Shown here piece after piece: positions 1-64,000 of a stretch of DNA of 64,000 nucleotides (positions are counted from its first letter, which is position 1; the number at the start of each line of letters is the position of its first letter). This DNA is from Methanotrichaceae archaeon (GTDB lineage: Archaea > Halobacteriota > Methanosarcinia > Methanotrichales > Methanotrichaceae). The notes under the pieces were generated by a model. That model saw only the letters and a program-made list of their open reading frames with translations, was not told where the DNA came from and ran no database searches. Both the position numbers and the translations under genes were made by a program. The stretch is taken from the NCBI GenBank assembly GCA_013178225.1, contig JABLXE010000015.1, positions 1 through 64,000 on the forward strand, in the 5' to 3' direction.

Positions 1-328
1 GGTTCGAGGTTGGCGAAAAACTAGCGATGTGCCCGTCGGTACGATTATCAAGAAAACGGGGCGCACGACGAACTTCACAACCGGTAGGGTCGTTGCCATC
101 AAAGCAACTGTTGATGTAGGATATAGCGGCGGAAAAACTGCAAGATTTAAGGATCAGTTCATTGCTACCGGCATGTCCGCAGGCGGAGACTCCGGATCGC
201 TGGTCACTACCCAGGATAACATAGCAGTTGGACTGTTATTCGCGGGCTCAGCTACGTCGACTATCATGAATCCGATCGAGGCGGTTCGGTCTATGTTAAA
301 CGTGGAGGTGGCTGAGCAAATTCTGTGA
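1..328 (+). CDS. C-terminal fragment of a trypsin-like (S1 family) serine protease; gene begins upstream of the window
   Basis: The frame is open from base 2. The translation ends with a GDSGS motif (catalytic-serine signature of chymotrypsin-fold proteases) and the stop is at 326-328. Confidence 0.4.
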   Translation, partial: VRGWRKTSDVPVGTIIKKTGRTTNFTTGRVVAIKATVDVGYSGGKTARFKDQFIATGMSAGGDSGSLVTTQDNIAVGLLFAGSATSTIMNPIEAVRSMLNVEVAEQIL

Positions 329-404
329 TTTAAAGTGTAAGGTGACAGACTCATGATTATCTGGCGGTCAGAAAATTCGGAGGCGGTGCAAGGCAACTTT
401 CGGC

Positions 405-1060
405 TTAACTCACATCGGTCGAAGCATCGCTTTGATAGCAGGAATGCAAAACTTCTTTTGCCAGGGCATCTAGCGCTTCTTTGGTTTGGGGGAAGCGGTC
501 CAATTTATTGGAGGTCTCTTCATCCTTGTATAAGGAGCGTTTTACTTCGATCATGATGGAGGAGACTCTCTCATCTATACTCAGGTACTTTAGGGGCACG
601 CAGGTTCCCCTGAAGGGTTTGTCGAGAACAACCGATATTCTATTGCTTCGCAGAAGTGCATAACGGAGGAAATTAGCTCTGTGGGAGTGTGAAAGGGATC
701 GGTGCCGATGCAAATGTGCGGCAGGTTCGTGGATTGGTCCAATTCGTATGGTAGCGGCTTGGATGGGAAAGAATGGCAATCTATGATCAGGCAGCGCCCA
801 AATCGTTCGAGCATTTTGTGTACTTTAAGTTCTTGAGGAGCGTGGTACGGCCTGAAATAGGTAGATAGAAGCGTCTCTCTTTCTTCTGCGGTTGGATCTT
901 TTCTGAGGACTTGTTGATATGCCGTTCTTGCATAAATGGCTCCCATTCCTCTCGAACTCATTATTTCATCTTCGTCATTTTTCGAATCGCTCGGTATCGA
1001 CTACCAGTCGGCTATGGTTGTTTATGAGGGAGAGGCATGGATGAAGAGCACCGCTTAAGG
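405..1060 (-). pseudogene. Decayed N-formylglutamate amidohydrolase (FGase)-family gene, split across at least two frames
   Basis: ORF 590..961 contains LIIDCHSFPS, matching the DxHS motif of the FGase family. ORF 405..779 in a different frame carries the C-terminal-like stretch IEVKRSLYKDEE. The putative N-terminal part sits in a third frame that contains a stop. Confidence 0.35.
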
Positions 1061-1341
1061 ACATTGTTTATGAATATCTCAGAGTGAAATCACCTGGCTA
1101 ATGCTAAGAATTTCTTGAAGCATAGCTTTAAATTGTCAAAAAAACGTCGTATTAATAATAACCGATATGCTTCGACACTGTACAGCACCACAAAATTTAT
1201 ATTCCTGAATCTCCTACTCCGTCACGTGCCGAAAATCGCTACGGCACAAGTGTCGTATAGAGTGCGAGGCTTTTTCCATGAGGCCTGGCTTGGGGCAGCG
1301 CTCCATCCTTCCGTGGAGTCGTTTGCTGAATAGGTGGTAAC

Positions 1342-2286
1342 ATGTTCGAAAGAACGAGATCGAAGAAGACGTTCGCCATGGCGATGCTGGCTGCATTTGC
1401 GCTATTTATGATTTGCGCGGCCGCTTCAGCTCAGGAAAATACCACTGATTATGCAAAGAAAAGCGCTGATTATTGGTATAAAAGGGGTATAGAAGAGGCA
1501 AATATGGGCTCTTATGAAAAAGCCCTGGACAACTTCGACCAAGCTCTTTCGCTCAATCCCGATGATCCTGCTGCCTGGAACTACAAGGCTCGCGCGCTGA
1601 GGTCACTGGCCATCGAAGAGAAGGATACGGCGAGATATTGCGAATCCATTCAGGCCTATGATCGCGTATTGGGGCTGTACGACCAGATCCTGCAGAAAAA
1701 GCCCCAGGACATCAATGCCAATTATTATAAAGGCCTGGCCTTGAGCGATAAAGCTACGACTCTGAAGGCGGGGGAGATGATGTTCAACATCAGCGGAAAT
1801 GAGGCCGAAGCCACTAGCAGTTTTGAAATGGCCATCGATTGCTTCGATCAAGCATTGAACATCAACCCGCAGTACATAACCGCCTGGACCGGAAAAGGAG
1901 ACGCCCTTTACAGTCTGGAAAGATATAACGAATCTCTGCAGGCCTACGACAGTGCGCTAAACGTTTTCCCGAGCGACGGCATCACCTGGTATCACAAGGG
2001 ACTGGCTTTGTACGAGCTGGAAAGATATCAAGAGGCCATCTCATCCTACGAAACCGCGCTGCAGACTTTTCCAAAGAGCGCTGAAATATGGCTGAACAAA
2101 GGCAAGGCTTTTCTCGCGAACGGCCAGTACAACGAGGCCCTGGAAAGCCTGGATTATTCCTTGAAGATCGATCCTGCTTCAGCCGTGGCCTGGTATTATA
2201 AAGGAAAGACCTTTGAGAAGCTGGGGCTCAATACCAGTGCGGAGGCTGCTTTCGATAAATCTCAGAGCATGAGCCGGAGCAGATAG
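1342..2286 (+). CDS. Secreted TPR-repeat protein
   Basis: There is an N-terminal signal peptide (MLAAFALFMICAAASA) followed by about seven 34-residue repeats with the TPR W/Y..G.A consensus (AWNYKARAL, AWTGKGDAL, AWYYKGKTF). Confidence 0.8.
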   Translation: MFERTRSKKTFAMAMLAAFALFMICAAASAQENTTDYAKKSADYWYKRGIEEANMGSYEKALDNFDQALSLNPDDPAAWNYKARALRSLAIEEKDTARYCESIQAYDRVLGLYDQILQKKPQDINANYYKGLALSDKATTLKAGEMMFNISGNEAEATSSFEMAIDCFDQALNINPQYITAWTGKGDALYSLERYNESLQAYDSALNVFPSDGITWYHKGLALYELERYQEAISSYETALQTFPKSAEIWLNKGKAFLANGQYNEALESLDYSLKIDPASAVAWYYKGKTFEKLGLNTSAEAAFDKSQSMSRSR

Positions 2287-2394
2287 CCAATTATTTTTCT
2301 CCTAGCGATCTATTTCTGATTTCCCTTCGTCACTTTCTTTTGCCCTCCCAAGGCTTTATGAGAAATCACGGCTAAGGTTAACTAACGAAGCAAC

Positions 2395-3054
2395 ATGTGG
2401 TCTGCAATCGCTCATACTATCGAAATAACTGAGGTCAGCACCGAAGACCTCAGAAAGAGAAGAGATCGGTTCCTGCAGGATTTGGCCTGCCTTTTCGAGG
2501 AGATAGAGAAGAGATTCGAGAATCTGCCGGAAGGGTACCGGGAAAAATGCGGCCGGAGCGGAATTGCGGCAGACATCTCCCTCAAAGTGGATATGGGAAA
2601 GCGAGAGATAATTCTAAATAGATTATATAAATATTGCGAAATGGACGTTCATCTATTCAGAAATCTCATCCGGATCCTCCAACAGAACTTTCCGGAATAC
2701 AGCCTCGTCGTCCCCTCGCTGGAGGGCTTTCAACTGGCCGAGGAGATAAGCAAACACCTGGCTGGTGCCTTCATAGAGTGTCTATACCTCAAAGGCGAAG
2801 ACGATGAGAGGCTGCTGATGGGGGACTGCCTGAAGGAGGTTCGCCTTGAGGACATTCTGGACGACACGCGCCAGCACTATGCGGAAACAGGCGGAATTGA
2901 GATGAAGGAGGCAACGACCAGATGTGGCGGAGAGATCTCCATGTTCCGTCGAGGAGAAGAGGGCGATGAAGAAATCCTGTGGATGCAGCTTCGAGCACCC
3001 ATTTGCCCCTTCACCGCGACCGCCGTGAAACCGAGCGATTCAAAGAAGATCTGA
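2395..3054 (+). CDS. Hypothetical protein (219 aa)
   Basis: Long ORF with coding-like composition. I recognise no motif. Confidence 0.35.
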   Translation: MWSAIAHTIEITEVSTEDLRKRRDRFLQDLACLFEEIEKRFENLPEGYREKCGRSGIAADISLKVDMGKREIILNRLYKYCEMDVHLFRNLIRILQQNFPEYSLVVPSLEGFQLAEEISKHLAGAFIECLYLKGEDDERLLMGDCLKEVRLEDILDDTRQHYAETGGIEMKEATTRCGGEISMFRRGEEGDEEILWMQLRAPICPFTATAVKPSDSKKI

Positions 3055-3617
3055 TGAGGCTGGATTCCAGGCGAAATGGGCTTTTAATAAATGGACATTG
3101 GATGATATGGACATTAGAAGACATGAGCTGTCCCGGATTTAACATGCCGGAATGGCAGATCCAGGCCAGATTGGGGTTCGAGGGCCGGCAAAATTAGATG
3201 CGACACCACCGGCCCCAGGGGATGAACGAAGGGATGTTGGAGCCTTAGAACGCTTAGGGGATGGCTCCAATACATCACTTGCATTTTTAACTACTTAAGT
3301 TTAATTAAATATGCTCGGCGACATTACGGCCAAGCGATATCACATTGACGAATAGTGATATTAATAGTGATAGGCAGCGCCAAGGAATGTGTCTTCTCAA
3401 TCATCAGAGTCGCCTTGACGGCAAGCATTTCTCAGGACGTTGTTCGCGGGAGATCAGATCCTTCACGCCCGGCTTAAAGAACCAAAGGCTGAGCCCAGGC
3501 AGCAGAGGCCAAGCGCCAAAGCCCGGGAGCAGTACGGTCATGATATGCCAGCGATAGTCCCCGGAATTCCGGAAAAACAAGGGATTGATATAGTTTGTCA
3601 TCCGATTCGATTCTTGC

Positions 3618-4280
3618 ATGAACCCGCTTCAGAGGATCAGCCGGCTGGAGCTGACCGATCTGCTGCTGTCCTTGATCGCTCTTACCATCGGTTTTGCCAT
3701 AATCGGAGAAAGCGGCATTCCCGGCTGGGAGGTGTTCCTCATATCGGCCTTCGGCGTGGGCACCGGCTTTCTGCTGCACGAGATGGCGCACAAGTTTGTA
3801 GCCCAGGAATACGGCTACTGGGCAGAGTACCGGGCTAACCGGCTGGGCTTGATAGTAATCATCGTCATGGCCCAGCTGGGCTTCATCCTGGCGGCTCCGG
3901 GAGCGGTCATGATCAGAAAAGATTCTCCGGAATTTGCGCAGGATAATTGGTCCGGCTACGATGAGAGCGGTGAATATATGGAGAAGAAGGCTTCTTCGGA
4001 GATGCTGAGGATCTCCATTGCCGGTCCCATGACCAACATAGTGCTGATGTGCGCGTTCTTCGTGCTGCTGTCAAGCGGCCTTTTGACCAGTTATCTGTCC
4101 ATTGCAGCGGTTCGATATGCGTTCTTCATCAATCTGATTTTAGCCGGGTTCAACCTGATTCCGTTCGGCCCTCTGGACGGGGCCAAGGTGTACCAGGCCA
4201 ACCGTTTGGTATGGGCGGTTGTGGCAGTGCCGACGTTGCTGCTGGCTCTGCCGGTGTTCTTCGGGATCAGCTTAATCTGA
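3618..4280 (+). CDS. M50 / site-2-protease-like membrane zinc metalloprotease
   Basis: An HEMAH (HExxH) zinc motif lies within a transmembrane helix, and a later NLIPFGPLDG (LDG) motif is typical of the S2P family. The protein is multi-pass hydrophobic. Confidence 0.7.
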   Translation: MNPLQRISRLELTDLLLSLIALTIGFAIIGESGIPGWEVFLISAFGVGTGFLLHEMAHKFVAQEYGYWAEYRANRLGLIVIIVMAQLGFILAAPGAVMIRKDSPEFAQDNWSGYDESGEYMEKKASSEMLRISIAGPMTNIVLMCAFFVLLSSGLLTSYLSIAAVRYAFFINLILAGFNLIPFGPLDGAKVYQANRLVWAVVAVPTLLLALPVFFGISLI

Positions 4281-4862
4281 GAGAATTGGGGCATAGCAGC
4301 CAGAGAACCCACATTTCGCATGTTAACTTCTTAAATCAAGTATTTTTCCTGTTATCGATTTATTAAGCTTAATTATAAATTAACTATTAAATTTCATTGA
4401 TATTAAGCTGATGGGCCAGATAGCTCTCATCACGACAAATTTTTATCTCCTTACACTGTATCATAAAATCAACTTAATGCCAAAAAAAGCAATTAGAAAA
4501 TTTTATTTAATTAAATTATTTGTATCCTATGTTACGAAATCGATAGCTGAAAAAATACTAAATCCTCCGGCGCAAAGTGCGAAATGTGGGAGAGAATATA
4601 TGTTCCGTCGGATATTATAATTGTGCCGCGTTTGACCAGCTAAAGTCGGTTGAAGTAAATATTTCCAATAAAAAATAATTTATAATATCTTCCTCGAAGG
4701 AGCTAAATTTAATTTTTTGATTTTTGCTCACTTTGATTCAGATGCTATACAGAGATGCCACCGCCACATTTCCGGCCGCACATGCGCTTTTTCTGACACG
4801 AATCGTCCTGCTCCACGCACCATTGTTCTGAAACTTTCTGCCCGGCACAACCCTTTGTGATA

Positions 4863-6224
4863 TTATTCGTCACATTCTGCGCTTTTTTTACGACGTCTGC
4901 CTTCATCCGAGATCACCTCTTCGAAAAATCCATACTTCATCTTCAAGCTCAGCATTTCCGGAAGCATATACCTAATTTGCTGGCATGTTTCCTGAGAATT
5001 ATCATACAATACGCTATACGGGCAACCTCCCATGCAAATAGGCATAAACTTGCAGCCCTTGCATTTCTCTCTTTCAAATGGATCATAAGAAAGCCACCTG
5101 ATATACGTGTCATTCTTTTCCTTCTGGAGGACGGATCCTATTCTCTCCTGTCTCCGACCCACGCTATTCCAGCATTTTGATATATCTCCATTGGCGTCTA
5201 TGACGAAGCTGTCCATGCAATCCGCTGTGCAGTAATTCCCGTAGAGCTTGGGATTTATAGTAATGTCGAATCCTTTCTCTGCTGCTGATTTTGATAGTTT
5301 CAAAAAAATTCCTGCAAAATCCTCTTTTCGCAGACAAAACTTCTCTATTTCATGGCATATTTCCGTAAAAGGTTCAACCTTCGTAACTGATACAGATATC
5401 TTATCCGTCAACCCTTTCTCGTCCAATACATCAAGAAAATCAGGAACCTTTTCCCAGTTTCGGCTATCGATATTCACGCGAAGAAATACACGCTGGAAAA
5501 GATCTACATTTTCTAAAATATTTTTCAAAATCCTATCGAAGGTGCCTTTTCCATTTCTCAATGTGCGCCTTGCATCATGAATTTCCCTGATGCCGTCTAT
5601 CGTGACCTGCCAATTATCGACAGCAAGCTGCTCTGTAAGGATCTTGGCGTTTCGCCTGCTCATCAAATAGCCATTAGATATGATATCTGCAGAGTACTTG
5701 ATGCCCATCGTCTCGCAGATTCTGATGAATTTGGTTGAAAGATAACTGATCTTGTTCATCGCAAGAAGCGGCTCTCCACCATACCAGGTAATCCCAAGAG
5801 AATTCTTATCTTTCAGGTGAACTAATGTGAAATCATAAACCGCATCCATGATCCGCTGTGTCATAGATGTCTTTGCCGATCCCTCAAAGCAATAATCGCA
5901 ATTGAAATTGCACATCAAGGTCGGAGTTATTGTTAGGGAGAGGCTATTCACGTAAAAACGCCCAAGGCGGTTACGCACCTTCAGTTCAGCTAATTCATCT
6001 TTTGATTCATCGACTATGATTCCATTTTGAAATAGCACATCAATAACCGCCTCTGAACATTCGGAATTCCGGCACCAATCCTTGCTGCAATCGTAAACAA
6101 AAGCGATCGTCTCCTGATCAACTTCTAAAAGCGAATCACGAAATGTGTTATAAATGTAATGTCGATTTTCATTTTCAAAAATTATATTATATTTAGAGGC
6201 TTTAAACGAGCCCGATTGCATCAT
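4863..6224 (-). CDS. Radical SAM / SPASM-domain enzyme with an ~100-aa N-terminal extension; candidate peptide (RiPP) maturase, alternatively an anaerobic sulfatase-maturase-like enzyme
   Basis: CNFNCDYC (CxxxCxxC) sits near residue 105, followed by a WYGGEPLL glycine-rich motif. The C-terminus has a Cys-rich SPASM-like segment (CKGCKFMPICMGGCPYS). A GGTGA ribosome-binding site lies just before the ATG. The gene is AT-rich compared with its flanks. Confidence 0.8.
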   Translation of the reverse strand: MMQSGSFKASKYNIIFENENRHYIYNTFRDSLLEVDQETIAFVYDCSKDWCRNSECSEAVIDVLFQNGIIVDESKDELAELKVRNRLGRFYVNSLSLTITPTLMCNFNCDYCFEGSAKTSMTQRIMDAVYDFTLVHLKDKNSLGITWYGGEPLLAMNKISYLSTKFIRICETMGIKYSADIISNGYLMSRRNAKILTEQLAVDNWQVTIDGIREIHDARRTLRNGKGTFDRILKNILENVDLFQRVFLRVNIDSRNWEKVPDFLDVLDEKGLTDKISVSVTKVEPFTEICHEIEKFCLRKEDFAGIFLKLSKSAAEKGFDITINPKLYGNYCTADCMDSFVIDANGDISKCWNSVGRRQERIGSVLQKEKNDTYIRWLSYDPFEREKCKGCKFMPICMGGCPYSVLYDNSQETCQQIRYMLPEMLSLKMKYGFFEEVISDEGRRRKKSAECDE

Positions 6225-6554
6225 GATTCACCTGCTATCGTAATCCTAATTTAATATCTTATTGACTCTATATTGCACATTAGTTTTTTAATTTATCTTC
6301 TTATTAAGTTTATCGGTAGCAAAATGATAACATATAAACAAATTAAAATATGACAGTCCCTTCTTTTAATAATTTTGTTTGCAACTAAAAGAATAGTAAT
6401 ATTTTGTATGTAATTATCCAAATATCTCTTGGTAACATCCAAGGAAAAGCCTGATGGCATTAATATGTAAGCGGTCGAGCGGTAATGAAAGCATTAGTCC
6501 GAGACAAAATACCATGGGATGCTATGGAATTCTTGCAAAATAAATTAGACGACC

Positions 6555-6962
6555 TTACTTCGTCCATACGTCCATGGTCATGTCGTGATAAAGCTCGATC
6601 CTCTGCGGCAGGAATTTCAGGACCACGTAGTCGGGGTTTTCCGGCTTCTGGAAATACTGCTCCAGCTCAGGATGCCAGTACTTCTTCTTTGTCTCCAGAT
6701 CCTCATGCACCTCTGCCTGAGCCTCGATTACCACATAGGGATCGTTGAACTCCCTGCCGGACCAGATTGATATCGCAGCCGCAGGGTTCTTCTTGAGCTG
6801 GGAGACCTTGCGGAAGCTCTTCATGGTAGCTCCGATAAGAGTCAGGTCGTCCATCCCGGCCAGCAGCATAAACCTCACCGCCGGCCTCCCATCCCCAATG
6901 GTGGCCACCGCTGCCACGTGTTCTCCGCCCATTACCTTGAGTATGTCGTCTTTAAGAGCCAT
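6555..6962 (-). CDS. Pyridoxamine 5'-phosphate oxidase-like FMN-binding protein
   Basis: The translation (135 aa; VAAVATIGDGRPAVRFM...YVVIEAQAEV) resembles the PNPOx split-barrel family. Confidence 0.55.
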   Translation of the reverse strand: MALKDDILKVMGGEHVAAVATIGDGRPAVRFMLLAGMDDLTLIGATMKSFRKVSQLKKNPAAAISIWSGREFNDPYVVIEAQAEVHEDLETKKKYWHPELEQYFQKPENPDYVVLKFLPQRIELYHDMTMDVWTK

Positions 6963-7090
6963 AGCTTCCCCTGTTTTATCCGCCTGTTTATAAAATTATG
7001 ATAATAGTAAGCCAGAATCTGCGCTCCTTATCTGGTCCGAGCCAGGGCCGGGTGATCGAATGCGAACGACTTTGAGCCGCCCCGCCCAAC

Positions 7091-7549
7091 TCAGCCCGGG
7101 CCCTGGCCGCCTGTCTGCTGCCCGGCTACATCGAAGCCCTCCCGGTTCCAGCGAAAAATCCCGCCGGAAAGATTGTAGACCTCGGAAAAGCCTAGATCGG
7201 CCATGATCACGAGCGCCCGGCCGGACCGGATTCCGGTTCGGCAGTAGACCAGATAGGCCCTCTTTTTGTCCAGGTTTGTGAGGGAGTCACGGAAGGAGGG
7301 CGACCTGAAATCCAGGTTTGCGGCCCCTTCCAGATGGCCTGACGAATATTCCTCAGGGGTTCTGACGTCCAGTATGGCCAGGGGGAGGGAATCATCAGGA
7401 TATCTTTTCCCAGCCTTGCGGCTGTCTTTTCGCCCGCAGATCTGCGCTGCAAATGCGGAGCCGTTTGGGACTACAAAGGAAGGGCAGAGGTCTACGCCTG
7501 CTGCCCCAAGTGCAAATCGAAGGTTAAGATAGATTCCGACGACGGTCCG
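7091..7549 (-). CDS. Single-domain rhodanese (sulfurtransferase); start codon unresolved
   Basis: Manual reverse-strand translation gives ...ILDVRTPEEYSSGHLEGAANL...YLVYCRTGIRSGRALVIMADLGFSEVYNLSGGIFRW...*. This contains the rhodanese active-site loop C-R-x-G-x-R. The stop is at 7091-7093. There is no ATG, GTG or TTG within the 150 in-frame codons upstream, so the ORF is missing from the supplied track. Confidence 0.65.
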   Translation of the reverse strand, partial: RTVVGIYLNLRFALGAAGVDLCPSFVVPNGSAFAAQICGRKDSRKAGKRYPDDSLPLAILDVRTPEEYSSGHLEGAANLDFRSPSFRDSLTNLDKKRAYLVYCRTGIRSGRALVIMADLGFSEVYNLSGGIFRWNREGFDVAGQQTGGQGPG

Positions 7550-7888
7550 CTAACCCTGGAGCGCTGGGCGGTCCACGTTCCAATTGAGATCGATCTTCCG
7601 GCGGATCTGCAGCAGGCCGCGGAGGAGTTCTTCAAAGGCAGACGCCCCGGACCCTACAGCCCGATCGCCCTGGCCTCGGTGATCAGGCACAACTACAGCA
7701 ACTACGACGACCTGATATTCCAGCTGGAAAACAAATGTATGCAAAAAAACAGCCATCCCAAAGAGGTCATGGCCGCCTCGCAAATTCTGCGGGAGAGGTT
7801 CGACCGCCAGATATGCAAGGCTCTGGGACGCTGCCGCTGCAGCCAGATGCAGGAAGATAGCGAGGAGATGAGAATATGTCCGGATTAA
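7442..7888 (+). CDS. Zinc-ribbon protein (hypothetical); the track lists only the 7679..7888 portion
   Basis: The open frame reads ...[26 protein letters not shown]... (CxC...CCxxC) followed by a coding-like domain. It overlaps the rhodanese ORF antisense for about 100 nt, and the only start before 7679 is non-canonical. Confidence 0.3.
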
Positions 7889-8178
7889 AGCTCAGGCCGT
7901 TTCAGTTCACGGAAGCTGTAGGAGAAGATGTAGATCAGGCCTTCAAGAAGCTGGCCTCCGAGATCAATAAGGATGGCGCGCTTTCGGCCAAAGACAAATC
8001 CTTGATCGCCCTGGCCTGCGCCGTGGCTCTGAAGTGCGAATACTGCATAAAGGCCCATAAAGAAGCGGCTCTCCTGGCCGGAGCAAACCAGAAGGAGATG
8101 CTGGAAGCCGCCGCCGTAGCCGGTCTGGTTCGCATGGGCTCCGGGTTCACTTATGCGTCATACCTGCTGGATGAATAG
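7876..8178 (+). CDS. Carboxymuconolactone decarboxylase (AhpD-like) family protein
   Basis: The protein is 100 aa and carries a CEYCIKAH (CxxC...H) motif in an all-helical context typical of the CMD/AhpD family. Confidence 0.7.
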
Positions 8179-8184
8179 GGGCGA

Positions 8185-8571
8185 TTGAAATTGGCGAATA
8201 CCATAAAGTGCCAGAAATGCGGGACGGCGGTCCCTGAGGACGAGGTCATGATGACCGAAGGAAAGACGCTTTGCGAGGACTGCTACTTCGATATGGGACA
8301 CAAGATCCGGGTCTGCGATCCCTGGGGTGAGAGGTCCAAGAAGATCTTCCGGGAGAGCCACGGCCTCACGGGAACCGAGGGCCTGACCGATCTTCAAAAG
8401 GGGATCTACGAGCTGATCGAAAGCCAGGGGAAGGCCACCAGGCAGCAGCTGCAGGAGAATTTCTCTCTCTCGGCCACAGAGCTGGAAAACCAGATAGCGA
8501 TCTTGAGACACTGCCAGCTGATAAAGGGAAGACGGGAGGAAGACCAGGTCTACCTGGTCCTGTGGGAGTAA
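8185..8571 (+). CDS. Hypothetical zinc-ribbon plus winged-helix protein
   Basis: The N-terminus has CQKCG...CEDC (four Cys). The C-terminal part resembles a DNA-binding winged helix. Confidence 0.4.
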   Translation: MKLANTIKCQKCGTAVPEDEVMMTEGKTLCEDCYFDMGHKIRVCDPWGERSKKIFRESHGLTGTEGLTDLQKGIYELIESQGKATRQQLQENFSLSATELENQIAILRHCQLIKGRREEDQVYLVLWE

Positions 8572-8674
8572 AGACCCCCCTGCCTTCCTTTTGGTTTGGC
8601 GAAAGAGACCGAGACGAAATGTGACAGCCGAAACGAAGCCCCTAAACGGGCAATTGAGCTTTTACCATCAGTCT

Positions 8675-11092
8675 TCACTTCGCTGCGGAAATCTCTTTCT
8701 CCTTCTCCAGCACCTTCAGGGTGATCTTCATCACCGTGTCCGGATTGACCGATATGGAGTCGATCCCCTCCTGGACCAGGAACTCGGCGAAGTCGGGATA
8801 ATCGCTCGGTGCCTGGCCGCAAAGCCCGCTGTGTCTTCTGTTCCTGCGGGTCCCCTGGATGGACAGAGACACCATCTTCTTCACCGCCGGGTCCCGCTCA
8901 TCGAACTCCTGAGCCAGGAGTTCCGAATCCCGGTCAATTCCCAGGGTGAGCTGGGTCAGGTCGTTGGAGCCGATGGACATTCCGTCCACCAGCTGGCAGA
9001 ATTCGTCCACCAGAATCACGTTGCTCGGAATCTCGCACATGATGTAGATCCGAAGGCCGTCCTGGCCGCGCTTGAGGCCGTTTTTCTCCATCTCCTTCAG
9101 GACCTTTGAGGCCTCGTCCACCCTCCGGCAGAAGGGGATCATGACGATTACGTTGTCCAGGCCCATCAGCTCCCGGACGCGTTTTAAGGCTGCACACTCC
9201 AGGGCGAAGGCCTCCCGGTAGCGTTCATGATAGTATCGAGAGGCTCCTCTGAATCCCAGCATGGGATTGTTCTCGTCCAGCTCGAAGAACCTGCCGCCTA
9301 TGAGGTTGGCATACTCGTTGGACTTGAAGTCGCTTAACCGCACCACCACCGGCCGGGGGTAAAAGGCCGCGGCTATGGTCCCGATTCCCTGGGAGAGCTT
9401 CTCCACGAAGTATTCCTTGCGGTCTTCATAGCCGAAGGTCAGCTCGTCAATGGCCCGTCGGGCCTCCTCGTCCTTCACCTGATCGGGGTGAATCAGGGCC
9501 ATGGGATGAACTTTTATGTAGCTGCTGATGATGAACTCCAGACGGGCCAGTCCCACTCCGTCGTTGGGTATCATGGAAGTGGCGAAGGCCACCTCGGGGT
9601 TGCCCAGGTTGATCATGACCGCCGTCTTGGGCCGCACCAGGCCCAACAGATCGATCCTCTCCACCTTGAAGGGCAGGATTCCCTCATAGACATGGCCCAC
9701 GTCTCCCTCAGCACAGCTAACCGTCACCTCCCGGCCGGTCTGAATCTTGTCCATGGCCCCATCTGCTCCCACCACTGCCGGAATTCCGAACTCCCGGCTG
9801 ACGATGGCCGCATGGCTGGTGCGGCCTCCCTGGGAGGTCACCACTGCTGCTGCTTTCTTCATAACCGGCTCCCAGTCGGGAGTCGTGGTCGTCGAGACCA
9901 GGACCTCTCCTGCCTGAAACGCCGCGAGATGAGAGACATCCGGGATTATTCTCGCCTTTCCGCTGCCGATCTTTTCTCCAACGCTCCGGCCGGTGACGAT
10001 GATCTTTCCCTTCTCCTGCAGGTGATAGCTCTCTAAAAAGTCCATGCTCCTCTGGGACTGAACCGTCTCCGGACGGGCCTGGACTATGAACAGCTCTCCG
10101 CTTTTCCCGTCCTTTGCCCACTCCACGTCCATGGGCCGGTAGGCTCCCGCCTTTTTGGAGTAATGGTCCTCAATCTTGATGGCATAGTCAGCCAGTTTCA
10201 GCACATCGTCGTCGTTGATGCAAAACCGCCTCCTTTCATCGTCCGGCACCTCGATATTCCTGGTCAGGGCTTTCTCCGTTCCCTGACCGTAAATCAGCCT
10301 CATCTGCTTGGCACCCAGGCTCTTCTTGATGATAGGCCGAAATCCCTTCCTGAAGGTGGTCTTGAAGACGTAGAACTCGTCGGGATTGACCGCTCCCTGG
10401 ACGATGTTTTCTCCCAGACCGTAGGAGGCGGTGATGAACACGGCATTCCTAAAGCCGGTCTCGGTGTCGATGGTGAAGATGACCCCGCTGGTGGCCAGGT
10501 CGGAACGGACCATCTTCATGATGCCTATGGACAGTGCCACCTTGAAGTGATCGAAGCCCTGGTCTATCCTGTAGGATATGGCCCGGTCGGTGAAGAGCGA
10601 TGCGTAGCACTTGATGCAGGCCTCCTTCAGCTCATCGTAGCCCCGAACGTTGAGATAGGTTTCCTGCTGGCCGGCGAAGGATGCTGTGGGAAGATCCTCG
10701 GCACTGGCCGAGCTTCTGACCGCTACGTCCGGGTTGGGGCCGTACTGCTCTCCCAGGCGGTCGTAAGCCTCTTTGATCCCGGACCAGACCTCATCAGGGA
10801 TGCTGGCGCCCAGGATCAGGTCGCGAACCTTTCGTCCTCGCTCTGCCAGATCACGGACGTTTTCCTTGTCCAGGCCTGACAGTATCCGTTTCATCTCCGG
10901 CAGTACTCCTGCCACCTCCAGAACCCGCCAGTAGGCATGCGAGGTGGTGGCAAAGCCGTTTGGAATCTTCACCCCTTCTGAAGACAGTTCCCGGTACATC
11001 TCGCCTAAAGAGGCGTTCTTTCCGCCCACCACCGGAACGTCGTTAATGCCGATCTGGTTAAACCACAAAACGAATTTGTCATTTTTATCCAT
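8675..11092 (-). CDS. ppsA: Phosphoenolpyruvate synthase (pyruvate, water dikinase)
   Basis: The 805-aa protein has a PEP-utilising mobile domain with TSHAAIVSREFGIPAVVG (phospho-His), an N-terminal ATP-grasp-like region and a C-terminal TIM-barrel PEP/pyruvate domain. Confidence 0.9.
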   Translation of the reverse strand: MDKNDKFVLWFNQIGINDVPVVGGKNASLGEMYRELSSEGVKIPNGFATTSHAYWRVLEVAGVLPEMKRILSGLDKENVRDLAERGRKVRDLILGASIPDEVWSGIKEAYDRLGEQYGPNPDVAVRSSASAEDLPTASFAGQQETYLNVRGYDELKEACIKCYASLFTDRAISYRIDQGFDHFKVALSIGIMKMVRSDLATSGVIFTIDTETGFRNAVFITASYGLGENIVQGAVNPDEFYVFKTTFRKGFRPIIKKSLGAKQMRLIYGQGTEKALTRNIEVPDDERRRFCINDDDVLKLADYAIKIEDHYSKKAGAYRPMDVEWAKDGKSGELFIVQARPETVQSQRSMDFLESYHLQEKGKIIVTGRSVGEKIGSGKARIIPDVSHLAAFQAGEVLVSTTTTPDWEPVMKKAAAVVTSQGGRTSHAAIVSREFGIPAVVGADGAMDKIQTGREVTVSCAEGDVGHVYEGILPFKVERIDLLGLVRPKTAVMINLGNPEVAFATSMIPNDGVGLARLEFIISSYIKVHPMALIHPDQVKDEEARRAIDELTFGYEDRKEYFVEKLSQGIGTIAAAFYPRPVVVRLSDFKSNEYANLIGGRFFELDENNPMLGFRGASRYYHERYREAFALECAALKRVRELMGLDNVIVMIPFCRRVDEASKVLKEMEKNGLKRGQDGLRIYIMCEIPSNVILVDEFCQLVDGMSIGSNDLTQLTLGIDRDSELLAQEFDERDPAVKKMVSLSIQGTRRNRRHSGLCGQAPSDYPDFAEFLVQEGIDSISVNPDTVMKITLKVLEKEKEISAAK

Positions 11093-11399
11093 CTAATTCC
11101 ACTCCAGGGCTTAATTCACATTCTATAAATCGAAGTTCTCTGCTCAACGGTCTCGGTTCAAAATATTTACTAATATCATTATTCCCACCTCAGGTATAAG
11201 AAATTTTTTTGAAGCTTCAAACCCAAAATGAATTTCAGAGATGGCATCAGCAGTCATCACCGCCAAAAGATCTAATAATATTAGGGCGTTTATTCTGAGA
11301 ATTCCTATAAACCCACCCGTGACCTTGTTATGAAAAATTATATATACTAACAATACTATTCTATACTATGGATTCTTTTACTACCTGGATGTTGAGGGG

Positions 11400-12330
11400 G
11401 CTTAATGCGAAGCAAGGTAAGTCCGGTTGTCGCAGATATCCGATTTGATCGATTGGGTGCCAATTAGATATATACTTGACGAAATGTATAATAATAAGAG
11501 TGAAAAGGGTGGACGGCCCAACTGCGACGTTATTCTGATGTTCAAGATTCTAATTCTTCAACAATGGTACGGCTTGAGCGATTTAGAAGTTGAAAGGCAA
11601 ATGGCTGACCGAATTTCGTTCATGGCGTTTCTTGGTTTTCCGGACCCGTTCCCCGATTCGAGGACCATATGGCTATTCAGAGAACGCATGGCGAAGAGCG
11701 GAAAAGATGAAATCGTCTGGGCAGAGCTTCAAAGACAGCTGGACGCCATGGGGCTAAAAGTTAAGCGTGGAACGATTCAGGACGCCACATTCATTGAAGC
11801 AGATCCTGGTTCATCAAAGAAGCTTCGCGGCGACAATGCCAAGACTCGTCGCAGCCGAGATGGTACTTGGGCCAAGAAAGGAAATGAAACTCATTTCGGC
11901 TATAAGTTTCACGAAAAAAACGATATCGATTACTGTCTAATACGAGAAATTGAAACCACTACGGCATCGCTGCACGATAGTCAGGTTGATCTATCTACGG
12001 AAGGCGAAATTGTGCTCAGAGACAGAGGCTATTTCGGTGTGAAGGCGAAGGGTAATGATTTTACCATGAAGCGCAGAACTTCAGAACGGCCTCTTGATAA
12101 ACTCGATAAAGAACGCAATCGGTTGATTAGCAGTATAAGATCACCAGGCGAAAGACCTCATGCTGTGATAAAGAGAGTTTTTGGGGCAGGAAGAGTATTG
12201 GTTACTACAGTCAAGAGAGTTAGTGTTAAGATGATGGTTGCAGCATTTGCTTTTAACCTTTATCAACTCTGCACTCTGAAAAATGCCAGAATCATTTAAC
12301 TTAGCGGAAGCTATCGATGAATGATGTGGA
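11400..12330 (+). mobile_element. IS5-family insertion sequence (ends not resolved)
   Basis: The transposase gene sits alone between ppsA and unrelated genes. I could not identify terminal inverted repeats by eye, so the bounds are approximate. Confidence 0.4.
11427..12299 (+). CDS. IS5-family DDE transposase
   Basis: The N-terminal block (GGRPNCDVILMFKILILQQWYGLSDLEVE...SFMAFLGF) is IS5/IS4-type. DDE-region motifs DATFIEAD and DRGY are present. Confidence 0.8.
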   Translation: MSQISDLIDWVPIRYILDEMYNNKSEKGGRPNCDVILMFKILILQQWYGLSDLEVERQMADRISFMAFLGFPDPFPDSRTIWLFRERMAKSGKDEIVWAELQRQLDAMGLKVKRGTIQDATFIEADPGSSKKLRGDNAKTRRSRDGTWAKKGNETHFGYKFHEKNDIDYCLIREIETTTASLHDSQVDLSTEGEIVLRDRGYFGVKAKGNDFTMKRRTSERPLDKLDKERNRLISSIRSPGERPHAVIKRVFGAGRVLVTTVKRVSVKMMVAAFAFNLYQLCTLKNARII

Positions 12331-12677
12331 AAAAGGGTTATTCAAGGAAGTTGAGCGCGTTTAGAACGGAATTGGTGCCAACCTCTGAGATTAACTCCCA
12401 AACGCTTGGTAAATAGGAATCCTCTTCTGTCTTAGATCATGATCCTTCGCCCCATATTCCAAAGGCCGCTTCCCGAAGGCCTCAAGGAATTGCACGACCT
12501 GGCTCTGGACTATATGAGTTTATACCGCGCTCAGGTTCCTGCAGACCGCCCGGCAGGGGATTTCACCCCCAGGACCATCCCTCATCGTCCCGAGGTCAGC
12601 GTGCCCGGAGAGGCCGTTTGCATCCTGTGGTATAAATAGCATTATCGTGAACTTCTGTTCTATTCCGGGCATCAGAG

Positions 12678-13142
12678 ATGAATAGACCGCACACTCGTCC
12701 ATTTCCTGAGAGGCTGGACTCAGCTTTTCAGTCTGCTACCTTCCAGGCCCTGACCATAGGCGTTCCCTTCTGCGCCTTCAAGCTGCTCTTCGGCGCGCTC
12801 GCGCTGCGGACAGGTCTTATCATATTCGGATATCTGATACTTTTTTGGGCCGGCGCAGATCTGGCAATGAACCTGACCCGCATCATCTATGATCTGTCAG
12901 GCAGGGCCTCGCCTATCGAGTACTGCACCTTAGCCCAGGCGGGACGAATCTTCAGCCGGCCTAAGCTCTTCCTGGCGATGGACACCGGAATCTCATTCGG
13001 CATCATCTGCCTGGTCCTGTGGTCCGGCTGGATCAAGCTGCTGAGCCTCTCCGAAGCTTATCTGTGGTACGCGGCCACCACCCTCAACCTGATGGGAATC
13101 GCCGTCGTCAACGTCTGGCTGGAATACCGCAGGCGGAGCTGA
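12678..13142 (+). CDS. Hypothetical four-helix membrane protein
   Basis: Hydrophobic segments and coding composition. It lies directly upstream of tgt. Confidence 0.4.
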   Translation: MNRPHTRPFPERLDSAFQSATFQALTIGVPFCAFKLLFGALALRTGLIIFGYLILFWAGADLAMNLTRIIYDLSGRASPIEYCTLAQAGRIFSRPKLFLAMDTGISFGIICLVLWSGWIKLLSLSEAYLWYAATTLNLMGIAVVNVWLEYRRRS

Positions 13143-13221
13143 CCTCTGTCCTGGGGCCCTCCAGCCGGGGCCGGCCGGCAGGATAAAGGTTTAATCCTCC
13201 TTGAAAGATGTAAGCCCCTGA

Positions 13222-15194
<1,973 letters not shown>

Positions 15195-15410
15195 AATACC
15201 AGCCTCGAACCAACAAGCTGGCGGCCAGGCAAGCGGCTGCGATTAACGAAGTCTATAAAACTGGGGGGGTAGATCTGGGGGCCTTTTGCCACTTGCCTTT
15301 TCACGAAACCTGATTGGCCCTCCAATTTTGGCAGCCAGCATCTAAAAATGCCGGGTTAGTCAGCAAGCATTTCCCAAAACCTTTATCCTTTTTGATGACG
15401 CATTGCCATC

Positions 15411-16967
15411 ATGAAGTTGGCAGCTCTTCTAATATTGCTGGCAATGCTGTCGTTGCCAGCAGAGGCCGATGAGATTGACCAATTGATCAAGGGCCTCGAA
15501 GATCAGAGCAGTGATACCAGAGCAGCATCAGCCAGTTCTCTTGGTGATTTGGGCGATCCCGGAGCAGTTGTTCCATTAAGCGATGCCCTAAGCGATGAGG
15601 ATAGCTGGGTGCGAGCATCGGCCGCAGAGGCCCTGGGGAGAATAGGGGATAAAAGGGCCGTAGATCCTCTCATTGCAGCTCTTAAGGATGACGACTCATA
15701 CGTCCAAATGGCAACAATAAGGGCCCTGGGCAAGATCGGCGATGAGAAGGCTTGCACTCCTCTGCTTGCAGCTCTAATTGAGTCCATGAAGAATGACCAG
15801 GTTGAGGTTGCCAACGAAGCTGCAGATAACCTTGGCAGCATAGATGATCCCAAAGCAACCGACTCCCTCATTCAGGCGCTCGAGAGTGACGACTCAGGGG
15901 TTAGAACAAGGGCTGCCGCTACTCTTGGCGACATTGGAGATTCCAGGGCAGTAGATCCCCTGATCAAAGCTCTGGGAGATGAGGACGAGTGGGTCCGGGC
16001 ATTGTCCGCGGAAGCTCTTGGCATGATCGGCGATGCAAGAGCCGTAAACCCGTTAATCGAAGCCCTGTCGGACCGGGACAGAGACGTAAGGGCGAGTGCA
16101 GCAGCTGCTCTGGGCGAGATTGGAGACCCAAGAGCGGTAGATTCTCTCCTCGAAGCTTTTGAGAATCAAGATGACGACGTCCGAATTAGTGCGGCAATTG
16201 CCCTGGGCAAAATCGGCGATAACAAGGCCGCAGATGTCCTCACTGAGGCTCTTCGTTACGGGACTCCCAGTGATGTCAAGAGAGCTGCCGCAGAGGCTCT
16301 TGGCGATATAGGTGATCCTGAGACCACGAGCGCTCTAAACACCTACTGGACGGACCTGTGGCTCGTCGAGGGCACAGATGACTTTGATAAGATGGAAATG
16401 ATTTGGGTCGACTATTCTCTAGCGAAGCTTGGAGATGTAGATCACATTGAATATCTCACCGAAGATCTGGCGGACGAAGACGAGGAGGTTCGAGCTGCGG
16501 CCGTCCGAGCTCTCGCCAAAATCGGGGACCATGATACGTTTGCACTTCTCGCCGAGGCCTTGCTGAACGATAGCTGGATGATTCAGATGGCGGCTATATC
16601 GGCTTTTGGCGACAAAGGCGATCCTATAGCCGTAGAGCCCCTTATCAAGGCCCTTAACAGCACGGATTCGGATTTCCGGAGAAAGGCTGCGGAGGCTCTA
16701 GGTGACATCGGAGATAGTAGAGCAATCGAGGCTCTTTCAACCGCCAAGAGCGATGACGAAGCCGTGGTCAGAATGGCAGCTGCCCGTGCTCTTAAAAAGA
16801 TCAATCAAACAGAGATCGGGGATTCAAACACTTCGCTATACTCCGGGCCCCTGGATGACGGCAATGCCGCCCAGAGGCTCATTACCCTTAAGGGATTGCT
16901 GGATGACGGGCTGATCACAAAAGAGGACTATGACTCCAAAAAGGCCGAGATCCTAGAAAGCCTTTAG
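15411..16967 (+). CDS. Secreted PBS-lyase HEAT-like repeat protein with a C-terminal SHOCT domain
   Basis: A signal peptide is followed by more than twelve repeats of the pattern D..VR..AA.ALG.IGD..AV.PLI.AL. The C-terminus (LKGLLDDGLITKEDYDSKKAEIL) is SHOCT-like. Confidence 0.8.
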   Translation: MKLAALLILLAMLSLPAEADEIDQLIKGLEDQSSDTRAASASSLGDLGDPGAVVPLSDALSDEDSWVRASAAEALGRIGDKRAVDPLIAALKDDDSYVQMATIRALGKIGDEKACTPLLAALIESMKNDQVEVANEAADNLGSIDDPKATDSLIQALESDDSGVRTRAAATLGDIGDSRAVDPLIKALGDEDEWVRALSAEALGMIGDARAVNPLIEALSDRDRDVRASAAAALGEIGDPRAVDSLLEAFENQDDDVRISAAIALGKIGDNKAADVLTEALRYGTPSDVKRAAAEALGDIGDPETTSALNTYWTDLWLVEGTDDFDKMEMIWVDYSLAKLGDVDHIEYLTEDLADEDEEVRAAAVRALAKIGDHDTFALLAEALLNDSWMIQMAAISAFGDKGDPIAVEPLIKALNSTDSDFRRKAAEALGDIGDSRAIEALSTAKSDDEAVVRMAAARALKKINQTEIGDSNTSLYSGPLDDGNAAQRLITLKGLLDDGLITKEDYDSKKAEILESL

Positions 16968-17338
16968 TCCTTGAATCACGAGGGGACCGCGCCAGCACTT
17001 TTTGATCTTTCTAATTTCTAAATTATTGTAGCTTAAATACTATTGTTTGAGGCGATCTAAATTTTAAGATGGATTTCAAAGATGCAGTATTTCGATTCAA
17101 ATTATAGTTCAAAAAACCACCCATGAATCCCTAAATCACACCCGAAACATGAAAGCAGTATTGGCGCATAGAAGTCCTTGGCATGGGCGGTGCAGGCCGA
17201 GAATCTTTGTCTGGGACAATCGATCCCGATAAAAAACTGGCCTACGTTTCATGTACACCCGACTGCGTCTCTAGAACGCGAATGGTAATTCACTCAACAT
17301 TTTCGATCTGCCCATGCCAGGACCAGTGATATAATGTG

Positions 17339-17511
17339 ATGGACCGAGAAGTAGTTTGCGGGGCAGACATCCACAAGCAGTTTCTCTTAGCGACCGTCTT
17401 ATCCAAAGACAGTCAAAAGTTCTAGGACCGATTTGATACGAACTTCGAAGGGCTTCTGAATTTCAGACAATGGCTGCTAAATCACGGCTGCCGGAAATTA
17501 GCTATTGAATA
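17339..17511 (+). pseudogene. IS110-family transposase N-terminal fragment (in-frame TAG, then truncated)
   Basis: The translation MDREVVCGADIHKQFLLATVLSKDSQKF*DRFDTNFEGLLNFRQWLLNHGCRKLAIE matches the IS110-family N-terminal pattern (GIDVHK...F.NT..G...L..WL). Confidence 0.5.
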
Positions 17512-17558
17512 AAAGGAGGGATTATTCCGAGTATATACTTATAGCCCCATTTTCATAC

Positions 17559-18068
17559 TCATGGGTGCCCAATCGGGCATGAGAGTTTAGCTTGAAGTGA
17601 GTAGCCGCTTTCTTTCAGCAGCCGTCTCATCATATCATGACTTACTTTATGACCTTTTGATCGCAGTTCCTCAGCGATGGCATAGGTTGATTTGTATGCC
17701 CATCTGAGGAGACTCATAGGGTCGTCTGATGCGCTCTCGTCCATTATGGCTTTGAGGTCGATCGCTAGGTTTGGATCTCTATCCGCAGCTCGTCTTCGAC
17801 CACCACCTGGCTTACGAAACCTTTCAGGGAGTTTTAATTCCTCGTTGCTCTCAAGCTCTTGAATGCCCTTGTTGATAGTATTTCGTGAAAATCCGGTTAT
17901 AGCAGAGACTTTTGACACACCGCCCCATCCAATTTCAAGAGCTTTCACAGCAGCAAAACGCCTTGCCTAAATTGATTTTGCGTCAAAGACTAACGGCTTG
18001 CCAGACTCAAGCTCGGCTATTACTGATATCTTGAACTCTCGGTCGTAGCGTCGCCTCGTCTTCTTCAT
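17559..18068 (-). pseudogene. Composite transposase remnant: IS3-OrfA-like HTH (33 aa, ends in a stop) fused to an ISAzo13-family N-terminal region (129 aa, no DDE domain)
   Basis: MKKTRRRYDREFKISVIAELESGKPL is IS3 OrfA-like. The blocks RKPGGGRRRAADRDPNL...MDESASDDPMSLLRWAYKSTYAIAEEL...GYSLQA are ISAzo13-family N-terminal blocks. No downstream catalytic domain is present. Confidence 0.5.
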
Positions 18069-18296
18069 GCACTTCCCTCCAAGTTGACGTTGCTTAACTC
18101 ATTATCTACTCGGAGGGGTGCGCTCCAATCTGCGCTTCAGATCCTAGGAGTTACTGCGGTGATGAGATTCCACACCTTAGTCCTTCATTTGCTTATGTTC
18201 CTCCAATTAGTGGCAAGCGGTTATACATACACGGCCAAAGGTTTTTGTAAATATAGGATAATGATGCAGGATAGCTAAGCAGGAGGTGTATTTATC

Positions 18297-19781
18297 ATGA
18301 AAAGATATATAATATTAGCAGTCTTGCTCATAATGTTAATAGGAACCGGCTTTGCAGAGAATGTGGACATAGGTAATGTGAATGCCTTTAAACAAGCATT
18401 AGAAAAGGATGGGTTTACTGTACAACAAGGTGAGCTGGGTTTTTTTGATCTAATTAAACTCTATAATGCGGGATTGATACCATCATCATACGGAAACAAT
18501 CCTACCACAAAATATCTGGTATATTTCGTGCCGCCAGCACCAGGTTATAAAGTAAACGATAGATCGTCTAAAATAGCTAAAATGCTTGGCAAAAGCGGCA
18601 ACGCGACTGCCTACTGGAATCTTCGTCCAGATGAAGCCGTAATTTTCGTAGGAAGAACGCCCCCAGAATGTCGATTCTTCAATTTTGATGCTGATTTAAT
18701 ATTCAGGACGTATGGAAATGAGACTCGATGGATATGGGCCAATGTAGGCGATCCACTGAATCAGGATGTAATCAAGACAGCAGGAACGCTAAATGGATCA
18801 TCAGGGAATCCATTCAATCAAACTACAATGATAGTCGCTGCGGCCGATAAAGGCATAGATCAAAGGATACGCATCGCTGCAGAGTCCGCAGGATATTCAA
18901 ATGGCATCATCAATACCATGGTGCTTCCCTCACCCATGCTGAATATGGGAGTGGAGAATAATTCTGACACGTTTGGCATATACATCCGTCCAGCTCTATT
19001 TAAAAATAAGCAAGCTGGCAGCGATTATATCAATAATACGCCTGCGATTATTCTCCGAGTTACTCCAAATGAAACAGCACAGCTAGATCCATATAGCGTG
19101 CCGGAGCAGAGAGTCCGTGGAACTGGAAAAACAGAATTTAACTTAACGACCGATCTTGCTGAATTAAGGGATGCAATTCTCAATGAATACAGCGACTTGG
19201 AAGCCGCTGAACTTCCAACGAGTATGTGGATCCCAGATGGTAATGATGGTATCCAGAGAGGAATCAACATCTATGGACCTAACAACGATGCATGCTATCT
19301 ATGGACGGCAAATCAAACTGTCTCTTCACCGACACCACCTTTCAATAACATCTCGCTGTACTATGGGTTCTCGCGAAATCCACCAGTAACTTTGGGCAAC
19401 GATACTAATGACTTCATTATTGTGTATGGGGTTAACCATGTGGCCACAGGAAAGGCAACATACTCGAATTTCGCTATCTTTGGAGCCGATGTTTGGAATG
19501 GCGTTGGGGCAGTCACAGATCAAGACTTCAACGGAACCGCTGAGGCTTATCTACCCAACAACCCTGATGCAAAGTATCTTTATGTCTATAAGATAGCCAG
19601 GCACTCTAATGGCGATCCACATTGCTTTGAACTTCCTTACGGCCCAGATGGCTACGGCATAGGTCCAAACCAGCCGCTTTTCATTGCATTCAGGATTTAT
19701 CATGAAGAGGCTACGAAGACTGGGCCGTCCTATTCAGAGATCATGTACGATCGGGCCATAAAATTTAGCCCAAAGAAATAG
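18297..19781 (+). CDS. Secreted hypothetical protein (494 aa) rich in N-glycosylation sequons
   Basis: A signal peptide is present and there are many N-x-S/T sequons. GC content is lower than in the core genes. Confidence 0.5.
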   Translation: MKRYIILAVLLIMLIGTGFAENVDIGNVNAFKQALEKDGFTVQQGELGFFDLIKLYNAGLIPSSYGNNPTTKYLVYFVPPAPGYKVNDRSSKIAKMLGKSGNATAYWNLRPDEAVIFVGRTPPECRFFNFDADLIFRTYGNETRWIWANVGDPLNQDVIKTAGTLNGSSGNPFNQTTMIVAAADKGIDQRIRIAAESAGYSNGIINTMVLPSPMLNMGVENNSDTFGIYIRPALFKNKQAGSDYINNTPAIILRVTPNETAQLDPYSVPEQRVRGTGKTEFNLTTDLAELRDAILNEYSDLEAAELPTSMWIPDGNDGIQRGINIYGPNNDACYLWTANQTVSSPTPPFNNISLYYGFSRNPPVTLGNDTNDFIIVYGVNHVATGKATYSNFAIFGADVWNGVGAVTDQDFNGTAEAYLPNNPDAKYLYVYKIARHSNGDPHCFELPYGPDGYGIGPNQPLFIAFRIYHEEATKTGPSYSEIMYDRAIKFSPKK

Positions 19782-19875
19782 GTAAAAGGAGGGATATACA
19801 GGTTGGTCCGTATCCATGTATAACCTGTAAATCCATCCCTTCGTTTTTGGTTATCTTCAAAGCACGGGCACGAGG

Positions 19876-20514
19876 CTAAAAATTTCTTTGTAGTGCCTCG
19901 GCTGAGATATTTGGGAGCATTATTAAGGGAGAATCCTCGTATGCCTCTCTCGAAGCGAACTTCCAGCCGTTCTGTGTCTTTAGGAACTTATCCTGGTAAT
20001 ATCCTGTAAGTATCACGTTTATGCCTAATTCCATGGCTTTTAAAGGGCCAAGAGAAGCTGCAATGGTTTTGTTAGGGAAGGATCGCACTACACAGAGGTA
20101 CATCGTCGTTCCCTCTGCACCTGCTACATCAGTCTGGTTAAGGATGGTATTTGTCATGAAATGCCTGGTTTGATTGCCTTCAAAACTCGGCCCTAACAGC
20201 TGACGGCGCTCCTCGTTAGAGCTAGTCACAAGATTTGGAGTAGATGAGTCGCCATTGTAGACCGACCAAATTGCGTCATCGGTAAACAAATCGAGCCAGC
20301 TATCTAAATCCTTTGAGTCATAGGTATAACTGTAGCTGTAAATGAGATCCATGATCTCTTGGCGGTCAGCCGAGCTTAGAGTTGTATTAGAAGCTTCAGG
20401 GGATACGTTTTGCGCCACTACCATGAAGGATAGGATTCCAATTAATACCAACCAAGTTGATGGACTTGTTTCATTAAATTCCCTCCCTATTTTTGGTTTT
20501 AGGATTTTGCTCAA
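19876..20514 (-). CDS. Membrane-anchored or secreted SnoaL/NTF2-like fold protein
   Basis: An N-terminal hydrophobic helix is followed by DLIYSYSYTYDSKDLDSWLDLFTDDAIW (SnoaL-like). Confidence 0.4.
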   Translation of the reverse strand: MSKILKPKIGREFNETSPSTWLVLIGILSFMVVAQNVSPEASNTTLSSADRQEIMDLIYSYSYTYDSKDLDSWLDLFTDDAIWSVYNGDSSTPNLVTSSNEERRQLLGPSFEGNQTRHFMTNTILNQTDVAGAEGTTMYLCVVRSFPNKTIAASLGPLKAMELGINVILTGYYQDKFLKTQNGWKFASREAYEDSPLIMLPNISAEALQRNF

Positions 20515-20692
20515 CCTTGATTAATAGTTTGTCGGAGGCGCATGATTGACCTTTATCGTCTGCGTAGATCAAGCAAGGGAGTGCCTTGATACAGAGCCAA
20601 GAGCAACATTTCGATGTCGGACCTTATCGAGGGAATTTCCCATTATGACAATAACTGGATTTGAAACGCAATGATAATGTTCATAAGCTGTA

Positions 20693-23194
20693 ATGGTCTT
20701 GGATATATTGGAGGGATCCCCGATCGCTATCACTTATAGGACTATAGAGGTTGCCATGATGCTTTCTGCAATAATACTAGTGGCGACCTTTTTCAGCCCT
20801 GCCTTCTCTCAGGAGGCCGGTGGAACAGATAGCAACCAGTTGAACCAAAATTCTGATGAACCTAATCTGGCAAACGATGCCAATGACCTCCTCACAAACA
20901 GGAGGAAGCCCTTGACATCAGACTCTGGCCTGGACGATATAACAACAGAGGACGTAATCAACCCTGAGAAGCCAGAAAATGTTGTGGTGGTTACGGCCAA
21001 GTCGGAAAAGGAGTGTGAACCCGATGTAGGATTATCCTATAAGGATTCGAAGCCCTGCTGGCCTGAGGGAGTTCAGCCTCCAAAGGGCGCTCCTAACGTG
21101 GTGTTCATCGTGCTTGACGACGTTGGTTTTGGTCAGATAGGATGTTTTGGAGGGCCGATTGAGACCCCTAACATCGATCGTCTGGCGGCAGGTGGCCTGC
21201 GCTATAACAACTTCCATACATCTGCAATGTGCTCACCCACGAGGGCATGTCTCCTGACCGGCAGGAACCACCATTCTGTGGGGATTGGAACAGTTACAGA
21301 CATCCCCACGGGCTATCCTGGATATACCATGGACCTGTCCAAGAACGCAGCAACTATTGCAGAGATGATGAATGCAAATGGCTTCAATACTTTTGCTGTT
21401 GGCAAATGGCATTTAGCGCCCCCAGAAGCCTCAACTGCAGCAGGGCCTTTCGATAACTGGCCCACAGGAAGGGGATTTGACAAGTATTATGGGGTTCTCG
21501 GAGCCGAGACAAACCAATGGTATCCTGATCTCGTCAGCGGAACCACGAGGGTTGATCCGCCAGCAACGCCCGAAGAGGGATACCATCTATCCGAGGACCT
21601 AGTGGATCAAGCGATAGGATTTATAAAAGACGAACAGGCCGCAGAGCCCGGTAAACCCTACTTCCTCTACCTGGCATTCACGGCGGCTCATTCTCCTCAT
21701 CTGGTACCCCAGGAATACATAGATATGTACAAGGGCAAGTTCGATAAGGGCTGGGATACAGTCCGGAATGAGACCCTAGCAAGGCAAAAGCAAATGGGCA
21801 TAGTTCCTGAAAATACAGAGCTTCCACCCAGGAATCCCGACGTATCAGCCTGGGACGGCCTGAGCGCCGATCAGAAGGAGATCTATGCAAGGGAGCAAGA
21901 AGTGTTTGCAGGATTCCTGACCCACACTGACGCCCAGATCGGCAGGTTCTTGGACTATCTTGAGGGAACTGGGCAGCTCAACAACACCATGATAATCCTT
22001 ATTTCCGATAACGGTGCAAGCATGGAAGGCGGGGTGAATGGAACCTTAAACAATTATCACTTCTTTAACTACTTACCAGAGAGTTTTGCCTCACTACTCG
22101 ATAACATAGACGAGTTCGGAGGAACAAAGGCGTACAACCACTACGCTACCGGTTGGGCCATGGCAGGAAATACTCCCTTCAAAAGGTACAAGCAGAACAC
22201 CCATGAGGGAGGGATTCACGAGCCAATGATCATCCACTACCCCTCGGTAATTGAGGATGAAGGAAGGATAAGAAATCAGTACACACACGCAATTGACGTC
22301 GTACCAACAGTCCTGGACGTCCTGGGCCTTCAGGCGCCAAAGGATTACAACGGCTATGTCCAGAAGCCAATTGAAGGTGTGAGCTTTGCTAATACCCTCA
22401 CGGACCCAGATGCCGAGACCGGGAAACACGTACAATATTATGAGATGATGGGCAGCAGGGCCATCTGGTCTAATGGCTGGAAGGCTACGACATACCATCC
22501 GCCGGAATCCGGAGGGGACTTCATCAACGACACCTGGGAGCTTTACAACACTACTGCAGACTTTTCAGAAGTTCATGATCTCGCCACCGATTATCCCCTG
22601 AAGCTCAAGGAGATGAGATTCCTATGGTTCGTCCAGGCCGAGAGGTACAATGTGCTCCCATTGGACGATCGCTTGTTAACTAGGCATGCGCCTGGTCAAG
22701 TAACTGGAATTTTCACCTACTATCCAGGCACTGAAAAGATCCTAGGGCCGATGACACCAGACACATTGAACCACTCCTACAACATCACGGCTTACGTGGA
22801 TATACCTGAATCCGGCGCTGAGGGGGTTATTTTCTCCATAGGCGGGCGGTTTGGAGGTCTATCTTTCTTCGTCAAGGATAGGCATCTCGTCTACGATTAC
22901 AACTTCGTAGGCGATAGGCATTACAATGTCACATCGGCGTTCGAGGTCCCTGGCGGTCGATCCGTTCTGACGATGGCCTTTAATTTGAAGGGCCGTCATA
23001 CAGGCATTTCAACGCTGTATATCGACGGACAGGAGGTTGGTAGCACCGAAGTAGTGACCGTGCCAAAACAATACTCTATGGAGGAGGGACTTGAGATAGG
23101 ACGCGACCCCCAGACACCTGTAACTGAGATCTACGAGAGTCCGTTTAAGTTTAATGGGACTATAGAGAAAGTCGTACTGGAGGTGAAGGAATAA
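20693..23194 (+). CDS. Cys-type arylsulfatase-family enzyme, secreted, with a long C-terminal extension
   Basis: The sulfatase signature CSPTRACLLTGR (C-x-P-x-R, formylglycine site) is present, and there are N-terminal hydrophobic segments. The true start is probably the internal Met of MMLSAIILVATFF. Confidence 0.85.
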   Translation: MVLDILEGSPIAITYRTIEVAMMLSAIILVATFFSPAFSQEAGGTDSNQLNQNSDEPNLANDANDLLTNRRKPLTSDSGLDDITTEDVINPEKPENVVVVTAKSEKECEPDVGLSYKDSKPCWPEGVQPPKGAPNVVFIVLDDVGFGQIGCFGGPIETPNIDRLAAGGLRYNNFHTSAMCSPTRACLLTGRNHHSVGIGTVTDIPTGYPGYTMDLSKNAATIAEMMNANGFNTFAVGKWHLAPPEASTAAGPFDNWPTGRGFDKYYGVLGAETNQWYPDLVSGTTRVDPPATPEEGYHLSEDLVDQAIGFIKDEQAAEPGKPYFLYLAFTAAHSPHLVPQEYIDMYKGKFDKGWDTVRNETLARQKQMGIVPENTELPPRNPDVSAWDGLSADQKEIYAREQEVFAGFLTHTDAQIGRFLDYLEGTGQLNNTMIILISDNGASMEGGVNGTLNNYHFFNYLPESFASLLDNIDEFGGTKAYNHYATGWAMAGNTPFKRYKQNTHEGGIHEPMIIHYPSVIEDEGRIRNQYTHAIDVVPTVLDVLGLQAPKDYNGYVQKPIEGVSFANTLTDPDAETGKHVQYYEMMGSRAIWSNGWKATTYHPPESGGDFINDTWELYNTTADFSEVHDLATDYPLKLKEMRFLWFVQAERYNVLPLDDRLLTRHAPGQVTGIFTYYPGTEKILGPMTPDTLNHSYNITAYVDIPESGAEGVIFSIGGRFGGLSFFVKDRHLVYDYNFVGDRHYNVTSAFEVPGGRSVLTMAFNLKGRHTGISTLYIDGQEVGSTEVVTVPKQYSMEEGLEIGRDPQTPVTEIYESPFKFNGTIEKVVLEVKE

Positions 23195-23891
23195 GGCTGT
23201 TTGGGAAAAGCACGCAGTGCAATAATATATCTAAAACATCTTGGTCTCATATTGAATCAGGGCAGTCCCTTTAGGCTGCCCAGTATCATCATTTATGCTG
23301 ATCACTCTGTTAGGATAGAGTTACATTCGACTACGATACAAACACAAGGCAGAAATCTACGCGCTGGATTTGATGGCGATGTGCTACAAATATACCCAAA
23401 ATAGGTTACAGTTCATGAAAATCGCGATGCTTTTCATTCGTGTGGCGATATATATCTATTCCAGAGAATACTTAAGGAAAATATGGATCGCAAAATGGGC
23501 TGTAATATCTTGGAGCATCTTGGAGCACCAAATGCAGTTTCTGTGGACTTGCTTTTATACTACCTTGCTAAGGCCCTGTTGCGAGATAAAATGCGCATTT
23601 TCTCGGAGACAATAAGGAATGTAGTCGCTCATTGGTTGCGATTCTAAGTGAGGTGAAGCTTGGATTTGTGCGCGTTATTTCGCGGCAGGGACTAACTACC
23701 GGGCCGGCATAGAAGCGAGTGACTTGATGCTATCGATGTTAATTCCGATTTGGAACTTAATCCGAAATTTGTTGTTATAATTATAAAATATCTAGTTGAT
23801 CGATGTAAACAGGAGCCGGGCAGCAGAGTGGCGGATGCAGCAAAACTATAAATAGTTAACAATTGTCCGGGCTTTACTGTTAAAACAATCG

Positions 23892-25646
23892 GTGGTTATG
23901 GACTTGAGTCCCAGAGTAACGTCCGCTTCATTAATCGATCCTGAGAAGGCAAGACCACTCAGGTGCTTTGCAATTTTATTGATGGTCTTTCCCCTCTTAT
24001 GTTCAGCTTCAGTATTGCTGGCAGAGGGACGCTTTGAGGACGGCAGTTCCGCATTGAGAGAAGAACAGGTCGCACAGAAGTTCGAGGTCTTAAGGCAGAA
24101 CCCTGTGGAACTCAGAGCCTTCTTTCTGGGCATGCCCAAGGGAGGAGATATCCATAACCATTTGACGGGAGCTGTCTATGCCGAGTACCTCATAGATCAG
24201 GCAAGTGATGAGGATCTTTGCATCAATCTTGACAACTACACCGTCTCTGCCAATTACTGCGGGGCGGAGAACTCCGAGCCGGTAAAAGACGCCTACTCAA
24301 GCTCGAAGCTGTACGGCCAAATAGTCGATGCCTGGTCGATGAGGGACTCCGAATTGCTCGACGAGAGCAGTCATGACCATTTCTTCGACACCTTCGGAGT
24401 CTTCGGTGGAGCGACCAGCAATACCAGCGCTTTGCTGGCATATATCCGTTCCAGCGCCTATCTGGAGAACATTTCATATCTCGAGGTCATGACCGGCGCG
24501 GGTTCGGCGGCTGCTAACCTGGGAGGCAATGTGGGATGGGACGACAACCTGTCCCGACTCTATGACAAACTCGTCGACAATGGCCTTGATTCCGTATCCC
24601 AGAGCCTGTGCGATTACATAAACGGCACAGAAAGTGGTTCATTGAGTATTCTTGAGAACGAGGGTGACCCCGGCCGCAATGTGACCGTCCGCTACATTTT
24701 GGCCGCAACTAGGAGCCTACCCTGCGAGAAGGTCTTCGGCCAGCTGGCTGCGGCATTCGATGCCGCTAATCGATCGAACCTGGCGGTAGGTGTGAACCTG
24801 CTGAGCGCCGAAGATAACTGGAATGCGAGAGAGAATTACTCCCTGCAGATGGAGATGGTCGGGTTCCTCCACAGCATCTATCCTAACGTCAATATAGCTC
24901 TTCATGCCGGGGAGCTGAATCTGGGCCTTGTTCCTCCCGATGATCTGAGGTTCCACATTAAAGAAGCAGTTGGAGTAGCAAGAGCCTCCAGGATCGGCCA
25001 CGGAGTGGATATCATGTGGGAGCTTCACTCTGACCAGACCCTGGAAGAAATGGCTGAAGACCAGATAGCCATTGAGATCATGCCGGTCAGCAATCAGCTA
25101 ATCCTGGGGGTGGGCGGAAAGGATCATCCCTTCCCGGTATATTTCGACCGCGGAGTGCCGATAGTCCTGGCTTCAGACGATCCTGGCGTGTTGCGTACGG
25201 ATTTGAGTGAGCAGTTCGTGGTGATCGCTGAAGATTATCCGCAGGTCAAATACCAGGATTTCAAGAAATTTGTGAGGAACAGCATCGAATATAGCTTCTT
25301 GTCTGGCAACAGCATATGGGCCTCTAAAGGCGACTACACGAAGCTGGCCGATGAATGTTCGTGCTGCCAGCCGGGCTCGGAGGAGACCGATTCAAGGTGC
25401 AGCAAATTCCTCTATAGCAGCGAAAAAGCCAGAGCAGAGTGGAAACTGGAGGCATATCTGGCGGCCTTTGAAGAACGATATTCCGGGGGAGAGGCCGGAG
25501 CACAGCTTCAGAGATCAGATGCCGCACCTCTATATGAGCCCAATTTGCCACAGCCGCGCCAGAGGTCCTCTTGCTTGGATCCCTGCCGGGACAGGGCACA
25601 GGATTACTCTGCCATCGAAAGATGTCGCACTGGGTGTTGCGCATAA
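23892..25646 (+). CDS. Secreted adenosine/AMP-deaminase-family (ADGF-like) protein with a Cys-rich C-terminal tail
   Basis: The family motifs DIHNHLTGAV (HxHLxG), ALHAGE and ASDDPGV are all present, preceded by a signal peptide. The last ~90 aa contain about 12 Cys. Confidence 0.7.
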   Translation: MVMDLSPRVTSASLIDPEKARPLRCFAILLMVFPLLCSASVLLAEGRFEDGSSALREEQVAQKFEVLRQNPVELRAFFLGMPKGGDIHNHLTGAVYAEYLIDQASDEDLCINLDNYTVSANYCGAENSEPVKDAYSSSKLYGQIVDAWSMRDSELLDESSHDHFFDTFGVFGGATSNTSALLAYIRSSAYLENISYLEVMTGAGSAAANLGGNVGWDDNLSRLYDKLVDNGLDSVSQSLCDYINGTESGSLSILENEGDPGRNVTVRYILAATRSLPCEKVFGQLAAAFDAANRSNLAVGVNLLSAEDNWNARENYSLQMEMVGFLHSIYPNVNIALHAGELNLGLVPPDDLRFHIKEAVGVARASRIGHGVDIMWELHSDQTLEEMAEDQIAIEIMPVSNQLILGVGGKDHPFPVYFDRGVPIVLASDDPGVLRTDLSEQFVVIAEDYPQVKYQDFKKFVRNSIEYSFLSGNSIWASKGDYTKLADECSCCQPGSEETDSRCSKFLYSSEKARAEWKLEAYLAAFEERYSGGEAGAQLQRSDAAPLYEPNLPQPRQRSSCLDPCRDRAQDYSAIERCRTGCCA

Positions 25647-26212
25647 TTAATTAGGGAGCATTTGTGACAGAGAGGGCCAGGATAGTTTTATGCATGATTG
25701 AAAGCTCAAAAGCCTCCGCTGGAGGCAAGGCTTCATAGAATGAAACCCGCTGTATGTATGTTCAGGATATCCTGGACCAATAGAATGGTCTCAGCTTCTG
25801 GATAACGAAGTGCAAGCCCATCTTCATGAATCCGCATATTCAACTTTTGTCCGGCGTTCTTTAACGCAGACTATCCCCTTGCCTGCGCGAGGTTCGAATG
25901 CTAAAAAGACGCAGCACGTTCCATTGCAGATATATTCATAAGTTCTTTCTTGGGACTTCCTGAGTCGTTCGGAATCCTAATAATCGCATCGCCGATAAGC
26001 TGGCAGGGCCTCTTGTAAAACAGATAACCGGGTGTTTTGGATCATATGGTTACTCATACAGATCTTTTCTGATCGCGAGACATATCGGTTTTAGAAGAGG
26101 GCGGCCAGGAATAGGTCGACCATCGAATGCTACTGCATATCTATCTTCACCTTCTATGCCCTTCCTTCCGAGAATTATTTAATATATTGAACTCTAAGAT
26201 AGTCTCGCCTGA

Positions 26213-27753
26213 ATGGATTCAATTGATATCAAGAGGGAGGAAAATGAAAACACTATCAATTTTAGTGATTATGGTATTGATATTGACATTTCTGTCTCCT
26301 ATTCGTTCTGCCAATCGATGAACGAAAGTGCGGCAGAAAAGCTAAACAAGCTCGTTGATAAGGACAAGGATGATCTGATAAATTCGACCCAGGAGCTCGT
26401 CAGGATCAAGAGTGTAAGCGGCGAGCCTGAAGAAGGCGCTCCCTTCGGCGAAGGCCCAGCTCTTGCACTCGATAAGGCATTGGAGATCGCCAGAAGTCTT
26501 GGCTTTAACACTACTAATCTGGATGGCTACATAGGGTATGCTGAATACGGCCAGGGGCCCGATTATGTGGGAGTCTTGGCCCATGTAGATGTTGTAGCCG
26601 AGGGAGATGGCTGGAAATATCCCCCCTATGGAGCCGAGATCCATGATGGCAAGATGTATGGGCGCGGAACCATAGATGACAAAGGACCGGCTATGGCTGC
26701 GATCTATGCACTGAAAGCAGTTCGGGATTCAAACTTATCTCTCACCAAGAGGGTGCGGGTGATCTTCGGCAGCGATGAAGAAACGGGCACTGCCGATGTA
26801 GAGCATTATCTTGATATAGAGGCCCCACCCGTATCCGGCTTCACACCTGATGCCAATTTCCCGGCCATCTATGCCGAAAAGGGCATTCTCACCTTCGATC
26901 TGGCGAGAAATCTGACTACTAAGCCATCTGATATGAGGATTATGAGAATACTTTTCAAGAAGAATCTGACCGCCCTTCAAGGAGGAATAGCTTACAACAT
27001 AGTTCCCGATGAGGCCTCAGCAGAGATAATCACCAGAACTCCTTATCTAGTAGTAGCTGCATGCCGGAATTTCGCCAAAGAAACCGGCTATAATCTCACC
27101 GCAGAGGTAGCTAATGGAACCGTCTCGATCAATTCTGTTGGCCTGGCAGCTCATGGAAGTGTGCCCTACAAAGGAAAGAATGCTGTCATGCAGCTTTTTG
27201 CATTCCTGGGAACATTACCCCTTATCAGCTCCGATATGAAAGATGCTATAGACTTCATCAACGCAAAGATAGACATGGAGACTGACGGCAATCATTTGGC
27301 CTGGCTATGGAGGATGAGCCTTCCGGAAACATCACATTGAACGTAGGAATGGCGAGTATCACCGAGAACCGCATCGTCCTCGGCCTGAACATCCGATATC
27401 CTGTAACGCACACATCTGGTGAAGTGATGGATATAATTAACCAGACCATCGAGGGGTCGGGCTTTAGGGTGGAAAATATGCAGCAGGATCTAAAGCCTCT
27501 TTATTATCCCATCGACACACCATTGATCGTGACTCTGACCCAAGTTTACAACAATGAGACTGGACGAAACGATACGCCTATTGCTATAGGAGGAGGAACC
27601 TATGCTAAAGATATGCCCAACATTGTGGCCTCCGGACCTTACATGCCCGGGCAAGAAGAGGTCGAGCACCAGGTCAATGAGTACATAGCCATCGACCAAC
27701 TGGTAAACATTACAAAGATTTATGCTCAAGATATTTACGAGCTGGCAAAATGA
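26213..27753 (+). pseudogene. M20-family dipeptidase (PepV/Sapep-like) interrupted by a frameshift near 27285-27300
   Basis: M20 motifs HVDVV and GRGTIDDKGP are present. Two ORFs (26213..27340 and 27307..27753) abut in different frames. The downstream frame opens at 27286 and continues the family alignment (LAMEDEPSGNITLNVG). A signal-peptide-like ORF (MKTLSILVIMVLILTFLSP) lies in yet another frame immediately upstream of the catalytic start (26318). Confidence 0.65.
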
Positions 27754-27816
27754 GCTGAGCTCCTAGAACATTAGCCAGATGGGGCCGGCTAGATAACCCC
27801 TCTGGCTGTTCTAGCC

Positions 27817-30231
27817 TTAGCAGCGACCATTCGAGCAGTTGTTCTGCAGGTGCTCCTCGAAATAGTCAAAGAGGCGGTGAATATAGTACGGGTCGTAGCT
27901 CAAGTCATGGTTCCGATTGGTCATGACCAGCAGATCGAAGGGCCTGTCGGCCTCTATGAAGGCATTGACCATCTGCATGGTCATGCACGGATTCACATTA
28001 TCATCCACGTCTCCGGTTATAAGAAGCAGATCGCCGGTCAGGTTCCCGGCCTTTCTGGACGTTACCTGTTCAGTATAATTTGCATCCAATCCTTCATACT
28101 TCTCGCCCCAGAACGATCCGTAGAACCTGCTATCATAGTCTCCAGACGATGCCACTCCTACCTTGTAAAAGCCGGGATAGCTGAGCAAGGCCTGAGCCGT
28201 CATGAATCCTCCGGCCGAGTGGCCAAACATACCTACGCGGTTCAAATCCATATACGGTCTCTCCTTTGCCAGCACTTCAAGGGCATTAACGTGATCTGAA
28301 AGCCCGCCTGCATCGCCCAGATGGCCGTAGGATGCGTCGTGGAATTCCTTGGATCTGTAAGGTGTGCCCGGACCATCTATGGTTACCACAACGAATCCAA
28401 GTTCTGAGAGGGCTTGACCTCTCCAGAAAATTTTGTTCACCCAGGATTGGTCTCCTGGGAATGACTTGGATGTTACTATGGTCCAAGGTCCCGGGTAGAC
28501 CGTCTCAACCACCGGGTATTTCTTTGAAGCGTTGAAACCAGTCGGCTTGATCAGCAAGCCATAGAGATCTGTTTTTCCATCGAGGGCCTTGATGCTGAAA
28601 ACCTCGGGCGGCTTCCATCCCATATCGGTAAGGTTTCTTATATCACCCTCCTCTAAAGTCAGTGTTACATTGCCGCTCAAGCCTCTTAGCACGGAAACAG
28701 GAGGCAGATCAACTCTGGAATAGGTGTCCACAAATGCCGAGCCATCGGGTGACATCTGAATGCTGTGGTCTGCATTCTCCGGAGTAAGCAGTGTCAATTC
28801 CGAGCCATTCAAATTCACCCTATACAAGTGACGGAAATACGGGTCTCGGCCCGGCTCTCTGCCTCCAGCAGTAAAGTAAACTAGAGAACGATTCTCATCC
28901 ACGTGCAGAAGCGTCCTGACAGCCCAATCGCCCCTGGTAATGGCGTTTTTCTGTCTACCGTCGCTATCGTAAAGATAGAGGTGGCCGTAGCCGCTTTTTT
29001 CCGAGAACCAGACTACATCTCCATTCTTAAGAATCCTGGCATTGGGCAGGCTGGCATAGTCCAGGTTGGCCTCTACATACGTGGGGCCGCTCTCCTGCAG
29101 AAGGACTCTGGTCTGGCCGGTCTGCGGATCGGTCTCCAGCAGACGTAGGGCTTTTTCTCCCCTTTCTGCAAACAGGGAGTAAAGAGTCCGGCCGTCATCG
29201 CTCCACCACTGGAGGACATCGCTATCAGTATCCATAAGGGATACTTCGGGCTGCGGTTCGTAGGATACGGGCAGTACTGTCTTGTCCAGGACATCAATGA
29301 TCACAGGTTCGTAGATGGGCACATGCTCCTCTCCGGGCATGGCAAAACGATATTCCCAGGGCCTGGGCCTGGAATCGCTGTCGGGCACGTATTCAAGGAG
29401 ATAGAGCGGAGTTACGTTCCTCTGGTCCATGCGGAAAGTGGCAATCTTCCTGGAGTCAGGAGACCAGACCGCATAAGGTATCGTCGTCTCATTCAATCTT
29501 GCGACGCTTACAGGGTGCAGGACCGTCCCCGATCTTTCGGCATAGGCATAATCCTTCGATCCGTCGCTGGTAAGCCGATATTTGTCGCCAGTACCAGTTT
29601 CTTTCAGCCAGAGGTTATGATCCTCTACGTAGACCGTCAATTTACCATTTGGAGAGAGCAATTCGCCGTTTTTCGCCGCTGCAATCGCCCTTATTTCGGT
29701 CACTATATACGGCTCGTCGTGTCTGCGGAATTTGAAAAATCGAGGTTCCGACAGGGCGGTTGAGACTTTCTCAATAAAGTGATCCTTGAGATCATATTGC
29801 CATGTTCTATTCAGGACCGAGAACAGTATTTTCCCGTTTCGGAAGGTGAGATTGGATAACGCTAAATCTGAAGGATCAACTTCAGCGCCGGATACCAAGG
29901 CAAGTGCCTCTGCCAGCCTTCTGTGGTCAAAGGCGGGCGTCTTGGTTGCATTCTCCATATCTACCAGGACATAATTTTTGCCATCCCGGCCATCATGGAG
30001 GTACCAGAAATAATGAGTTCCTTCTATCCAGTTTGGTGTAACGCTCATATTATAGAGTGTCGGGACTACGCTGGCGGGCAGGAATTGCTCCGCCTGGGAA
30101 TAGTCGACATAGCCTTGTTGACAAGATGCAACAGGCAAGGGTAGGAATAAAGCTATTAAAATATAACAGCATAACGATTTCATAAAATTCCTCATTAATA
30201 ATTGATAGTCATTACTATTTAAGGGCATCAC
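27817..30231 (-). CDS. Secreted S9-family serine peptidase (prolyl oligopeptidase / dipeptidyl-peptidase type)
   Basis: The catalytic motif GMFGHSAGGFM (GxSxGG) is present, and the 804-aa length allows a beta-propeller plus alpha/beta hydrolase architecture. There is a signal peptide. Confidence 0.85.
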   Translation of the reverse strand: MMPLNSNDYQLLMRNFMKSLCCYILIALFLPLPVASCQQGYVDYSQAEQFLPASVVPTLYNMSVTPNWIEGTHYFWYLHDGRDGKNYVLVDMENATKTPAFDHRRLAEALALVSGAEVDPSDLALSNLTFRNGKILFSVLNRTWQYDLKDHFIEKVSTALSEPRFFKFRRHDEPYIVTEIRAIAAAKNGELLSPNGKLTVYVEDHNLWLKETGTGDKYRLTSDGSKDYAYAERSGTVLHPVSVARLNETTIPYAVWSPDSRKIATFRMDQRNVTPLYLLEYVPDSDSRPRPWEYRFAMPGEEHVPIYEPVIIDVLDKTVLPVSYEPQPEVSLMDTDSDVLQWWSDDGRTLYSLFAERGEKALRLLETDPQTGQTRVLLQESGPTYVEANLDYASLPNARILKNGDVVWFSEKSGYGHLYLYDSDGRQKNAITRGDWAVRTLLHVDENRSLVYFTAGGREPGRDPYFRHLYRVNLNGSELTLLTPENADHSIQMSPDGSAFVDTYSRVDLPPVSVLRGLSGNVTLTLEEGDIRNLTDMGWKPPEVFSIKALDGKTDLYGLLIKPTGFNASKKYPVVETVYPGPWTIVTSKSFPGDQSWVNKIFWRGQALSELGFVVVTIDGPGTPYRSKEFHDASYGHLGDAGGLSDHVNALEVLAKERPYMDLNRVGMFGHSAGGFMTAQALLSYPGFYKVGVASSGDYDSRFYGSFWGEKYEGLDANYTEQVTSRKAGNLTGDLLLITGDVDDNVNPCMTMQMVNAFIEADRPFDLLVMTNRNHDLSYDPYYIHRLFDYFEEHLQNNCSNGRC

Positions 30232-30709
30232 TATTTAACATTTCAGCAGCTATTGCCGGGAGTGATAATTTTTTTCAAAATGTTCAAAACGTTCGTCTGC
30301 TTAAGACAGATTTGATGATTTGCCATGACAAGATCTGGAATTGCCAGTTTTTCCGCTGCACACTTTCTTTAGGAAGGACAAGACCATCTAAAGCCTCACC
30401 TTAGCCGCATCCTGAGTGGCGCTTGATCCAGCCCTCCTGGTTTGGCAGTCGGAATCTAAAAATGTAGGTATTTCGCAAGCATTTCCCCAACAATCACTTT
30501 TCCGGTGCACCTCAGCCAGAGGTGGATGCGGTCAGTACCATAGATAATGTTGACTCTCTGGCCTCTGGCACCTTTTCCGTCCATGCTTCCGGAGGGAAAA
30601 AGTTGGGGTGGCGATGTTTTCATTCTCGATTGCCTCGAATATCTCTTGAGTCGGGTTTCAGCCAGGGATTTCATGAAAAGCGTTCTTCATCGCCTCCATT
30701 CCGATCCTT

Positions 30710-31561
30710 TTATTGCGATAGTCCTTTGCTCGGTGTAACGTCCAGGAAGGGCATGCCAACTGTGGCGCTGGGCAGGTGGCCATCCCATCTCTCTATCGCC
30801 GCTCTCTGTGCATCGATCTTTCTCAGCTCAACGAGTTCTGGAGTCAGCGCTGACTTCTGTCTCTCAAGCGCTCTGGCTTCGGCATCGGCCTTCACGTAAG
30901 TCATATTGGCCTCAATCAGCGTCCTTTGATAGTCCCTCTCGGCCTTCAGTTTCTGCTGTTCTGCTGTGACTTTGGCCTCAATTGCATCCTTGAAGGCCGG
31001 CGAGAACTCAAAATCGATTATCGCTATCTCCTCCACATCTATGTTGAATTTTGCAAGTCTCTCTTTTAGCAGATTCTGTATCATATCTTTGACATCGGCC
31101 CGGTTTGTTATGAGTTCCTCAGCACTGAACTTGGCAGTGCTGGCCTTCACCACCTCCTGCACTGCGGGTTGAATAATTCTATCGGCATAATAATGCCCGA
31201 GTTCAGTATAGATAATTGGAACCGCCTCGGGGTTGAGCCGGTAGTTTACCGCTATCCGAGTGCTCACCGTCTGAAGATCCCTGGATGCCGCGCTGGCATC
31301 CGTTTCGTACTTCTGAGTCTTTACGTCGAATATCTCCACGGATTGCATCCAAGGCGTCTTGAAATGAAGCCCGGGCTCGACTGCGTATGTTGCAGGCTTT
31401 CCCCACGTCAGGAGCACACCCCTCTCGCTGGCATCTATGATGTAAAAAGATCCGAGAACTGTTCCGAGAATTGTCAGGGCAAGGACCACCAGCACTGCGA
31501 TCTTCAATAGCTGCATTGCCGAGGTCAGGTAATCGTCTTTCAGCTCTTCCATTGATAGCAC
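30710..31561 (-). CDS. SPFH/band-7 (prohibitin/HflC-like) membrane protein
   Basis: An N-terminal TM anchor is followed by an SPFH domain and a coiled-coil, Ala/Glu-rich C-terminus. Confidence 0.8.
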   Translation of the reverse strand: MLSMEELKDDYLTSAMQLLKIAVLVVLALTILGTVLGSFYIIDASERGVLLTWGKPATYAVEPGLHFKTPWMQSVEIFDVKTQKYETDASAASRDLQTVSTRIAVNYRLNPEAVPIIYTELGHYYADRIIQPAVQEVVKASTAKFSAEELITNRADVKDMIQNLLKERLAKFNIDVEEIAIIDFEFSPAFKDAIEAKVTAEQQKLKAERDYQRTLIEANMTYVKADAEARALERQKSALTPELVELRKIDAQRAAIERWDGHLPSATVGMPFLDVTPSKGLSQ

Positions 31562-31831
31562 CCATTTGGCTCCTGGAAATTGATCGCCCTTTTATATAAA
31601 GTGGTTTGGGATGCGGGCGCTCCATCAGGCCTAGAATTCGATGCCTTTGGGAATGGATCCTGAATCGCTGTTCAGAATCCCTAAGCCCCCGAGGAAAAAG
31701 TTTTTAAATTACTGCCACGCCTCCCTGAACACAGTTGTACATCATAGCACATAAATGGGGAACGATTATAACATGAATCCAACTATGAGCCCGAAAAGCG
31801 CCCGCTCCGGGGCCTCAGGCAGGGATCGGTA

Positions 31832-31927
31832 ATGGCGGTCCCGCTGCCCTATCTGGCCCTGTTAGTGTCCATTGTGGTCATGCTCTCTATTACTCTCTTC
31901 ATCACCCTTCGGAGGTCTCATGCTTAA
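31832..31927 (+). CDS. Small (31 aa) single-TM peptide overlapping the symporter start
   Basis: Manual translation gives MAVPLPYLALLVSIVVMLSITLFITLRRSHA*. It overlaps the symporter ATG at 31920 by 8 nt, and a GGAGG ribosome-binding site for the symporter lies inside it. Confidence 0.35.
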   Translation: MAVPLPYLALLVSIVVMLSITLFITLRRSHA

Positions 31928-33350
31928 CCAGCTGCTGCTTGTGGCCTATGTGGCTTTAATTATCATCCTGTCCATAAAGCTGCGGCAGGGAACCCTTACC
32001 GGGTTCGTCCTCTCAGACAGAAACATCGCCTACCCGGCGGTAATCGGAATTGCCTACACCGCAGCCTACTTCAGCGCCGCGTCGTTCCTGGGAGGCGGCG
32101 GCTACGGACTGGTGGCCGGCCTTCCCTGGGTGGTGTGGGCTGCGTTCTTCCACGTGGCCTTCGCCTGTCTGGCCTGGCTGATCGCCCCCCGGATCTGGCA
32201 GATGGCCAAGCAGTACGAGGCCAGGACCGTCCCCCAGCTCCTGGAACGCCGCTACGGATCGCCGGGCGGAAAGATCATACTGGCGGCGATCATGCTCATC
32301 CTCTACGCCGTGTACCTGGTTCCGATCTTCAAGGGATGTGCCAACCTGTTCTCGGGCCTGATAGGCGTCACGTACGTCGAAGGGCTGATGATCGCTGTGG
32401 CCATCGTGGCCATTTATTATGTGATCGGCGGACTGCCGGCCATCATCTGGATAGGATTCATCCAGGGAGTTCTGATGATCGGCGGATCGATCCTACTTTA
32501 CATGGGGCTTCTCAACGCTGGCGGAGGCATGAACGCAATCTGGGAAAATATTCCTGCAGCCGTGACCAGCATGAGCGGCGACATTGTCCCGTGGCAGAAG
32601 ACCTTCGGCATGGCGTTTTCCATTAGCCTGGGGCTTCTGGCGCTGCCTGACCTGCTCATAATGATATTCTCGGCCAGAGATACCCGGGTGGTGCGCTTTG
32701 CCGCTCTGTACGGGCCGCTGTCCATTGCCATTTACGCGGTATGCATCTTCTCGCTCGGAATTCTGGCCTACGGTGCCCTGAGCCCTGAGGCTCTGCAGCC
32801 CTTCATCAGCAATCCCGACGGCCTGGTGCCTTTCCTGGCCACGACGCTGCTCCCGCCGGGATTTGATGCCCTGATACTGCTGGCAGCCATATCGGCCGCC
32901 ATGTCCACCATCTCGGCCATTGTGCTGGTGACCACAACATCGCTCACTGCCGATATCATGCGGTTCTTCCGACCGTCGATCTCGGACCAGAAGGTGCTGC
33001 TCTTGACCCGCGTAATCGGCCTTTTCATACTCGCGGCGGCGGCGATTGCTGCGGTTGACGTTCCCCAGCAGATCGTGCCTCTGGTATCGGTGAGCATGGG
33101 GGTTATCGCCTGCTGCGTATTCGTCCCCCTGATCTTCGGGCTGTACTGGAGCCGCGGCACATCTACCGGCTTTGTGGCCAGCCTCCTGGCATCCTTCGGA
33201 TCGGTAGTCCTCTGGCAGTTCTACGGCAACCCGCTGATTCACCCGGTCTTCGTGGGCCTCCTCTGCGGGACGGTGGCCTACCTGGGAGGAAGCCTGATCT
33301 CCGGCCACCCAACGGGAGGCCCGGAGTCCGAGAAGTCAAAAGCCGGCTAG
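31920..33350 (+). CDS. Sodium:solute symporter (SSS) family transporter
   Basis: The protein has about 13 TM segments with the SSS-family glycine-rich pattern. I prefer the ATG at 31920, which has a GGAGG ribosome-binding site 5 nt upstream, over the track's TTG at 31872. Confidence 0.8.
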   Translation: MLNQLLLVAYVALIIILSIKLRQGTLTGFVLSDRNIAYPAVIGIAYTAAYFSAASFLGGGGYGLVAGLPWVVWAAFFHVAFACLAWLIAPRIWQMAKQYEARTVPQLLERRYGSPGGKIILAAIMLILYAVYLVPIFKGCANLFSGLIGVTYVEGLMIAVAIVAIYYVIGGLPAIIWIGFIQGVLMIGGSILLYMGLLNAGGGMNAIWENIPAAVTSMSGDIVPWQKTFGMAFSISLGLLALPDLLIMIFSARDTRVVRFAALYGPLSIAIYAVCIFSLGILAYGALSPEALQPFISNPDGLVPFLATTLLPPGFDALILLAAISAAMSTISAIVLVTTTSLTADIMRFFRPSISDQKVLLLTRVIGLFILAAAAIAAVDVPQQIVPLVSVSMGVIACCVFVPLIFGLYWSRGTSTGFVASLLASFGSVVLWQFYGNPLIHPVFVGLLCGTVAYLGGSLISGHPTGGPESEKSKAG

Positions 33351-33402
33351 CTGGCGGAAAAAAGAAAGGACGGGCCTCGATCAAAGGCCCGGGGATTATT
33401 TT

Positions 33403-33603
33403 TATTGGCCTCCTCGCTATTAAGTATGGGTGAACTTTTATCGCAATATCTCTGTGTCTCCGCGTCTCTGCGGTCAACCGCGATGCTCTAGCCCAACCAC
33501 AGAGACGCAGAGGCACAGAGGCTGTAATCTTTGAGGGCCTCACCCACACAATTCAGCGAAGAGCCTTTTTATTGGACTCCTCGCTATTCAGCATGGAGTG
33601 AAT
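33403..33603. repeat. Non-coding composite repeat: two ~34-bp direct repeats flanking a 21-bp-arm imperfect inverted repeat
   Basis: The direct repeats are TTATTGGCCTCCTCGCTATTAAGTATGGGTGAA (33403) and TTATTGGACTCCTCGCTATTCAGCATGGAGTGAA (33569). The inverted repeat is CTCTGTGTCTCCGCGTCTCTG (33449-33469) against CAGAGACGCAGAGGCACAGAG (33500-33520). Confidence 0.6.
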
Positions 33604-33864
33604 CCGCTGCTTTTTCTGGCCCAGGGAAGTATCAGCGAAATGCGGGCCTCCTTCAGGATAGTCATGAGCTGGAAGACTGTAGAGCCTCTGCGGATCTCCA
33701 GCCCCCAGAACTGCGGCTCAAGCGGGTGAAAACCATGGAGTAGTTGCCGGTGACACACAGCACTTTGAACCTCTTGCAGGTCCGGGCTGCGTTTCAAGGC
33801 CTGGATGAAAAGATCCCCGGAGCCCAGGAGGGCATGATTCCGGGAAGAGCCGCAGAGCCCCGCA

Positions 33865-34992
33865 TCATCCCGCAACCTCATCGGCAGAGGAAAGCTGGAT
33901 CATCTCCTCCAGATGCTCCAGATGTCTTTCAGGGTCTGAATTTTGTTCTGCCACCCAGGATCTGAGCTTTTTAAGGGGGCGACCACTATCGATGATCTCA
34001 GCTGCTCTTTCTACTCCTTTGCCGAGGTCGGAGACGTGGCCGGCAATGTAGAGCACTGGGCTCGCATTCAGGCAAACAATCTCCCGTCTCGGCCCCTGTT
34101 CTTTTCCAGAGATAACTCTCAACAGACGCAAAACCTCGTCTTCGCGCTCTCCCTGGTGAATGATATCTATCTCATGGGCTCGGTTAATGCCAAGCTCTTC
34201 TGCTGAGATCGTGTATTCATGAATTTCTCCGTCTTTTCCAAGCTCGGCCACCGCAGTTTTGCCCAAAGTCGATATTTCGTCCATTCCCCGGGTGCCGTCG
34301 CCGCCTTGTCCATGTACCACGAATGCCCTCTTGTACCCGATCTCACGCATGCACCGGGCCACGGGCAGGATCATATCCTGAGAGTAAACGCCGCGCACAC
34401 CGTGAGTGGGAAGTGCCGGATTGGCCAGCGAACCTGCGATGTTGAGTACAGTCCCGAATCGGATCTGGGAGAGTATGCGGTAAAGGGCCTGAGGATGCAC
34501 TCTTCCGCTCATGCCGTTGAATATGCCAATTCCTGCCCTCTCGATGCTTCTCTTGACCAGGGAGGCATCGCAATCCACATCCACACCCAGAGCTTCGAGC
34601 ATGTCCACAGCTCCGCAGCGTGAGGTGATGGCCCGGGCGCCGTGCTTTGCCATCTTGACTCCGTCGGCGGCGGCAACTATTGAGGCTGCAGTGCTGATGT
34701 TAAAGGTCTTTATGGTGTCCATTCCCGTGCCGCAGTTGTCCACTAGAGGGCCATCCACTTGCGGGAAAACCTTGACCGTATCGATCTCATAAATCGCCTC
34801 CCAGATGCCGGCGATCTCCTGGGGACTTGCGCCCTTGGCAGTGATGGCGGCCAGAAACGCACCCTGCTGCAGGTCTGGCTGCTCGTTTTGCAGAATCTCT
34901 ATGAATGCGTCACGAGCTTCGGATCTGGAGATGCACTGGCCTCGGATAAGCCTGTCAATAATGGCTCCGAAATGTCTCAATCTGTCTTCCAT
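33865..34992 (-). CDS. Anthranilate phosphoribosyltransferase-family (TrpD-like, glycosyltransferase family 3) protein with a degenerate GTGGD motif
   Basis: KHGARAITSRCGAVDMLEALG and CGTGMDTIKTFNISTAASIVAAA align to TrpD blocks, but the canonical GTGGDG reads GTGMD. No other trp genes are in the window. Confidence 0.65.
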   Translation of the reverse strand: MEDRLRHFGAIIDRLIRGQCISRSEARDAFIEILQNEQPDLQQGAFLAAITAKGASPQEIAGIWEAIYEIDTVKVFPQVDGPLVDNCGTGMDTIKTFNISTAASIVAAADGVKMAKHGARAITSRCGAVDMLEALGVDVDCDASLVKRSIERAGIGIFNGMSGRVHPQALYRILSQIRFGTVLNIAGSLANPALPTHGVRGVYSQDMILPVARCMREIGYKRAFVVHGQGGDGTRGMDEISTLGKTAVAELGKDGEIHEYTISAEELGINRAHEIDIIHQGEREDEVLRLLRVISGKEQGPRREIVCLNASPVLYIAGHVSDLGKGVERAAEIIDSGRPLKKLRSWVAEQNSDPERHLEHLEEMIQLSSADEVAG

Positions 34993-35002
34993 GAAAGGTC
35001 AC

Positions 35003-36037
35003 CTACATGCAAATGACGGATTTCAGACCTCGTCTCTGTCCAGAATAAGCAAAAGCATCATGAATTTCTGACAAGGATGCCCTGAGGGTTATGATCCAGT
35101 CGGCGTCTATGGCTCCACTGCCGAGCAACGATAGAGCCTCTCGATTATGGCGGCTGGAGCAGCCGTAAGCTCCCGTAAGAGTCAGCTCACGATAGTGAAT
35201 AGGTTTCAGGTCCATCAACTGCATGTGATTCTCTGGTCGAGGGCCTGAGAACACGCACAGCCTGCCTCCCGGGGAGAGAAGGCGCACAAGAGCACGACTG
35301 ATTTCCGCCTCCGGAGTGGCAGTGAGAATTACATCCACTTCAGGGACATCTATCTCAGAAGCAAGCGCTTTCTGCAATGGCAATGATTCTTTGACCTGTA
35401 AAACCTGGGCCGAGGTGTTATCTCTGATAGCCTGAATGCGGCTGTCAAGCCTTTCAGCGACTATTATCCTCTCTGCTCCGCGCATTTCGGCCAGCAGCGC
35501 ATGCAAACAGCCGATGGGCCCGCCGCCCAAGATGAGCACCGAATCTCCTTCTGACACCTGGGATCGCTCCTGGCCGTTGAGGCAGCAGGCCAGCGGTTCA
35601 GCCAGAGCCGCGAGGGACGGATCAAGCTCTCGCGGCAGCAAGTTCAGGCCTCGTTCGAGGCTTTGCGGAGGAAGGGCCAGCATTTGGGCCAGACCACCAT
35701 CTCTGCTAAATCCCAGGATGCCGATCTCCTGACAGCGATGGTCGTCTCCTCGGCGGCACTGGCGGCATTGGCCGCAGGCGATTCCCGGCCACACCTGCGC
35801 TAGGTCGCCTTCCTGAGTGGTGCTGTTCCCGTCGATCTCAACGATTATTCCTGCCATCTCATGGCCCAGCACCCTCGGATAAGCCAGATCTCTGTGACCA
35901 GCTTCCAGCATCTTGACATCGGTTCCACAGATGGAGCAGGCTTTGATCCTGATCAGCGCGCCGCCTTTGGGGCACTCCGGATCGGGCAGGTCGTCCAGCA
36001 CCAGCAGCCCAGGCCCCTTTAGAACAGCAGCTCTCAT
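35003..36037 (-). CDS. Zinc-dependent medium-chain alcohol/polyol dehydrogenase
   Basis: The catalytic-zinc motif GHEMAGIIVEIDG, a structural-zinc Cys cluster (CGQCRQC) and a Rossmann GxGxxG (ILGGGPIG) are all present. Confidence 0.8.
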   Translation of the reverse strand: MRAAVLKGPGLLVLDDLPDPECPKGGALIRIKACSICGTDVKMLEAGHRDLAYPRVLGHEMAGIIVEIDGNSTTQEGDLAQVWPGIACGQCRQCRRGDDHRCQEIGILGFSRDGGLAQMLALPPQSLERGLNLLPRELDPSLAALAEPLACCLNGQERSQVSEGDSVLILGGGPIGCLHALLAEMRGAERIIVAERLDSRIQAIRDNTSAQVLQVKESLPLQKALASEIDVPEVDVILTATPEAEISRALVRLLSPGGRLCVFSGPRPENHMQLMDLKPIHYRELTLTGAYGCSSRHNREALSLLGSGAIDADWIITLRASLSEIHDAFAYSGQRRGLKSVICM

Positions 36038-36059
36038 GTGCGTTAATGAAGCTATTCTT

Positions 36060-37094
36060 TTAGGGAAGCTCGACCGTCATCAGCACCCGATCCGTCTCCT
36101 CGACCAGCTTTTCCCTGGGCACTCCGAAGAGGCCGGCCAGGAGCGAAGCTCCTCCCATCCCGACGCCCTCCTTCACGTAGCCCTGGGCGTAGATCTGAAC
36201 CGGCGGGATCCGGGACATCTCCAGTCCGGGGTCCACGTAGTAGTAGGGCCGGCCGATCTCCTCTACGATCTCCCGGAAGTGGGCGCTCTTGTCCTCAACG
36301 ATGTACTTGGTGGTGGCTATGGATATATCCCCCTCGATCTCCAGGGCCTCTGCCAGGGCCAGCACCGCAGCCATCTGCGTTCCTCCGGCCAGGACTACCT
36401 TGGTTCCTTTGAGGCCGCGAAGAAGGCCGAGCGCTGCCGGCATCATGGGATCGCCCAGCTCAGCCATAGCGCGAAGCGGATCCTTTCTCAATTTTCCCGC
36501 TTCCGCTCCGGCCCGCCTCATGGCCTCCTCCACGACCCTGATCTTGAGATCCAGAGGATTGGAGCAAAAGCTGCTGCTCACGTTGCCGTTATAGCCCAAT
36601 GCTCGCAGCACGGCCATGGCGGTGGTGGTGCCGCCGGCGATGGACTCGCCTATGAAAACGCAATCGGAGAGGCGGGCAAGCTTCTTTCCCAGAAGTGAGG
36701 CCTTCTCATAAAGAGCGCGCGCCTCGGGAACTGCACTTTGCAGCCTAATGTCGCTTCCGGCTGAGCCCCCCAGCTCTACGTAAGGGACAGCCGGCTTCTT
36801 GCGGAGACCGGAGGCTACGAACATAGAAGGAATCCCGGTGAGGTTCAGCGCGGCTTTAGTCACAATTGCCGGTGTGGGCGATCCTCCGGGGGCCTCCGGC
36901 AGCTCGGGCATGGTGATGATCCGGTTGGTCTCCACCAGCTCGGCATCGGCTCCCGGAGTGTAGTCGGTCAGAGCCGGAGAGGTACCGGCGGCGCTGATTC
37001 CTGGAATCTTGCCGGTATCGGTGTTGGAGATGACGCAGAGGAAGAGCGGCCTCTCCGGCTTAAACTCGAAATCGGGATAGATCCATTTGGTCAT
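36060..37094 (-). CDS. UPF0284 / archaeal-type CobT-like (nicotinate-nucleotide--dimethylbenzimidazole phosphoribosyltransferase-like) protein
   Basis: The N-terminal block FLCVISNTDTGKIPGISAAGTSPALTDYTPGADAE resembles the archaeal CobT (MJ1598-type) family. Length (344 aa) and composition fit. Confidence 0.45.
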   Translation of the reverse strand: MTKWIYPDFEFKPERPLFLCVISNTDTGKIPGISAAGTSPALTDYTPGADAELVETNRIITMPELPEAPGGSPTPAIVTKAALNLTGIPSMFVASGLRKKPAVPYVELGGSAGSDIRLQSAVPEARALYEKASLLGKKLARLSDCVFIGESIAGGTTTAMAVLRALGYNGNVSSSFCSNPLDLKIRVVEEAMRRAGAEAGKLRKDPLRAMAELGDPMMPAALGLLRGLKGTKVVLAGGTQMAAVLALAEALEIEGDISIATTKYIVEDKSAHFREIVEEIGRPYYYVDPGLEMSRIPPVQIYAQGYVKEGVGMGGASLLAGLFGVPREKLVEETDRVLMTVELP

Positions 37095-37223
37095 GATCCA
37101 TATCCTGACCGTTCCTGTATATTAAATCAACGCAACATTATTTAATTCAAGTTTATTTGATAGGCAGTAAAGCCCCATTTAGTCTCAGTTTCAGGCTTCA
37201 CCACAACTGCTTCTCCGCATAAT

Positions 37224-38198
37224 CTAGATCAATCGATGGCGTGAGGGCAGAACGCTTGCCGCAACCGCCAGTATCGGTCCTAGGATCAAGCCTGCACCGA
37301 TCAGCAGGGTGATCGTCCCGATGACCGCCAGGAGCGAGCGCTGCAGAATTCCGGCCTCTCCTCTGGCCAGCCTGAGGGCCAGCACCCCCAGCAGAGCGGG
37401 AACCAGAGCCAATACCAAAGTCAGAGCCATCTCCTGTCCGGTGGCAGGCGCGTGTATAAGGCTGAAGATCATCTGAGAGAGAATGGATGCGCTGGTTCCG
37501 ATGAAAAGAAACGCTGCCAGGATGCCTGCAGACATATAAAGCGTTCTCCTGCGGCCTCTGATGACGATGAGCGCTCCAATTGCAAAGGCCACGATCCAGG
37601 GCATCAGAACGGTTGTCAGGCTCTGACCTTCCCACCTGTAAACCGAGATCATTCGCAGGGGGTTGATGATCCGCTCCATGAAGCCGAATTCCTCCCGGTA
37701 TCCTATAACCAGGCTGTAGTGTCCTGGACTTGAGCTGTAAGCGGCCACATAATAGATGCCCGATTCGGGGGCGCTGATATTCAGCTCTGCCTGCCGATAG
37801 TAGCTGCCCGGACCGAAAGGCTCGTAAAAAGCCTCTTCGGGTCCGACTCCCTCGACAGCCAGCGCTCCGTAGCCTTCCGGCAAATTCACAAATTCGGGAA
37901 GTGCTCCCTCAGAGGCGATCCCTGGCCCCATCAGAGCCATGCCGGGCCTGAAGTCATTCTCCTGGGGGTTGGTCGAGGACAATAGGGAAAGGCTGATCCT
38001 TTCGCCCTGCTTTACATAAAAGCCGTAATACTGCGGCCTATGGGGCTCAAGCATGCCATAGGCTGCCCAGGATTTGGCCGGATCGCCGATTGGAGTCGCT
38101 GAGGACAGGTTGTCATTTCCTTCCGGGATCAGAGGGACATGGGCCGAAGCGGTGAAGGTCAGCCAGAGCAATGCCAGCAGGGCTAGGGGAAAGATCAT
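37224..38198 (-). CDS. Hypothetical secreted domain with a four-TM C-terminal anchor
   Basis: A signal peptide (MIFPLALLALLWLTFTASA) at an internal Met is followed by an extracellular domain and C-terminal hydrophobic helices. The track's start at 38300 adds an unlikely 34-aa extension. Confidence 0.45.
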   Translation of the reverse strand: MIFPLALLALLWLTFTASAHVPLIPEGNDNLSSATPIGDPAKSWAAYGMLEPHRPQYYGFYVKQGERISLSLLSSTNPQENDFRPGMALMGPGIASEGALPEFVNLPEGYGALAVEGVGPEEAFYEPFGPGSYYRQAELNISAPESGIYYVAAYSSSPGHYSLVIGYREEFGFMERIINPLRMISVYRWEGQSLTTVLMPWIVAFAIGALIVIRGRRRTLYMSAGILAAFLFIGTSASILSQMIFSLIHAPATGQEMALTLVLALVPALLGVLALRLARGEAGILQRSLLAVIGTITLLIGAGLILGPILAVAASVLPSRHRLI

Positions 38199-38458
38199 GA
38201 AGTACTGCTTTTCTCTGACGATATTCAATATTTCGCCTTTGGATCTTTTCCCGAACTTCGATTCCCCTTCAATCTGGTGCCCTTCTCTCCAAGGCGGCAC
38301 TCCGGCGAAGAACGAAGGAGATCAAAGGAGGTTAAAAGGGGATGTTCGGGCCTCAAAATGGCGAAGATAGCCTCATTCTTGGCACAATATGGACAGGCGG
38401 AAAGCCTTATATTTCGTGAATTAGGTTGATAAGATAAACAAGGAGTGGTGGTTGAAAT

Positions 38459-39409
38459 ATGAGTTTTAGAAGCTTGCGCCTTCTATCTATTCTAGTTGCT
38501 GCAGTGGTGTCATCGGCTTCTTTTGGCCTGGCACAGGAGAATGAGACCACAAGCTACGGCATAATGGACGTGGCCGGTGATCTGGGCTTGGCCGCGTTTT
38601 CCTCGGCCCTCGATAGTGCAGGCATGGCAGAAACGCTGGATGGCGATGGCGTGCTGCTGTTTGGAAAGGGCTTGTTTCTGGTATTTGCTCCGAACGATCT
38701 GGCCTTTTCCAACGCATCTGCGAGCATGGCAGAGCTGATGGACAACCAGACTGAGCTTAAGAGGATCCTTAGCTATCACCTGGTCTGGAACGACGGCCGG
38801 TTTGAAAATCTCTCCGATCTCACGACCGTTGAAACCCTGCAGGGAGAGAACCTGTCCATCAATGCCTCGGACGGTCTTACGATCGACGGGGCCAGAGTGC
38901 TCGAAACCAAAGACTACGACAGCGGAACCGTTTATGTGCTGGATTCCGTTTTGATGCCCAAGGGTCAGGGAAGCCTGGGCGTCATAGAGGCTGCCGGCGA
39001 GATGGATGACCTCAAGAAGTTCACCTCCGCCCTCAAGGCTGCGGGGATTGCTGATCGCTTGAACGGCCAGGGACTGCTGGGAATAGGAGAGCTGTCTGAG
39101 GGACCGTTCACCATCTTTGCCCCCAGTGATGCTGCCTTTGACGCCGTCCCCAAGGCTACCATGGATGCCATCGGCAAGAGGCAGGACGGCATGCTGCAAC
39201 TTCTTAGCTACCACATGGTCGAGGCCTCTGCCCTCAACGGCACCGATTTCAGCTCGGTCAAGACGCTGATGGGCGACTCCCTGGCAGTTGATACTGCACA
39301 GGGTTTGGTGGGCGGGGCCAGGGTGCTGAGTTCCCAGAGGTACGACAACGGCATAATCTACGAAATCGATCAGGTCATAATTCCACTCAGGCTTTCAATG
39401 GGGGCATGA
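38459..39409 (+). CDS. Secreted protein with two fasciclin (FAS1) domains
   Basis: A signal peptide is followed by two copies of the FAS1 pattern (LFLVFAPNDLAF...VLDSVLMP and FTIFAPSDAAF...EIDQVIIP). Confidence 0.8.
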   Translation: MSFRSLRLLSILVAAVVSSASFGLAQENETTSYGIMDVAGDLGLAAFSSALDSAGMAETLDGDGVLLFGKGLFLVFAPNDLAFSNASASMAELMDNQTELKRILSYHLVWNDGRFENLSDLTTVETLQGENLSINASDGLTIDGARVLETKDYDSGTVYVLDSVLMPKGQGSLGVIEAAGEMDDLKKFTSALKAAGIADRLNGQGLLGIGELSEGPFTIFAPSDAAFDAVPKATMDAIGKRQDGMLQLLSYHMVEASALNGTDFSSVKTLMGDSLAVDTAQGLVGGARVLSSQRYDNGIIYEIDQVIIPLRLSMGA

Positions 39410-39689
39410 GCCAGAAAAGCTTCCGTGAAAAAGAGATATGCAGGTTGGAGACTACCTCCATTTTTTCTGATACAAAACTACAACAATAAATCTGTTTTTC
39501 CTGGGATATTCCGGCTTTTTTTGATGTCGCTCTGACGTCCCGAACGATTGTTATGCCTCTTTCTTCCTGCAGAAATCTTCGAGAAAAATTTATATTTGAT
39601 AAATTGCTAAGATTTGAATTCGAAGAGAAATGCTGGTGGTAGGATAAAGAATATAAAGGAAAAGGCATAAAAGTGTGACAGTTCAATAT

Positions 39690-40030
39690 CCTAGTAACAG
39701 CCGTTGGAGCGGCTGGTTTGACCGAAACCTGCGGTGAGCAGGGACTGTTTGCCGTCTTTGCAACCCGGTGATTGCATCTTTGCCAGAATTTCCAAGGCCA
39801 CAGTTGGTGTAATGCTAAAGAACGAGGCCCAGTTGACGCGGATTTCGACTATCAGCAGTAGCCGAAAAACTGATGTCCAAGGACGTCTTGAAGATGAAAT
39901 GGCTAAAGATCTTTCAGGGCAGCAGCCTGAACGTTGATGATAGAGGCAGAGCTGAAATCGAAGGAAGCCGGGCAATCCAGCCGGTCATCCTGGTCTCTGA
40001 CGGAAGTGTGCCAGGTGATTGACACTGTCC
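39690..40030 (+). pseudogene. Decayed third fasciclin-domain gene between the two intact paralogs
   Basis: Manual translation finds FAS1 fragments in two frames: GLFAVFATR* and NDAFAKISKATVGVMLKNEAQLTRI, ending ...[10 protein letters not shown]. The annotated antisense ORFs in this interval are spurious. Confidence 0.5.
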
Positions 40031-40058
40031 TAATGCCCAAATAGTCGGAGGGAATTGG

Positions 40059-40556
40059 ATGAAGAAATTGGTAGAATTAGCAGTTGTGATCCTGTCGGCC
40101 TTGATGTTGGCCGGGATCGGCGCTGCCGCTGAGAAGACGAATGCTGAGGAGATGGATATCGTGGACACGGCCATTGCTGCGGGCAACTTCACCACCCTGG
40201 TGCAGGCGGTTCAGGAAGCCGGGTTGGTGGATACTCTGAAGGGCGAGGGTCCGTTCACAGTCTTTGCTCCCACAGACGAGGCTTTTGCCGAGATTCCTGA
40301 GGATGAGCTGAATGCTTTGCTGGCAGATAAGACGAAGCTTGTAGCCGTTCTCACTTACCATGTGATCCCGGCTAAGGTTATGTCTGCTGACCTCGCAGAT
40401 GGAATGGAGGCCACTACCGTCGAAGGAAGCAATCTCACCATATCGATCGACGATTCCGGTGTCATGGTTGATGGCGCAAAGGTGATCCAAGCCGACATCG
40501 AGACCAGCAACGGCGTGATTCACGTCATTGATGCCGTCATAATGCCGCCCGAGTAA
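40059..40556 (+). CDS. Secreted single-domain fasciclin (FAS1) protein
   Basis: A signal peptide is followed by [22 protein letters not shown]...YHVIP...[15 protein letters not shown]. Confidence 0.85.
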
Positions 40557-40640
40557 TTTTCCCGGGCAGGCAATTTTTTCTCATCTCTTTTTCATGCACA
40601 TCCGCGTGACATCTGATTGGCGAGGGATTTTGCGTGAAGA

Positions 40641-41802
40641 ATGAGGCAACTTTTCGCACAGGGATCGAAATCGGTTTCCAGCGAGGTATTCGAGGTCGAT
40701 GATGGTCTTCCGGTATTGAAGATGCTGATCGAAGGGCGTTGGCAGGAGGCTCTGGATGGCACTCGTATCGATGTCACCACTCCTATTGGCGGCTCTATAT
40801 TTACCAAAAGTCCCGCAGGGATCGGCGAAAAGATGTGGAGCGTGCGGCCAGATTGGCCATAGAGGAGCGCAAAATCAGGGACCTTCCGGCTATCGAGCGC
40901 ATTGAGGTCTTCAACTGCGCGGCGGCGATGATCGAGCAGCACAGGGAAGAGTTTGTTGCGCGCGCTGCAGCCGGAGGCTGGAAAAACCTTTCGGGACGTG
41001 GTTGGCGAGGTGAAGCCCCCAATGGGGAGAGAATGCCGCAAATAGCGAGGATGGAACACTCTACCTGGAGCTGGGAGGCATAGCCGTACGCTCTGGTGCT
41101 GCTGGATGCCGACCAGGATCTGGCTGCGAAGAGGTGCGTTTGTGAGTCGCTGGAATTCTCAGGCCAGCGGTGCGATGCGGTCAGAGCAATGCGGGCTGAG
41201 GATCCGATTGTTGATGTCCTGAGCGAGAAGATCCTTGCTGGAGGTCGATAGATGGAAGATCGGAGATCCGCGTGATTCATCGGTCACTATTAGGCCGGTA
41301 ATCGAACGAGTGTAGGCCTCAAGAGTTCATGATCCGGTCACGAACGCAGTGCACAGCGGGACCAACTTCTTCGGGGCGGCAGGTTCGAAGGACCTACTTC
41401 CAGCCGACTGTTCCGGACCATGTCCCCTTTAATTCAGAAATCGCGAAAGAAGAGATATTCGGCCCGATGGTATCTATCGTCCGGATCCGGGATATGTCCA
41501 AGGGCCTGGAGTTGCCCCAAAAGTCACGTTACGGCCTTGAGTCCTGCATCTTTAGCCGGGACTTCTACAAAATGTGGCAGGCTGCCAAGGCTTTGCAGTG
41601 CGGAGAGGTGGCGATCAACGACTTACCCCATCACGGCGTGGGCTATTTTCCCTTTGGAGGGATCACAAACTCCGGAACGGGACGGGAGGCGATCGGCTAC
41701 AGAATTGAAGAGATGATTAATACCAAGACCATTTGTCTTCAATCTGGCCGCGGGCGGTTTGGGAAAAATGGTGCAGGATGCTGGGACCTGCAACAAGGAT
41801 GA
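40641..41802 (+). pseudogene. Degraded NAD(P)-dependent aldehyde dehydrogenase (multiple frameshifts plus an internal deletion)
   Basis: An N-terminal piece (LIEGRWQEALDGTRIDVTTPIGGSIF, 40641..40862), a middle piece in another frame (40739..41083) and a C-terminal piece (EEIFGPMVSIV...YGLESCIFSRD...PFGGITNSGTGRE, 41329..41802) together span about 1.16 kb, against about 1.45 kb for an intact ALDH. Confidence 0.7.
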
Positions 41803-41804
41803 GG

Positions 41805-43169
41805 TTAGCGGACAACAGGGCACTTGACCGACTTCCAGCCCGATAGTCCCCCCAGAATTACCGCCAGATTCTCCCAGCCTCGGGCCTCTAGGTAGCTGGC
41901 GGCAATCGTGGAACGCATGCCGCTTCCGCAGAAAATATAAACCTCCTGATCCCGAGAAACCTCTTTGTGCCTCTCCGGGATTTGAGTCACGTGAATATGC
42001 TGGGCTCCGGAGATGCGGCCGTTCCGCAAAAGCTCCTCATCGGACCTGACATCCAGCACCGCTGCTTCATGGCTTTGATCGATTGCCCGGCAGAACTCCT
42101 GCACGGTCACCGTCTTCAGAGAGCGGCTGTCCTTTCCGGACATGTGCCAGGCCAGCATTCCTCCGGAGAGGTACCCGGCGATGTTATCGTATCTCTCTCT
42201 GATCAGTATCCTTACAACTTCTTCAGGGTTGTTGCCCTCAGTCAGGAGAAGTATGGGCTGGTCGTAGCTGAGATACCAGCCGGCAAAGCTGGCCAGGCCG
42301 TCGGCCCAGATGAACTGCGAGCCGGGCACGTGTGCTGCCGAGAATCCCAGCTCCGTCCTGGTGTCCAGGACCTGCGCCCCTGCTGCCAGGGCCTCGAACT
42401 TTTGGGGAGAGAGAGGATTTGGAGTCGGCAGCCGCTCCATTAGCGGCTCACCTTCCAGATTCACTTTCTCCATCATGTTGAAATATGGCGGCTTCTCGGG
42501 CTGGGTTTTGGTCTGATTGGAGACGAACTCATCTTTGTTCCTGACCTGCAGCCTGGGGTTATGCTTGCGCTCAATTCCTATGGCGGTCCACAGTCGATCA
42601 GCAATGGACTCTCCGCAGACCGAGCCCGCACCGTGAGCCGGACAGACTATAACGTCGTCTCCTAACGGAAAGAGCCGGGAAAAGATGCTCTCGTAAAGAA
42701 GCCCGGCCATCTCTATAGCCCGGTCCCTGCCCAGGAGATCGGTTCTGCCCACGTCCCCGGCAAAGAGCGCGTCTCCGGAAAACAGAATCCAGGAGATGCC
42801 ATCAGCATCTCTGAGCAGATAGCTCATGCTCCCGGGAGTGTGTCCGGGGGTGTGCAGGGCTTCTATCTCCAGACGGCCGATCTTCCACCGTTGTCCGTCT
42901 TCTGCTGCTCTTCCGTATTCATACTCCCACTGATCATCAGCGTGCCAGATCTCGGCTCCCGTTGCCTGAGCCAGGGCAGAAGACCCCACGAAATAATCCT
43001 CGTTGCGGTGCGTCTCCAAGATGCGGGCGATCTTCATCCCCTCAGATGCGGCTTTTTCTATATAGATCTCGAAATCGCGTCTGGGGTCGATTGCCACTGC
43101 TGAGTCTTTATCGCCAACCAGGTATGAGTAATGGGCCAGGCCTTTGGATACTATTCTCTCGAAAAGCAT
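41805..43169 (-). CDS. Metallo-beta-lactamase-fold / rhodanese fusion protein (persulfide dioxygenase-sulfurtransferase-like)
   Basis: An MBL HxHxDH-type motif region (THRNEDYFVGSSALAQATG...LHTPGHTPGS) is followed by two rhodanese-like modules. The preferred start is the Met of MLFERIV at 43167-43169, which has a GGAGG ribosome-binding site 7 nt upstream. The track's 43310 start overlaps the next gene. Confidence 0.8.
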   Translation of the reverse strand: MLFERIVSKGLAHYSYLVGDKDSAVAIDPRRDFEIYIEKAASEGMKIARILETHRNEDYFVGSSALAQATGAEIWHADDQWEYEYGRAAEDGQRWKIGRLEIEALHTPGHTPGSMSYLLRDADGISWILFSGDALFAGDVGRTDLLGRDRAIEMAGLLYESIFSRLFPLGDDVIVCPAHGAGSVCGESIADRLWTAIGIERKHNPRLQVRNKDEFVSNQTKTQPEKPPYFNMMEKVNLEGEPLMERLPTPNPLSPQKFEALAAGAQVLDTRTELGFSAAHVPGSQFIWADGLASFAGWYLSYDQPILLLTEGNNPEEVVRILIRERYDNIAGYLSGGMLAWHMSGKDSRSLKTVTVQEFCRAIDQSHEAAVLDVRSDEELLRNGRISGAQHIHVTQIPERHKEVSRDQEVYIFCGSGMRSTIAASYLEARGWENLAVILGGLSGWKSVKCPVVR

Positions 43170-43188
43170 GATTCGCCTCCAAAGATGC

Positions 43189-44160
43189 TCATTTGCGGCT
43201 CTCGCCGACGATGGTCGAATTTTCGGGATGAGATGACCATTCCGTGAACGACCCTTCGTAGATCCTGACCTTCTCGTGGCCGAGATAGAATTTGAAGAAC
43301 AGGAACTCATTGGTGGCCTCGCGCCCCGTGCCGCAGTATATGATGAGGGTCTTTTCCGGCGTGATATCGAACCTGGATATCAGCTGCTTCAGCTCGGAAT
43401 CCGGCTTCATCAGCTTGGAGTTCTCTTCGGCCATGAGCGAACGCCAGGGAAGGCTGTTGGCCCCTGGAATGTGGCCTTTCTTGATCCACAGGCCTCCCTC
43501 CTTGTAGAACTCAAAGGGACGGGCATCAAAGAGGATCACGTCAGAGCGGTCTTTGAGCTTTTTGAACTCATCATATTCCACAAAGAACTCGGATCTGACC
43601 TCGACCTTGAAATCCGATTCCTGCCATTGCGGAAATGCTTTCGTAAGCTCTCCACCCTCTTCTTTCCACTTCTCAAGTCCGCCGTCCAGGATGAAGATCT
43701 TATTGTGACCAAACCGGATCAGGGAGTAGGCCATCATGGTCTGCTCCAGGCCGTCGCCAAGACCCGAGGTGCACTTGCTGTACCTCCCGGTGGCGGAATA
43801 GATTACTGTTGCGCGGTCGTTGTTGACTCCTGCGCGATCCAGCACTGGCTTTAGGGCCTCCGGTTGAACGTACATAGAGGGCAGCCGGTTCCAGGCAGAA
43901 CGGAGCAATCCTTCATTTAGATACACTGCATTGGGAAGGTGACCCATGATGTAATCGTGGACATTTGGCTGAACGTCCAGAATAGTGAGATCTGGATCGT
44001 TCACATGTTCTGCCAGCCATTCTGTTGATACCCATTTAACGAGGCTCTCACCCGAAGGAAAAGGATAGCGCTTCATGCATATCTCCACCAGTGATAAATT
44101 TTCGAAAGAGATGCTTGAAGACAGAAAGTCTACATGCATCGGTACGATATTATATTGCAC
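43189..44160 (-). CDS. Tandem-rhodanese sulfurtransferase (thiosulfate/3-mercaptopyruvate sulfurtransferase-like)
   Basis: There are two rhodanese domains. The C-terminal one has the active-site loop IIYCGTGREATNEF, and the N-terminal one is the inactive type. Confidence 0.8.
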   Translation of the reverse strand: MQYNIVPMHVDFLSSSISFENLSLVEICMKRYPFPSGESLVKWVSTEWLAEHVNDPDLTILDVQPNVHDYIMGHLPNAVYLNEGLLRSAWNRLPSMYVQPEALKPVLDRAGVNNDRATVIYSATGRYSKCTSGLGDGLEQTMMAYSLIRFGHNKIFILDGGLEKWKEEGGELTKAFPQWQESDFKVEVRSEFFVEYDEFKKLKDRSDVILFDARPFEFYKEGGLWIKKGHIPGANSLPWRSLMAEENSKLMKPDSELKQLISRFDITPEKTLIIYCGTGREATNEFLFFKFYLGHEKVRIYEGSFTEWSSHPENSTIVGESRK

Positions 44161-44325
44161 TTTTCTAATTTATCTAATTATCCCGACATCATCAATATCA
44201 ATCGGCCAGCCCGTCAGTCGGACTTCGCCAGATTTATGCTTCATTCTTCGATATCAATTGACTTCAGTTAACCTGACCCGGATCGATCCGGCTTTCTTCG
44301 GATTTCGAAATTCTCATGGGAAGCC

Positions 44326-44814
44326 TCATAGGTTCAGCCACCAGATCGAGATGTTGAGGAAGGCGGCGAAGCTTACCCATAGGATATATGGTACCATAAG
44401 AAGTGCTGCGGCCCTGGATATCGGAAGAAATCTGATGATGGTGAGCAGTATCAGCGCCCATAAGATCAATATCACCACTATCCCCGCGAGCGGCGATTTC
44501 AGTCCGAAGAAAGCCAGGCTCCAGAGCACATTTACTACCAGCTGGAGGGCGAAGATGATCAGCGCTGCCTTGACCTCAGGCTTTTCTGTTCCTTCTCTTA
44601 TCACCAGAAATAATGCAAGGCCCATCAGAGTGTACAGGATTATCCAAACCAGGCCGATGAACCATCCCGGTGGAGTGAACGCCGGTTTGATCAGTGTTGG
44701 GTACCAGCCCTCTAGCGAGCTGGCGGTGAAAAATGATCCCGCAATTCCTGCAGCCTGACATATCAATATGCTCAGCACGAGCTTAGGGATTTCCCCCTGT
44801 CTGATGTCGTACAT
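44326..44814 (-). CDS. tspO: TspO/MBR (tryptophan-rich sensory protein) family membrane protein
   Basis: The protein is 162 aa with five TM segments and a W/F-rich pattern (GWYPTLIKPAFTPPGWFIGLVWIILY...NVLWSLAFFG). Confidence 0.75.
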   Translation of the reverse strand: MYDIRQGEIPKLVLSILICQAAGIAGSFFTASSLEGWYPTLIKPAFTPPGWFIGLVWIILYTLMGLALFLVIREGTEKPEVKAALIIFALQLVVNVLWSLAFFGLKSPLAGIVVILILWALILLTIIRFLPISRAAALLMVPYILWVSFAAFLNISIWWLNL

Positions 44815-44873
44815 AATGCAAAACCTCGGGTCTATTAAGCAAATTTGTTAGGAGTGTTCTATGGACCTGGATT

Positions 44874-45260
44874 CTAATTTAATTTTTCCTGTGCTTCGAA
44901 TCTCAGCTCCTCGTCTTCAGCCCTCCATCTGGGAAAAACTATGCATAGAAATCTCAGATCTTCTGCGCCGTTATTTTCCAGGTGCTGCCAGGAGCCAGGA
45001 GGAATGAATGCCGCCTGACCAGCCTGGATGAATTCCTCCTGCTCATCGATAGAGATCCTGGCCTTTCCCTGGATGATGAAATATACTTCAGATGATCCTT
45101 TCAGACGATGGGCCAGAGAAGATCCTCCTGGACCAAGAATGGCATAGGCAATGCTATATGGGATTTCGATCTTTTCTCTGTCCGGATGCATGAGTTCGCA
45201 GATTGAGGTTTTGTCCAGAGCTTCAAACCATCTACATTCATTTTGATCTTTAATAATCAT
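44874..45260 (-). CDS. Cupin-domain protein
   Basis: The protein is 128 aa with a beta-barrel cupin pattern (HPDREKIEIPYSI...GSWQHLENNG). Confidence 0.55.
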   Translation of the reverse strand: MIIKDQNECRWFEALDKTSICELMHPDREKIEIPYSIAYAILGPGGSSLAHRLKGSSEVYFIIQGKARISIDEQEEFIQAGQAAFIPPGSWQHLENNGAEDLRFLCIVFPRWRAEDEELRFEAQEKLN

Positions 45261-45503
45261 GGATATCTCTCGCTAATCAGCTCTTGAGGATGAGCATGAC
45301 TCAGACATAAATTTTCCTGAGGATCGAAAATGAATCCTGATTCGGATCTTAAAGGCTTGGTTTTGCTGATTGTAACCCTTCAATTTTTGGTTATTATTTC
45401 GTCTACTGATTTAAGATTTGAACCACCTTTTATTAGATACTCTTAGGAGAATCTATTCCTACTGCCTTATAATAAATACGGTATAACTTTTTAATAAAAA
45501 TTC

Positions 45504-46469
45504 ATGGGAGGAGATATGAGATATATATTGGCGACCATGGCTATGCTGGTTGTCCTTTTCTCAGCAGGCGCAGCTGCCGATGAAAAGATTGTAATCCCCA
45601 GCATACCCAGCGTAGCTGCCACAACCAGCACGTATGTTATGCCCGATGTGCCAATGCCAAGCATAACCAGTTGCGAGAACCCGACCAGCTCTAGCTGCCC
45701 GACTACTTGCGGTTGTATTACCAGCCTTGGATGTCCGAGCGGATCCACCTGTCCAACCGGGTCTGGATGCCCCACCGGTTCGTACTGCATTTCAGGTCCC
45801 GGTTGTGCTTCAGGTCCTGGCTGCAGCACCAACTCCTACTGTCCAACTACTTGCGGCTGTGCGACAGGGGCCCTCTGTCCGACAGGATGCGATTGTGCAA
45901 CCCAATCAAGCTGCCCTACAGGCCCAGGATGCACAACCAACGCCAACTGCCAGACATGCTCTGACTGTCCAACCGGCTCGTCCTGCCCGACCGGGGGAGA
46001 ATGCACAACCAGTTGCCACTGCCAGACATGCTCTGACTGTCCAACCGGCTCGTCCTGCCCGACTGGAGGAGAATGCACAACCAGTTGCCACTGCCAGACA
46101 TGCTCTGACTGTCCAACCGGCTCGTCCTGCCCGACTGGAGGAGAATGCACAACCAGTTCCTACTGCCAGACATGCTCTGACTGTCCAACCGGCTCATCCT
46201 GCCCGACCGGGGGAGAATGCACAACCAGTAGCCACTGCTCAACGTGCTCCGAATGTCCAACTGGAACCAAATGTCCAACTGACTCCGGCTGTCCCAGTGG
46301 TGTAAGGTGTCCGAGCACCAGCAGGTATCCAACAGCTGGGGAGTGTCCCACAGGTTCGAACTGTCCCAGCGGCGGCAGATGTCCCACAGGGACGGGTTGC
46401 TGTGTTTGCGGCCTGTGTCCTACCGGGAGCGGATGCTCGACATCGTGCAGTGATTATCGGTCCGGCTAA
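45504..46469 (+). CDS. Secreted, extremely Cys-rich CPTGS-heptad repeat protein (about 20% Cys)
   Basis: A signal peptide is followed by about 250 aa made of C-P-[TS]-G-[SG]-x-C style heptads, including four near-identical 24-aa units (CQTCSDCPTGSSCPTGGECTTS[CS][HY]). A purine-rich ribosome-binding site (GGGAGGAG) precedes the ATG. Confidence 0.7.
   Translation: MGGDMRYILATMAMLVVLFSAGAAADEKIVIPSIPSVAATTSTYVMPDVPMPSITSCENPTSSSCPTTCGCITSLGCPSGSTCPTGSGCPTGSYCISGPGCASGPGCSTNSYCPTTCGCATGALCPTGCDCATQSSCPTGPGCTTNANCQTCSDCPTGSSCPTGGECTTSCHCQTCSDCPTGSSCPTGGECTTSCHCQTCSDCPTGSSCPTGGECTTSSYCQTCSDCPTGSSCPTGGECTTSSHCSTCSECPTGTKCPTDSGCPSGVRCPSTSRYPTAGECPTGSNCPSGGRCPTGTGCCVCGLCPTGSGCSTSCSDYRSG
45951..46238 (+). 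repeat. Four tandem copies of a 72-bp unit inside the Cys-rich protein gene
   Basis: Units start at 45951, 46023, 46095 and 46167 (CAGACATGCTCTGACTGTCCAACCGGCTCGTCCTGCCCGAC...). There are no more than 3 substitutions per unit. The unit is in-frame (24 codons). Confidence 0.9.
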
Positions 46470-46547
46470 CCCGACCAATAGAGCTAATATTTTTTTTTAA
46501 AAATTATAATTTAAATTGTGATGAATTGAGGTCCGTTCCAGCGGTAA

Positions 46548-46886
46548 TCAGGTCCTGAGTCTCGCCAGAAGAACGCAAGCTGTCCGTCCACCTGAGTAGA
46601 ACTCCAGAGCGGCCCTGGCCACACTCGAGCTGAATTCAGGACGAACCCTGATGCAGACTCCAATCCCTTTGCCGCAAATGGCGAAGGCCACTGCCAGATG
46701 CCCCAGATCGGGGTACACCTGAGCGTTGTTTCCCAGGGTGCAGCCGGATACAGCCTGTACTTCGTCGGCAAAGCAGGCGTTAAACTCTACCAGGGCCAGA
46801 TTTCGCTTTAAATCTCCCATTCTTCTATCTTCTGCGGAGATTTGTGGTGGTTCCGTTTCGCTCAATCCAACCATCTCTAAATCCAA
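46548..46886 (-). CDS. Small FmdE-domain-like protein (C-terminal-half motif only)
   Basis: NACFADEVQAVSGCTLGNN matches the FmdE-family C..D..Q...TGCT.GK motif. The HxCPG half is absent. Confidence 0.35.
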   Translation of the reverse strand: MDLEMVGLSETEPPQISAEDRRMGDLKRNLALVEFNACFADEVQAVSGCTLGNNAQVYPDLGHLAVAFAICGKGIGVCIRVRPEFSSSVARAALEFYSGGRTACVLLARLRT

Positions 46887-46896
46887 CCGTCTCTGA

Positions 46897-47418
46897 TTAA
46901 AGTTTCCTTAGCTCGTCTACCGCTCTCAGGATTACGGACCTGATCTTCTCCCGATCGGTACCAGTCTCCAGGAGATCAGCAACCTGGTGAATCAGTAGAG
47001 CGAGCAGCTCCATATGTTCATTTACGGGAACTCTCATTCCTCGGTGAAGGTTATGCATATCTTTCATCAGATCCTGAACATCGCCCTCCTCGAATGTTTC
47101 GCTGGCCAGGGCTATGGATCGATGAAGCTTATTGATAAATTCATGTTTGGCGTCATTTATCTGAGCAACGTGTTCCCGGCCGGTATCCGTCAGGCTGTAG
47201 TAGGTCTTGCCATCCTCCATCCTTCCCGATATCCAGCCTTCCCGTTCCATCTTCTTCAATAAGGGATAGATCGACCCTGTGCTGGGTTTCTTGCCGGTAA
47301 TCGCTTCCACTTTCTTTATTATATCGTAGCCGGATGCCTCACCATCCTTCATAATGTGAAGCATAATCATCTTCAAGATGCCAGTTGCCATTAGATCTGT
47401 ATCGCTATATCGATGCAT
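46897..47418 (-). CDS. PadR-family transcriptional regulator
   Basis: The N-terminal winged helix (ILKMIMLHIMKDGEASGYDIIKKVEAITG...PSTGSIYPLLKKMEREGWISG) is followed by a C-terminal dimerisation helix. Confidence 0.8.
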   Translation of the reverse strand: MHRYSDTDLMATGILKMIMLHIMKDGEASGYDIIKKVEAITGKKPSTGSIYPLLKKMEREGWISGRMEDGKTYYSLTDTGREHVAQINDAKHEFINKLHRSIALASETFEEGDVQDLMKDMHNLHRGMRVPVNEHMELLALLIHQVADLLETGTDREKIRSVILRAVDELRKL

Positions 47419-47527
47419 ATATCGCTGTTGGTTATTCTTCCAGTCGGTCTATTCACTCGATCAAACCTTTACATCATATCGATTTAGACATATCTATACA
47501 GATACATATACTTTTTGAGCCAACCGT
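47401..47527 (-). promoter_or_regulatory. PadR upstream region: TATA-like element plus ATATCGAT palindrome boxes
   Basis: ATATCGAT occurs at 47406 and 47477, an ATATCGCT variant is present, and TACTTTTTGAGCCAACCG is shared with the promoters at 48714 and 51123. Confidence 0.35.
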
Positions 47528-47609
47528 GCTATAAAGTATAATTATTATCCATAAATTTCATAATAAATAGAAGAAAAGATGGAAAAGATTGCCATCTCGT
47601 CCAATTAGT

Positions 47610-48695
47610 TTAAGAAGATTCAACTCCCAGCACCTTCAGAGGATTGATGCCTGCGCCCTGAAGGACCTGGAGATCGTTCAAGCTCTCCAGATGAAACTCC
47701 TTTATTGTAGAAACGAAGTCCTCGGGGGAGTTGGCTGAGTCCATCAGAATCTCGTCCATCTTCAGCCTCCATGCCCAGGCGGGCCAGGTGTCGGAGTGGC
47801 TCATGTTAAAGCCCTTATCAAGGTCGAATCCCAGCACCAGGCCGTCACCTGAATTGGACGACGCATTCCAGCGGACAAATATTCCGGCCACGCTGGTATT
47901 GTATTTTTTCTTCAAGGCATTGGTCTCGTCTGTGGTGAGGTATTTGACGAACATGCCGCTCTTTCCGGGGGTGCAGTCCCATGCTGCCAGGAAGTAGTCC
48001 TCTTTGCACCAGTTGGGACAGCTTATAACCTTGTAGCTCTGGTTATTATAATCGGTAATCGGGAGCTTATCCTCGACATACTTTGCCTCCAAGAAGCCGC
48101 TGGAGATTCCAGGGCAGAGGTGATCGTGCAGCTCGACCGCTTTCATGAATATGTATGTGGCATTTTCGTGGGCCCACATGTTGGCGATGGGAAGCATGTG
48201 ATCAAAGAATCCCGGTTTCCAGGTATCCTTATTGGCCAGGACGTGGTCAATGTTAATCTTATCCGTTTTCTGGACCTCAAAACCTGTAGCGTTAGCGTTT
48301 ACCTTCATGTAGACAGCCTTGCCGGTGCTCTTATCAAAAAAGCCAAACCATAGCGGTTTCCATGGCGGACTTTGTACATCGACGAGGTTTTCCTTGCCCG
48401 GTGTGCAACCAGAAATATCCATCAATGCATCCAGGCACAAATTTGTGGTCTGACCATTGATCACCGGATATCCGGCATTGGTGAGCGTCAGCACATTCAC
48501 ATCACCCTTCTCGAATCCAAGCTCATCCATGGCATGGTTCGCGGCATCCGCGCCCAGCTGGTACATATCCACTTCGCTGCAAAGAGCCATTCCAGGCAGC
48601 ATAGCTATTATGAGCAGAATTGATACTGCAAATCGATCTATTCTCACATTCTCACCTTTTTGTCTCCTTTCATATGAATATATCTTTATCGACAT
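47610..48695 (-). CDS. Secreted FmdE-domain protein, paralog A
   Basis: Both FmdE motif halves are present but in permuted order (LTNAGY...CLDALMDISGCTPGKENL, then HDHLCPGISSG and a second pair CPNWC). A signal peptide (MSIKIYSYERRQKGENVRIDRFAVSILLIIAMLPGMALC) is present, with a start at ATG 48695 or GTG 48644. It shares HDHLCPG...YKVISCPNWCKED with the 57308..58366 protein. Confidence 0.7.
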   Translation of the reverse strand: MSIKIYSYERRQKGENVRIDRFAVSILLIIAMLPGMALCSEVDMYQLGADAANHAMDELGFEKGDVNVLTLTNAGYPVINGQTTNLCLDALMDISGCTPGKENLVDVQSPPWKPLWFGFFDKSTGKAVYMKVNANATGFEVQKTDKINIDHVLANKDTWKPGFFDHMLPIANMWAHENATYIFMKAVELHDHLCPGISSGFLEAKYVEDKLPITDYNNQSYKVISCPNWCKEDYFLAAWDCTPGKSGMFVKYLTTDETNALKKKYNTSVAGIFVRWNASSNSGDGLVLGFDLDKGFNMSHSDTWPAWAWRLKMDEILMDSANSPEDFVSTIKEFHLESLNDLQVLQGAGINPLKVLGVESS

Positions 48696-48740
48696 GTCTA
48701 TGAGATATAAATATGTTTTGACTAATTCGTAACCATAATT
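48672..48740 (-). promoter_or_regulatory. Promoter of FmdE paralog A: TATA box plus operator-like box
   Basis: On the minus strand TTTATATCTCAT reads as a TATA box, with TATCGACATGTCTA just downstream. The approximately 90-bp block ATGAGATATAAATATGTTTTGACTAATTCG...ATTTCATAAGAATTGATCCAAGG is about 85% identical to 51109-51190. Confidence 0.4.
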
Positions 48741-48819
48741 ATGATTATTTAACATTTATTTCATAAGAATTGATCCAAGGGACAGGAAAGATTTAAATTT
48801 TAAAAATTAAAATTATTTT

Positions 48820-49833
48820 TTATTTTTTAGCTATATCAATATCCATCGGCCCCCACCCAGTTTGGATGGTGCGAGACCGTACCGATCTGAATCCGGCCTT
48901 CAGCATGGCATCGGCAATGAAGCCCTGCTCGAAGGCCATCATCGGCCCGTTCATGGCCCAGCCCACAGTACAGAGCACATAGAAGTCCGGCTTCGTTCCC
49001 TCATCAGTAAGGCCTTCAGAAAGGTTCACGAAAAGGCCGCCGGGATTGAGGGCCTCGTAGATCTTCTTCATAACCGCGTCCATATTTTCTCGGGCGAAGT
49101 TGAGGGTGGCACTTGCCCAGATGAGATCGTAACCCTCACCGATGGGATCAAGATTGTAATCTCCGGCAAGAACCTCCATCCGGCCTTCCATTCCATACTC
49201 TTTGATGAACCTCTCCGCAACCTCGACCACAGGCTTTCGGTCAAAGATCACTCCCCTCATAGTGGGATGCTTTGCGACCATTGAAATTCCGAAGATGCCA
49301 GGACCGCCGCCCAGATCCAGCATCTTTTGAAATGATGAGAACCCCGGCTGCAGAGAGACCAGATCGGACATCTGCTGGGCAATTCCTGCTCGTTCATTAT
49401 TGGCCATCCAGGATGCAAACTGGCTCCATTTTTGAGGATCGGCATCGTCCTCCTCAGACTTTGCCGGCGGTCCCTCTCGGATCATCTTTGTCAGGTTTGT
49501 CAGCATCGCATCGGTCATGGAGGCCTGATGGGCAAACCCTTCTCCCAAATAGGTCGGGCTTCCCTCAACCAGAAAAGCCTGCGCAATTGGTGCGTTCCGA
49601 TAGAGGCCGTTATGCTTTTCTATCAGGCCGCAGGCGGCCAGGCCATTTAAAAATAGCATGGTGTTCCGGGATTGACCTTCGATCTCCTTCGCCACGTCCT
49701 CTGCTGATTTGGGCTCGGATAGCTGGTTAAAAACTTTTAGCTCGATTCCACTCATCAGCAGCTTGGCTTTAATAGGAGCATAAAGCATCCTGTAAAGCTC
49801 CTCGCAGCTGACATTTACCTCTGGCAGATTCAT
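48820..49833 (-). CDS. Class I SAM-dependent methyltransferase, O-methyltransferase family-2-like (N-terminal dimerisation/winged-helix plus MTase)
   Basis: Motif I is LDLGGGPGIFGISMV. An acidic residue after beta-2 (VIFDRKPV) is present, and the length fits the plant/bacterial OMT-type fold. Confidence 0.65.
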   Translation of the reverse strand: MNLPEVNVSCEELYRMLYAPIKAKLLMSGIELKVFNQLSEPKSAEDVAKEIEGQSRNTMLFLNGLAACGLIEKHNGLYRNAPIAQAFLVEGSPTYLGEGFAHQASMTDAMLTNLTKMIREGPPAKSEEDDADPQKWSQFASWMANNERAGIAQQMSDLVSLQPGFSSFQKMLDLGGGPGIFGISMVAKHPTMRGVIFDRKPVVEVAERFIKEYGMEGRMEVLAGDYNLDPIGEGYDLIWASATLNFARENMDAVMKKIYEALNPGGLFVNLSEGLTDEGTKPDFYVLCTVGWAMNGPMMAFEQGFIADAMLKAGFRSVRSRTIQTGWGPMDIDIAKK

Positions 49834-49887
49834 TGAGATTTCTCCTATTTCTGAAGTTGTATTGGGCGATCACTTGACAAGGTCAAT

Positions 49888-51060
49888 TCAGGTTATCTCC
49901 AGGTAGCGCAAAAGCTGCGCGTCAATAAGCTCGTTTGCCTTCTCATCGTCCACGTCGTAAAGCTCTCTGAAGTAATCCTCGATCCACTCTTCGAGATCGA
50001 TGTCCTCGAAACGATCTGGATATATTGCCTTCGCCGCTATCATCAGATGTATTGGAAATTCAAGCCGTTCATCCCTGTAAGGTGTAGCCGCAAGTGAATG
50101 TACCCGTTCGTCTTTTAGGGCTTTTAGCTCCTGGACTTTTTCAAACTGGCTGCCGTTATACATTACACTGGGAGGATGGTAGCCGGAGTATGTCGGCAAT
50201 ATTATCACATCGGGATCTATGGATAAAAGGCGCTCAGCTGAGATGAGCTCTGTATTGGTGCCGTCATAAGCGTTCTTGGCATTGATTATGTCCTCCAGGA
50301 ATGCTGATTCGATGGTGTCTGTGCCAAAGGCATAACCTGCGCCTCCTTTGTCCTTCGCGTAAGAGGACGCACCGAAGTACAGAACACGGGGACGATCTTT
50401 TTCTGAAACATCATTTGTCCTCTCCCTGATCAGCTCCACCTGTTCTTTCATGAGGTCAACGATCTTCTCTGCCTTCTCCTGTTTTCCAAATACCTCTCCC
50501 AGGAGCCTGACCTCTTCATAAATGGTGCTGACGCTCACATCATCATAGCAATCGGGATACTTCAATACCACAACGGGTATCTCCAGCCGCGACACTGCGT
50601 CCAGGAATTTAGCAGTATTTTCATCATCTGCACCCTGATCCCTCATTATTAAAAGATCCGGATCAAGTGAGGCTACAACCTCTACGTTGGGTGCAACTCC
50701 AAGGGGCCCGCCAAAAGCTCCTACATTGGTGAGATTTCGATACTCCGGATTGAGCACAAAGGAGATAAAAGGGCATATGCGATGGATTTCATTGTCATAA
50801 GTATAGTTGCCGTATCCATTGTCCTTATTGTATATGCTTCCGCCTACCAGCTTATCCTGCACGCCGAATGCATACATGGTCGTGTCTATAATTCCTCGGC
50901 TGATCGCGATGACCCTCTGCGGATCCTCCGGGATCGAAACCTGGACTCCGCGCATGTCGGTTACTGTCTTATAATCCTCTGCGACAACCGACACCACCTG
51001 CATAGCGACTATCGCCATTAAGATAGATAAAATCTGCATTCTTTTGGATTTTGTGATCAT
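49888..51060 (-). CDS. ABC-importer substrate-binding protein, FecB/BtuF (iron-siderophore/corrinoid) type
   Basis: A signal peptide is followed by a class III PBP pattern (two lobes linked by a long helix). LSIDPDVIIL and VVASLDPDLLIM are typical FecB blocks. Confidence 0.8.
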   Translation of the reverse strand: MITKSKRMQILSILMAIVAMQVVSVVAEDYKTVTDMRGVQVSIPEDPQRVIAISRGIIDTTMYAFGVQDKLVGGSIYNKDNGYGNYTYDNEIHRICPFISFVLNPEYRNLTNVGAFGGPLGVAPNVEVVASLDPDLLIMRDQGADDENTAKFLDAVSRLEIPVVVLKYPDCYDDVSVSTIYEEVRLLGEVFGKQEKAEKIVDLMKEQVELIRERTNDVSEKDRPRVLYFGASSYAKDKGGAGYAFGTDTIESAFLEDIINAKNAYDGTNTELISAERLLSIDPDVIILPTYSGYHPPSVMYNGSQFEKVQELKALKDERVHSLAATPYRDERLEFPIHLMIAAKAIYPDRFEDIDLEEWIEDYFRELYDVDDEKANELIDAQLLRYLEIT

Positions 51061-51075
51061 GGTTTCCTCCTGATA

Positions 51076-51140
51076 TATCGATACAGACGTGTCGATAAAG
51101 ACGTATCAAAATGAGATATAAATACTTTTTGACTCAATCG
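51076..51140 (-). promoter_or_regulatory. Promoter of PBP 49888..51060: TATA box followed by two palindrome boxes
   Basis: The boxes ATATATCGATACAGACGTGTCGATAAAG contain the 8-bp palindrome TATCGATA and lie between the TATA-like element GAGATATAAATAC and the start codon. Confidence 0.4.
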
Positions 51141-51252
51141 AACAGATATAATATGAATATTAAGCATTCATTTCACAAGAACTGATCAAGGCACCAAAAG
51201 GCTCAACCGATTTTGCAGATAAGGCGAGGGTCATAGGTCAAAGGCCAAAAAG

Positions 51253-51290
51253 CATTTATATCTATATCGATATGTCTGCGTCGATATATC
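51253..51290 (+). promoter_or_regulatory. Promoter of the 51351 operon: TATA box plus ATATCGATAT palindromes
   Basis: The sequence is CATTTATATCTATATCGATATGTCTGCGTCGATATATC, an inverted copy of the 51076 boxes, sitting in the divergent intergenic region. Confidence 0.4.
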
Positions 51291-51350
51291 AAATTAGCAA
51301 ACTTAAAGCAAGTGCACTTGCTTAAAATATCTAATGCAACTCGGATGTGA

Positions 51351-52613
51351 TTGAAGGTGATCCAAATGAGATATCTTGTGATATTGGCATCGTGCATTTT
51401 AGCGGCTTTGTCCGCTAATGCATACGATTTCACTTTGAGCGTTTTTGGAAATGCCAATATGGACGACATCATAGATAATAATGATATAGCATATGTCCAG
51501 GGCATAATCGATAGCAGCAATGGAGCTACTGATCTTGCGGATGCAAATTGTGATGGCCATATCGACGAGAATGACGTCAATCAAATTGAATCGATAATAT
51601 CTGGCAAAGCGGTAGAGCTTACTCTCATTGATAATGAAGGCGTGACGGTTACCCTAAACGCGCCTGTAGACAGCGTTGCCACTTTATTTTTAGGAGCTCT
51701 AAGGCCGGTTATTCATCTCAAAGCTATCGATAAGATAATTGGTGTAGGAAGCAATACCCTGGCCAGGCCCGACAATGTGGTGGAGTTGCATGCCCATCCT
51801 GAGCTGAGGGGGCTTCCAGGAATAGGGACCACAAGCGACCCTTCAAAGGAGACCATAGTCTCACTTAAGCCGGATGCGATCTTTGGGACCCTTCACACGG
51901 ATAAGGAAACTTCAAAGGCCGTTTCTCAGAGCACAGGCATTCCTTTTGTATATGCCAATCCGTCGAAAGAGGTATTTCGCGAAGAAAATGGCGCTTTTGA
52001 GACCTGGAGGTTGCTGAGCCTAATATTAGGAAAGGACGAGCAAAAAAGATCTGAAGAGCTGATAGATTACTGCGATGAGAAGATCAACGAAATTGTGGAA
52101 GTCGTCTCTGAGGTCCCTGATGAAGACAAAACCAGGGTTTACATTGCCTGCACCAGCAAATCAGGCATAACCAGTACCGCCAATGTCTACGAGCCTATAG
52201 AAATCGCCGGCGGTAAAAACGTTGCAGAAGGAATGGCCGGGAGCGATTCCTGGGGGCACGTCGATGTCTCAAAGGAACAGATCATCGACTGGGACCCGGA
52301 GATAATTCTGATCACCTGCTATTCCAAGGAAAACTGGATAACTGTGGACGAAGTTTTATCTGATCCCGCGTTGCAGACCGTCAGTGCGGTAAAAAATAAG
52401 CAGGTCTACAATACGAAGGGCTGGTATGCAGGCTGGGATCCTGCAACGGGTCTATGTGAATGCCTATACATGGCCAAGCTGTTTTATCCCGAGAAATTCG
52501 AGGACCTTGATGTCGAAGCAGAATGCAACGAGGTGCTTGAAGAGTTCTACGGAGTCAGCGGACTGTACGACTGGATGCTGGAGAACTGCGGGGATTACTG
52601 CACCTGGAAGTAG
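51351..52613 (+). CDS. FecB-type substrate-binding protein with an N-terminal dockerin-like double repeat
   Basis: The signal peptide is followed by two EF-hand-like repeats of the type seen in type I dockerins (NANMDDIIDNNDIAYVQGIID and DANCDGHIDENDVNQIESIISG). After these comes an FecB-type periplasmic binding fold. Confidence 0.75.
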   Translation: MKVIQMRYLVILASCILAALSANAYDFTLSVFGNANMDDIIDNNDIAYVQGIIDSSNGATDLADANCDGHIDENDVNQIESIISGKAVELTLIDNEGVTVTLNAPVDSVATLFLGALRPVIHLKAIDKIIGVGSNTLARPDNVVELHAHPELRGLPGIGTTSDPSKETIVSLKPDAIFGTLHTDKETSKAVSQSTGIPFVYANPSKEVFREENGAFETWRLLSLILGKDEQKRSEELIDYCDEKINEIVEVVSEVPDEDKTRVYIACTSKSGITSTANVYEPIEIAGGKNVAEGMAGSDSWGHVDVSKEQIIDWDPEIILITCYSKENWITVDEVLSDPALQTVSAVKNKQVYNTKGWYAGWDPATGLCECLYMAKLFYPEKFEDLDVEAECNEVLEEFYGVSGLYDWMLENCGDYCTWK

Positions 52614-52639
52614 GCGAAAAAAAAAGCAAGTTGTGAAAT

Positions 52640-53713
52640 ATGTCGTCTCAATCAAAAGTAATTGAACTGGATATAATCGAGGCACAGTACACGCAGTTCC
52701 TAGGGAAGAGGTACCTCTTCCTCCTCGTCCTGGCCCTCATAACCATTGCGCTGGCAGGCACGGCCGTTACACTTGGCGTGATCAAGCTTTCGATCGGACA
52801 GGTCTACGAGGCAATTCTTCATAACTTCCTTCCCGATCAATTCCAGGCAACCGAGGAAGCCCAGCGAGTGGTCTGGAACATCCGGCTGCCTCGAATACTT
52901 TTTGGGATATTAGCCGGCATGGGCCTGGGGATAGCAGGAGCAGTTATGCAGGTGGTTCTCAAGAACCCCCTGGCCAGCCCTTACACACTGGGCATATCGT
53001 CCGCAGCCGGATTCGGAGCTGCGGTGGCCATACTCCTGGGCCAGGGTTTTTTCGGCAGCTATCTCATTGCAGGAAACGCCTTTGTATTTGCCCTCCTCTC
53101 ATCGATGATCATTGTGGCCATAGCCAGACATAAGGGTGCCACTCCAGAGATAATGGTCCTGTCGGGAATTGCCATCATGTACTTCTTCTCGGCCTGCACT
53201 ACACTGCTGGAGTACTTTGCTGACTCGGATGCGGTCAAAGGCGTGGTCTTCTGGATGGTCGGAAGCCTTAGCAAAGCATCATGGAACGAACTATATGTGC
53301 TCTGTTTCGTGCTGGCGGTTTGCATTCCCATCCTTGTCTGGAAGTCATGGGATTTCAACGTCATGAGTTCAGGGGATGAGACGGCGAAAAGCCTGGGAAT
53401 AGATGTGGACAGGACGAGAAACCTGTCAATGATTATCTCCAGCCTGATAGTGGCAAGCATCGTGGCCTTCACAGGGACCATAGGATTCATCGGTCTGGTG
53501 GCCCCTCACATCGCCCGCATGGTCGTAGGGGGAGACAACAAGTTCGTCCTGCCGGGATCAGCGCTATTGGGCGGACTGCTGCTGGCAGGAGCTGATGTTG
53601 TGGCCCAGCATATCATGCCGCCTGTCATCCTTCCTATTGGAGTCATGACTGCCTTCATGGGAATTCCCCTGTTCTTCTATCTGATAATGAGGCGGAGAAA
53701 GGGGTACTGGTAG
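52640..53713 (+). CDS. FecCD/BtuC-family ABC importer permease
   Basis: The protein has about 10 TM segments. The conserved FecCD blocks RLPRILFGILAGMGLGIAGAVMQ and LSGIAIMYFF are present. Confidence 0.85.
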   Translation: MSSQSKVIELDIIEAQYTQFLGKRYLFLLVLALITIALAGTAVTLGVIKLSIGQVYEAILHNFLPDQFQATEEAQRVVWNIRLPRILFGILAGMGLGIAGAVMQVVLKNPLASPYTLGISSAAGFGAAVAILLGQGFFGSYLIAGNAFVFALLSSMIIVAIARHKGATPEIMVLSGIAIMYFFSACTTLLEYFADSDAVKGVVFWMVGSLSKASWNELYVLCFVLAVCIPILVWKSWDFNVMSSGDETAKSLGIDVDRTRNLSMIISSLIVASIVAFTGTIGFIGLVAPHIARMVVGGDNKFVLPGSALLGGLLLAGADVVAQHIMPPVILPIGVMTAFMGIPLFFYLIMRRRKGYW

Positions 53714-53738
53714 AAACCATTTATACAACGAGACGATC

Positions 53739-54509
53739 ATGGTGCTCAAAGTCAAAGATTTGGTCTTCGCCTATTCCGGCGTGAAGATCCTGGATCGAGT
53801 ATCGCTGGAGCTGGAAAGGTCAGAGGTCCTGGGAGTTATAGGACCAAACGGGGCAGGCAAATCCACCTTGATCAGGTGCATGAACAGGGTGCTCAGACCT
53901 CAGAGCGGGAAGATAACACTGGACGGGATCGATATCAGAGATATGGATAGGATAGATATCGCTCGCAGGATGGGATACGTCCCGCAGGCCTCCAAAAACT
54001 CCTTTCCGGCCACGGTCTTCGATACGATCCTCATGGGCCGGAGGCCCCACGGAGGATGGAAAAGCAGCTCAAGCGACGTTAAGAAAGCTCTGGAGGTGCT
54101 AAAGCTGGTTAGTTTGGAAGATCTGGCCATGAGGGACTTCACTGAGCTTTCCGGAGGGCAGCAGCAGAAGGTAGTGCTGGCTCGAGCCCTGGTCCAGGAG
54201 GCGGAGGTGCTCCTGCTGGATGAGCCCACCTCAAACCTGGATATCAGGCAGCAGCTTGAAACTATGGAGATCATCAGAAGGCTGGCTAAAGAGAGGGGCA
54301 TATCCGCCCTGATGGCCGTACACGATCTGAACCTGGCGGCGCGATACGCCGACAGGATAGTAATGCTCAAAGGCGGCCGCGTCCTCGATGCAGGTGATCC
54401 TTTTTCGGTGTTAACTGCAGAGAACATCAAAGCAGTATATGGAGTGGAGGCAGCGGTGAAGGAAGACGACTGCAGACCCTATATTTTGCCGAGAGGTTCT
54501 GTGAAATAG
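53739..54509 (+). CDS. ABC transporter ATP-binding protein (FecE/BtuD type)
   Basis: Walker A (GPNGAGKST), the signature LSGGQQQKV, Walker B (LLLDEPTSNLD) and an H-loop are all present. Confidence 0.9.
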   Translation: MVLKVKDLVFAYSGVKILDRVSLELERSEVLGVIGPNGAGKSTLIRCMNRVLRPQSGKITLDGIDIRDMDRIDIARRMGYVPQASKNSFPATVFDTILMGRRPHGGWKSSSSDVKKALEVLKLVSLEDLAMRDFTELSGGQQQKVVLARALVQEAEVLLLDEPTSNLDIRQQLETMEIIRRLAKERGISALMAVHDLNLAARYADRIVMLKGGRVLDAGDPFSVLTAENIKAVYGVEAAVKEDDCRPYILPRGSVK

Positions 54510-54839
54510 AGCAGAAGCATCACTGGAATCCAGAGCCCCATTTCTGCATAAACCCCTCTGCAGTGTCCGAGAATCGGGTGATGGCACTTCATAGAATAGA
54601 AGTCCATTGCCATCGAGTTCATATTTTAAATTCTAGATATATCTTAATCACATCTCGTCATGGCTATAAGTATCTTTCAAGCACAACTTCCGAAATTGAG
54701 CCTCGTGGCGCTCTTTTCACCTATGAATTACCAAGAACTGTTTTGCATACCGATAGCTTTATGACAAGATGTGTAAAAGCGTGCTTCATCATCCCGGAAT
54801 GCTGAATGGTCGGTAACAATCAAACGGCAACAGGATACG

Positions 54840-54915
54840 ATCTCCAGCAGGGCGGGAGGGCACCCGGTCATCCTGCGGGACAGGGCGTTTTGTGACCGGT
54901 GTTCAAATCGCAGCC
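54840..54915 (+). other. GC-rich nested-hairpin element followed by a T-tract, downstream of the ABC ATPase gene
   Basis: CACCCGGTCA pairs with TGACCGGTG around an inner CCTG/CAGG hairpin. A TTTTG run follows. Confidence 0.25.
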
Positions 54916-55247
54916 GCCCCCCCATTCTGAGGGAAGAATATTCCGGAGAAAGGCAATCGTGATCCAGCCAAGCTGGATTATCCAGTGCTGCCCCGCGGTT
55001 ATTCCTGCAGCAGAGGCATCTTCCGCTGCTCTATTGAGCCGCCATCCAGTTACACATTGACCGGCTAAATGCTGAGGAGAGAAAATGAATAATACCCATC
55101 GATACAGGCCGACGGTTTATTTGCTCTGGCATTTGCCGTTACCTGGATCAACGGCTTCTTTCTGGCAGTGCAAAGCCACCAGGGCGGCGATAAGAACATC
55201 GTCAATCTGCTTTAACCTACCTGGGGCCGCTTATTGCTGCCCTCATT

Positions 55248-55952
55248 GTGATGTACGTATTTGCCGATCAGGCATTCCGGGCCGATTTCAGGAGAAGGAT
55301 CTTCGACCTGGGGCTGATAAACCAGAGATATCTGCCTTTCGTCTTATTCTTTCTGCCTCTGGCCATGGCGACATCCATTATTATTTCAATAGCCTTAGGG
55401 CAACCGGCAGGGCAATTGCGCTTTGCCGAAGAATTTAAAATTTTCGAAGGCGAGGCCATCTTAAGCATATTAATTTTGGTCCTGGTTCCGGTGCTGGAGG
55501 AGCTGGGATGGGGAGGCTACGGCGTTGACAGTCTGGCCAGCAGGTTTTACCTATTTGGAACAAGCATAATTTTCGGGGCCTTGTGGGCCCTTTGGCATTT
55601 GCCGGTTTTCTTCATCGAGGGTTCATACCAAATGTCCTTGCTGGAACAGAATCCCTTATTTGCCCTGAACTTTTTCGCAGGCATCATTCCGCTGGCAATA
55701 ATTATGAATTATTTGTATTATAAGAATCGACGCAGCATCGCTTTGATAGCTCTATTTCATGTCATGGCAAATCTTTCAGCCGAACTTTTTGGGGCCAACC
55801 AGATCAGCAAATGCATTTTCACGCTCGTCATAACACTGGCCGCTGCAATTATAATAATCAGAAATAGGAGCTTCTTCTTTGAGGAGAAGATGAACCTGGA
55901 CTTCATCGATCCGGCGAGCAAGGAGACCCAATTGACGGTCGTGAATGGCTGA
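55248..55952 (+). CDS. CPBP-family (CAAX protease/Abi) intramembrane metalloprotease
   Basis: The conserved EELGWGGY (EExxxR/G), FGALWALWHLP and H...N motifs are present. Confidence 0.7.
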   Translation: MMYVFADQAFRADFRRRIFDLGLINQRYLPFVLFFLPLAMATSIIISIALGQPAGQLRFAEEFKIFEGEAILSILILVLVPVLEELGWGGYGVDSLASRFYLFGTSIIFGALWALWHLPVFFIEGSYQMSLLEQNPLFALNFFAGIIPLAIIMNYLYYKNRRSIALIALFHVMANLSAELFGANQISKCIFTLVITLAAAIIIIRNRSFFFEEKMNLDFIDPASKETQLTVVNG

Positions 55953-55979
55953 CCTGAGGGATAATTCGGGGATAATTCA

Positions 55980-57268
55980 ATGACCAACGTCTTGTCCATT
56001 CGTGATTTCAGGCTACTGTTTGCCGGGGTATCCGCCTCTCTTTTGGGGGATCAGTTTGCCCTGATCGCAACTCCCTGGCTGGTACTGCAGCTTACCGGCG
56101 ACCCGCTGGCCTTAGGAATTGTGCTGGCGCTAGAGGGCGTTCCCCGAGCGTTGTTTATGCTCTTTGGAGGCGCAATTACCGACCGCTATTCTCCTCGAAT
56201 TATATTGCTGGCTTCAGACATAGTGCGCTTCGTGCTGGCAACCCTGATGGCCGTGGTGGTCTTTGCCGGAATAGTGCAAATGTGGATGCTGTATGCCTTC
56301 AGCCTGGGTTTCGGACTGGTGGCGGGCTTCGCCCTGCCGGCTGCAAATAGCATCGTCCCCATGCTGCTGGAAGAAAAAGATCTAAGGACCGGCAATTCGC
56401 TCGTTATGGGCGTGGGTCAGGTGGCCGGATTTGTGGGACCCGTTGCTGCAGGAATTCTGATCGGCAAATTCTCCGAATCATTTTTCGGTATAGGTTTAGC
56501 CTTCGGCATCGATTCCGTGACCTTTGCCATATCGGCCCTTATGCTGTGGCCGATGCACAGCGGCGGAAAACTTCCCTCTTCGACCCGGACCTTCAAGAAG
56601 GAGAGCATCCGGACGTCCATTGTGGCCGGCCTGAAATATGTTTGGGACGACGGTGCATTGCGGCTGATATTTCTGGTAATCGCCGCCGTTAACTTCCTGT
56701 TCGTGGGCCCCATTCTGGTGGCAATTCCGGTACTGGCCAATCAACGCTGGCTGAAGGCGCGGTGGCCTTCGGATTGCTGATGTCCGGGTCTGCGGTCGGC
56801 CATTTGGGCGGCTATCTGCTGGCAGGCATCCTCCCCAGGCCCAACGGACGGGATATGTGCCTCCTTTTGATTGTTCTGCAGGCCTCCTTTGGGATGGCCA
56901 TGGGAATAGTGGGATTCGTCACCTTGACCTGGGTGGATGTCGCATTGATGTTTTTGCTCGGTCTGGGCAATGGTTACGTCAGCCTCATCCTATTCACCTG
57001 GATTCAAACCAGCACCCCCAAAGCAATGCTGGGCAGAATCATGAGCCTGCTCATGCTCTCAAGCACCGGACTGGTTCCCGTCTCTCAAGCCATATCAGGG
57101 GCAGTCTGCTCCTGGAACCTGAACCTGCTGTTCGTCTCAGCAGGTGTTTTGATTGTGCTGGTCACAATCTGGACTGCCTTTCAGCCGGCTCTTTTCGCCT
57201 TCAGCGAAAGCTTGACCGCAGAGGCGCCGACTCGAATAATTTTGGGATCGGAGAAAAAGATGAAATGA
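55980..57268 (+). pseudogene. MFS transporter split by a frameshift near 56745-56760
   Basis: ORF 55980..56780 (TM1-8) and ORF 56762..57268 (TM9-12) are contiguous halves of one MFS protein. Joining them needs a 1-nt change in CGCTGGCTGAAGG to read ...ANQR-LAEGAVAFGLLMSG. Confidence 0.65.
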
Positions 57269-57307
57269 GCTGCCGGAGGGCAGTCATCTTCGTTTTACGA
57301 AAAAAAA

Positions 57308-58366
57308 TTACAGTACCCCGGCAACCTTTAACGGATGCATGCCGGCGTTCTGCAGCTGTGACAGCGTGGCCTGGTCCACCTTGAACTCCTTGATGGTTGA
57401 GACGAAGGCTTCAGGGGTGTCCACATAATCCATGAGGACCACGTCGGATGCCAGCTTGCTTCCCCAGGAGGGGCCGGTCCAGTTGGTCTTCGCAGCGCTG
57501 GAGTTATAGCTCAGAGCCAGTGCGTCGCCCTCATTGGTGGTGCTGTTCCAGCGGATGAAGATGCCGGCAATTCCGGGAATAGCCTTCTTCTCAGTATCGG
57601 TCAGAGCCATCACGAACATGCCGCTCTTTCCAGGGGTGGCATCCCAGCGCATCTGCAGCAGGTCTTCTTTACACCAGTTGGGGCAGGAGATGACCTTATA
57701 GCTCTCGCTGCTGCTGTTTATGGGCAGCTTGTCCTCGACGTACTTGGCCAGGAAGAGGCCGCTGGTCACGCCCGGGCAGAGGTGATCGTGGAAACAGGTG
57801 GCCTGTATGAAGTCAAACGACCCGCCGCGGGCCCAGACGTTGGATATGCCGGCTAAAGAGAACTCATTGCCGTTGAAGACCGCCTGGTTGAAGGTCACAT
57901 TTCCTTCATCGGTGTGGTTTTTCAGATAGTCGATGTCCACATTGGCCCTGGAGATGGTGCTGAACACCGTCTTTGCAGGCAGGGCCTTGAAATCGTCCAG
58001 GCTGGCGTTCAGTGACTGAGGATCAACCTCCATATAGACTGCTTCGCCGGTGGCCTTGTTGAAGAAATAGAACCACAGCGGCTTCCAGAAAGCCCGCAGG
58101 ACCTGGAACAGGTTACCGTCACCGATGCTGTTTCCGCTCTCTTCGGTCAGCCCCTTGATGGCCGCCTGGGTGGTCTGTCCATCCACCATGGCGTGTCCGG
58201 CATCGGTCAATATCAGGACATTGGCATCTCCTTTCTCGACATCGAGCTGCTGCATGGCCTCCTTGGCCGCCTTGATGCCAAGCTCTTCCATAACCGCGTT
58301 GTCGGCCAGGGAAAGCCCCGGAACCAGTGTCAGGAAAAGAACCGTGGCAATCGATACAACTTTCAA
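57308..58366 (-). CDS. Secreted FmdE-domain protein, paralog B
   Basis: A signal peptide (MKVVSIATVLFLTLVPGLSLA) is followed by the same permuted FmdE motifs (LTDAGH...; HDHLCPGVTSG; CPNWCKED). It aligns along its length with paralog A. Confidence 0.7.
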   Translation of the reverse strand: MKVVSIATVLFLTLVPGLSLADNAVMEELGIKAAKEAMQQLDVEKGDANVLILTDAGHAMVDGQTTQAAIKGLTEESGNSIGDGNLFQVLRAFWKPLWFYFFNKATGEAVYMEVDPQSLNASLDDFKALPAKTVFSTISRANVDIDYLKNHTDEGNVTFNQAVFNGNEFSLAGISNVWARGGSFDFIQATCFHDHLCPGVTSGLFLAKYVEDKLPINSSSESYKVISCPNWCKEDLLQMRWDATPGKSGMFVMALTDTEKKAIPGIAGIFIRWNSTTNEGDALALSYNSSAAKTNWTGPSWGSKLASDVVLMDYVDTPEAFVSTIKEFKVDQATLSQLQNAGMHPLKVAGVL

Positions 58367-58781
58367 ATTCGTTACAATACCTCCTATGACTTTGGAATTG
58401 TAATTTCTTATTTATGAATATTTCTACTTGAAGTATTACTAAATTGCAATATGCTTTTCGCATCCAATTTTTCACATCCAATCATAGATCCCAAATACGA
58501 CGGCCCATGAATTATCTGCCTGCTCAGAGATTGATAAGCTTGTTTGATATACGAAAATAAATTAAAATATGTTTAATACACATACCATTATGAAAATCAA
58601 AGCAAAAAGTCATATATATGCAAATAAAAATTAGAAAAATTATGCGCTCAATTCATTTCATAGAATCACGCAAAGCTTCGCGCAGGAGCCCCTGATCAAG
58701 CCATGACCCGGCTCAGATATTTCCGGAGGCGAGACCATCCCTGCGTATTCGATTGAGACCCACAATCTGACCAAGAAGTTC

Positions 58782-59618
58782 GTGATACGAAAAGGTCTTT
58801 CTCACCTTCTGAAGAATCTGCATAAAAGCGATGTTATAACCTCGCTTGATTCCGTAAGCATGAAGGTTCGGGAAGGAGAGGTAGTCGGCCTTCTCGGCCC
58901 CAATGGGGCAGGCAAATCCACTCTGATTAAGATCCTCTGCACGCTGATCCTGCCAACGTGCGGCGAGGCTTGCATCAACGGCTACGATGTAGTAAAAGAG
59001 AGCAGACGGGTCCGGGAATCCCTCGGCTTCGTCACCACCGATGAGAGAAGTTTCTACTGGCGGCTGAGCGGGAGAGAAAACCTCCAGTTCTTTGCCGCTC
59101 TACACAATATGAGGTCTATTGACGCTCAAAGAAAGGCGGATGAGGTACTGGATGTCGTCCACCTGAAGAACAGAGCCGATGAGCTTTTCTTGAACTACTC
59201 GGCAGGGATGAAGCAGCGCATGGCCATTGCCAGAGGACTGCTAAATGACCCATTAGTCCTGTTCATGGACGAGCCCACCCGGAGCCTGGACCCCGGATCG
59301 GCAAAGAGTCTCAGGGACTTCATCAAGGAGATCATCGTAAAGGAACAGGGAAAGACGGTCTTTATCTGCACCCATCAGCTGGACGAGGCCGAGCAGTTGT
59401 GCGATAGGGTGGCATTTCTCGATGAGGGCAGGCTCAAGGCCATTGGAGATCCGGCTGAACTGAAGAAAGACCTGGGAGATGGCTCCTCGCTCTGCGATGT
59501 ATTCTCCCATTATACAGGAAAACGGTTCGAAGACGAATGCCCTTCACAATTTCCGCTAATGGGCCGCAGAGATGGCATGCGTCATAGGGGATTTGGGATG
59601 AGGAGACGGGGATTGTAA
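58782..59618 (+). CDS. ABC transporter ATP-binding protein (ABC-2 exporter type)
   Basis: Walker A (GPNGAGKST), a signature variant (YSAGMKQRMAIA) and Walker B (LFMDEPTRSLD) are present. Confidence 0.85.
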   Translation: MIRKGLSHLLKNLHKSDVITSLDSVSMKVREGEVVGLLGPNGAGKSTLIKILCTLILPTCGEACINGYDVVKESRRVRESLGFVTTDERSFYWRLSGRENLQFFAALHNMRSIDAQRKADEVLDVVHLKNRADELFLNYSAGMKQRMAIARGLLNDPLVLFMDEPTRSLDPGSAKSLRDFIKEIIVKEQGKTVFICTHQLDEAEQLCDRVAFLDEGRLKAIGDPAELKKDLGDGSSLCDVFSHYTGKRFEDECPSQFPLMGRRDGMRHRGFGMRRRGL

Positions 59619-60436
59619 TGGAGCAGATCTTGCTTTTTGAAAAGGCCCGCTGGTTCATAAAGAGGGGTTATCTGCTACAGATGAGCTACAAATTCGATTT
59701 CTTCTTGCGATTATTCTTTATGTTCTTCAATATCCTTACCTATTACTTCATTGCCAAGATGATCGGAGATGCGGGCTCGCAGTACCTTCAGTCCTACGGA
59801 GGCGACTATTTCTCATTTGTGCTCATAGGAATGGCCTTCTCCGGCTACCTCCAGATCTCCCTTCGAAGCTTCTCAGAGAGCGTCCGGGACGAGCAGATGA
59901 TGGGAACCCTAGAAGCCATGCTGGTCACTCCCACCAGCACATCCACCATCATCGCTTTATCATCTCTTTGGAGCTTTATCTTTGCCTCATTCCGGGTACT
60001 GGTCTATCTCCTGATCGGCGTTTTCCTGGGCGTAAACATGACCAACGCCAATATTGCAGGGGCACTGGTAATTCTGGTTCTGACCATAATGTGCTTCAGC
60101 GGCATCGGCATATTATCTGCGAGCTTCATTATGGTCTTTAAGAGAGGAGACCCGATAAACATGCTGCTCATGGGAACGTCCGAACTCTTCGGAGGCGTGC
60201 TGTTTCCAATTGAGGTCCTTCCGGCGTGGCTGCAGAGCATATCTCACCTCCTTCCCATGACCTATGCCGTCAACGGCATGAGACATGCTCTCTTGCAGGG
60301 ATATTCTCTGCAGGAATTGGCCCCCGAAATCCTGCCCCTGGCCCTATTCTCTCTCATCTTGCTACCTATTAGCCTGGTGGTTTTTGATCGTGCGGTGATG
60401 AGGGTCAAGGCTTACGGCGGATTGGTCCAATATTAG
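59618..60436 (+). CDS. ABC-2 family transporter permease
   Basis: The protein has six TM segments. Its start overlaps the ATPase gene stop, consistent with an ABC-2 exporter pair. Confidence 0.75.
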   Translation: MEQILLFEKARWFIKRGYLLQMSYKFDFFLRLFFMFFNILTYYFIAKMIGDAGSQYLQSYGGDYFSFVLIGMAFSGYLQISLRSFSESVRDEQMMGTLEAMLVTPTSTSTIIALSSLWSFIFASFRVLVYLLIGVFLGVNMTNANIAGALVILVLTIMCFSGIGILSASFIMVFKRGDPINMLLMGTSELFGGVLFPIEVLPAWLQSISHLLPMTYAVNGMRHALLQGYSLQELAPEILPLALFSLILLPISLVVFDRAVMRVKAYGGLVQY

Positions 60437-60585
60437 CATAATTCCCCTCTTATTTCTCTATTTTATTTCGTGTTATTTTTTATAGTTGAAAATCAAAATG
60501 CTTTGAAATAAATAATCTAATTCAATAACATATTAACGATAAGTCTTAAATATGATTTAATAATTAACACAAAACTTGTGCAAAT

Positions 60586-61785
60586 ATGAATGAAGGCCGT
60601 AAGAGGCCTGCCAATCGTATCACAACGAGCACGGAGAGAGAACGAATGCGCATCATTAACCTGTCAAATAGGGCATTGCTGCTACTATTATTATGCTCCA
60701 TATTTTTTTTGAGCTTATCAGCAATGGCATCGTATCCCAAGACCTTTACCGATACTCAGGGCCGGGAGATAACGCTTGATGAGCCGGTGGAGAGGATAAT
60801 CACCCGGGCTCCGGACGAAGCCAGGGTGATCATTGCCCTGGGATATGGAGACAAGCTAATTGCAGGAGAACAGGCCACCAAATCCTGTCTCTGCCCCATG
60901 ACCTTCGACAATACCACAGAGGGATGCTCGGACTGCTTCAACACCATCATCGGCGGCCGCATGCCGGATCTGCCCGAGATCAGCACTCGATATGACATCT
61001 ACTTCGAGCAGATAGCTGCCCTCAAGCCTGACATCATCTTCTGCGGAAACCTGAAAGATGCTGAAGCCTTCGAGGAGAAGATCGGCTGCCCGGTGGTCGT
61101 TTTGGGAGGTTCAGGCTGGGACTTCGATGACGGCGGATGCATAACCAGCATCAAGGTGGCCGGGGAGGCCCTGGACTGCGAAGACCGGGCTGACGATTTG
61201 ATCGATTTCATAAACGGCAAGATCGATATGGTGAAATCGGTATCGGAAAATGTACCTGAGGACGAGAAACCCACGGTCTACTTCGCATCCCGCGGCGCGA
61301 CCAACGCCTTTTACGACCCCAAGGAGGGACGGGACTTCACCCGAACCGAGCCCTCGTATGATCCTCTGCTGGCTGCAGGCGGCCATAACGTGGCCTCTGA
61401 GATCAACGGCTCCACAGTGAACGTGGCACTCGAGCAGATCATTGCCTGGGACCCGGACTACATCTTCATATCCAACAGCCAGGCGGGAAACAACACCGGA
61501 CTGGATTTCATCAAGAACAGCCCTGAACTTCAATCCATAAATGCCATCAAGAACGGCAATGTCTACAACTGCTTCTATCCCCACTGCCGCGGCCAGCCTC
61601 CAGACCGAAACCTCCTGAACATGCTCTACATGGCCAAGATCCTCTATCCGGAGGAGTTCGAGGATATGGACCTGGAAGAAGAGGGCAATGAGGTCTTCAA
61701 GGCCTTCCTGGGAGTGGACGGAGTCTTTTCGGACTATGCCGATTACCTGGTTTGGCCCAGGGAATACCTGGACAGCCTGAAGTAG
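60586..61785 (+). CDS. FecB-type substrate-binding protein (lipoprotein-like signal)
   Basis: The likely start is MRIINLSN...LLLCSIFFLSLSAMAS near 60646. The FecB blocks ALKPDIIFC and IAWDPDYIFIS are present. Confidence 0.75.
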   Translation: MNEGRKRPANRITTSTERERMRIINLSNRALLLLLLCSIFFLSLSAMASYPKTFTDTQGREITLDEPVERIITRAPDEARVIIALGYGDKLIAGEQATKSCLCPMTFDNTTEGCSDCFNTIIGGRMPDLPEISTRYDIYFEQIAALKPDIIFCGNLKDAEAFEEKIGCPVVVLGGSGWDFDDGGCITSIKVAGEALDCEDRADDLIDFINGKIDMVKSVSENVPEDEKPTVYFASRGATNAFYDPKEGRDFTRTEPSYDPLLAAGGHNVASEINGSTVNVALEQIIAWDPDYIFISNSQAGNNTGLDFIKNSPELQSINAIKNGNVYNCFYPHCRGQPPDRNLLNMLYMAKILYPEEFEDMDLEEEGNEVFKAFLGVDGVFSDYADYLVWPREYLDSLK

Positions 61786-61795
61786 GGATTCGGAT

Positions 61796-62635
61796 ATGAC
61801 TGGAGTCATAAACTGGAACGAACTCTGGAAGGTGAGCCACCATAACGGCTTTCACCATCACGGCGAAGATCTTGCCGATCACTGGGATCGCAGAGCCCGG
61901 GAGTTCAACCGTATGGTCATGCGGCACAAAGAGAGGGCAGAGGCTCAGGTTTCCTCTCTGGGCTTGAGCCACGAGGACACGGTTTTGGATATAGGTGCCG
62001 GAACCGGTCGCCTGGCCATCCCCATGGCCAGGATAGCCAAGTCCGTAACTGCCCTGGACCAGTCCGGCGGAATGCTGGCCTGCCTCAAGGAAAATATGGA
62101 TAGAGAAGGCCTATCCAATATCCAGATAGTGCAGAAGAGCTGGCAGGACCTGAGCCCGGACAGCCTTCCGGGGCACGACGTGGTTCTCTCATCCAACTCC
62201 TTGGGCGTTTCCGACTTGCAGGAGGCACTCTCCAAGATGGACGGCCTGGCCAAAAAGGCCGTTTACATCTTCACCTTTGCAGACCGGAAGAGGGACGAAG
62301 GATTTCACGACTTTCTGGGGCAAAAGCATCATCATCATCATCATCGGGCCTCCAACCTTCCGCCAGACTATATCATAATCTATAATCTGCTCGCAGAAAT
62401 GGGAATTCTCGCCGACGTGAAGATCGTTGAGTGGGAAGCCCAAGAGCACTACTCAAGTCTCGAGGAGGCAGTGGCTAGCTGGAAGGAGATGCACGAGATT
62501 TTACCGGAAAAAGAGCCGCAGCTGAGGGAATTTCTGTCCCAGAAGCTGGAAAAAGACGACCAGGGACTGTGTATGCACCGGCGCTCCAAGCAGGCCAGGA
62601 TATCCTGGCAAAAGAGCCTGGAAGGTCCCGCCTAG
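61796..62635 (+). CDS. Class I SAM-dependent methyltransferase containing a native His6 tract
   Basis: Motif I is VLDIGAGTGRLAIPMA, motif II is HDVVLSSNS, and an internal GQKHHHHHHRAS run is present. Confidence 0.7.
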   Translation: MTGVINWNELWKVSHHNGFHHHGEDLADHWDRRAREFNRMVMRHKERAEAQVSSLGLSHEDTVLDIGAGTGRLAIPMARIAKSVTALDQSGGMLACLKENMDREGLSNIQIVQKSWQDLSPDSLPGHDVVLSSNSLGVSDLQEALSKMDGLAKKAVYIFTFADRKRDEGFHDFLGQKHHHHHHRASNLPPDYIIIYNLLAEMGILADVKIVEWEAQEHYSSLEEAVASWKEMHEILPEKEPQLREFLSQKLEKDDQGLCMHRRSKQARISWQKSLEGPA

Positions 62636-62645
62636 AGGGGTTAGC

Positions 62646-63425
62646 ATGGTTTCCATACCCCTTCTAGCAGGATCAATTTTTTTGATAGCTGTTATAGCCG
62701 TCAGCACTAAGGTGGTCAAGCAGTACGAGCAGGCGGTGATACTTCGTCTGGGCAAGATCCAGAAGGAGAGAGGACCAGGGCTCTTCCCGCTCGTGCCCCT
62801 GATGGACAAGATGGTCAGAGTGGACATGAGGTTAAGAGAGCTGGACGTGCCCAAGCAGACGGTGATCTCCAGCGACAACGTCACCCTGGAGGTGGACGCA
62901 GTGATCTACTACAAGGTCAAGGATGCCACCCGGGCCATCATCGAGGTCGAGGACTACGAAGCTGCGACGCTTCTGCTCGCCCAGACCACTCTGAGAGACA
63001 TTCTGGGACAAAATGAGCTGGACACCATTCTCTCCGACAGAGACGACCTCAACAACAGGATCAAGGAGATACTGGATGCCGCAACCGAACCCTGGGGAAT
63101 GCATGTGGCGATGGTTACCATGAGAGACGTGGCCCTTCCCGAGAATATGCTGCGGGCCATTGCCAGACAGGCGGAGGCGGAGCGCGAGAAGAGAGCCAGG
63201 ATCATTCTGGCCGAGGGAGAGTACCAGGCCTCCCAGATGATGAACGATGCTGCCAGCATGTACGAGAACAAGCCCAGCGCCCTGAAGCTGCGAGAGTTCC
63301 AGACTCTGACCGAGATCGCAAAGGAGAAGAACCTCATCGTCGTTTCCACCGGATCCGATAATGGAGCAAAAACCTCTGAGATTCCCATACTGATGGGACT
63401 TTCCAAGGCGGCTGCAGATAGATGA
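62646..63425 (+). CDS. SPFH/band-7 stomatin-like protein
   Basis: An N-terminal TM anchor is followed by the stomatin signature region (QAVILRLGKI...RVDMRLRELDVPKQTVISSDNVTLEVDAVIYYKV). Confidence 0.85.
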   Translation: MVSIPLLAGSIFLIAVIAVSTKVVKQYEQAVILRLGKIQKERGPGLFPLVPLMDKMVRVDMRLRELDVPKQTVISSDNVTLEVDAVIYYKVKDATRAIIEVEDYEAATLLLAQTTLRDILGQNELDTILSDRDDLNNRIKEILDAATEPWGMHVAMVTMRDVALPENMLRAIARQAEAEREKRARIILAEGEYQASQMMNDAASMYENKPSALKLREFQTLTEIAKEKNLIVVSTGSDNGAKTSEIPILMGLSKAAADR

Positions 63426-64000
63426 CGGACTACAGAGCGTTCTTCCACGGCAAGCCCGAACAGAAGCTGTCCAGGTCCAGACGGGTCAAGAAGAAGAGCC
63501 AGATGGAAGAGGCTCACGAAAAGTTCAAGTTCGTCCGCATTTTCTTCGTGCTTTCCGTGCTCGGCCTGCTGGTCCTTCTAATTGGCATCATAATCACCCT
63601 GGGACCCCTCAACATCTCTGTAAGCGAGGCCTATTCCGCTCTTCTCCAGAAATTCTTTCCCGCTTACTTCCAGGTAGAGGCCCTGACCTCTCGCGTGGTC
63701 TGGAACATCAGGTTTCCCCGCATCCTGGGCGGAATCATGGCCGGCTTCGGCCTGGGGATGTGCGGATGCGTGATGCAGGCCGTCCTCAAGAATCCGCTGG
63801 CAAGCCCCTTCACCCTGGGAATTACCGCCGGAGCGCAGTTCGGCATCTCGACCGCTGCGGTCCTGGGCGTAACCATTCTGGGAGGGCCGTACCTCCTGGT
63901 TGGAAATGCCTTCATCTTCGCCCTCCTCTGCTCGATGATCATCGTTGCCCTGGCAGCCATTAAAGGGGCCACCTCCGAGAATCTGGTGCTGGCGGGAATC
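63422..64000 (+). CDS. FecCD/BtuC-family permease, partial (runs off the window end)
   Basis: Its ATG overlaps the stomatin TGA (ATGA). The translation contains RFPRILGGIMAGFGLGMCGCVMQAVLKNPLASPFTLGI, homologous to the 52640 permease. It is absent from the supplied track because no stop falls inside the window. Confidence 0.8.
   Translation, partial: MTDYRAFFHGKPEQKLSRSRRVKKKSQMEEAHEKFKFVRIFFVLSVLGLLVLLIGIIITLGPLNISVSEAYSALLQKFFPAYFQVEALTSRVVWNIRFPRILGGIMAGFGLGMCGCVMQAVLKNPLASPFTLGITAGAQFGISTAAVLGVTILGGPYLLVGNAFIFALLCSMIIVALAAIKGATSENLVLAGI

Follow-up and report, generated by a model that had tools for sequence, protein, structure and literature searches.

The locus described here lies in a stretch of 64,000 nucleotides from a Methanotrichaceae archaeon genome (assembly GCA_013178225.1, contig JABLXE010000015.1, positions 1 to 64,000; hereafter the window), in which two overlapping genes on the minus strand form what is, with a probability of about 80%, a minimal two-gene RiPP cassette, made up of a maturase and a 53-aa precursor; the features of the cassette given below are all on this strand. 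The larger gene (4863..6224) encodes a radical SAM/SPASM peptide maturase of 453 aa, recognised by its ORF, by NCBIfam and Pfam matches, by an AlphaFold model (pLDDT 90.8) and by CteB as its best match in the PDB; the NCBI record, NPV63449.1, names it merely a 'SPASM domain-containing protein'. A Shine-Dalgarno-like AGGTGA (6228..6233) is placed 3 nt 5′ of its ATG. The smaller gene (4745..4906) encodes the 53-aa peptide MKADVVKKAQNVTNNITKGCAGQKVSEQWCVEQDDSCQKKRMCGRKCGGGISV and overlaps the final 44 nt of the maturase gene, read in a different frame. Its ATG is preceded, at a distance of 6 nt, by a Shine-Dalgarno-like GAGGTGA within the maturase coding sequence (4913..4919), and AAGGAGA occupies the equivalent position in relatives. 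Two AT-rich spacers border the pair: the upstream spacer (6225..6554, GC 0.30), which contains no conserved ORF, is the presumed promoter region of the cassette, and the downstream spacer (4281..4744, unstranded, GC 0.31) separates the precursor stop from a convergent host S2P gene.

The maturase is a member of the radical SAM superfamily and of its SPASM subfamily. The radical SAM [4Fe-4S] motif CNFNCDYC (residues 105-112, with C105, C109 and C112; 5889..5912), located by a CxxxCxxC regular expression, is found in 54 of 54 homologs, and the protein scores 41.5 bits against PF04055 (gathering score 29.5). The SPASM domain (4983..5231), with 54.5 bits against TIGR04085 (cutoff 27), carries the seven-Cys signature of two auxiliary Fe-S clusters, C332-x13-G346-x4-C351, C388-x2-C391-x5-C397-x3-C401 and C414, which is likewise invariant in all 54 homologs; C290 (54/54) and C297 (50/54) are additional conserved cysteines. 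A previous sequence-only reading of this DNA had described precisely such a layout, a CxxxCxxC motif about 100 residues from the N-terminus and a Cys-rich SPASM tail, and had taken the enzyme to be a peptide maturase rather than an anSME. Both points hold, since the best NCBIfam matches are full-length, starting at residue 8-12, and are to the RiPP maturase families TIGR04463 (325.1 bits), Clo7bot (TIGR04334, 314 bits) and CefB (NF038107, 233.5 bits), whereas the anSME model TIGR03942 covers residues 103-413 only and reaches 74.3 bits against a cutoff of 349. It is important to point out that the scores also remain below every curated maturase cutoff, namely the equivalog cutoffs of 525 bits for TIGR04463 (relatives 292-326) and 600 bits for Clo7bot (relatives 332-337), and those of CefB (600), FlmE/OhkG (NF052473, 181.7 against 500 bits), the geopeptide maturases (TIGR04280, 172.2 against 400), the PapB family (NF047865, 123.8 against 340) and SCIFF (TIGR03974, 76.9 against 425). 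Because the maturase reaches none of these cutoffs, and its relatives at 41-64% identity likewise miss those of TIGR04463 and Clo7bot, the enzyme is placed in a separate, uncurated sub-clade, and consequently no characterised enzyme vouches for its chemistry.

Upstream of the radical SAM motif, residues ~7-89 (5958..6206) form an RRE-like leader-recognition domain of the PqqD-type winged-helix kind, as judged from DSSP, Foldseek and conservation. The predicted fold is beta3-alpha3, with the DSSP order b-b-b-a-a-(b)-a in two independent models, one of the full-length protein and one of the isolated domain (E13-18, E21-26, E31-35, H37-45/47, H58-66 and H77-89; pLDDT 87-96). The top of the Foldseek list for the isolated domain consists mostly of RRE domains, including those of ThcOx, TbiB1, lasso B1, PbtF RRE, MccB, SuiB, CteB and PqqD, at TM values of ~0.5-0.6 and a best E of 0.03, none of them individually significant. 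A Pfam scan (E <= 0.1) returned no PF05402-type PqqD/RRE profile match, and the domain is called RRE-like on the strength of its modelled fold. It is conserved across 54 homologs, the starts of which fall within ~8 residues of the maturase start; this speaks against a mispredicted start, and the earlier suggestion that the N-terminal ~100 residues are a genuine domain of this type is upheld.

The partner of the enzyme had been left unresolved, or sought in trans, because no convincing Cys-rich ORF was seen nearby. The five-Cys ORF of 53 aa at 4745..4906 changes this picture, since it overlaps the maturase stop region and so places a probable precursor immediately downstream of the maturase gene and partly within it. 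Its core (4766..4849), delineated by family alignments, reads C20-x9-W-C30-x2-Q33-x3-C37-x5-C43-x2-K46-C47, with invariant columns at C20, K24, W29, C30, Q33, C37, C43 and K46, and the motif C-x9-WC-x2-Q-x3-C-x5-C-x2-KC has a single occurrence when the window is translated in all six frames. The same ORF is called in 98% strains; of the four substitutions that separate it from one of them, three are silent when read in the frame of the peptide. Homologous ORFs with one or two core units accompany maturase relatives at 50%, 48%, 44% and 41% identity, the neighbourhoods of which are otherwise unrelated; they overlap the maturase gene or follow it directly, except in one contig (L008) where the ORF is displaced by 1.8 kb. 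A relative at 64% has an overlapping ORF of 54 aa, known as a gene call only, its sequence unseen. In every relative with readable flanking DNA the cognate precursor adjoins the enzyme. The locus thus presents one of the features of the ranthipeptide/sactipeptide class, a Cys-rich precursor beside an RRE-bearing rSAM/SPASM enzyme, and the 53-aa peptide is very probably the substrate of the maturase.

The precursor gene is unannotated in the NCBI record, where the accessions of the flanking genes are consecutive, and annotation pipelines have overlooked it in several metagenome contigs as well. Scans of nine family members against NCBIfam and Pfam (E <= 10 or 0.001) gave noise and no model match. 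A word-indexed profile search yielded eight clusters. When all 1.84 billion representatives were scanned exhaustively with HMMER, only six matches reached E <= 0.001, and one of these, a repeat protein of 1768 aa, is probably unrelated; by these counts, protein databases contain very few members of the family. No other leader in the family is as short as that of the peptide (~19 residues), which is also without the FIDEP-type motif found in two-unit precursors from bacteria, so that recognition by the enzyme could be impaired or work differently.

Candidates proposed before this ORF came to light did not survive comparison between strains. The 69-aa ORF at 4411-4620 on the plus strand has no family match and, in the 98% strain L016, is interrupted by a stop codon as well as by two indels that shift its frame. 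The reading frames of small upstream ORFs between 6225 and 6560 vary among strains and none is conserved; strain L006 has a 73-aa frame where the window has frames of 55 and 33 aa, and an indel occurs at 6449.

The base composition of the cassette sets it apart from its surroundings. The 52 long ORFs of the window have a mean GC of 0.524 (sd 0.047), and the maturase gene, at 0.411, is the lowest of them; its GC3 of 0.453 compares with 0.736 and 0.741 in the two flanking genes, and the cassette as a whole has a GC of 0.38 against ~0.55 in flanking genes; the cassettes of relatives lie between 0.37 and 0.41. The AT-richness relative to neighbouring genes reported in the sequence-only reading is borne out by these values and by those of the spacers. 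Its estimate of about 600 bp of AT-rich flank on each side is right for the low-coordinate side (~580 bp) and too long for the other (330 bp). The low-coordinate flank, it turns out, holds a real gene, that of the precursor. The island is not unique in the window, because further low-GC patches exist at an IS5 transposase (11427-12299) and at 17559-20514.

Two genes are all that the island contains; no leader peptidase or exporter gene was found in it, and in this respect it falls short of a complete RiPP cluster. An M50 protease gene is adjacent, a conserved and syntenic host gene that is also present where the cassette is absent. A link between this protease and an HExxH membrane protein beside a Desulfuromonadales cassette was considered and discarded, as their BLASTP similarity is limited to the HExxH motif. 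A search of the island's borders for repeats or att-like sites gave only short repeats at chance level; tblastn and blastn found nothing significant in either AT-rich spacer that would represent remnants of further cassette genes, and the window contains no tRNA or Rfam element that could mark an integration site.

Horizontal acquisition of the cassette, apparently from bacteria, is well supported by its foreign composition, by its bacterial relatives and by a break in synteny with a cassette-free relative, in agreement with what had been surmised from AT-richness. Among the best 120 matches to the maturase, all named homologs outside its own cluster are bacterial. The flanking S2P gene has its homologs in Methanothrix/Methanotrichaceae; the host label itself is a MAG classification. 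In a Methanotrichaceae-type relative with an S2P protein at 77%, the upstream synteny is kept and the cassette is absent, with DNA similarity extending only as far as the S2P stop; the blastn match to the cassette-free relative (L023) stops at window position 4267, the left edge of the downstream spacer. The right flank differs in that relative, and no clean insertion site is seen. Seven strain-level contigs, which come from different samples, all retain the cassette in the same place.

The arrangement suggests how the cassette could work. Translation of the 53-aa peptide would begin at a start inside the 3′-terminal part of the maturase gene, so that both genes are probably translationally coupled, and the short N-terminal leader of the peptide would be bound by the RRE-like domain of the maturase. 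Cleavage of SAM at the radical SAM cluster would give a 5′-deoxyadenosyl radical, which would take a hydrogen atom from a residue of the core, and the two SPASM auxiliary clusters would help to join core cysteines to carbons of side chains or of the backbone. The result would most probably be a thioether-cross-linked peptide, ranthipeptide- or sactipeptide-like, with up to five links. Cysteine thioether formation is thus probably the chemistry of the maturase, while the invariant Gln, Lys and Trp of the core are candidates for acceptor residues; the cassette would be expressed in the archaeal host, and its product would have a biological role there.

A cassette of the same make-up could also carry a different chemistry, in which the invariant Trp, Lys or Gln receives C-C/C-O cross-links in the style of streptide, darobactin/dynobactin or the cyclophanes, or some further kind of modification, and the cysteines serve as disulfides or metal ligands. 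W29, K24, K46 and Q33 indeed match the cysteines in invariance, the maturase also matches DynA, DarE/DarW and maturases that form cyclophanes, though more weakly, and the cutoffs of the curated thioether-forming families all remain unmet. We nevertheless consider such a chemistry unlikely, given that the top families, TIGR04463, Clo7bot, CefB and PapB, target Cys-rich peptides or ranthipeptides according to NCBI, that the closest structure is CteB and that five invariant cysteines per unit are a hallmark of sactipeptide and ranthipeptide cores (PMC10114670, PMC10288494).

Less probable still is that the cassette is a recently acquired, inert passenger, either unexpressed from archaeal promoters or with a truncated leader that escapes recognition, and hence devoid of a mature product. 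Its composition shows no drift toward that of the host, the leader is the family's shortest and without FIDEP, a protease and an exporter are missing from the island, and a sigma-70 promoter scan was at chance level, which is expected for an archaeal host and lends expression no positive support either. Against this stand the 27 substitutions that distinguish the maturase gene from that of a 98% strain, 17 of them at third codon positions and none of them accompanied by indels, a sequence pattern that indicates purifying selection on the enzyme, whereas nearby non-coding ORFs gain stops and indels; moreover, the catalytic cysteines and invariant core residues are all intact, and the seven contigs keep the cassette in place.

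Two further readings are very improbable. The enzyme could be an anSME for the Cys-type sulfatase whose gene lies at a distance of 14 kb (20693-23194, CSPTR), in which case the 53-aa ORF would be spurious. This sulfatase-like protein does have a canonical C-x-P-x-R motif, a further obvious anSME is missing from the window, and anSME, itself a SPASM enzyme, is a significant structural match. The partial, sub-cutoff model match argues against it, as do anSME structures that align over ~384 columns without the N-terminal domain, a Cys-rich downstream ORF family that travels with the enzyme through unrelated neighbourhoods at 41-50% identity (together with the unseen 54-aa ORF beside the 64% relative), and the position of the sulfatase outside the AT-rich island. 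A substrate in trans, be it the 321-aa repeat protein at 45504-46469 (55 Cys, CPTG-type repeats, no family assignment) or the Cys-rich tail of the protein at 23892-25646 (15 Cys), is no more credible, since both candidates lack the core motif, are host-like in GC (0.58 and 0.53) and lie 19-40 kb from an enzyme whose relatives, wherever their flanking DNA could be read, have a co-inherited cognate precursor at their side.

Archaea of the Methanothrix type, which consume acetate and rank among the major producers of methane, form tight consortia with bacteria, and to our knowledge very few modified peptides from archaea have been characterised. The thioether-forming cassette proposed here is a directly clonable two-gene target, an enzyme and a defined substrate of 53 residues, and allows a test both of cross-linked peptide production by a methanogen and of the chemistry of an uncurated sub-clade. 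More speculatively, it could represent a new RiPP subclass, a distinct maturase sub-clade paired with an undescribed family of five-Cys precursors of one or two units, with acceptors not previously seen in ranthipeptides (e.g. Cys-Gln or Cys-Lys); a Methanothrix-type methanogen would have captured it from the bacteria around it in anaerobic consortia and would actively make the product. We would not expect this proposal to hold in full; if true, the product would be one of the earliest archaeal examples of an rSAM-modified peptide whose precursor is defined. Other 'orphan' rSAM/SPASM genes may hide overlapping partner genes that have been overlooked.

Among known systems, anSME (PDB 4k36-4k39) shares with the maturase the radical SAM barrel and a SPASM domain that contains two auxiliary clusters. 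A recognition domain is absent from the N-terminus of anSME, where the cluster motif occurs within ~30 residues; the motif here is at residue 105, after a folded domain of 90 residues, and the enzyme is genetically tied to a Cys-rich peptide. The families TIGR04463 ('rSAM_vs_C_rich') and Clo7bot are closer. They align from residues 8-12 to ~412-428 of the maturase, share its layout of N-terminal recognition domain, radical SAM barrel and SPASM domain, and are both paired with Cys-rich peptides, judging by their NCBIfam names; they differ in that the maturase scores about half their cutoffs and that the precursor fits no curated precursor model. The literature searched gave no description of the chemistry of these two families, and nothing usable on them or on CefB and FlmE/OhkG. 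The closest solved structure is that of CteB, the SCIFF (thermocellin) maturase (PDB 5wgg, 5why), with a sequence E of 1.4e-12, ~17% identity and a fold match of TM 0.66-0.72 over ~450 columns that includes the RRE domain. CteB/SCIFF and PapB (freyrasin), both characterised ranthipeptide synthases, likewise come as minimal cassettes of maturase and Cys-rich precursor with a three-cluster architecture; unlike in SCIFF and PapB, the precursor here is downstream of the enzyme gene and overlaps it, and the cysteine spacing of x9, x6, x5 and x3 differs from that of SCIFF or of CX3D repeats. On a broader scale, a survey of Archaea lists rSAM-dependent clusters, those of ranthipeptides and sactipeptides, with the RiPP classes predicted to be abundant there, mostly in Euryarchaeota (PMC12144867); the present locus adds one to their number. 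The survey, in which Methanothrix is unmentioned, makes its predictions at class level, describes identified archaeal RiPP products as scarce and includes no rSAM-modified product (PMC12144867). Compared with the clusters of that survey, the precursor family, the gene overlap and the likely bacterial origin have here been worked out.

The enzyme gene at 4863-6224 on the minus strand encodes a 453-residue radical SAM (rSAM)/SPASM protein in which CxxxCxxC occurs once, at residues 105-112, and the SPASM signature is complete (C332-x13-G-x4-C351, C388-x2-C391-x5-C397-x3-C401, C414); the cysteines of both motifs and C290 are invariant in 54 homologs. Full-length NCBIfam matches, from residue 8-12 onward, are to the peptide-maturase families TIGR04463 (325 bits), Clo7bot TIGR04334 (314), CefB (233), FlmE/OhkG (182), the geopeptide maturase (172) and PapB (124). 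Since no equivalog cutoff of these families is reached by the enzyme or by its relatives at 41-64% identity, it is a member of an uncurated sub-clade within this group of maturases. By sequence, the solved structure nearest to it is that of the SCIFF/thermocellin thioether synthase CteB, which is also the best structural match of the AlphaFold model (54 homologs as input, pLDDT 90.8), over ~450 columns at TM 0.66-0.72. The model for anaerobic sulfatase-maturating enzymes (anSME) is not the top hit and scores 74 bits against a cutoff of 349, covering residues 103-413 only, and the structural alignment with anSME spans only ~384 columns; the scores, the coverage and the CteB match thus bear out the sequence-only reading of a peptide maturase rather than an anSME.

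That reading had allowed for a mispredicted start within the N-terminal 100 residues. Homologs begin within a few residues of the enzyme's start, with conservation from 'SKYNIIF' onward, and AGGTGA lies 3 nt ahead of the ATG, so the start is not mispredicted. Residues 7-89 form three strands followed by three helices in the full-length model, and do so again when residues 1-95 are modelled separately (pLDDT 87.6). The isolated domain has no significant match among PDB structures (best E = 0.03), and a Pfam scan of the enzyme gave no PqqD-type sequence match; the top-ranked PDB neighbours are nearly all RiPP leader-recognition domains (RREs) at TM ~0.5-0.6, and comprise ThcOx, TbiB1, lasso-peptide B1, the PbtF RRE, the MccB clamp, the SuiB and CteB N-termini and PqqD. 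On this topology and these neighbours, the extension proposed earlier is accepted as RRE-like at the level of the modelled fold. The loop linking its first two helices, where model confidence is lower, carries three cysteines (C46, C51 and C56; DCSKDWCRNSEC; 6057-6089, minus strand) that are near-unique to this enzyme, being found in 3/54, 1/54 and 1/54 homologs.

A Cys-rich precursor ORF does exist, having been overlooked when no convincing one was reported. It encodes 53 residues at 4745-4906 on the enzyme's (minus) strand, MKADVVKKAQNVTNNITKGCAGQKVSEQWCVEQDDSCQKKRMCGRKCGGGISV, and overlaps the enzyme gene, starting 44 nt ahead of its stop codon in a different frame with GAGGTGA 6 nt upstream. 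Its core motif occurs once in a six-frame translation of the window, and three of the four substitutions in the 98% strain are synonymous in the peptide frame. The accession numbers of the flanking genes run consecutively at NCBI, so the precursor is unannotated there. The candidates named previously were rejected: two frameshifts and a stop codon disrupt the 69-aa ORF in the 98% strain, and the upstream small ORFs have reading frames that are not conserved.

A downstream ORF recurs in the enzyme's relatives, with 53 residues and one leader change (N14D) in the 98% strains, 54 in the 64% relative (overlapping, and known as a gene call alone), 102 and 106 in the 44% relatives L009 and L012 (both overlapping) and 101 in the 41% Desulfuromonadales relative L027 (overlapping). 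The 50% relative, L015, has two such genes after its maturase (1362-2093), of 56 aa with one core unit and 134 aa with two, so that unit number varies within a single locus. In the bacterial 48% relative, L008 (1209-5109), the 96-aa ORF lies 1.8 kb away, displaced by a DDE transposase fragment, and the maturase ORF (P0004) reaches 589 aa through an added Cys-rich tail of zinc-ribbon-like type. The same tail is joined to a precursor leader in P0262, a separate protein of 178 aa. Both arrangements look like rearranged or decaying cassettes. Wherever a relative's DNA could be read, it encodes the core C-x(8-9)-W-C-x2-Q-x3-C-x5-C-x2-K-C in one or two copies, with C20, K24, W29, C30, Q33, C37, C43 and K46 invariant in family alignments, and AAGGAGA precedes every start codon checked (L008, L009, L012 and the first L015 ORF). 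Family members match no Pfam or NCBIfam model; among 5.8 billion proteins a profile search returned eight clusters, all unnamed, and HMMER, run exhaustively over 1.84 billion representatives, gave six matches at E <= 0.001. The L012 ORF is absent from gene-caller output. As overlapping small ORFs often go uncalled, the family is probably under-counted in protein databases.

The AT-rich island is real: at 0.411, the GC of the enzyme gene is lower than that of any other among the window's 52 long ORFs (mean 0.524, sd 0.047), its GC3 of 0.453 compares with 0.74 in both neighbouring genes, and the spacers on both sides of the cassette have a GC of 0.30-0.31. The suggested ~600 bp of AT-rich flank holds on one side (~580 bp) but not on the other (330 bp). 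The source contig is labelled 'Methanotrichaceae archaeon' at NCBI, and the adjoining M50 protease has Methanothrix/Methanotrichaceae homologs; the named homologs among the enzyme's top 120 matches, its own cluster aside, are all bacterial (Desulfuromonadales, WOR-3, Acidobacteriota and several Clostridia), and relatives' cassettes have a GC of 0.37-0.41, resembling the window cassette and differing from its flanks. On a contig with a 77%-identical M50 protease, upstream genes are syntenic, DNA similarity ends at the protease stop codon (window position 4267), and TldD, LonB and CDC48 stand in place of the missing cassette. Given these bacterial homologs, the foreign composition and the synteny break, horizontal acquisition from bacteria, as proposed earlier, is well supported, although, as the right flank differs too, no clean insertion junction is seen. 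The protease occurs in seven strain-level contigs from different samples, and in all three that reach far enough the cassette occupies one and the same site. A possible link of this protease to an HExxH membrane protein that neighbours the Desulfuromonadales cassette was not supported.

Divergence between the 98% strains is only 0.65% in the non-coding spacer from the precursor stop to the protease gene (4281-4744), but 4.55% in the upstream spacer. Within the former lies a perfect inverted repeat of 13 nt (4308-4320/4578-4590), and searches of this spacer for protein remnants, DNA remnants and Rfam families detected none. Among further low-GC patches, that at 11000-12400 holds an IS5-family transposase (11427-12299, GC 0.44, 197 bits, cutoff 140), so that mobile DNA entered the region more than once, and the gene block at 17559-20514 (GC 0.43-0.47, GC3 0.40-0.46), which includes a 494-aa ORF matching no NCBIfam model, may likewise be foreign. 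The tRNA-guanosine(34) transglycosylase at 13234-14451 (plus strand) is of bacterial type, which is unexpected on a Methanotrichaceae-labelled contig: it scores 473 bits with TIGR00430 (cutoff 307) and only 112 with the archaeal TgtA model (cutoff 350).

With its domain set and invariant clusters, the enzyme fits the established rSAM/SPASM RiPP maturase scheme (reviewed in PMC10114670), in which the RRE would bind the precursor leader, the 5'-deoxyadenosyl radical would remove a hydrogen from the peptide core, and the sulfur of a cysteine would bond to the resulting carbon radical, assisted by the auxiliary clusters. From the Cys-rich core, the nearest families and the nearest structure, we infer by analogy that the enzyme forms thioethers. 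The invariant Gln, Lys and Trp could be the acceptors, or the targets of a different chemistry, and a non-thioether reaction is judged unlikely. A cassette that is inert in its archaeal host is more improbable again; 17 of the 27 substitutions separating the enzyme from the 98% strain fall at third positions, with no indels, which shows the pattern expected of purifying selection. Modification of other Cys-rich proteins in trans had been raised as a possibility from sequence, but both candidates, the Cys-rich tail at 25380-25646 and the protein at 45504-46469 (plus strand), lack the precursor core motif and have host-like GC. The latter (321 aa, GC 0.58) has 55 cysteines, repeats of the CPTG(S/G)xC type and an N-terminus resembling a signal peptide, and no Pfam or NCBIfam match. 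The anSME reading gains slightly from a Cys-type sulfatase 14 kb away and fails on model score, architecture and the conserved peptide partner. That 833-aa sulfatase-like protein (20693-23194, plus strand) carries CSPTR, the canonical formylglycine motif of Cys-type sulfatases, at residue 180, on a contig labelled as methanogen; no canonical anSME was seen within the window.

Archaeal RiPP clusters that depend on rSAM enzymes were already predicted by a genome-mining survey, which describes identified RiPP products from Archaea as scarce (PMC12144867). The putative thioether-forming cassette is one more cluster of this predicted kind, distinguished by its uncurated maturase sub-clade, by a precursor family that is undescribed and seldom called, and by the overlap of precursor and enzyme genes; its importance would rise substantially if the methanogen made the product, or if the cross-link were of a new type.

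Follow-up and report, generated by a model that had tools for sequence, protein, structure and literature searches.

The beetle antifreeze protein TmAFP (PDB 1EZG) is a right-handed β-helix with a disulfide core, and its hexads read C-x-x-[S/A]-x-x with alternation at position 2. The bacterial transferase hexapeptide repeats (PF00132) follow a different six-residue pattern, [LIV]-[GAED]-x2-[STAV]-x, with a turn of 18 residues or three hexads. In the acetate-using Methanotrichaceae, the envelope decides how filaments and granules form, how metals are taken up and how the cells touch minerals and syntrophic partners. The repeat motif of TmAFP and DAFP is TCTxSxxCxxAx, 12 residues in length (PMC4204002). 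The sheath of Methanothrix is amyloid-like, the hoops of the Methanospirillum sheath are joined by disulfides, and sheathed archaea possess proteins of the DsbB/DsbD type (PMC11576556). In the 64,000-nucleotide stretch of DNA analysed here, referred to as the window, we found a genuine gene of an acetate-using methanogen (Methanotrichaceae) whose product is a secreted Cys-hexad repeat protein. Our best guess, which we hold tentatively at a probability of roughly 40%, is that this protein may form a narrow solenoid rod with a ladder of cysteines, used as a module of the cell envelope.

In order to establish which frame is translated, we compared the locus with its orthologues. Long ORFs in other frames and in antisense are present in the window and in all homologues, and the Cys-frame protein is missing from a collection of 15 billion proteins that does contain the products of neighbouring genes of the same NCBI MAG. 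Both observations would fit a true product read from an overlapping ORF, antisense or in a different frame, or a stretch of repeat DNA that is non-coding, a reading that we consider very improbable. Differences from the orthologues fall on positions 1, 2 and 3 of the Cys-frame codons in numbers of 126/115/212, 128/122/212 and 120/117/201, and those between the homologous loci L005 and L006 in numbers of 37/27/129; at identical residues, 95–111 codons are changed synonymously with respect to L004–L006. Substitutions concentrate at Cys-frame position 3; in the antisense frame that is codon-aligned with it, this would be position 1. The other long ORFs are artefacts, as the first-pass annotation had supposed, and arise from composition. 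The antisense ORFs stay open because TGY, CCN, ACN and GGN codons yield no antisense stops. Moreover, the signal peptide, Shine-Dalgarno sequence, ATG and TATA element are all conserved for the Cys frame, and it is only through this frame that the multi-domain relatives called type B below link a signal peptide to a conserved C-terminal domain. Because the differences from orthologues are mainly third-position and the promoter, Shine-Dalgarno sequence and ATG are common to the loci, we took the Cys frame as translated; judged by these patterns, it is the translated one. Fourteen alternative forms of the product (other starts, frames and strand) gave no exact-sequence match in protein look-ups. 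The product annotated by NCBI at the locus is probably NPV63484.1, with the locus tag HPY61_12830 if numbering advances by five, as HPY61_12835 and HPY61_12845 suggest.

An ORF had previously been placed at 45504–46469. Its stop stands and its start does not: translation begins at the ATG at 45516, which matches the ATG of three homologues and lies 3' of a conserved GGAGG, the triplet at 45504 being non-ATG in two of the three. The coordinates of the features are given in Table 1. The 5' region was aligned with L004, L005 and L006, which come from other Methanotrichaceae genomes and include one paralogous locus. Over 45396–45560 (165 bp, first 45 nt of the CDS included), mean column identity is 81% and exceeds that of the coding repeats. 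The putative TATA element would act as the TATA box of this promoter. Termination at oligo-T is established in archaea, and the T9 run is likely the transcription terminator. The claim that the protein is secreted agrees with a predicted signal peptide of n-h-c layout that ends in AAA before DEK and is common to the orthologues; read by eye from the translations, the same layout is found in L004, L005, L006 and L011. The predicted signal peptide has no lipobox Cys. The 31-residue Cys-free segment that follows shows no conservation in the orthologues.

Table 1. Features of the Cys-hexad gene (window coordinates).
Feature	Coordinates	Strand	Description and basis
5' regulatory region, conserved	45396..45515	+	Alignment with L004, L005, L006
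Archaeal TATA-box-like element TTATAATAAATA (putative)	45467..45478	+	Sequence reading; ~40-45 nt 5' of the ATG, where the homologues have a conserved TTATTATAAA in the alignment
Shine-Dalgarno GGAGG	45507..45511	+	GAGGAG block invariant in 4/4 aligned loci; 4 nt 5' of ATG 45516
CDS	45516..46469	+	317 aa plus stop; start from alignment of ATG and N-terminus (MRY...) with orthologues; frame from third-position substitution excess
Sec-type signal peptide (predicted), residues 1-21	45516..45578	+	MRYILATMAMLVVLFSAGAAA then DEK; reading of the translation
N-terminal segment of the mature protein, free of Cys and rich in Pro, Ser, Thr and Val (residues 22-52)	45579..45671	+	Translation
42 consecutive in-register Cys hexads, residues 61-312	45696..46451	+	Consensus C-[P/T]-T-G-S-x; translation
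Four near-identical 72-bp (24-aa) tandem units	45930..46217	+	CTT(NAN/SCH/SCH/SSY) CQTCSD CPTGSS CPTGGE; Tandem Repeats Finder, pairwise identity
Diverged fifth unit of the array	46218..46289	+	61-68% identity to units 1-4
T9 run, likely archaeal transcription terminator	46490..46498	+	Sequence reading; 21 nt 3' of the stop

The repeats had been labelled heptads. Their true period is six residues (C-x5), and seven is obtained only when both flanking Cys are counted. Some hexads contain a second Cys (CQT-CSD, CTTS-CH, CPTT-CG) and one has Tyr in place of Cys (YPTAGE). The protein contains 55 Cys in 317 residues, i.e. 17.4%, or 20.8% from the first Cys on; over that same region Cys, Thr, Ser, Gly and Pro together make up 81% and hydrophobic residues about 4.5%. 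Its C-terminal end reads CCVCGLC. When the window is searched for DNA that would encode C-P-T-G-x-x-C, there are 16 matches, every one in the gene and on the + strand, where shuffles expect 0.02. The four near-perfect 72-bp repeats reported earlier were recovered by Tandem Repeats Finder (period 72 bp, 45929–46261, 4.6 copies, 92% matches, score 543) and by alignment of the units. Taken in codon register (45930–46001, 46002–46073, 46074–46145 and 46146–46217), these show pairwise identities of 90.3–100%, units 2 and 3 being identical, and a diverged fifth copy follows. The array is the most Cys-dense part of the protein, with up to 7 Cys per 24 residues. It is lineage-specific and absent from the syntenic orthologues L004 and L005, in line with the recent expansion that had been proposed. 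In the Logan assembly of short reads from this DNA (SRR6186653), a contig break falls at 45975, inside unit 1; the copy number in the window is that of a single assembly.

We define the Methanotrichaceae CPTG-hexad family as proteins with a signal peptide or other extracellular context and at least 8 in-register C-[P/x]-T-G-x-x hexads; the window protein, with 42, belongs to it. Its best tblastn segments (residues 1–312) are 40–45% identical to eight Methanotrichaceae loci (L003–L010) and to L011, a contig binned as Dehalococcoidia. Full-length relatives were found only in Methanotrichaceae MAGs and on this contig; digesters and sediments are their sources, and one genome may have as many as three paralogues. 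The hexad module stands alone or is fused to DUF6612-like, NosD or peptidase domains. Type-B relatives (L003, L007, L008, L009 and P0002) consist of a signal peptide, hexads and a DUF6612-like domain, whose match lies below the Pfam threshold (20.5 vs 23.7 bits). P0001 combines a transmembrane (TM) segment, hexads and a NosD β-helix; P0097 a C1A peptidase, CARDB, a Pro/Thr linker and C-terminal hexads; L045 hexads, a coiled coil and a C-terminal TM segment; and in L020-type proteins hexads occur with a poly-Thr stretch. A related subfamily (L038, L064, L118, L022, L051, L126, L010) has added His-rich xPTGH hexads and CC doublets, with 5–7 CC and 5–7 His in the complete L022 and L051 proteins and 3 of each in L126. 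Every relative has its own tandem expansions, that of L004 being also of 24 residues. Duplication units in hexad-only homologues are multiples of 6 residues, mostly 12, 24, 36 or 48, and units of 18, 30 or 42 residues occur in L008 and L045. The family is lineage-restricted, multi-copy and rapidly expanding. It is undescribed and largely missed by gene finders, its multi-domain members being stored in the protein collection only as truncated C-terminal domains. We searched the literature on Methanothrix/Methanosaeta for CPTG or Cys-hexad proteins and found no account of them.

A hexad profile was computed over 449 hexads from 10 proteins. Position 1 is Cys in 99%, position 3 Thr in 81% (and Ser in 14%) and position 4 a small residue in 94%, while hydrophobic residues occur essentially only at positions 2 and 6. 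Once near-duplicate hexad pairs had been removed, Pro at position 2 was seen to alternate with a 12-residue period (lag 1 r=−0.30, z −5.2; lag 2 r=+0.15, z +3.6; lag 3 r=−0.12), which points to a unit of 12 rather than 18 residues. Read in this way, the profile is the inward-facing pattern of the beetle antifreeze protein, with Cys every six residues and a small residue at +3. We propose that the gene product is an extracellular repeat module, (C-[P/x]-T-G-x-x)n, exported through Sec and standing alone, and that the module, so far found almost only in Methanotrichaceae, would fold into a narrow solenoid in which two hexads (12 residues) make one turn. One residue in three would face inwards, Cys of position 1 alternating with the small residue of position 4, so that a "cysteine ladder" like that of TmAFP would take the place of a hydrophobic core. 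Disulfides or metal bridges would hold paired Cys together, and the product would be a stiff, chemically resistant rod, the length of which evolves fast by in-frame duplication of whole units, here of 24 residues (two turns), four times. In relatives that join the same module to enzymes or binding domains, it would act at the cell surface as a stalk or a means of attachment. Standing alone, the protein would be a structural or cross-linking component associated with the envelope or sheath, with surplus thiols exposed. In the window protein itself, position 2 runs P,P,T,Q, with a period of 24 residues and not a simple 12-residue alternation; this pattern and the 18-, 30- and 42-residue units of L008 and L045 speak against a solenoid.

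Searches for known families and structures bear out the earlier statement that the protein belongs to no characterised family. The Pfam scan (E<=10) returned no family, the insect antifreeze model PF02420 included, and the NCBIfam scan returned only a noise match to the collagen-like NF038329 (15.4 bits vs a cut-off of 325). A collagen-like, SclB-type Gly-rich adhesin of Gly-X-Y triplets was rejected on that score and because the tblastn matches in plasmids, to collagen-like or hypothetical genes, were compositional and were discarded. A word-indexed protein search gave 2 hits with the single protein and 6 with the family alignment, its filter of 8000 candidates being swamped by eukaryotic Cys-rich repeats. 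Most of the 95 hits of an exhaustive HMMER search (1.84 billion representatives) were compositional, and the top one, P0003, aligns with the N-terminal part that has no Cys and not with the hexads. Transferase hexapeptide repeats were set aside since PF00132 did not match, the residue before Gly is Thr where that motif has an aliphatic one, the correlation is negative at lag 3 and positive at lag 2, and most tandem units measure 12, 24 or 48 residues, at odds with an 18-residue turn. A RiPP precursor (lanthipeptide or SCIFF-like) was likewise rejected: the signal peptide is of Sec type, the neighbours are cupin, TspO, FmdE-like and PadR genes, and no modifying enzymes of the LanM, LanB or radical SAM type were found in the orthologous loci. 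Membership of the archaeal sheath (SH/MspA) proteins, whose core domain is amyloid-like and two-sheeted, appears unlikely from the composition, which has no hydrophobic pattern of the β-sandwich type.

In the PDB, the only relevant phmmer match was TmAFP 1EZG, with the Cys in register over 80 residues (E=2.9, 10 bits, not significant). Alignment of the family profile with TmAFP by hhalign (probability 60%, pairwise E 8.7e-5, 57 columns) is suggestive only. That the TmAFP likeness is not significant as a database match and that PF02420 does not match count against the solenoid. The first-pass annotation had listed an ice-binding-like β-solenoid among its suggestions. Its solenoid part agrees with the sequence pattern, and one could extend the argument to an antifreeze function, homologous to or convergent with TmAFP, from the spacing of the Cys, the small residue at +3, the abundance of Thr and the in-register alignment. 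We hold ice binding to be scarcely credible. The motif is x-C-P-T or x-C-T-T with G, S, D or E before the Cys, so that there is no T-C-T (T-x-T) face; PF02420 does not match; and the relatives live in digesters and sediments. The host comes from a deep aquifer whose water measures 19.8 °C at the wellhead; the borehole was drilled to 2.8 km, with the productive horizon expected at about 2 km (PMC7509429). Ice binding is implausible because of this temperature and the missing face.

AlphaFold2 gave no confident model, with a pLDDT of 46 for the single sequence and 36 for the 139-residue core with a 5-sequence alignment, and Foldseek found no match in the PDB for the low-confidence model; both results are equally compatible with disorder. 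The protein may instead be a flexible, probably O-glycosylated linker or matrix protein rich in Ser, Thr, Pro and Gly, bound to envelope proteins by intermolecular Cys cross-links and having no solenoid. Besides the low pLDDT, the composition dominated by five residues, the linker-like position of the P0097 hexads next to a Pro/Thr-rich linker, the poly-Thr of L020-type proteins and the disulfide-linked hoops of archaeal sheaths (PMC11576556) fit such a protein. So does the odd number of Cys in 6 of 13 complete members, among them the window protein, from which it follows that not every Cys can be in an intramolecular pair. However, the near-invariance of Cys at position 1 and of small residues at position 4 and the 12-residue alternation exceed what a linker needs, and purifying selection on the exact motif is strong despite saturated synonymous change. 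We regard the linker as unlikely.

The water of the source aquifer has an Eh of −329 mV and contains 15.7 mg/L H2S and 1.5 mg/L Fe (PMC7509429). A hyper-cysteine extracellular family comes as a surprise in a strict anaerobe under such conditions, which should reduce exposed disulfides; the odd count of 55 Cys argues against complete pairing. Both favour instead an extracellular metal-thiolate binder. Its ligands for Fe, Ni, Co, Zn, Cu or metal-sulfide clusters would be reduced Cys together with some His, and it would buffer, scavenge or detoxify metals for a methanogen that needs much Ni, Co and Fe and lives in sulfidic water. The regularity of the repeat would then position ligands and not a disulfide core, an arrangement still compatible with a rod-like fold. 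The high Cys content, the density of the recent unit with its metallothionein-like spacing C-H-C-x2-C-x2-C, the CCVCGLC terminus, the odd Cys counts and the subfamily with His-rich hexads and CC doublets are all consistent with metal binding. In contrast, conservation of Thr at position 3, Gly at position 4 and the alternating Pro at position 2 equals that of the Cys, an uncommon trait among metallothioneins; the hexads serve as stalk or end-piece of multi-domain surface proteins; and no metallothionein or metal-binding family matched in Pfam or NCBIfam. Membership of the metallothionein family itself (<10 kDa, cytosolic) was rejected, the window protein being of 317 residues with a signal peptide. 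Next to the gene in the window lies a cluster of PadR, FmdE, Peripla_BP_2, FecCD and ABC-ATPase genes, which would suit a metal binder and directly upstream of which the gene had been placed. A functional link is not sustained: the cluster is on the opposite strand and convergent, the T9 run lies between, and the cluster is absent beside the syntenic orthologues. The neighbours conserved between the window and these orthologues are a divergent cupin and TspO. Around the stand-alone orthologues we found glyoxalase-like, GNAT, ABC_transp_aux/DUF4350, MMPL and transposase genes, and around the type-B relatives MetRS, molybdopterin oxidoreductase and PAS kinases; a search for operon partners around both groups revealed no consistent functional link. 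On balance, a metal binder is less likely than the rod but a strong contender, and the two are compatible.

A bolder proposal, which we consider quite improbable, would make the CPTG-hexad proteins extracellular metal-sulfur or thiolate "ladders", i.e. rods whose regularly spaced Cys hold a linear Fe/Ni/Co or Fe-S array. Cytochrome-free methanogens of the Methanothrix type could use these for capturing trace metals from sulfidic water or as a conductive, redox-active part of the surface that takes up electrons directly from other species or from minerals; such a family would have been overlooked because gene finders skip or truncate genes of this kind. If the thiols bind metals, the family bears on trace-metal acquisition or electron uptake by Methanothrix. 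With its Cys-frame product absent from so large a protein collection and its multi-domain relatives truncated there, it is largely missed by standard annotation, and the locus offers a concrete case for mending gene calls in low-complexity repeat genes that are open in antisense.

Compared with the DUF6612 (PF20316)-like surface proteins of Methanotrichaceae, the window protein has the CPTG hexad module in common, N-terminal in theirs, and lacks any globular domain. Other prokaryotic proteins, all uncharacterised, also have Cys every six residues and Gly at position 4, in runs of 10–24 hexads and with flanking domains unlike those of the CPTG family. P0006, P0009 and P0010 (C-[ST]-x-G-x-x, with a C-terminal TM segment) are without Pro-Thr; P0013, P0027, P0029, P0031 and others (C-x-[LIF]-G-x-x) have a hydrophobic residue at position 3. 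Their homology to the CPTG family is hypothetical. The C-x-L-G hexads fit the left-handed hexapeptide motif [LIV]-G-x2-[STAV]-x. The high-sulfur keratin-associated proteins (KAPs), which glue keratin filaments, resemble the window protein in their short Cys tandem repeats, the fast evolution of their copy number and a plausible cross-linking of a fibrous sheath. They differ in sequence and repeat length (pentads with CC), and are eukaryotic and intracellular before cornification, while the partner filament of the CPTG proteins is hypothetical. Likeness to metallothioneins lies in the high Cys content, the C-x-C, C-x2-C and CC spacings of the expanded unit and C-terminus, the low content of aromatic and hydrophobic residues and a reducing habitat that leaves thiolates free for metals. 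Unlike them, the window protein is secreted, of about 30 kDa, held in a strict six-residue register with conserved non-Cys positions, and CPTG hexads are fused modularly to surface enzymes. With TmAFP and DAFP, the family shares the six-residue spacing of Cys, the small residue at +3, the 12-residue alternation at position 2, few hydrophobic residues, a richness in Thr, Ser and Gly and the extra Cys of some hexads. It differs in having P-T-G after the Cys and no T-C-T ice-binding strand, and the window protein is about 3.5 times longer (42 vs ~14 hexads), has an odd Cys count and comes from a strict anaerobe of reducing, non-freezing water. Its solenoid, read from sequence, would if true give prokaryotes a counterpart to the fold of the beetle antifreeze proteins, turned to another purpose.

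The window contains an open reading frame at 45504-46469 on the forward strand. Its ATG at 45504 is not kept across homologous loci; translation from the ATG at 45516 gives a protein of 317 residues. The N-terminus resembles a signal peptide (MRYILATMAMLVVLFSAGAAA/DEK in translation), a feature common to the homologues, and is followed by a 31-residue segment without Cys. From residue 53 onwards (265 residues), the protein is composed of 20.8% Cys, 17.7% Thr, 17.0% Ser, 15.1% Gly and 10.6% Pro. The first-pass annotation had described its repeats as heptads. Residues 61-312 consist of 42 successive six-residue units starting with Cys, with YPTAGE as the sole exception. The spacings comprise 28 plain C-x5, and the remainder correspond to hexads carrying a second Cys (CQT/CSD, CTTS/CH and CPTT/CG), so that the repeat period is the hexad and not the heptad. 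The four near-perfect 72-bp tandem repeats also claimed there were recovered by Tandem Repeats Finder (72-bp period, 45929-46261, 4.6 copies, 92% matches) and by comparison of the units in codon register. The highest Cys density of the protein is found in this expanded 24-aa unit, whose copies vary mostly at three residues (NAN, SCH, SCH, SSY). In the 64-kb window, all 16 matches to the DNA pattern encoding CPTGxxC fall inside this gene, against 0.02 expected from shuffles. Two Logan contigs of run SRR6186653 match the window DNA at 100% identity. One of them (L002) stops at 45975, within the first 72-bp unit, which is consistent with a breakdown of short-read assembly at this array; the other (L001) ends at 47364, within the PadR gene. 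Neither contig covers 45976-47363, and the repeat copy number is thus that of the window's own assembly only.

Features of the hexad gene and of its neighbourhood in the window
Feature	Position	Strand	Remark
MBL-fold/rhodanese fusion, rhodanese, TspO, cupin run	41805-45260	-	divergent from the hexad gene
TspO			exact match NPV63482
Cupin			exact match NPV63483
TATA-like box	45467-78	+	kept in three homologous loci of other genomes
GGAGG	45507-11	+	kept in three homologous loci of other genomes
ATG start of the hexad gene	45516	+	kept in three homologous loci of other genomes
72-bp units, codon register	45930-46217	+	90.3-100% identical; units 2 and 3 identical
Fifth 72-bp unit of the array	next after 46217	+	61-68% identity to the others
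T9 run	after the stop of the hexad gene	+	read from sequence
Small FmdE-like protein, 108 aa	46551-46874	-	exact match NPV63485
PadR	46897-47418	-	exact match NPV63486
FmdE-domain protein, 381 aa	47610-48755	-	signal-like N-terminus; exact match NPV63487
O-methyltransferase, two Peripla_BP_2 binding proteins, FecCD permease, ABC ATPase	48820-54509		
ABC ATPase			exact match NPV63492

Four lines of evidence agree that the gene is real and that the Cys frame is the coding one: the conserved expression signals (TATA-like box, GGAGG and ATG, with the T9 run after the stop), the signal peptide common to the homologues, the codon-position counts and the make-up of the multi-domain relatives. We built protein-guided codon alignments with three homologous loci (L004, L005 and L006). 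The differences from the window gene at codon positions 1/2/3 are 126/115/212, 128/122/212 and 120/117/201, respectively, and those between L005 and L006 are 37/27/129. Moreover, 95 to 111 residues identical between the window gene and these loci are encoded by different codons. The position-3 excess and these codon changes show that the C-P-T-G motif is kept by selection in the Cys frame despite heavy DNA divergence. In a codon-aligned antisense gene, the excess of differences would land on position 1, a pattern that a coding sequence cannot show, and this candidate was rejected. In the multi-domain relatives, no frame but the Cys frame makes the conserved C-terminal domain continuous with a signal peptide. 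All homologues again show long ORFs off-frame and on the antisense strand because TGY, CCN, ACN and GGN codons yield no antisense stops; they are artefacts, as initially proposed. Across genomes and paralogous loci, the coding repeats vary more than the ~120 nt that precede the gene (45396-45515). Aligned with L004, L005 and L006 (5881-6000) and extended by the initial 45 nt of the coding sequence, this region shows 81% column identity across loci (165 bp, 45396-45560). Besides the TATA box and the SD sequence, the alignment contains further invariant blocks, which suggests a putative shared regulator-binding site.

Nine loci of relatives were detected when the species genomes of GTDB were scanned for the peptide CPT[GF][GSA][EG]CTT. 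Four Methanotrichaceae MAGs account for eight of them, a single genome having up to three paralogues; the ninth (L011) comes from a bin assigned to Dehalococcoidia. Its 7.3-kb contig (JAUWGZ010000065.1) carries a CPTG/CxTG hexad gene whose stand-alone product has a signal peptide and a (PT)n linker; this reflects either true spread beyond archaea or a binning error. Two main architectures were distinguished. Type A, a signal peptide and hexads alone, comprises the window gene, L004, L005, L006, L011 and L010, the last placed here with its N-terminus not recovered and with a close relative (L038) that has a signal peptide. Type B (L003, L007, L008, L009 and the database protein P0002) combines a signal peptide, up to about 60 hexads and a ~270-aa domain weakly like DUF6612. 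Hexads are also found between a TM anchor and a NosD beta-helix (P0001), at the C-terminus of a protein with a C1A peptidase, CARDB and a Pro/Thr linker (P0097), and before a coiled coil and a C-terminal TM (L045). A metagenome scan with CPTGxxCPTGxxCPT returned at least 120 stretches, with more small secreted members among the matches listed. One subfamily (L038, L064, L118, L022, L051 and L126, and L010 in a Methanotrichaceae MAG) is characterized by xPTGH hexads, CC doublets and 12-aa tandem units. These small secreted proteins open with the His-containing hexads (e.g. CNAPTGHISPT), followed by CPTGxx hexads bearing the CC doublets, in about 8 copies of near-perfect units CCPTGKDCVTGS. Such a composition strongly suggests metal binding. 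Further Cys-hexad repeat families, all uncharacterised, were encountered as well (P0006, P0009, P0010; P0013, P0027, P0029, P0031, P0041, P0089, P0092). One shows C-[ST]-x-G-x-x repeats with a Cys-rich N-terminal domain and a C-terminal TM; another, C-x-[LIF]-G-x-x, agrees with the left-handed hexapeptide motif, Cys taking the place of the small inward residue.

The CPTG family is so far restricted to Methanotrichaceae and systematically mis-annotated. None of 14 candidate products of the window gene, including that of the Cys frame, was found in a collection of 15 billion proteins, where the neighbours of the gene are present. Judged from accession continuity, NPV63484 is the only protein annotated in the interval that separates the cupin from the small FmdE gene. 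Two homology searches with the window protein returned no self-match, and standard protein searches for relatives gave almost no matches. Public calls for the multi-domain relatives (P0099, P0100, P0106 and P0111) begin at internal codons, with loss of the signal peptide and at least 300 hexad residues. Type-B proteins are thereby shortened to their C-terminal domain (288 aa for P0099, versus a 609-aa ORF at 6073-7902 in L008), and protein databases thus show the family hardly at all. Gene calling fails systematically on this repeat type. The window protein belongs to no curated family (Pfam, NCBIfam) and the literature searched contains no description of the CPTG family, in line with the earlier remark that no characterised archaeal protein is known to have such a composition.

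The genes surrounding the hexad gene encode proteins that exactly match those of the NCBI MAG 'Methanotrichaceae archaeon' (72.5-kb contig, HPY61_ locus tags). L004 and L005 are syntenic orthologues, with a TspO identity of 60-62% in both; of the two, only L004 adjoins the cupin (53% identity). TspO and cupin lie upstream of the hexad gene on the opposite strand in the window as well as in L004, and they are the only genes of the 41805-45260 run that are syntenic in the orthologues. Through this run, the gene of a hyper-Cys protein has enzymes of sulfur-transfer or persulfide type as neighbours. The hexad gene had been placed upstream of a transport module. The PadR, FmdE and ABC genes, a predicted metal-chelate-type uptake cluster (46551-54509; FmdE-type, PadR, Peripla_BP_2, FecCD and ABC ATPase), are on the opposite strand and convergent with it, and have no counterpart at any of the nine homologous loci, so that their closeness is positional only. 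At about 40739-41802, several short overlapping ORFs and an aldehyde-dehydrogenase remnant (111-aa Aldedh call in L002) look like a frameshifted or decayed gene. The G+C content of the window is mosaic (0.42 at 4-7 kb, 0.57-0.60 at 7-11 kb, 0.60-0.62 at 32-37 kb), which may reflect islands or highly expressed genes.

We derived a profile from 449 hexads of ten proteins. Position 1 is C (99%), position 2 is P (47%) or else T, V, A, I or L, position 3 is T (81%) or S (14%), position 4 is G (53%) and a small residue in 94%, position 5 is S in 47% and position 6 is G in 37%. Pro at position 2 alternates from one hexad to the next: after removal of near-duplicate hexad pairs, its correlation is -0.30 at lag 1 (z -5.2 vs shuffles), +0.15 at lag 2 (z +3.6) and -0.12 at lag 3. 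Tandem duplications are independent in most members. Hexad-only units are multiples of 6 aa, mostly 12, 24, 36 or 48 aa and sometimes 18, 30 or 42 aa, and units including non-hexad segments are longer (81 or 93 aa).

The sole relevant sequence match of solved structure is the beetle antifreeze protein TmAFP (PDB 1EZG), with Cys in register over 80 residues at a non-significant E-value of 2.9; hhalign of the family profile against TmAFP gave a probability of 60%. In TmAFP, Cys, Ser and Ala at each third position fill the inside of a beta-helix of 12 residues per turn that has no hydrophobic core. Its repeat, TCTxSxxCxxAx (PMC4204002), can be rewritten as hexads C-x-x-[S/A]-x-x with alternating position 2, and the CPTG family meets exactly these constraints (Cys, small inward residue, alternating position 2). 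A left-handed hexapeptide helix of 18 residues per turn fits less well, since the lag-3 correlation is negative, most tandem units are of 12 or 24 aa and Pfam gave no match. We therefore favour, by inference from these repeats, a model in which CPTG hexads would fold as a Cys-ladder solenoid rod. We rate the window protein as a Cys-rich tandem-repeat extracellular protein and candidate Cys-ladder solenoid. Two AlphaFold runs produced no confident model (pLDDT 46 and 36). That the hexads form a disordered, glycosylated cross-linker seems unlikely to us. A RiPP precursor and a collagen-like protein were rejected.

Run SRR6186653 is the metagenome of borehole 5P, which taps a deep aquifer in Western Siberia and from which Methanosaetaceae MAGs were reported; its water is at 19.8 °C at the wellhead and pH 7.5, with an Eh of -329 mV and 15.7 mg/L H2S (PMC7509429). 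Exposed disulfides are unlikely to last under such conditions. As the Cys count is odd in 6 of 13 complete family members, and CC doublets and His occur in some members, metal-bridged or free thiolates would be a serious possibility. The same features and the habitat speak for metal binding, a predicted function that we consider possible but doubtful, and that may represent what the same solenoid structure does. That Methanothrix-type methanogens use a metal-sulfur or thiolate rod to capture metals or take up electrons appears quite improbable. The window protein resembles metallothioneins in composition but differs from them in size, location and family. Ice binding was rejected: the protein departs from the TmAFP family in match significance and in the ice-binding motif. 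In sequence logic, the TmAFP-type Cys-stapled solenoid is nevertheless the nearest to the window protein.

What the first reader, a model, noticed from the sequence alone, without database searches (positions are those of the whole stretch)
46548..64000. Duplicated module: secreted FmdE-domain protein + SAM methyltransferase + FecB-type binding protein + FecCD/FecE importer
The same gene set appears twice. Module 1 runs from about 46.5 to 54.5 kb. It has a PadR regulator, FmdE paralog A, an OMT-like methyltransferase, PBP1 and, divergently, PBP2 (with dockerin) with a FecCD permease and a FecE ATPase. Module 2 runs from about 57.3 kb to the window end. It has FmdE paralog B, an ABC-2 exporter pair, PBP3, a His6-containing methyltransferase and a stomatin-like gene, followed by a FecCD permease that runs off the window end. 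The two FmdE proteins are clear paralogs, sharing HDHLCPG...YKVISCPNWCKED. Their FmdE motif halves are in permuted order relative to the canonical domain, and both carry signal peptides. Pairing extracytoplasmic FmdE-like proteins and methyltransferases with siderophore/corrinoid-type importers is not a textbook operon. It suggests an uptake or remodelling system for a metal-containing cofactor or metallophore.
Basis: partly seen in the sequence, partly recalled or inferred. Interest (0 to 1): 0.75.

Follow-up and report, generated by a model that had tools for sequence, protein, structure and literature searches.

The report
Exported FmdE metal-uptake gene clusters
This stretch of a Methanothrix-type methanogen genome holds two old copies of a conserved but unstudied gene cluster, built around an exported metal-binding FmdE protein, that most likely scavenges a trace metal such as nickel or cobalt.

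Summary
The gene inventory is real. Every domain call passes Pfam thresholds, and the two FmdE proteins are true paralogs (43% identity, E 3e-95).

Three details are wrong or overstated:
- The FmdE proteins are not circularly permuted. They carry two tandem FmdE-like domains: a degenerate N-terminal copy and a complete C-terminal copy. The C-terminal copy has an invariant His-x-His-x-Cys...Cys site, spaced exactly as in the Zn/Ni site of crystallised FmdE.
- The two methyltransferases are unrelated families, so only part of the module is duplicated. The two copies are ancient paralog lineages.
- ORF 46548-46886 is a deletion remnant of a third, canonical cytoplasmic FmdE gene.

Co-localisation is strongly conserved. 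Exported tandem-FmdE genes lie next to ABC-2 exporters, FecB/FecCD or NikA-type importers and the same ~280-aa methyltransferase family in Methanothrix and Methanospirillum. In bacteria they lie next to TonB-dependent receptors, and in Methanobacterium next to CbiM/CbiQ and a CobN-like gene.

Best reading: an uncharacterised uptake system for a thiophilic metal or metal chelate, probably Ni or Co. The substrate and the methyltransferase role are inferred. FmdE adjacency to metal transporters was already noted in 2010, so I rate this a new variant of a known kind.

The parts
46548..46886 (-). Remnant (pseudogene) of a canonical cytoplasmic FmdE + zinc-ribbon gene
   Evidence: - Pfam FmdE 40 bits, covering only profile positions 30-96.
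- Relatives carry an intact 254-257 aa gene with HGHFCPG and a C-terminal CxxC...CxxC at the same place after PadR (L002 4435-5208, L004 11853-12617).
- The window copy aligns only to residues 89-156 of that protein.
- The HxHxC region is deleted, as read directly from the sequence.
46897..47418 (-). PadR-family transcription regulator
   Evidence: - Pfam PadR 59.4 bits.
- Conserved next to FmdE_A in close relatives, at 84-91% identity.
47610..48647 (-). FmdE_A: exported tandem-FmdE protein (345 aa from GTG 48647; the ORF extends to 48755)
   Evidence: - Pfam FmdE 63.6 bits in 2 stretches. The two halves score separately.
- Homologs are about 345 aa and start MKIDRF. GTG 48647 is preceded by GGTGA.
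- H173, H175, C177 and C213 are invariant.
48820..49833 (-). MT1: family-2 O-methyltransferase-type small-molecule SAM methyltransferase with dimerisation domain
   Evidence: - Pfam Methyltransf_2 54.8 bits plus Dimerisation 34.9 bits.
- Nearest solved relatives are SibL, RedM and DsyB.
- An MTase of the same family (24% identity, E 1e-25) heads an FmdE operon in a bacterial MAG.
49888..51060 (-). PBP1: class III (FecB/BtuF-type) substrate-binding protein with signal peptide
   Evidence: - Pfam Peripla_BP_2 68.2 bits.
- PDB relatives are 2etv, 4ovk, 6b2x, 3psa and H. pylori CeuE 4ino.
51351..52613 (+). PBP2: class III substrate-binding protein with an N-terminal extension of about 90 aa (dockerin-like loops, unconfirmed)
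   Evidence: - Pfam Peripla_BP_2 79.4 bits.
- No Pfam hit for the N-terminal extension.
- 32% identical to PBP3.
- PDB relatives are 2etv, 4hn9 and 3psa.
52640..53713 (+). FecCD-type permease of a type II ABC importer
   Evidence: Pfam FecCD 308.8 bits over the full profile.
53739..54509 (+). ABC ATPase of the importer (FecE/BtuD type)
   Evidence: Pfam ABC_tran 123.9 bits. Same strand as, and 25 nt after, the permease gene.
57308..58366 (-). FmdE_B: exported tandem-FmdE protein, paralog of FmdE_A
   Evidence: - Pfam FmdE 55.4 bits.
- 43% identical to FmdE_A, E 3e-95.
- Belongs to the B clade: 61-81% identical to P0035 through P0107.
- Signal-like N-terminus MKVVSIATVLFLTLVPGLSLA/DN.
58782..59618 (+). 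DrrA-like ABC ATPase, divergent from FmdE_B
   Evidence: - Pfam ABC_tran 106 bits.
- NCBIfam drrA 254 bits, below the cut-off of 312.
- Orthologs at 63-76% identity lie beside FmdE_long genes in L010, L012, L013 and L015.
59618..60436 (+). ABC-2 permease (exporter-type)
   Evidence: - Pfam ABC2_membrane 73.2 bits.
- Its start overlaps the ATPase stop.
- Orthologs at 74-85% identity occupy the same position in L010-L015.
60586..61785 (+). PBP3: class III substrate-binding protein (the likely start is the internal ATG at 60646, giving 379 aa)
   Evidence: - Pfam Peripla_BP_2 110 bits.
- Orthologs at 81-82% identity in L002, L012, L013 and L015 are 379 aa and align from residue 47.
61796..62635 (+). 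MT2: class I SAM methyltransferase of a family tied to exported-FmdE clusters. It has an N-terminal HHxGFHHH motif and a window-specific His6.
   Evidence: - Pfam Methyltransf_25 49 bits.
- Family alignment with 8 neighbours of FmdE_long genes: 30-71% identity, with invariant N-terminal W7/W11/K12 (NWxExWK motif) and the GAGxG motif.
- All homologs carry only generic names.
62646..63425 (+). SPFH/Band_7 (stomatin-like) membrane protein
   Evidence: - Pfam Band_7 136 bits.
- Holds the same position between the MTase and FecCD in L002, L012, L013 and L015.
63422..64000 (+). Second FecCD permease, N-terminal 193 aa, cut by the window end
   Evidence: - Its ATG at 63422 overlaps the SPFH stop codon.
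- 49% identical to FecCD1.
- 85% identical to the L002 ortholog, which is followed by an ABC ATPase.

Best explanation
The region carries two ancient paralogous versions of one conserved, uncharacterised acquisition system for a thiophilic transition metal or a small metal-ligand complex. Nickel or cobalt is the most likely metal.

Proposed mechanism
1. Each version is built around an exported protein of about 345-350 aa. It consists of two FmdE-like domains in tandem.
2. The N-terminal domain has lost the metal motif. The C-terminal domain keeps a single His-x-His-x-Cys...Cys site identical in spacing to the Zn/Ni site of crystallised FmdE.
3. I propose that this protein captures the metal or complex outside the membrane. 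In archaea it hands it to class III binding proteins (PBP1-3) for import by FecCD/FecE-type ABC importers. In Gram-negative relatives it works with TonB-dependent receptors.
4. The cytoplasmic small-molecule SAM methyltransferases (MT1, MT2) act on the accompanying organic ligand. They either make it or inactivate it to release the metal.
5. The DrrAB-like ABC-2 pair exports that ligand or its methylated product.
6. PadR is the local regulator.

Shown: domain identities, the fold, conservation of the site, export signals, paralogy and conserved synteny.

Inferred: that the site binds metal in this subfamily, the identity of the metal, the hand-off, and the roles of the methyltransferases, SPFH and the exporter.
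For: Domains and fold
- Domains pass Pfam cut-offs.

Metal site
- H173, H175, C177 and C213 are invariant in 26 of 26 family members.
- C177 and C213 are 36 residues apart, exactly as Cys19 and Cys55 in 2GLZ. In 2GLZ, His15/His17/Cys19/Cys55 hold a mixed Zn/Ni ion (PMC2954224).

Export
- The N-termini are signal-like throughout the family.
- One bacterial member is annotated 'conserved exported'.

Conserved neighbourhoods of exported-FmdE genes
- FmdE <-> DrrA-ABC2-Peripla_BP_2-MTase-Band_7-FecCD-ATPase in three further Methanothrix contigs.
- FmdE-Peripla_BP_2-FecCD-ATPase-MTase in Methanospirillum.
- FmdE with NikA/CntA-like SBP_bac_5, a MinD-like ATPase, Flavin_Reduct, HMA, TrmO-like and a NikR C-domain fragment.
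- CbiM/CbiQ and a CobN-like gene in Methanobacterium.
- Two FmdE_long genes, each followed by a TonB-dependent receptor, with a divergent FecCD/ABC/Peripla_BP_2 operon, in Desulfamplus. One of those receptors passes the cut-off for a Cys/Sec-motif receptor family.
- A single tight operon in a bacterial MAG: O-MT, short FmdE, NikA-like importer, TonB-dependent receptor, FmdE_long, ABC-2 exporter.

Methyltransferases
- MT2 and the MTases next to other FmdE_long genes form one family.
- MT2 has a small-molecule methyltransferase fold. Its closest structure is the thiol S-methyltransferase TmtA.

Published precedent
- The 2010 paper independently reports that most PF02663 genes neighbour metal-ion transporter genes.
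Against: - There is no experimental datum for any member of this subfamily.
- The binding proteins match siderophore, heme, Ni-(His)2, molybdate and B12 binders about equally poorly. All NCBIfam hits are far below cut-offs.
- No nickel- or cobalt-specific gene (NikR, SBP_bac_5, CbiM, CooC-like) lies in the window itself. The metal assignment therefore rests on other genomes.
- L012, L013 and L015 are related Methanothrix lineages, so their synteny is not three independent observations.
- Two of 14 loci lack a transporter nearby (L014 and L020).
- Signal peptides were read by eye, not predicted with a dedicated tool.
Confidence: 0.55

Rival explanations
1. Corrinoid or other metallo-tetrapyrrole (B12 or F430-type) salvage and remodelling. 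The binding proteins and FecCD/FecE act like BtuFCD. The exported FmdE captures the cofactor, analogous to BtuG. The methyltransferases modify the macrocycle.
For: - Peripla_BP_2/FecCD is the BtuFCD class.
- MT1's best NCBIfam hit is the tetrapyrrole C-methylase BchU. MT2's best hits are CpaM and CbiT.
- A CobN-like chelatase gene follows the FmdE_long gene in Methanobacterium.
- HEM4 lies upstream of, and a cobalamin-riboswitch-controlled CbiK-BtuFCD-like operon lies downstream of, the FmdE operon in L021.
- A B12-binding protein is encoded in L018.
Against: - All those methyltransferase hits are far below cut-offs: 35 against 276, and 49 against 180.
- The riboswitch in L021 controls the neighbouring operon, not the FmdE genes. 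No riboswitch precedes the TonB-receptor/FmdE genes of L018.
- Many FmdE_long genes sit with NikA/CntA-like importers, HMA, CbiM and a NikR fragment, which point to ions or small chelates.
- The conserved site is a His2Cys2 ion site.
Confidence: 0.15
2. Export-centred system. A toxic thiophilic metal, metalloid or thiol compound is methylated by the SAM methyltransferases and expelled by the ABC-2 pump. The exported FmdE acts as an extracytoplasmic sink or chaperone, in the manner of NosL with the ABC-2 complex NosDFY. The importers are bystanders.
For: - The DrrA/ABC-2 pair is the most constant immediate neighbour of FmdE_long, present in 10 of 14 loci.
- The regulators nearby are PadR, HxlR and MarR types, typical of stress or efflux control.
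- The MTase-TrmO fusion in relatives hits arsenite methyltransferase best (62 bits).
- MT2 is closest to the detoxifying thiol S-methyltransferase TmtA.
Against: - Binding-protein-dependent importers and TonB-dependent receptors lie in the same operons, and those are uptake machines.
- The arsenite methyltransferase hit is far below its cut-off of 263.
- No ArsR, MerR or efflux P-type ATPase is encoded in the window.
Confidence: 0.12
3. Molybdenum or tungsten supply for formylmethanofuran dehydrogenase, in keeping with the family name. The exported FmdE and MolA-like binding proteins would take up molybdate or tungstate.
For: - FmdE was first found in fmd/fwd operons (PMC2954224).
- PBP2 and PBP3 match the H. 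influenzae HI_1472 chain (3psa) with E 3e-16 and 1e-9. From my own knowledge, HI_1472 is the molybdate/tungstate binding protein MolA.
Against: - Only 13 of 208 PF02663 genes neighbour fmd genes.
- No fmd/fwd, mod/tup/wtp or moa genes were found among the ORFs scanned in the window or in any related locus.
- A His2Cys2 site suits soft cations, not oxyanions.
- 3psa is not the best structural relative of any of the three binding proteins.
Confidence: 0.05
4. No single system. The region is a variable island where transporter, regulator and methyltransferase genes accumulate, and the FmdE genes are merely neighbours.
For: - Gene content differs even among 86-93% identical relatives. SBP_bac_5, Flavin_Reduct and the MTase-TrmO fusion are present there and absent here.
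- The stretch contains a pseudogenised FmdE and a split MFS gene.
- A transposase gene lies elsewhere in the window.
Against: - The same partners recur with FmdE_long in Methanotrichales, Methanomicrobiales and two bacterial lineages, often in tight same-strand operons with overlapping stops and starts. Methanobacterium adds only CbiM/CbiQ and a CobN-like gene.
- The order PBP-MTase-Band_7-FecCD-ATPase is kept in four Methanothrix contigs.
Confidence: 0.1

Closest known systems
Canonical FmdE/FwdE proteins (Pfam PF02663; structures 2GLZ, 2GVI, 3D00)
   Same: - Same His-x-His-x-Cys...(35 residues)...Cys site, which binds Zn/Ni in 2GLZ and Zn in 2GVI.
- Same tendency to lie beside metal-ion transporter genes.
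   Different: - The canonical proteins are cytoplasmic, 150-260 aa, single-domain and intertwined homodimers, often with a C-terminal treble-clef zinc finger.
- The window proteins carry a signal peptide, have two tandem FmdE-like domains of which only one keeps the site, and have no zinc finger.
- Some relatives reach 700-1100 aa and give two to four matches to the family profile.
- No function has been shown for either form.
Type II ABC importers with class III binding proteins (FecBCDE, BtuFCD, and H. pylori CeuE-FecDE for Ni-(His)2)
   Same: - Peripla_BP_2 + FecCD + ABC ATPase, in operon order.
- The PDB entry for H. pylori CeuE (4ino) is titled a nickel-binding protein and is a detectable relative of PBP1 and PBP2. 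That its ligand is Ni-(L-His)2 is from my own knowledge.
   Different: - None of the known systems includes an exported FmdE protein, an in-operon SAM methyltransferase, an SPFH protein or a paired ABC-2 exporter.
- All NCBIfam equivalog scores are far below cut-offs.
Opine-metallophore systems (staphylopine or pseudopaline Cnt: biosynthesis enzymes that use SAM, an exporter, a TonB-dependent receptor or SBP_bac_5 importer). Comparison from my own knowledge of the Cnt literature.
   Same: - Overall logic of the related loci: a SAM-using small-molecule enzyme, an exporter, and a NikA/CntA-like or TonB-dependent uptake route in one operon.
- Broad Ni/Co/Zn specificity would fit the His2Cys2 site.
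   Different: - No CntL/CntM or nicotianamine-synthase homolog was detected. The enzymes here are ordinary methyltransferase folds.
- The exporter is ABC-2, not MFS or EamA.
- The window uses FecB-type rather than CntA-type binding proteins.
- No metallophore is known from Methanothrix.
Extracytoplasmic capture or chaperone proteins that feed transporters: BtuG with BtuB, HmuY/HasA hemophores, NosL with the ABC-2 complex NosDFY, and periplasmic CbiK(P) of Desulfovibrio. Comparison from my own knowledge.
   Same: - An exported ligand- or metal-binding protein is encoded directly beside a TonB-dependent receptor or an ABC-2 transporter.
- A normally cytoplasmic family is redeployed outside the cell.
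   Different: - No sequence or fold relationship to any of these proteins.
- The hand-off is entirely inferred.

Membership tests
FmdE (Pfam PF02663) | Sequence match above the Pfam gathering score | tested here: met
   FmdE_A 63.6 bits, FmdE_B 55.4 bits and the remnant 40.2 bits, against a cut-off of 22.9.
FmdE (Pfam PF02663) | Alpha+beta core fold of 2GLZ, 2GVI and 3D00 | tested here: met
   [not shown]
FmdE (Pfam PF02663) | His-x-His-x-Cys plus a distal Cys metal site | tested here: met
   H173, H175, C177 and C213 are invariant in 26 of 26 sequences. The Cys-Cys spacing of 36 equals that of Cys19-Cys55 in 2GLZ. Metal binding itself was not tested.
FmdE (Pfam PF02663) | C-terminal treble-clef zinc finger (present in a subset of the family) | tested here: not met
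   No zf-dskA_traR hit in FmdE_A or FmdE_B. The finger is present in the short FmdE of relatives.
FmdE (Pfam PF02663) | Location in a formylmethanofuran dehydrogenase operon | tested here: not met
   No fmd/fwd subunit genes among the window ORFs scanned, nor in any of the related loci whose called genes and Pfam hits were listed (L008-L021). This holds for only 13 of 208 family members anyway.
   The N-terminal half matches profile positions 11-86 and the C-terminal half matches 1-69. They overlap over positions 11-69, so these are tandem domains. A direct N-against-C profile comparison is weak: 14 columns, E 0.077.
Type II ABC importer (FecBCDE/BtuFCD class) | Peripla_BP_2 binding protein + FecCD permease + ABC ATPase | tested here: met
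   Pfam 68-110 bits, 309 bits and 124 bits. The second permease is partial.
Type II ABC importer (FecBCDE/BtuFCD class) | Assignable substrate class (siderophore, heme, B12, Ni chelate or molybdate) | tested here: inconclusive
   The best NCBIfam hits score 50-76 bits against cut-offs of 205-640. PDB relatives are of mixed specificity.
DrrAB-type ABC-2 exporter | DrrA-like ATPase followed by an ABC-2 permease | tested here: inconclusive
   Pfam domains are met. NCBIfam drrA scores 254 against 312, and drrB 58 against 223, both below cut-off. Direction of transport was not tested.
Class I SAM-dependent methyltransferases | Rossmann-like fold with a GxGxG SAM motif | tested here: met
   - MT1: Methyltransf_2 plus Dimerisation.
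- MT2: Methyltransf_25/31/11, with LDIGAGTG.
Dockerin (PBP2 N-terminus) | Match to the Pfam Dockerin_1 model | tested here: not met
   No dockerin hit at E <= 1 for residues 1-110. Only two Ca-loop-like motifs are seen by eye.
Nik/Cnt-type nickel or opine-metal importer | SBP_bac_5 binding protein with NikBCDE-type permeases, plus NikR | tested here: not met
   Absent from the window by tblastn. Present beside FmdE_long in L010, L012, L015, L017 and L021, but below NikA and CntA cut-offs.

The most novel reading that the evidence does not exclude
Exported tandem-FmdE proteins would be a previously unrecognised class of extracellular metal-capture proteins. They would let strict anaerobes (Methanothrix, Methanospirillum, Methanobacterium and sulfate-reducing Desulfobacterota) pull nickel or cobalt out of sulfidic, metal-starved surroundings. 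They would feed FecB-type or NikA-type importers in archaea and Cys/Sec-motif TonB-dependent receptors in bacteria. A dedicated cytoplasmic SAM methyltransferase and an ABC-2 exporter would recycle or destroy a thiol-type ligand. Together this would be a new trace-metal acquisition pathway for major methane producers.
Probability: 0.3. Interest if true: 0.8.

Novelty: new variant of a known kind. Interest (0 to 1): 0.58.

Why it matters
Methanothrix is among the most important methane producers on Earth, and its core enzymes need nickel, cobalt and iron. A 2023 study states that little is known about nickel uptake in methanogens (PMC10617489).

If correct, this reading would do three things:
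- It would give FmdE, a family with solved structures but no function since the 1990s, a testable role.
- It would point to a metal-supply route relevant to methane emission and to trace-metal dosing of anaerobic digesters.
- It would link archaeal and bacterial uptake machineries through one shared exported component.

The family is modest in size but spans both domains. There are 398 cluster representatives at E <= 1e-3 and 135 at E <= 1e-30.

Tried and rejected
- **Sequence search of FmdE_A against PDB.** No hit at E <= 1. Only the fold search found the FmdE structures.
- **Internal-duplication test by hhalign (N half against C half).** It gave only a 14-column match at the GCTPGK/DCTPGK motif, E 0.077. 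The tandem-domain conclusion therefore rests on Pfam matches of each half and on the secondary-structure order in the model.
- **Domain fusions in the 700-1100 aa relatives.** I checked them for clues to function. Pfam found only FmdE matches, and no other domain.
- **Shared operators.** A search for shared inverted repeats in the three promoter-bearing intergenic regions found nothing in common. The sigma-70 and terminator scan does not apply to archaea.
- **The His6 tract of MT2 as a nickel clue.** The tract is not conserved in orthologs. Only the N-terminal HHxGFHHH motif is conserved, and only within subfamily a.
- **The MinD/CbiA-like ATPase beside many FmdE_long genes.** I suspected it was CooC-like. 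NCBIfam gives only MinD, ParA and Mrp similarities, and the gene is absent from the window.
- **Riboswitches.** None in the window, L018, L008 or L020. The single cobalamin riboswitch, in L021, controls a neighbouring operon.
- **Literature.** Seven full-text searches found no study of exported FmdE proteins or of this cluster.
- **afdb50 fold library.** It was unavailable.

Full report
**Source and gene map**

The window comes from a Methanothrix/Methanotrichaceae genome. The nearest relatives of its proteins are Methanothrix MAGs. One protein is 100% identical to a protein on a 72.5-kb contig labelled 'Methanotrichaceae archaeon'.

ORF listing and Pfam/NCBIfam scans give the following map.

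| Coordinates | Strand | Gene |
|---|---|---|
| 46548-46886 | - | FmdE fragment |
| 46897-47418 | - | PadR |
| 47610-48647 | - | FmdE_A |
| 48820-49833 | - | MT1, a family-2 O-methyltransferase type with dimerisation domain |
| 49888-51060 | - | PBP1 |
| 51351-52613 | + | PBP2 |
| 52640-53713 | + | FecCD |
| 53739-54509 | + | ABC ATPase |
| 55248-57268 | + | Spacer: a CPBP protease gene and a split MFS gene |
| 57308-58366 | - | FmdE_B |
| 58782-59618 | + | DrrA-like ATPase |
| 59618-60436 | + | ABC-2 permease |
| 60586-61785 | + | PBP3 |
| 61796-62635 | + | MT2 |
| 62646-63425 | + | SPFH |
| 63422-64000 | + | Second FecCD; its ATG overlaps the SPFH stop |

All domain assignments exceed Pfam gathering scores.

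**How far the region is 'duplicated'**

- FmdE_A and FmdE_B are clear paralogs: 43% identity over 361 aligned positions, E 3e-95.
- The two FecCD genes are 49% identical. PBP2 and PBP3 are 32% identical. PBP1 is only 22-25% identical to either.
- MT1 and MT2 are not paralogs. They share only 51 residues around the SAM motif, E 0.011, and they belong to different methyltransferase families.
- In an alignment of 26 family members, the FmdE proteins split into two clades. The A clade is 56-75% identical to A and 43-48% identical to B. The B clade is 61-81% identical to B.

The two modules are therefore old paralogous systems, not a recent duplication.

**Anatomy of the FmdE proteins**

- *Start and signal.* Homologs are about 345-370 aa and begin with a charged N-terminus, a hydrophobic stretch of about 15 residues, and an Ala-x-Ala-like end. 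In FmdE_A the matching start is GTG 48647, preceded by GGTGA.
The N-terminal half alone matches Pfam FmdE profile positions 11-86 (27 bits, above the cut-off). The C-terminal half matches positions 1-69 (40 bits). In FmdE_B the same coordinates are matched, with 14.5 and 45 bits. Two segments that cover the same profile region are tandem domains.
- *One metal site.* The N-terminal copy lacks the HxHxC segment, and in most members it also lacks the cysteines. The C-terminal copy has H173, H175, C177 and C213 invariant in 26 of 26 sequences.
- *Match to the crystal site.* In 2GLZ, His15/His17/Cys19/Cys55 coordinate an ion of mixed Zn/Ni occupancy. In 2GVI the equivalent residues bind Zn (PMC2954224). 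The Cys-to-Cys distance is 36 residues in both 2GLZ and the window proteins.
- *Pseudo-dimer idea.* Canonical FmdE is an intertwined homodimer (same paper). A single chain with two FmdE-like domains may be a fused pseudo-dimer with one active site. That is my inference; I had no access to the model coordinates to test it.

**The third FmdE**

In relatives, PadR is followed by two genes. The first is an intact 254-257 aa cytoplasmic FmdE with HGHFCPG and a C-terminal zinc ribbon. The second is a 401-433 aa fusion of a methyltransferase and a TrmO-like domain (L002 and L004).

The window keeps only a 112-codon ORF, which aligns to residues 89-156 of that FmdE. The fusion gene is gone. In its place, on the other strand, is a secreted Cys-rich repeat protein that these relatives lack.

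**Conservation of the neighbourhood**

- *Methanothrix, module 2 order.* The order FmdE <-> DrrA-ABC2-Peripla_BP_2-MTase-Band_7-FecCD-ATPase recurs in three further Methanothrix contigs, with protein identities of 62-86%. The part from the binding protein to the ATPase also recurs in a closer relative.
- *A-clade orthologs.* In M. harundinacea-like genomes these lie opposite DrrA-ABC2-Flavin_Reduct-Peripla_BP_2, or near a methyltransferase plus a NikA-type importer.
- *Methanospirillum stamsii.* One apparent operon reads FmdE_long-Peripla_BP_2-FecCD-ATPase-MTase-MinD-like ATPase. An ABC-2 pair and a canonical FmdE lie beside it.
- *Other Methanothrix loci.* These add NikA/CntA-like SBP_bac_5 proteins, HMA, a TrmO homolog that passes its NCBIfam cut-off, Nik-type permeases and a NikR C-domain fragment. 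One also has CbiM and a P-type ATPase.
- *Family size.* A profile search of 1.84 billion representatives finds 398 family members at E <= 1e-3 and 135 at E <= 1e-30. Some are 700-1100 aa and give two to four matches to the family profile. Pfam finds only FmdE in the ten of these checked.
- *Taxonomic spread.* Members occur in Methanobacterium aggregans, Desulfamplus magnetovallimortis (annotated 'conserved exported'), Desulfobulbaceae and other bacterial MAGs.
- *Methanobacterium.* The gene sits between CbiM/CbiQ and a 1584-aa CobN-like gene.
- *Desulfamplus.* Two FmdE_long genes are each followed by a TonB-dependent receptor, then a short FmdE and a TrmO-like gene. A divergent FecCD/ABC/Peripla_BP_2 operon lies alongside. 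One receptor passes the NCBIfam cut-off for the 'FCYXU motif-type' family (870 against 825). I read the U in that family name as selenocysteine, which would make it a Cys/Sec-motif receptor class.
- *Bacterial MAG (L021).* A single tight operon reads O-MT (24% identical to MT1, E 1e-25), short FmdE, NikA-like importer, TonB-dependent receptor, FmdE_long, ABC-2 exporter.
- *Exceptions.* Two of 14 distinct loci lack a nearby transporter (L014 and L020).
- *Caveat.* Several of the Methanothrix contigs are related to one another, so they are not independent observations.

**The methyltransferases**

- MT2, the methyltransferases in the same operon position elsewhere, and a second type that follows FmdE-(SBP_bac_5)-MinD-like-Flavin_Reduct all form one family. 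They are 30-71% identical to MT2, with invariant N-terminal W7/W11/K12 (NWxExWK motif) and the GAGxG motif.
- Databases call the members only 'class I SAM-dependent methyltransferase'.
- The His6 tract is specific to this window. A HHxGFHHH motif near the N-terminus is conserved in the closer subfamily.
- MT1's nearest solved relatives are SibL, RedM and DsyB.
- Both enzymes thus look like small-molecule modifiers. This is why I think an organic ligand is involved.

**Substrate**

The three binding proteins are class III. Their nearest solved relatives are:
- uncharacterised 'iron complex' proteins (2etv, 4hn9);
- 6b2x (deposited as an iron/siderophore solute-binding protein; YiuA, from my own knowledge);
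- 3psa (H. influenzae HI_1472, which I know as the molybdate/tungstate binder MolA);
- H. pylori CeuE (deposited as a nickel-binding protein; a Ni-(His)2 binder, from my own knowledge).

All NCBIfam equivalog scores are far below cut-offs. The substrate class cannot be read from sequence.

The case for nickel or cobalt is circumstantial:
- the His2Cys2 site with Zn/Ni in the crystal;
- NikA/CntA-like, NikR, CbiM, HMA and CobN neighbours in other genomes;
- the Cys/Sec-motif receptor in Desulfamplus.

None of these nickel or cobalt markers lies in the window itself.

**Mechanism and rivals**

I favour a metal or metal-chelate acquisition system (confidence 0.55). The exported FmdE is the extracellular capture or hand-off component. 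The methyltransferases and the ABC-2 pump handle an organic ligand.

| Rival | Confidence | Main argument against |
|---|---|---|
| Corrinoid or tetrapyrrole salvage | 0.15 | Sub-threshold methylase similarities. Riboswitches are absent from the FmdE operons; the one cobalamin riboswitch found controls the adjacent CbiK operon in L021. |
| Export or detoxification-centred system | 0.12 | Uptake machinery lies in the same operons. |
| Mo/W supply for formylmethanofuran dehydrogenase | 0.05 | No fmd, mod or moa genes, and the site chemistry is wrong for oxyanions. |
| Mere co-location in a variable island | 0.10 | Synteny is conserved across domains. |

**What is already known**

- FmdE structures and the remark that most PF02663 genes neighbour metal-ion transporter genes date from 2010 (PMC2954224).
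- A 2026 proteomics paper still states that FmdE's function is undetermined (PMC13355700).
- I found no paper on exported or tandem FmdE proteins, or on this cluster, in seven full-text searches.
- Databases already label these proteins 'FmdE family protein'.

I therefore rate the finding as a new variant of a known kind. It is a real, conserved, uncharacterised system with a concrete and testable hypothesis. It does not rest on a new protein fold or a new transporter class.

Noticed in passing
window 45504-46469 (+): A 321-aa secreted, very Cys-rich protein with repeated CPTGSSCPTGGECTTSCHCQTCSD units. The repeats come from a 72-bp tandem repeat (4.6 copies, 92% matches) at 45929-46261. It has no Pfam family and is absent from the close relatives, where an MTase-TrmO fusion gene occupies this position. 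It could be an extracellular thiol-rich metal binder or an envelope protein.
   Followed up: partly
window 55980-56780 and 56762-57268 (+): An MFS transporter gene is split into two overlapping ORFs (MFS_1 profile positions 1-229 and 242-339). This is a frameshift: either a pseudogene or a sequencing error.
   Followed up: partly
L002 5232-6437; L004 12514-13815; L018 12217-12747; L012 15398-15865: TrmO-like (tRNA m6t6A methyltransferase family) genes recur beside FmdE genes in Methanothrix and in Desulfamplus. Some are free-standing and some are fused to an ArsM-like class I methyltransferase. The fusion protein's TrmO domain is 50% identical to the bacterial gene. This is an odd partner for a metal-transport cluster and is unexplained.
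   Followed up: partly
L018 5724-7871: The TonB-dependent receptor next to an exported FmdE in Desulfamplus passes the cut-off of NCBIfam NF049945 'FCYXU motif-type' (870.5 against 825). I read the U in the family name as selenocysteine, so this would be a receptor class defined by a Cys/Sec motif. Here the corresponding stretch reads SYCEVC.
   Followed up: partly
L021 15222-15403 (+): A cobalamin riboswitch (109 bits) lies in front of a CbiK-Peripla_BP_2-FecCD-ATPase operon, immediately downstream of the bacterial FmdE operon. HEM4 lies immediately upstream of that FmdE operon.
   Followed up: no
L019 11588-16342: A 1584-aa CobN/Mg-chelatase-like gene directly follows the 985-aa multi-unit exported FmdE gene of Methanobacterium aggregans, next to CbiM/CbiQ genes.
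   Followed up: no
window 51351-51620 (+): PBP2 carries an N-terminal extension of about 90 aa with two D/N-x-N-x-D-x-x-I-D-x-x-D loops that resemble dockerin calcium loops. Pfam finds no dockerin. The extension is conserved in the ortholog in L001.
   Followed up: partly
window 41805-45260 (-): Just upstream of the cluster lie a metallo-beta-lactamase + rhodanese protein, a second rhodanese-like ORF, a TspO/MBR tetrapyrrole-binding membrane protein and a cupin.
   Followed up: no
window 11427-12299 (+) and 30710-31561 (-): A DDE transposase gene (DUF772 + DDE_Tnp_1) and a second Band_7/SPFH gene lie elsewhere in the window.
   Followed up: no
L002 and L004 (whole loci): Genomes 86-93% identical to the window arrange the same parts differently. 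They also carry NikA-like SBP_bac_5 genes, and L004 a Flavin_Reduct gene, that the window lacks. The locus is a hot spot of rearrangement and gene loss.
   Followed up: partly
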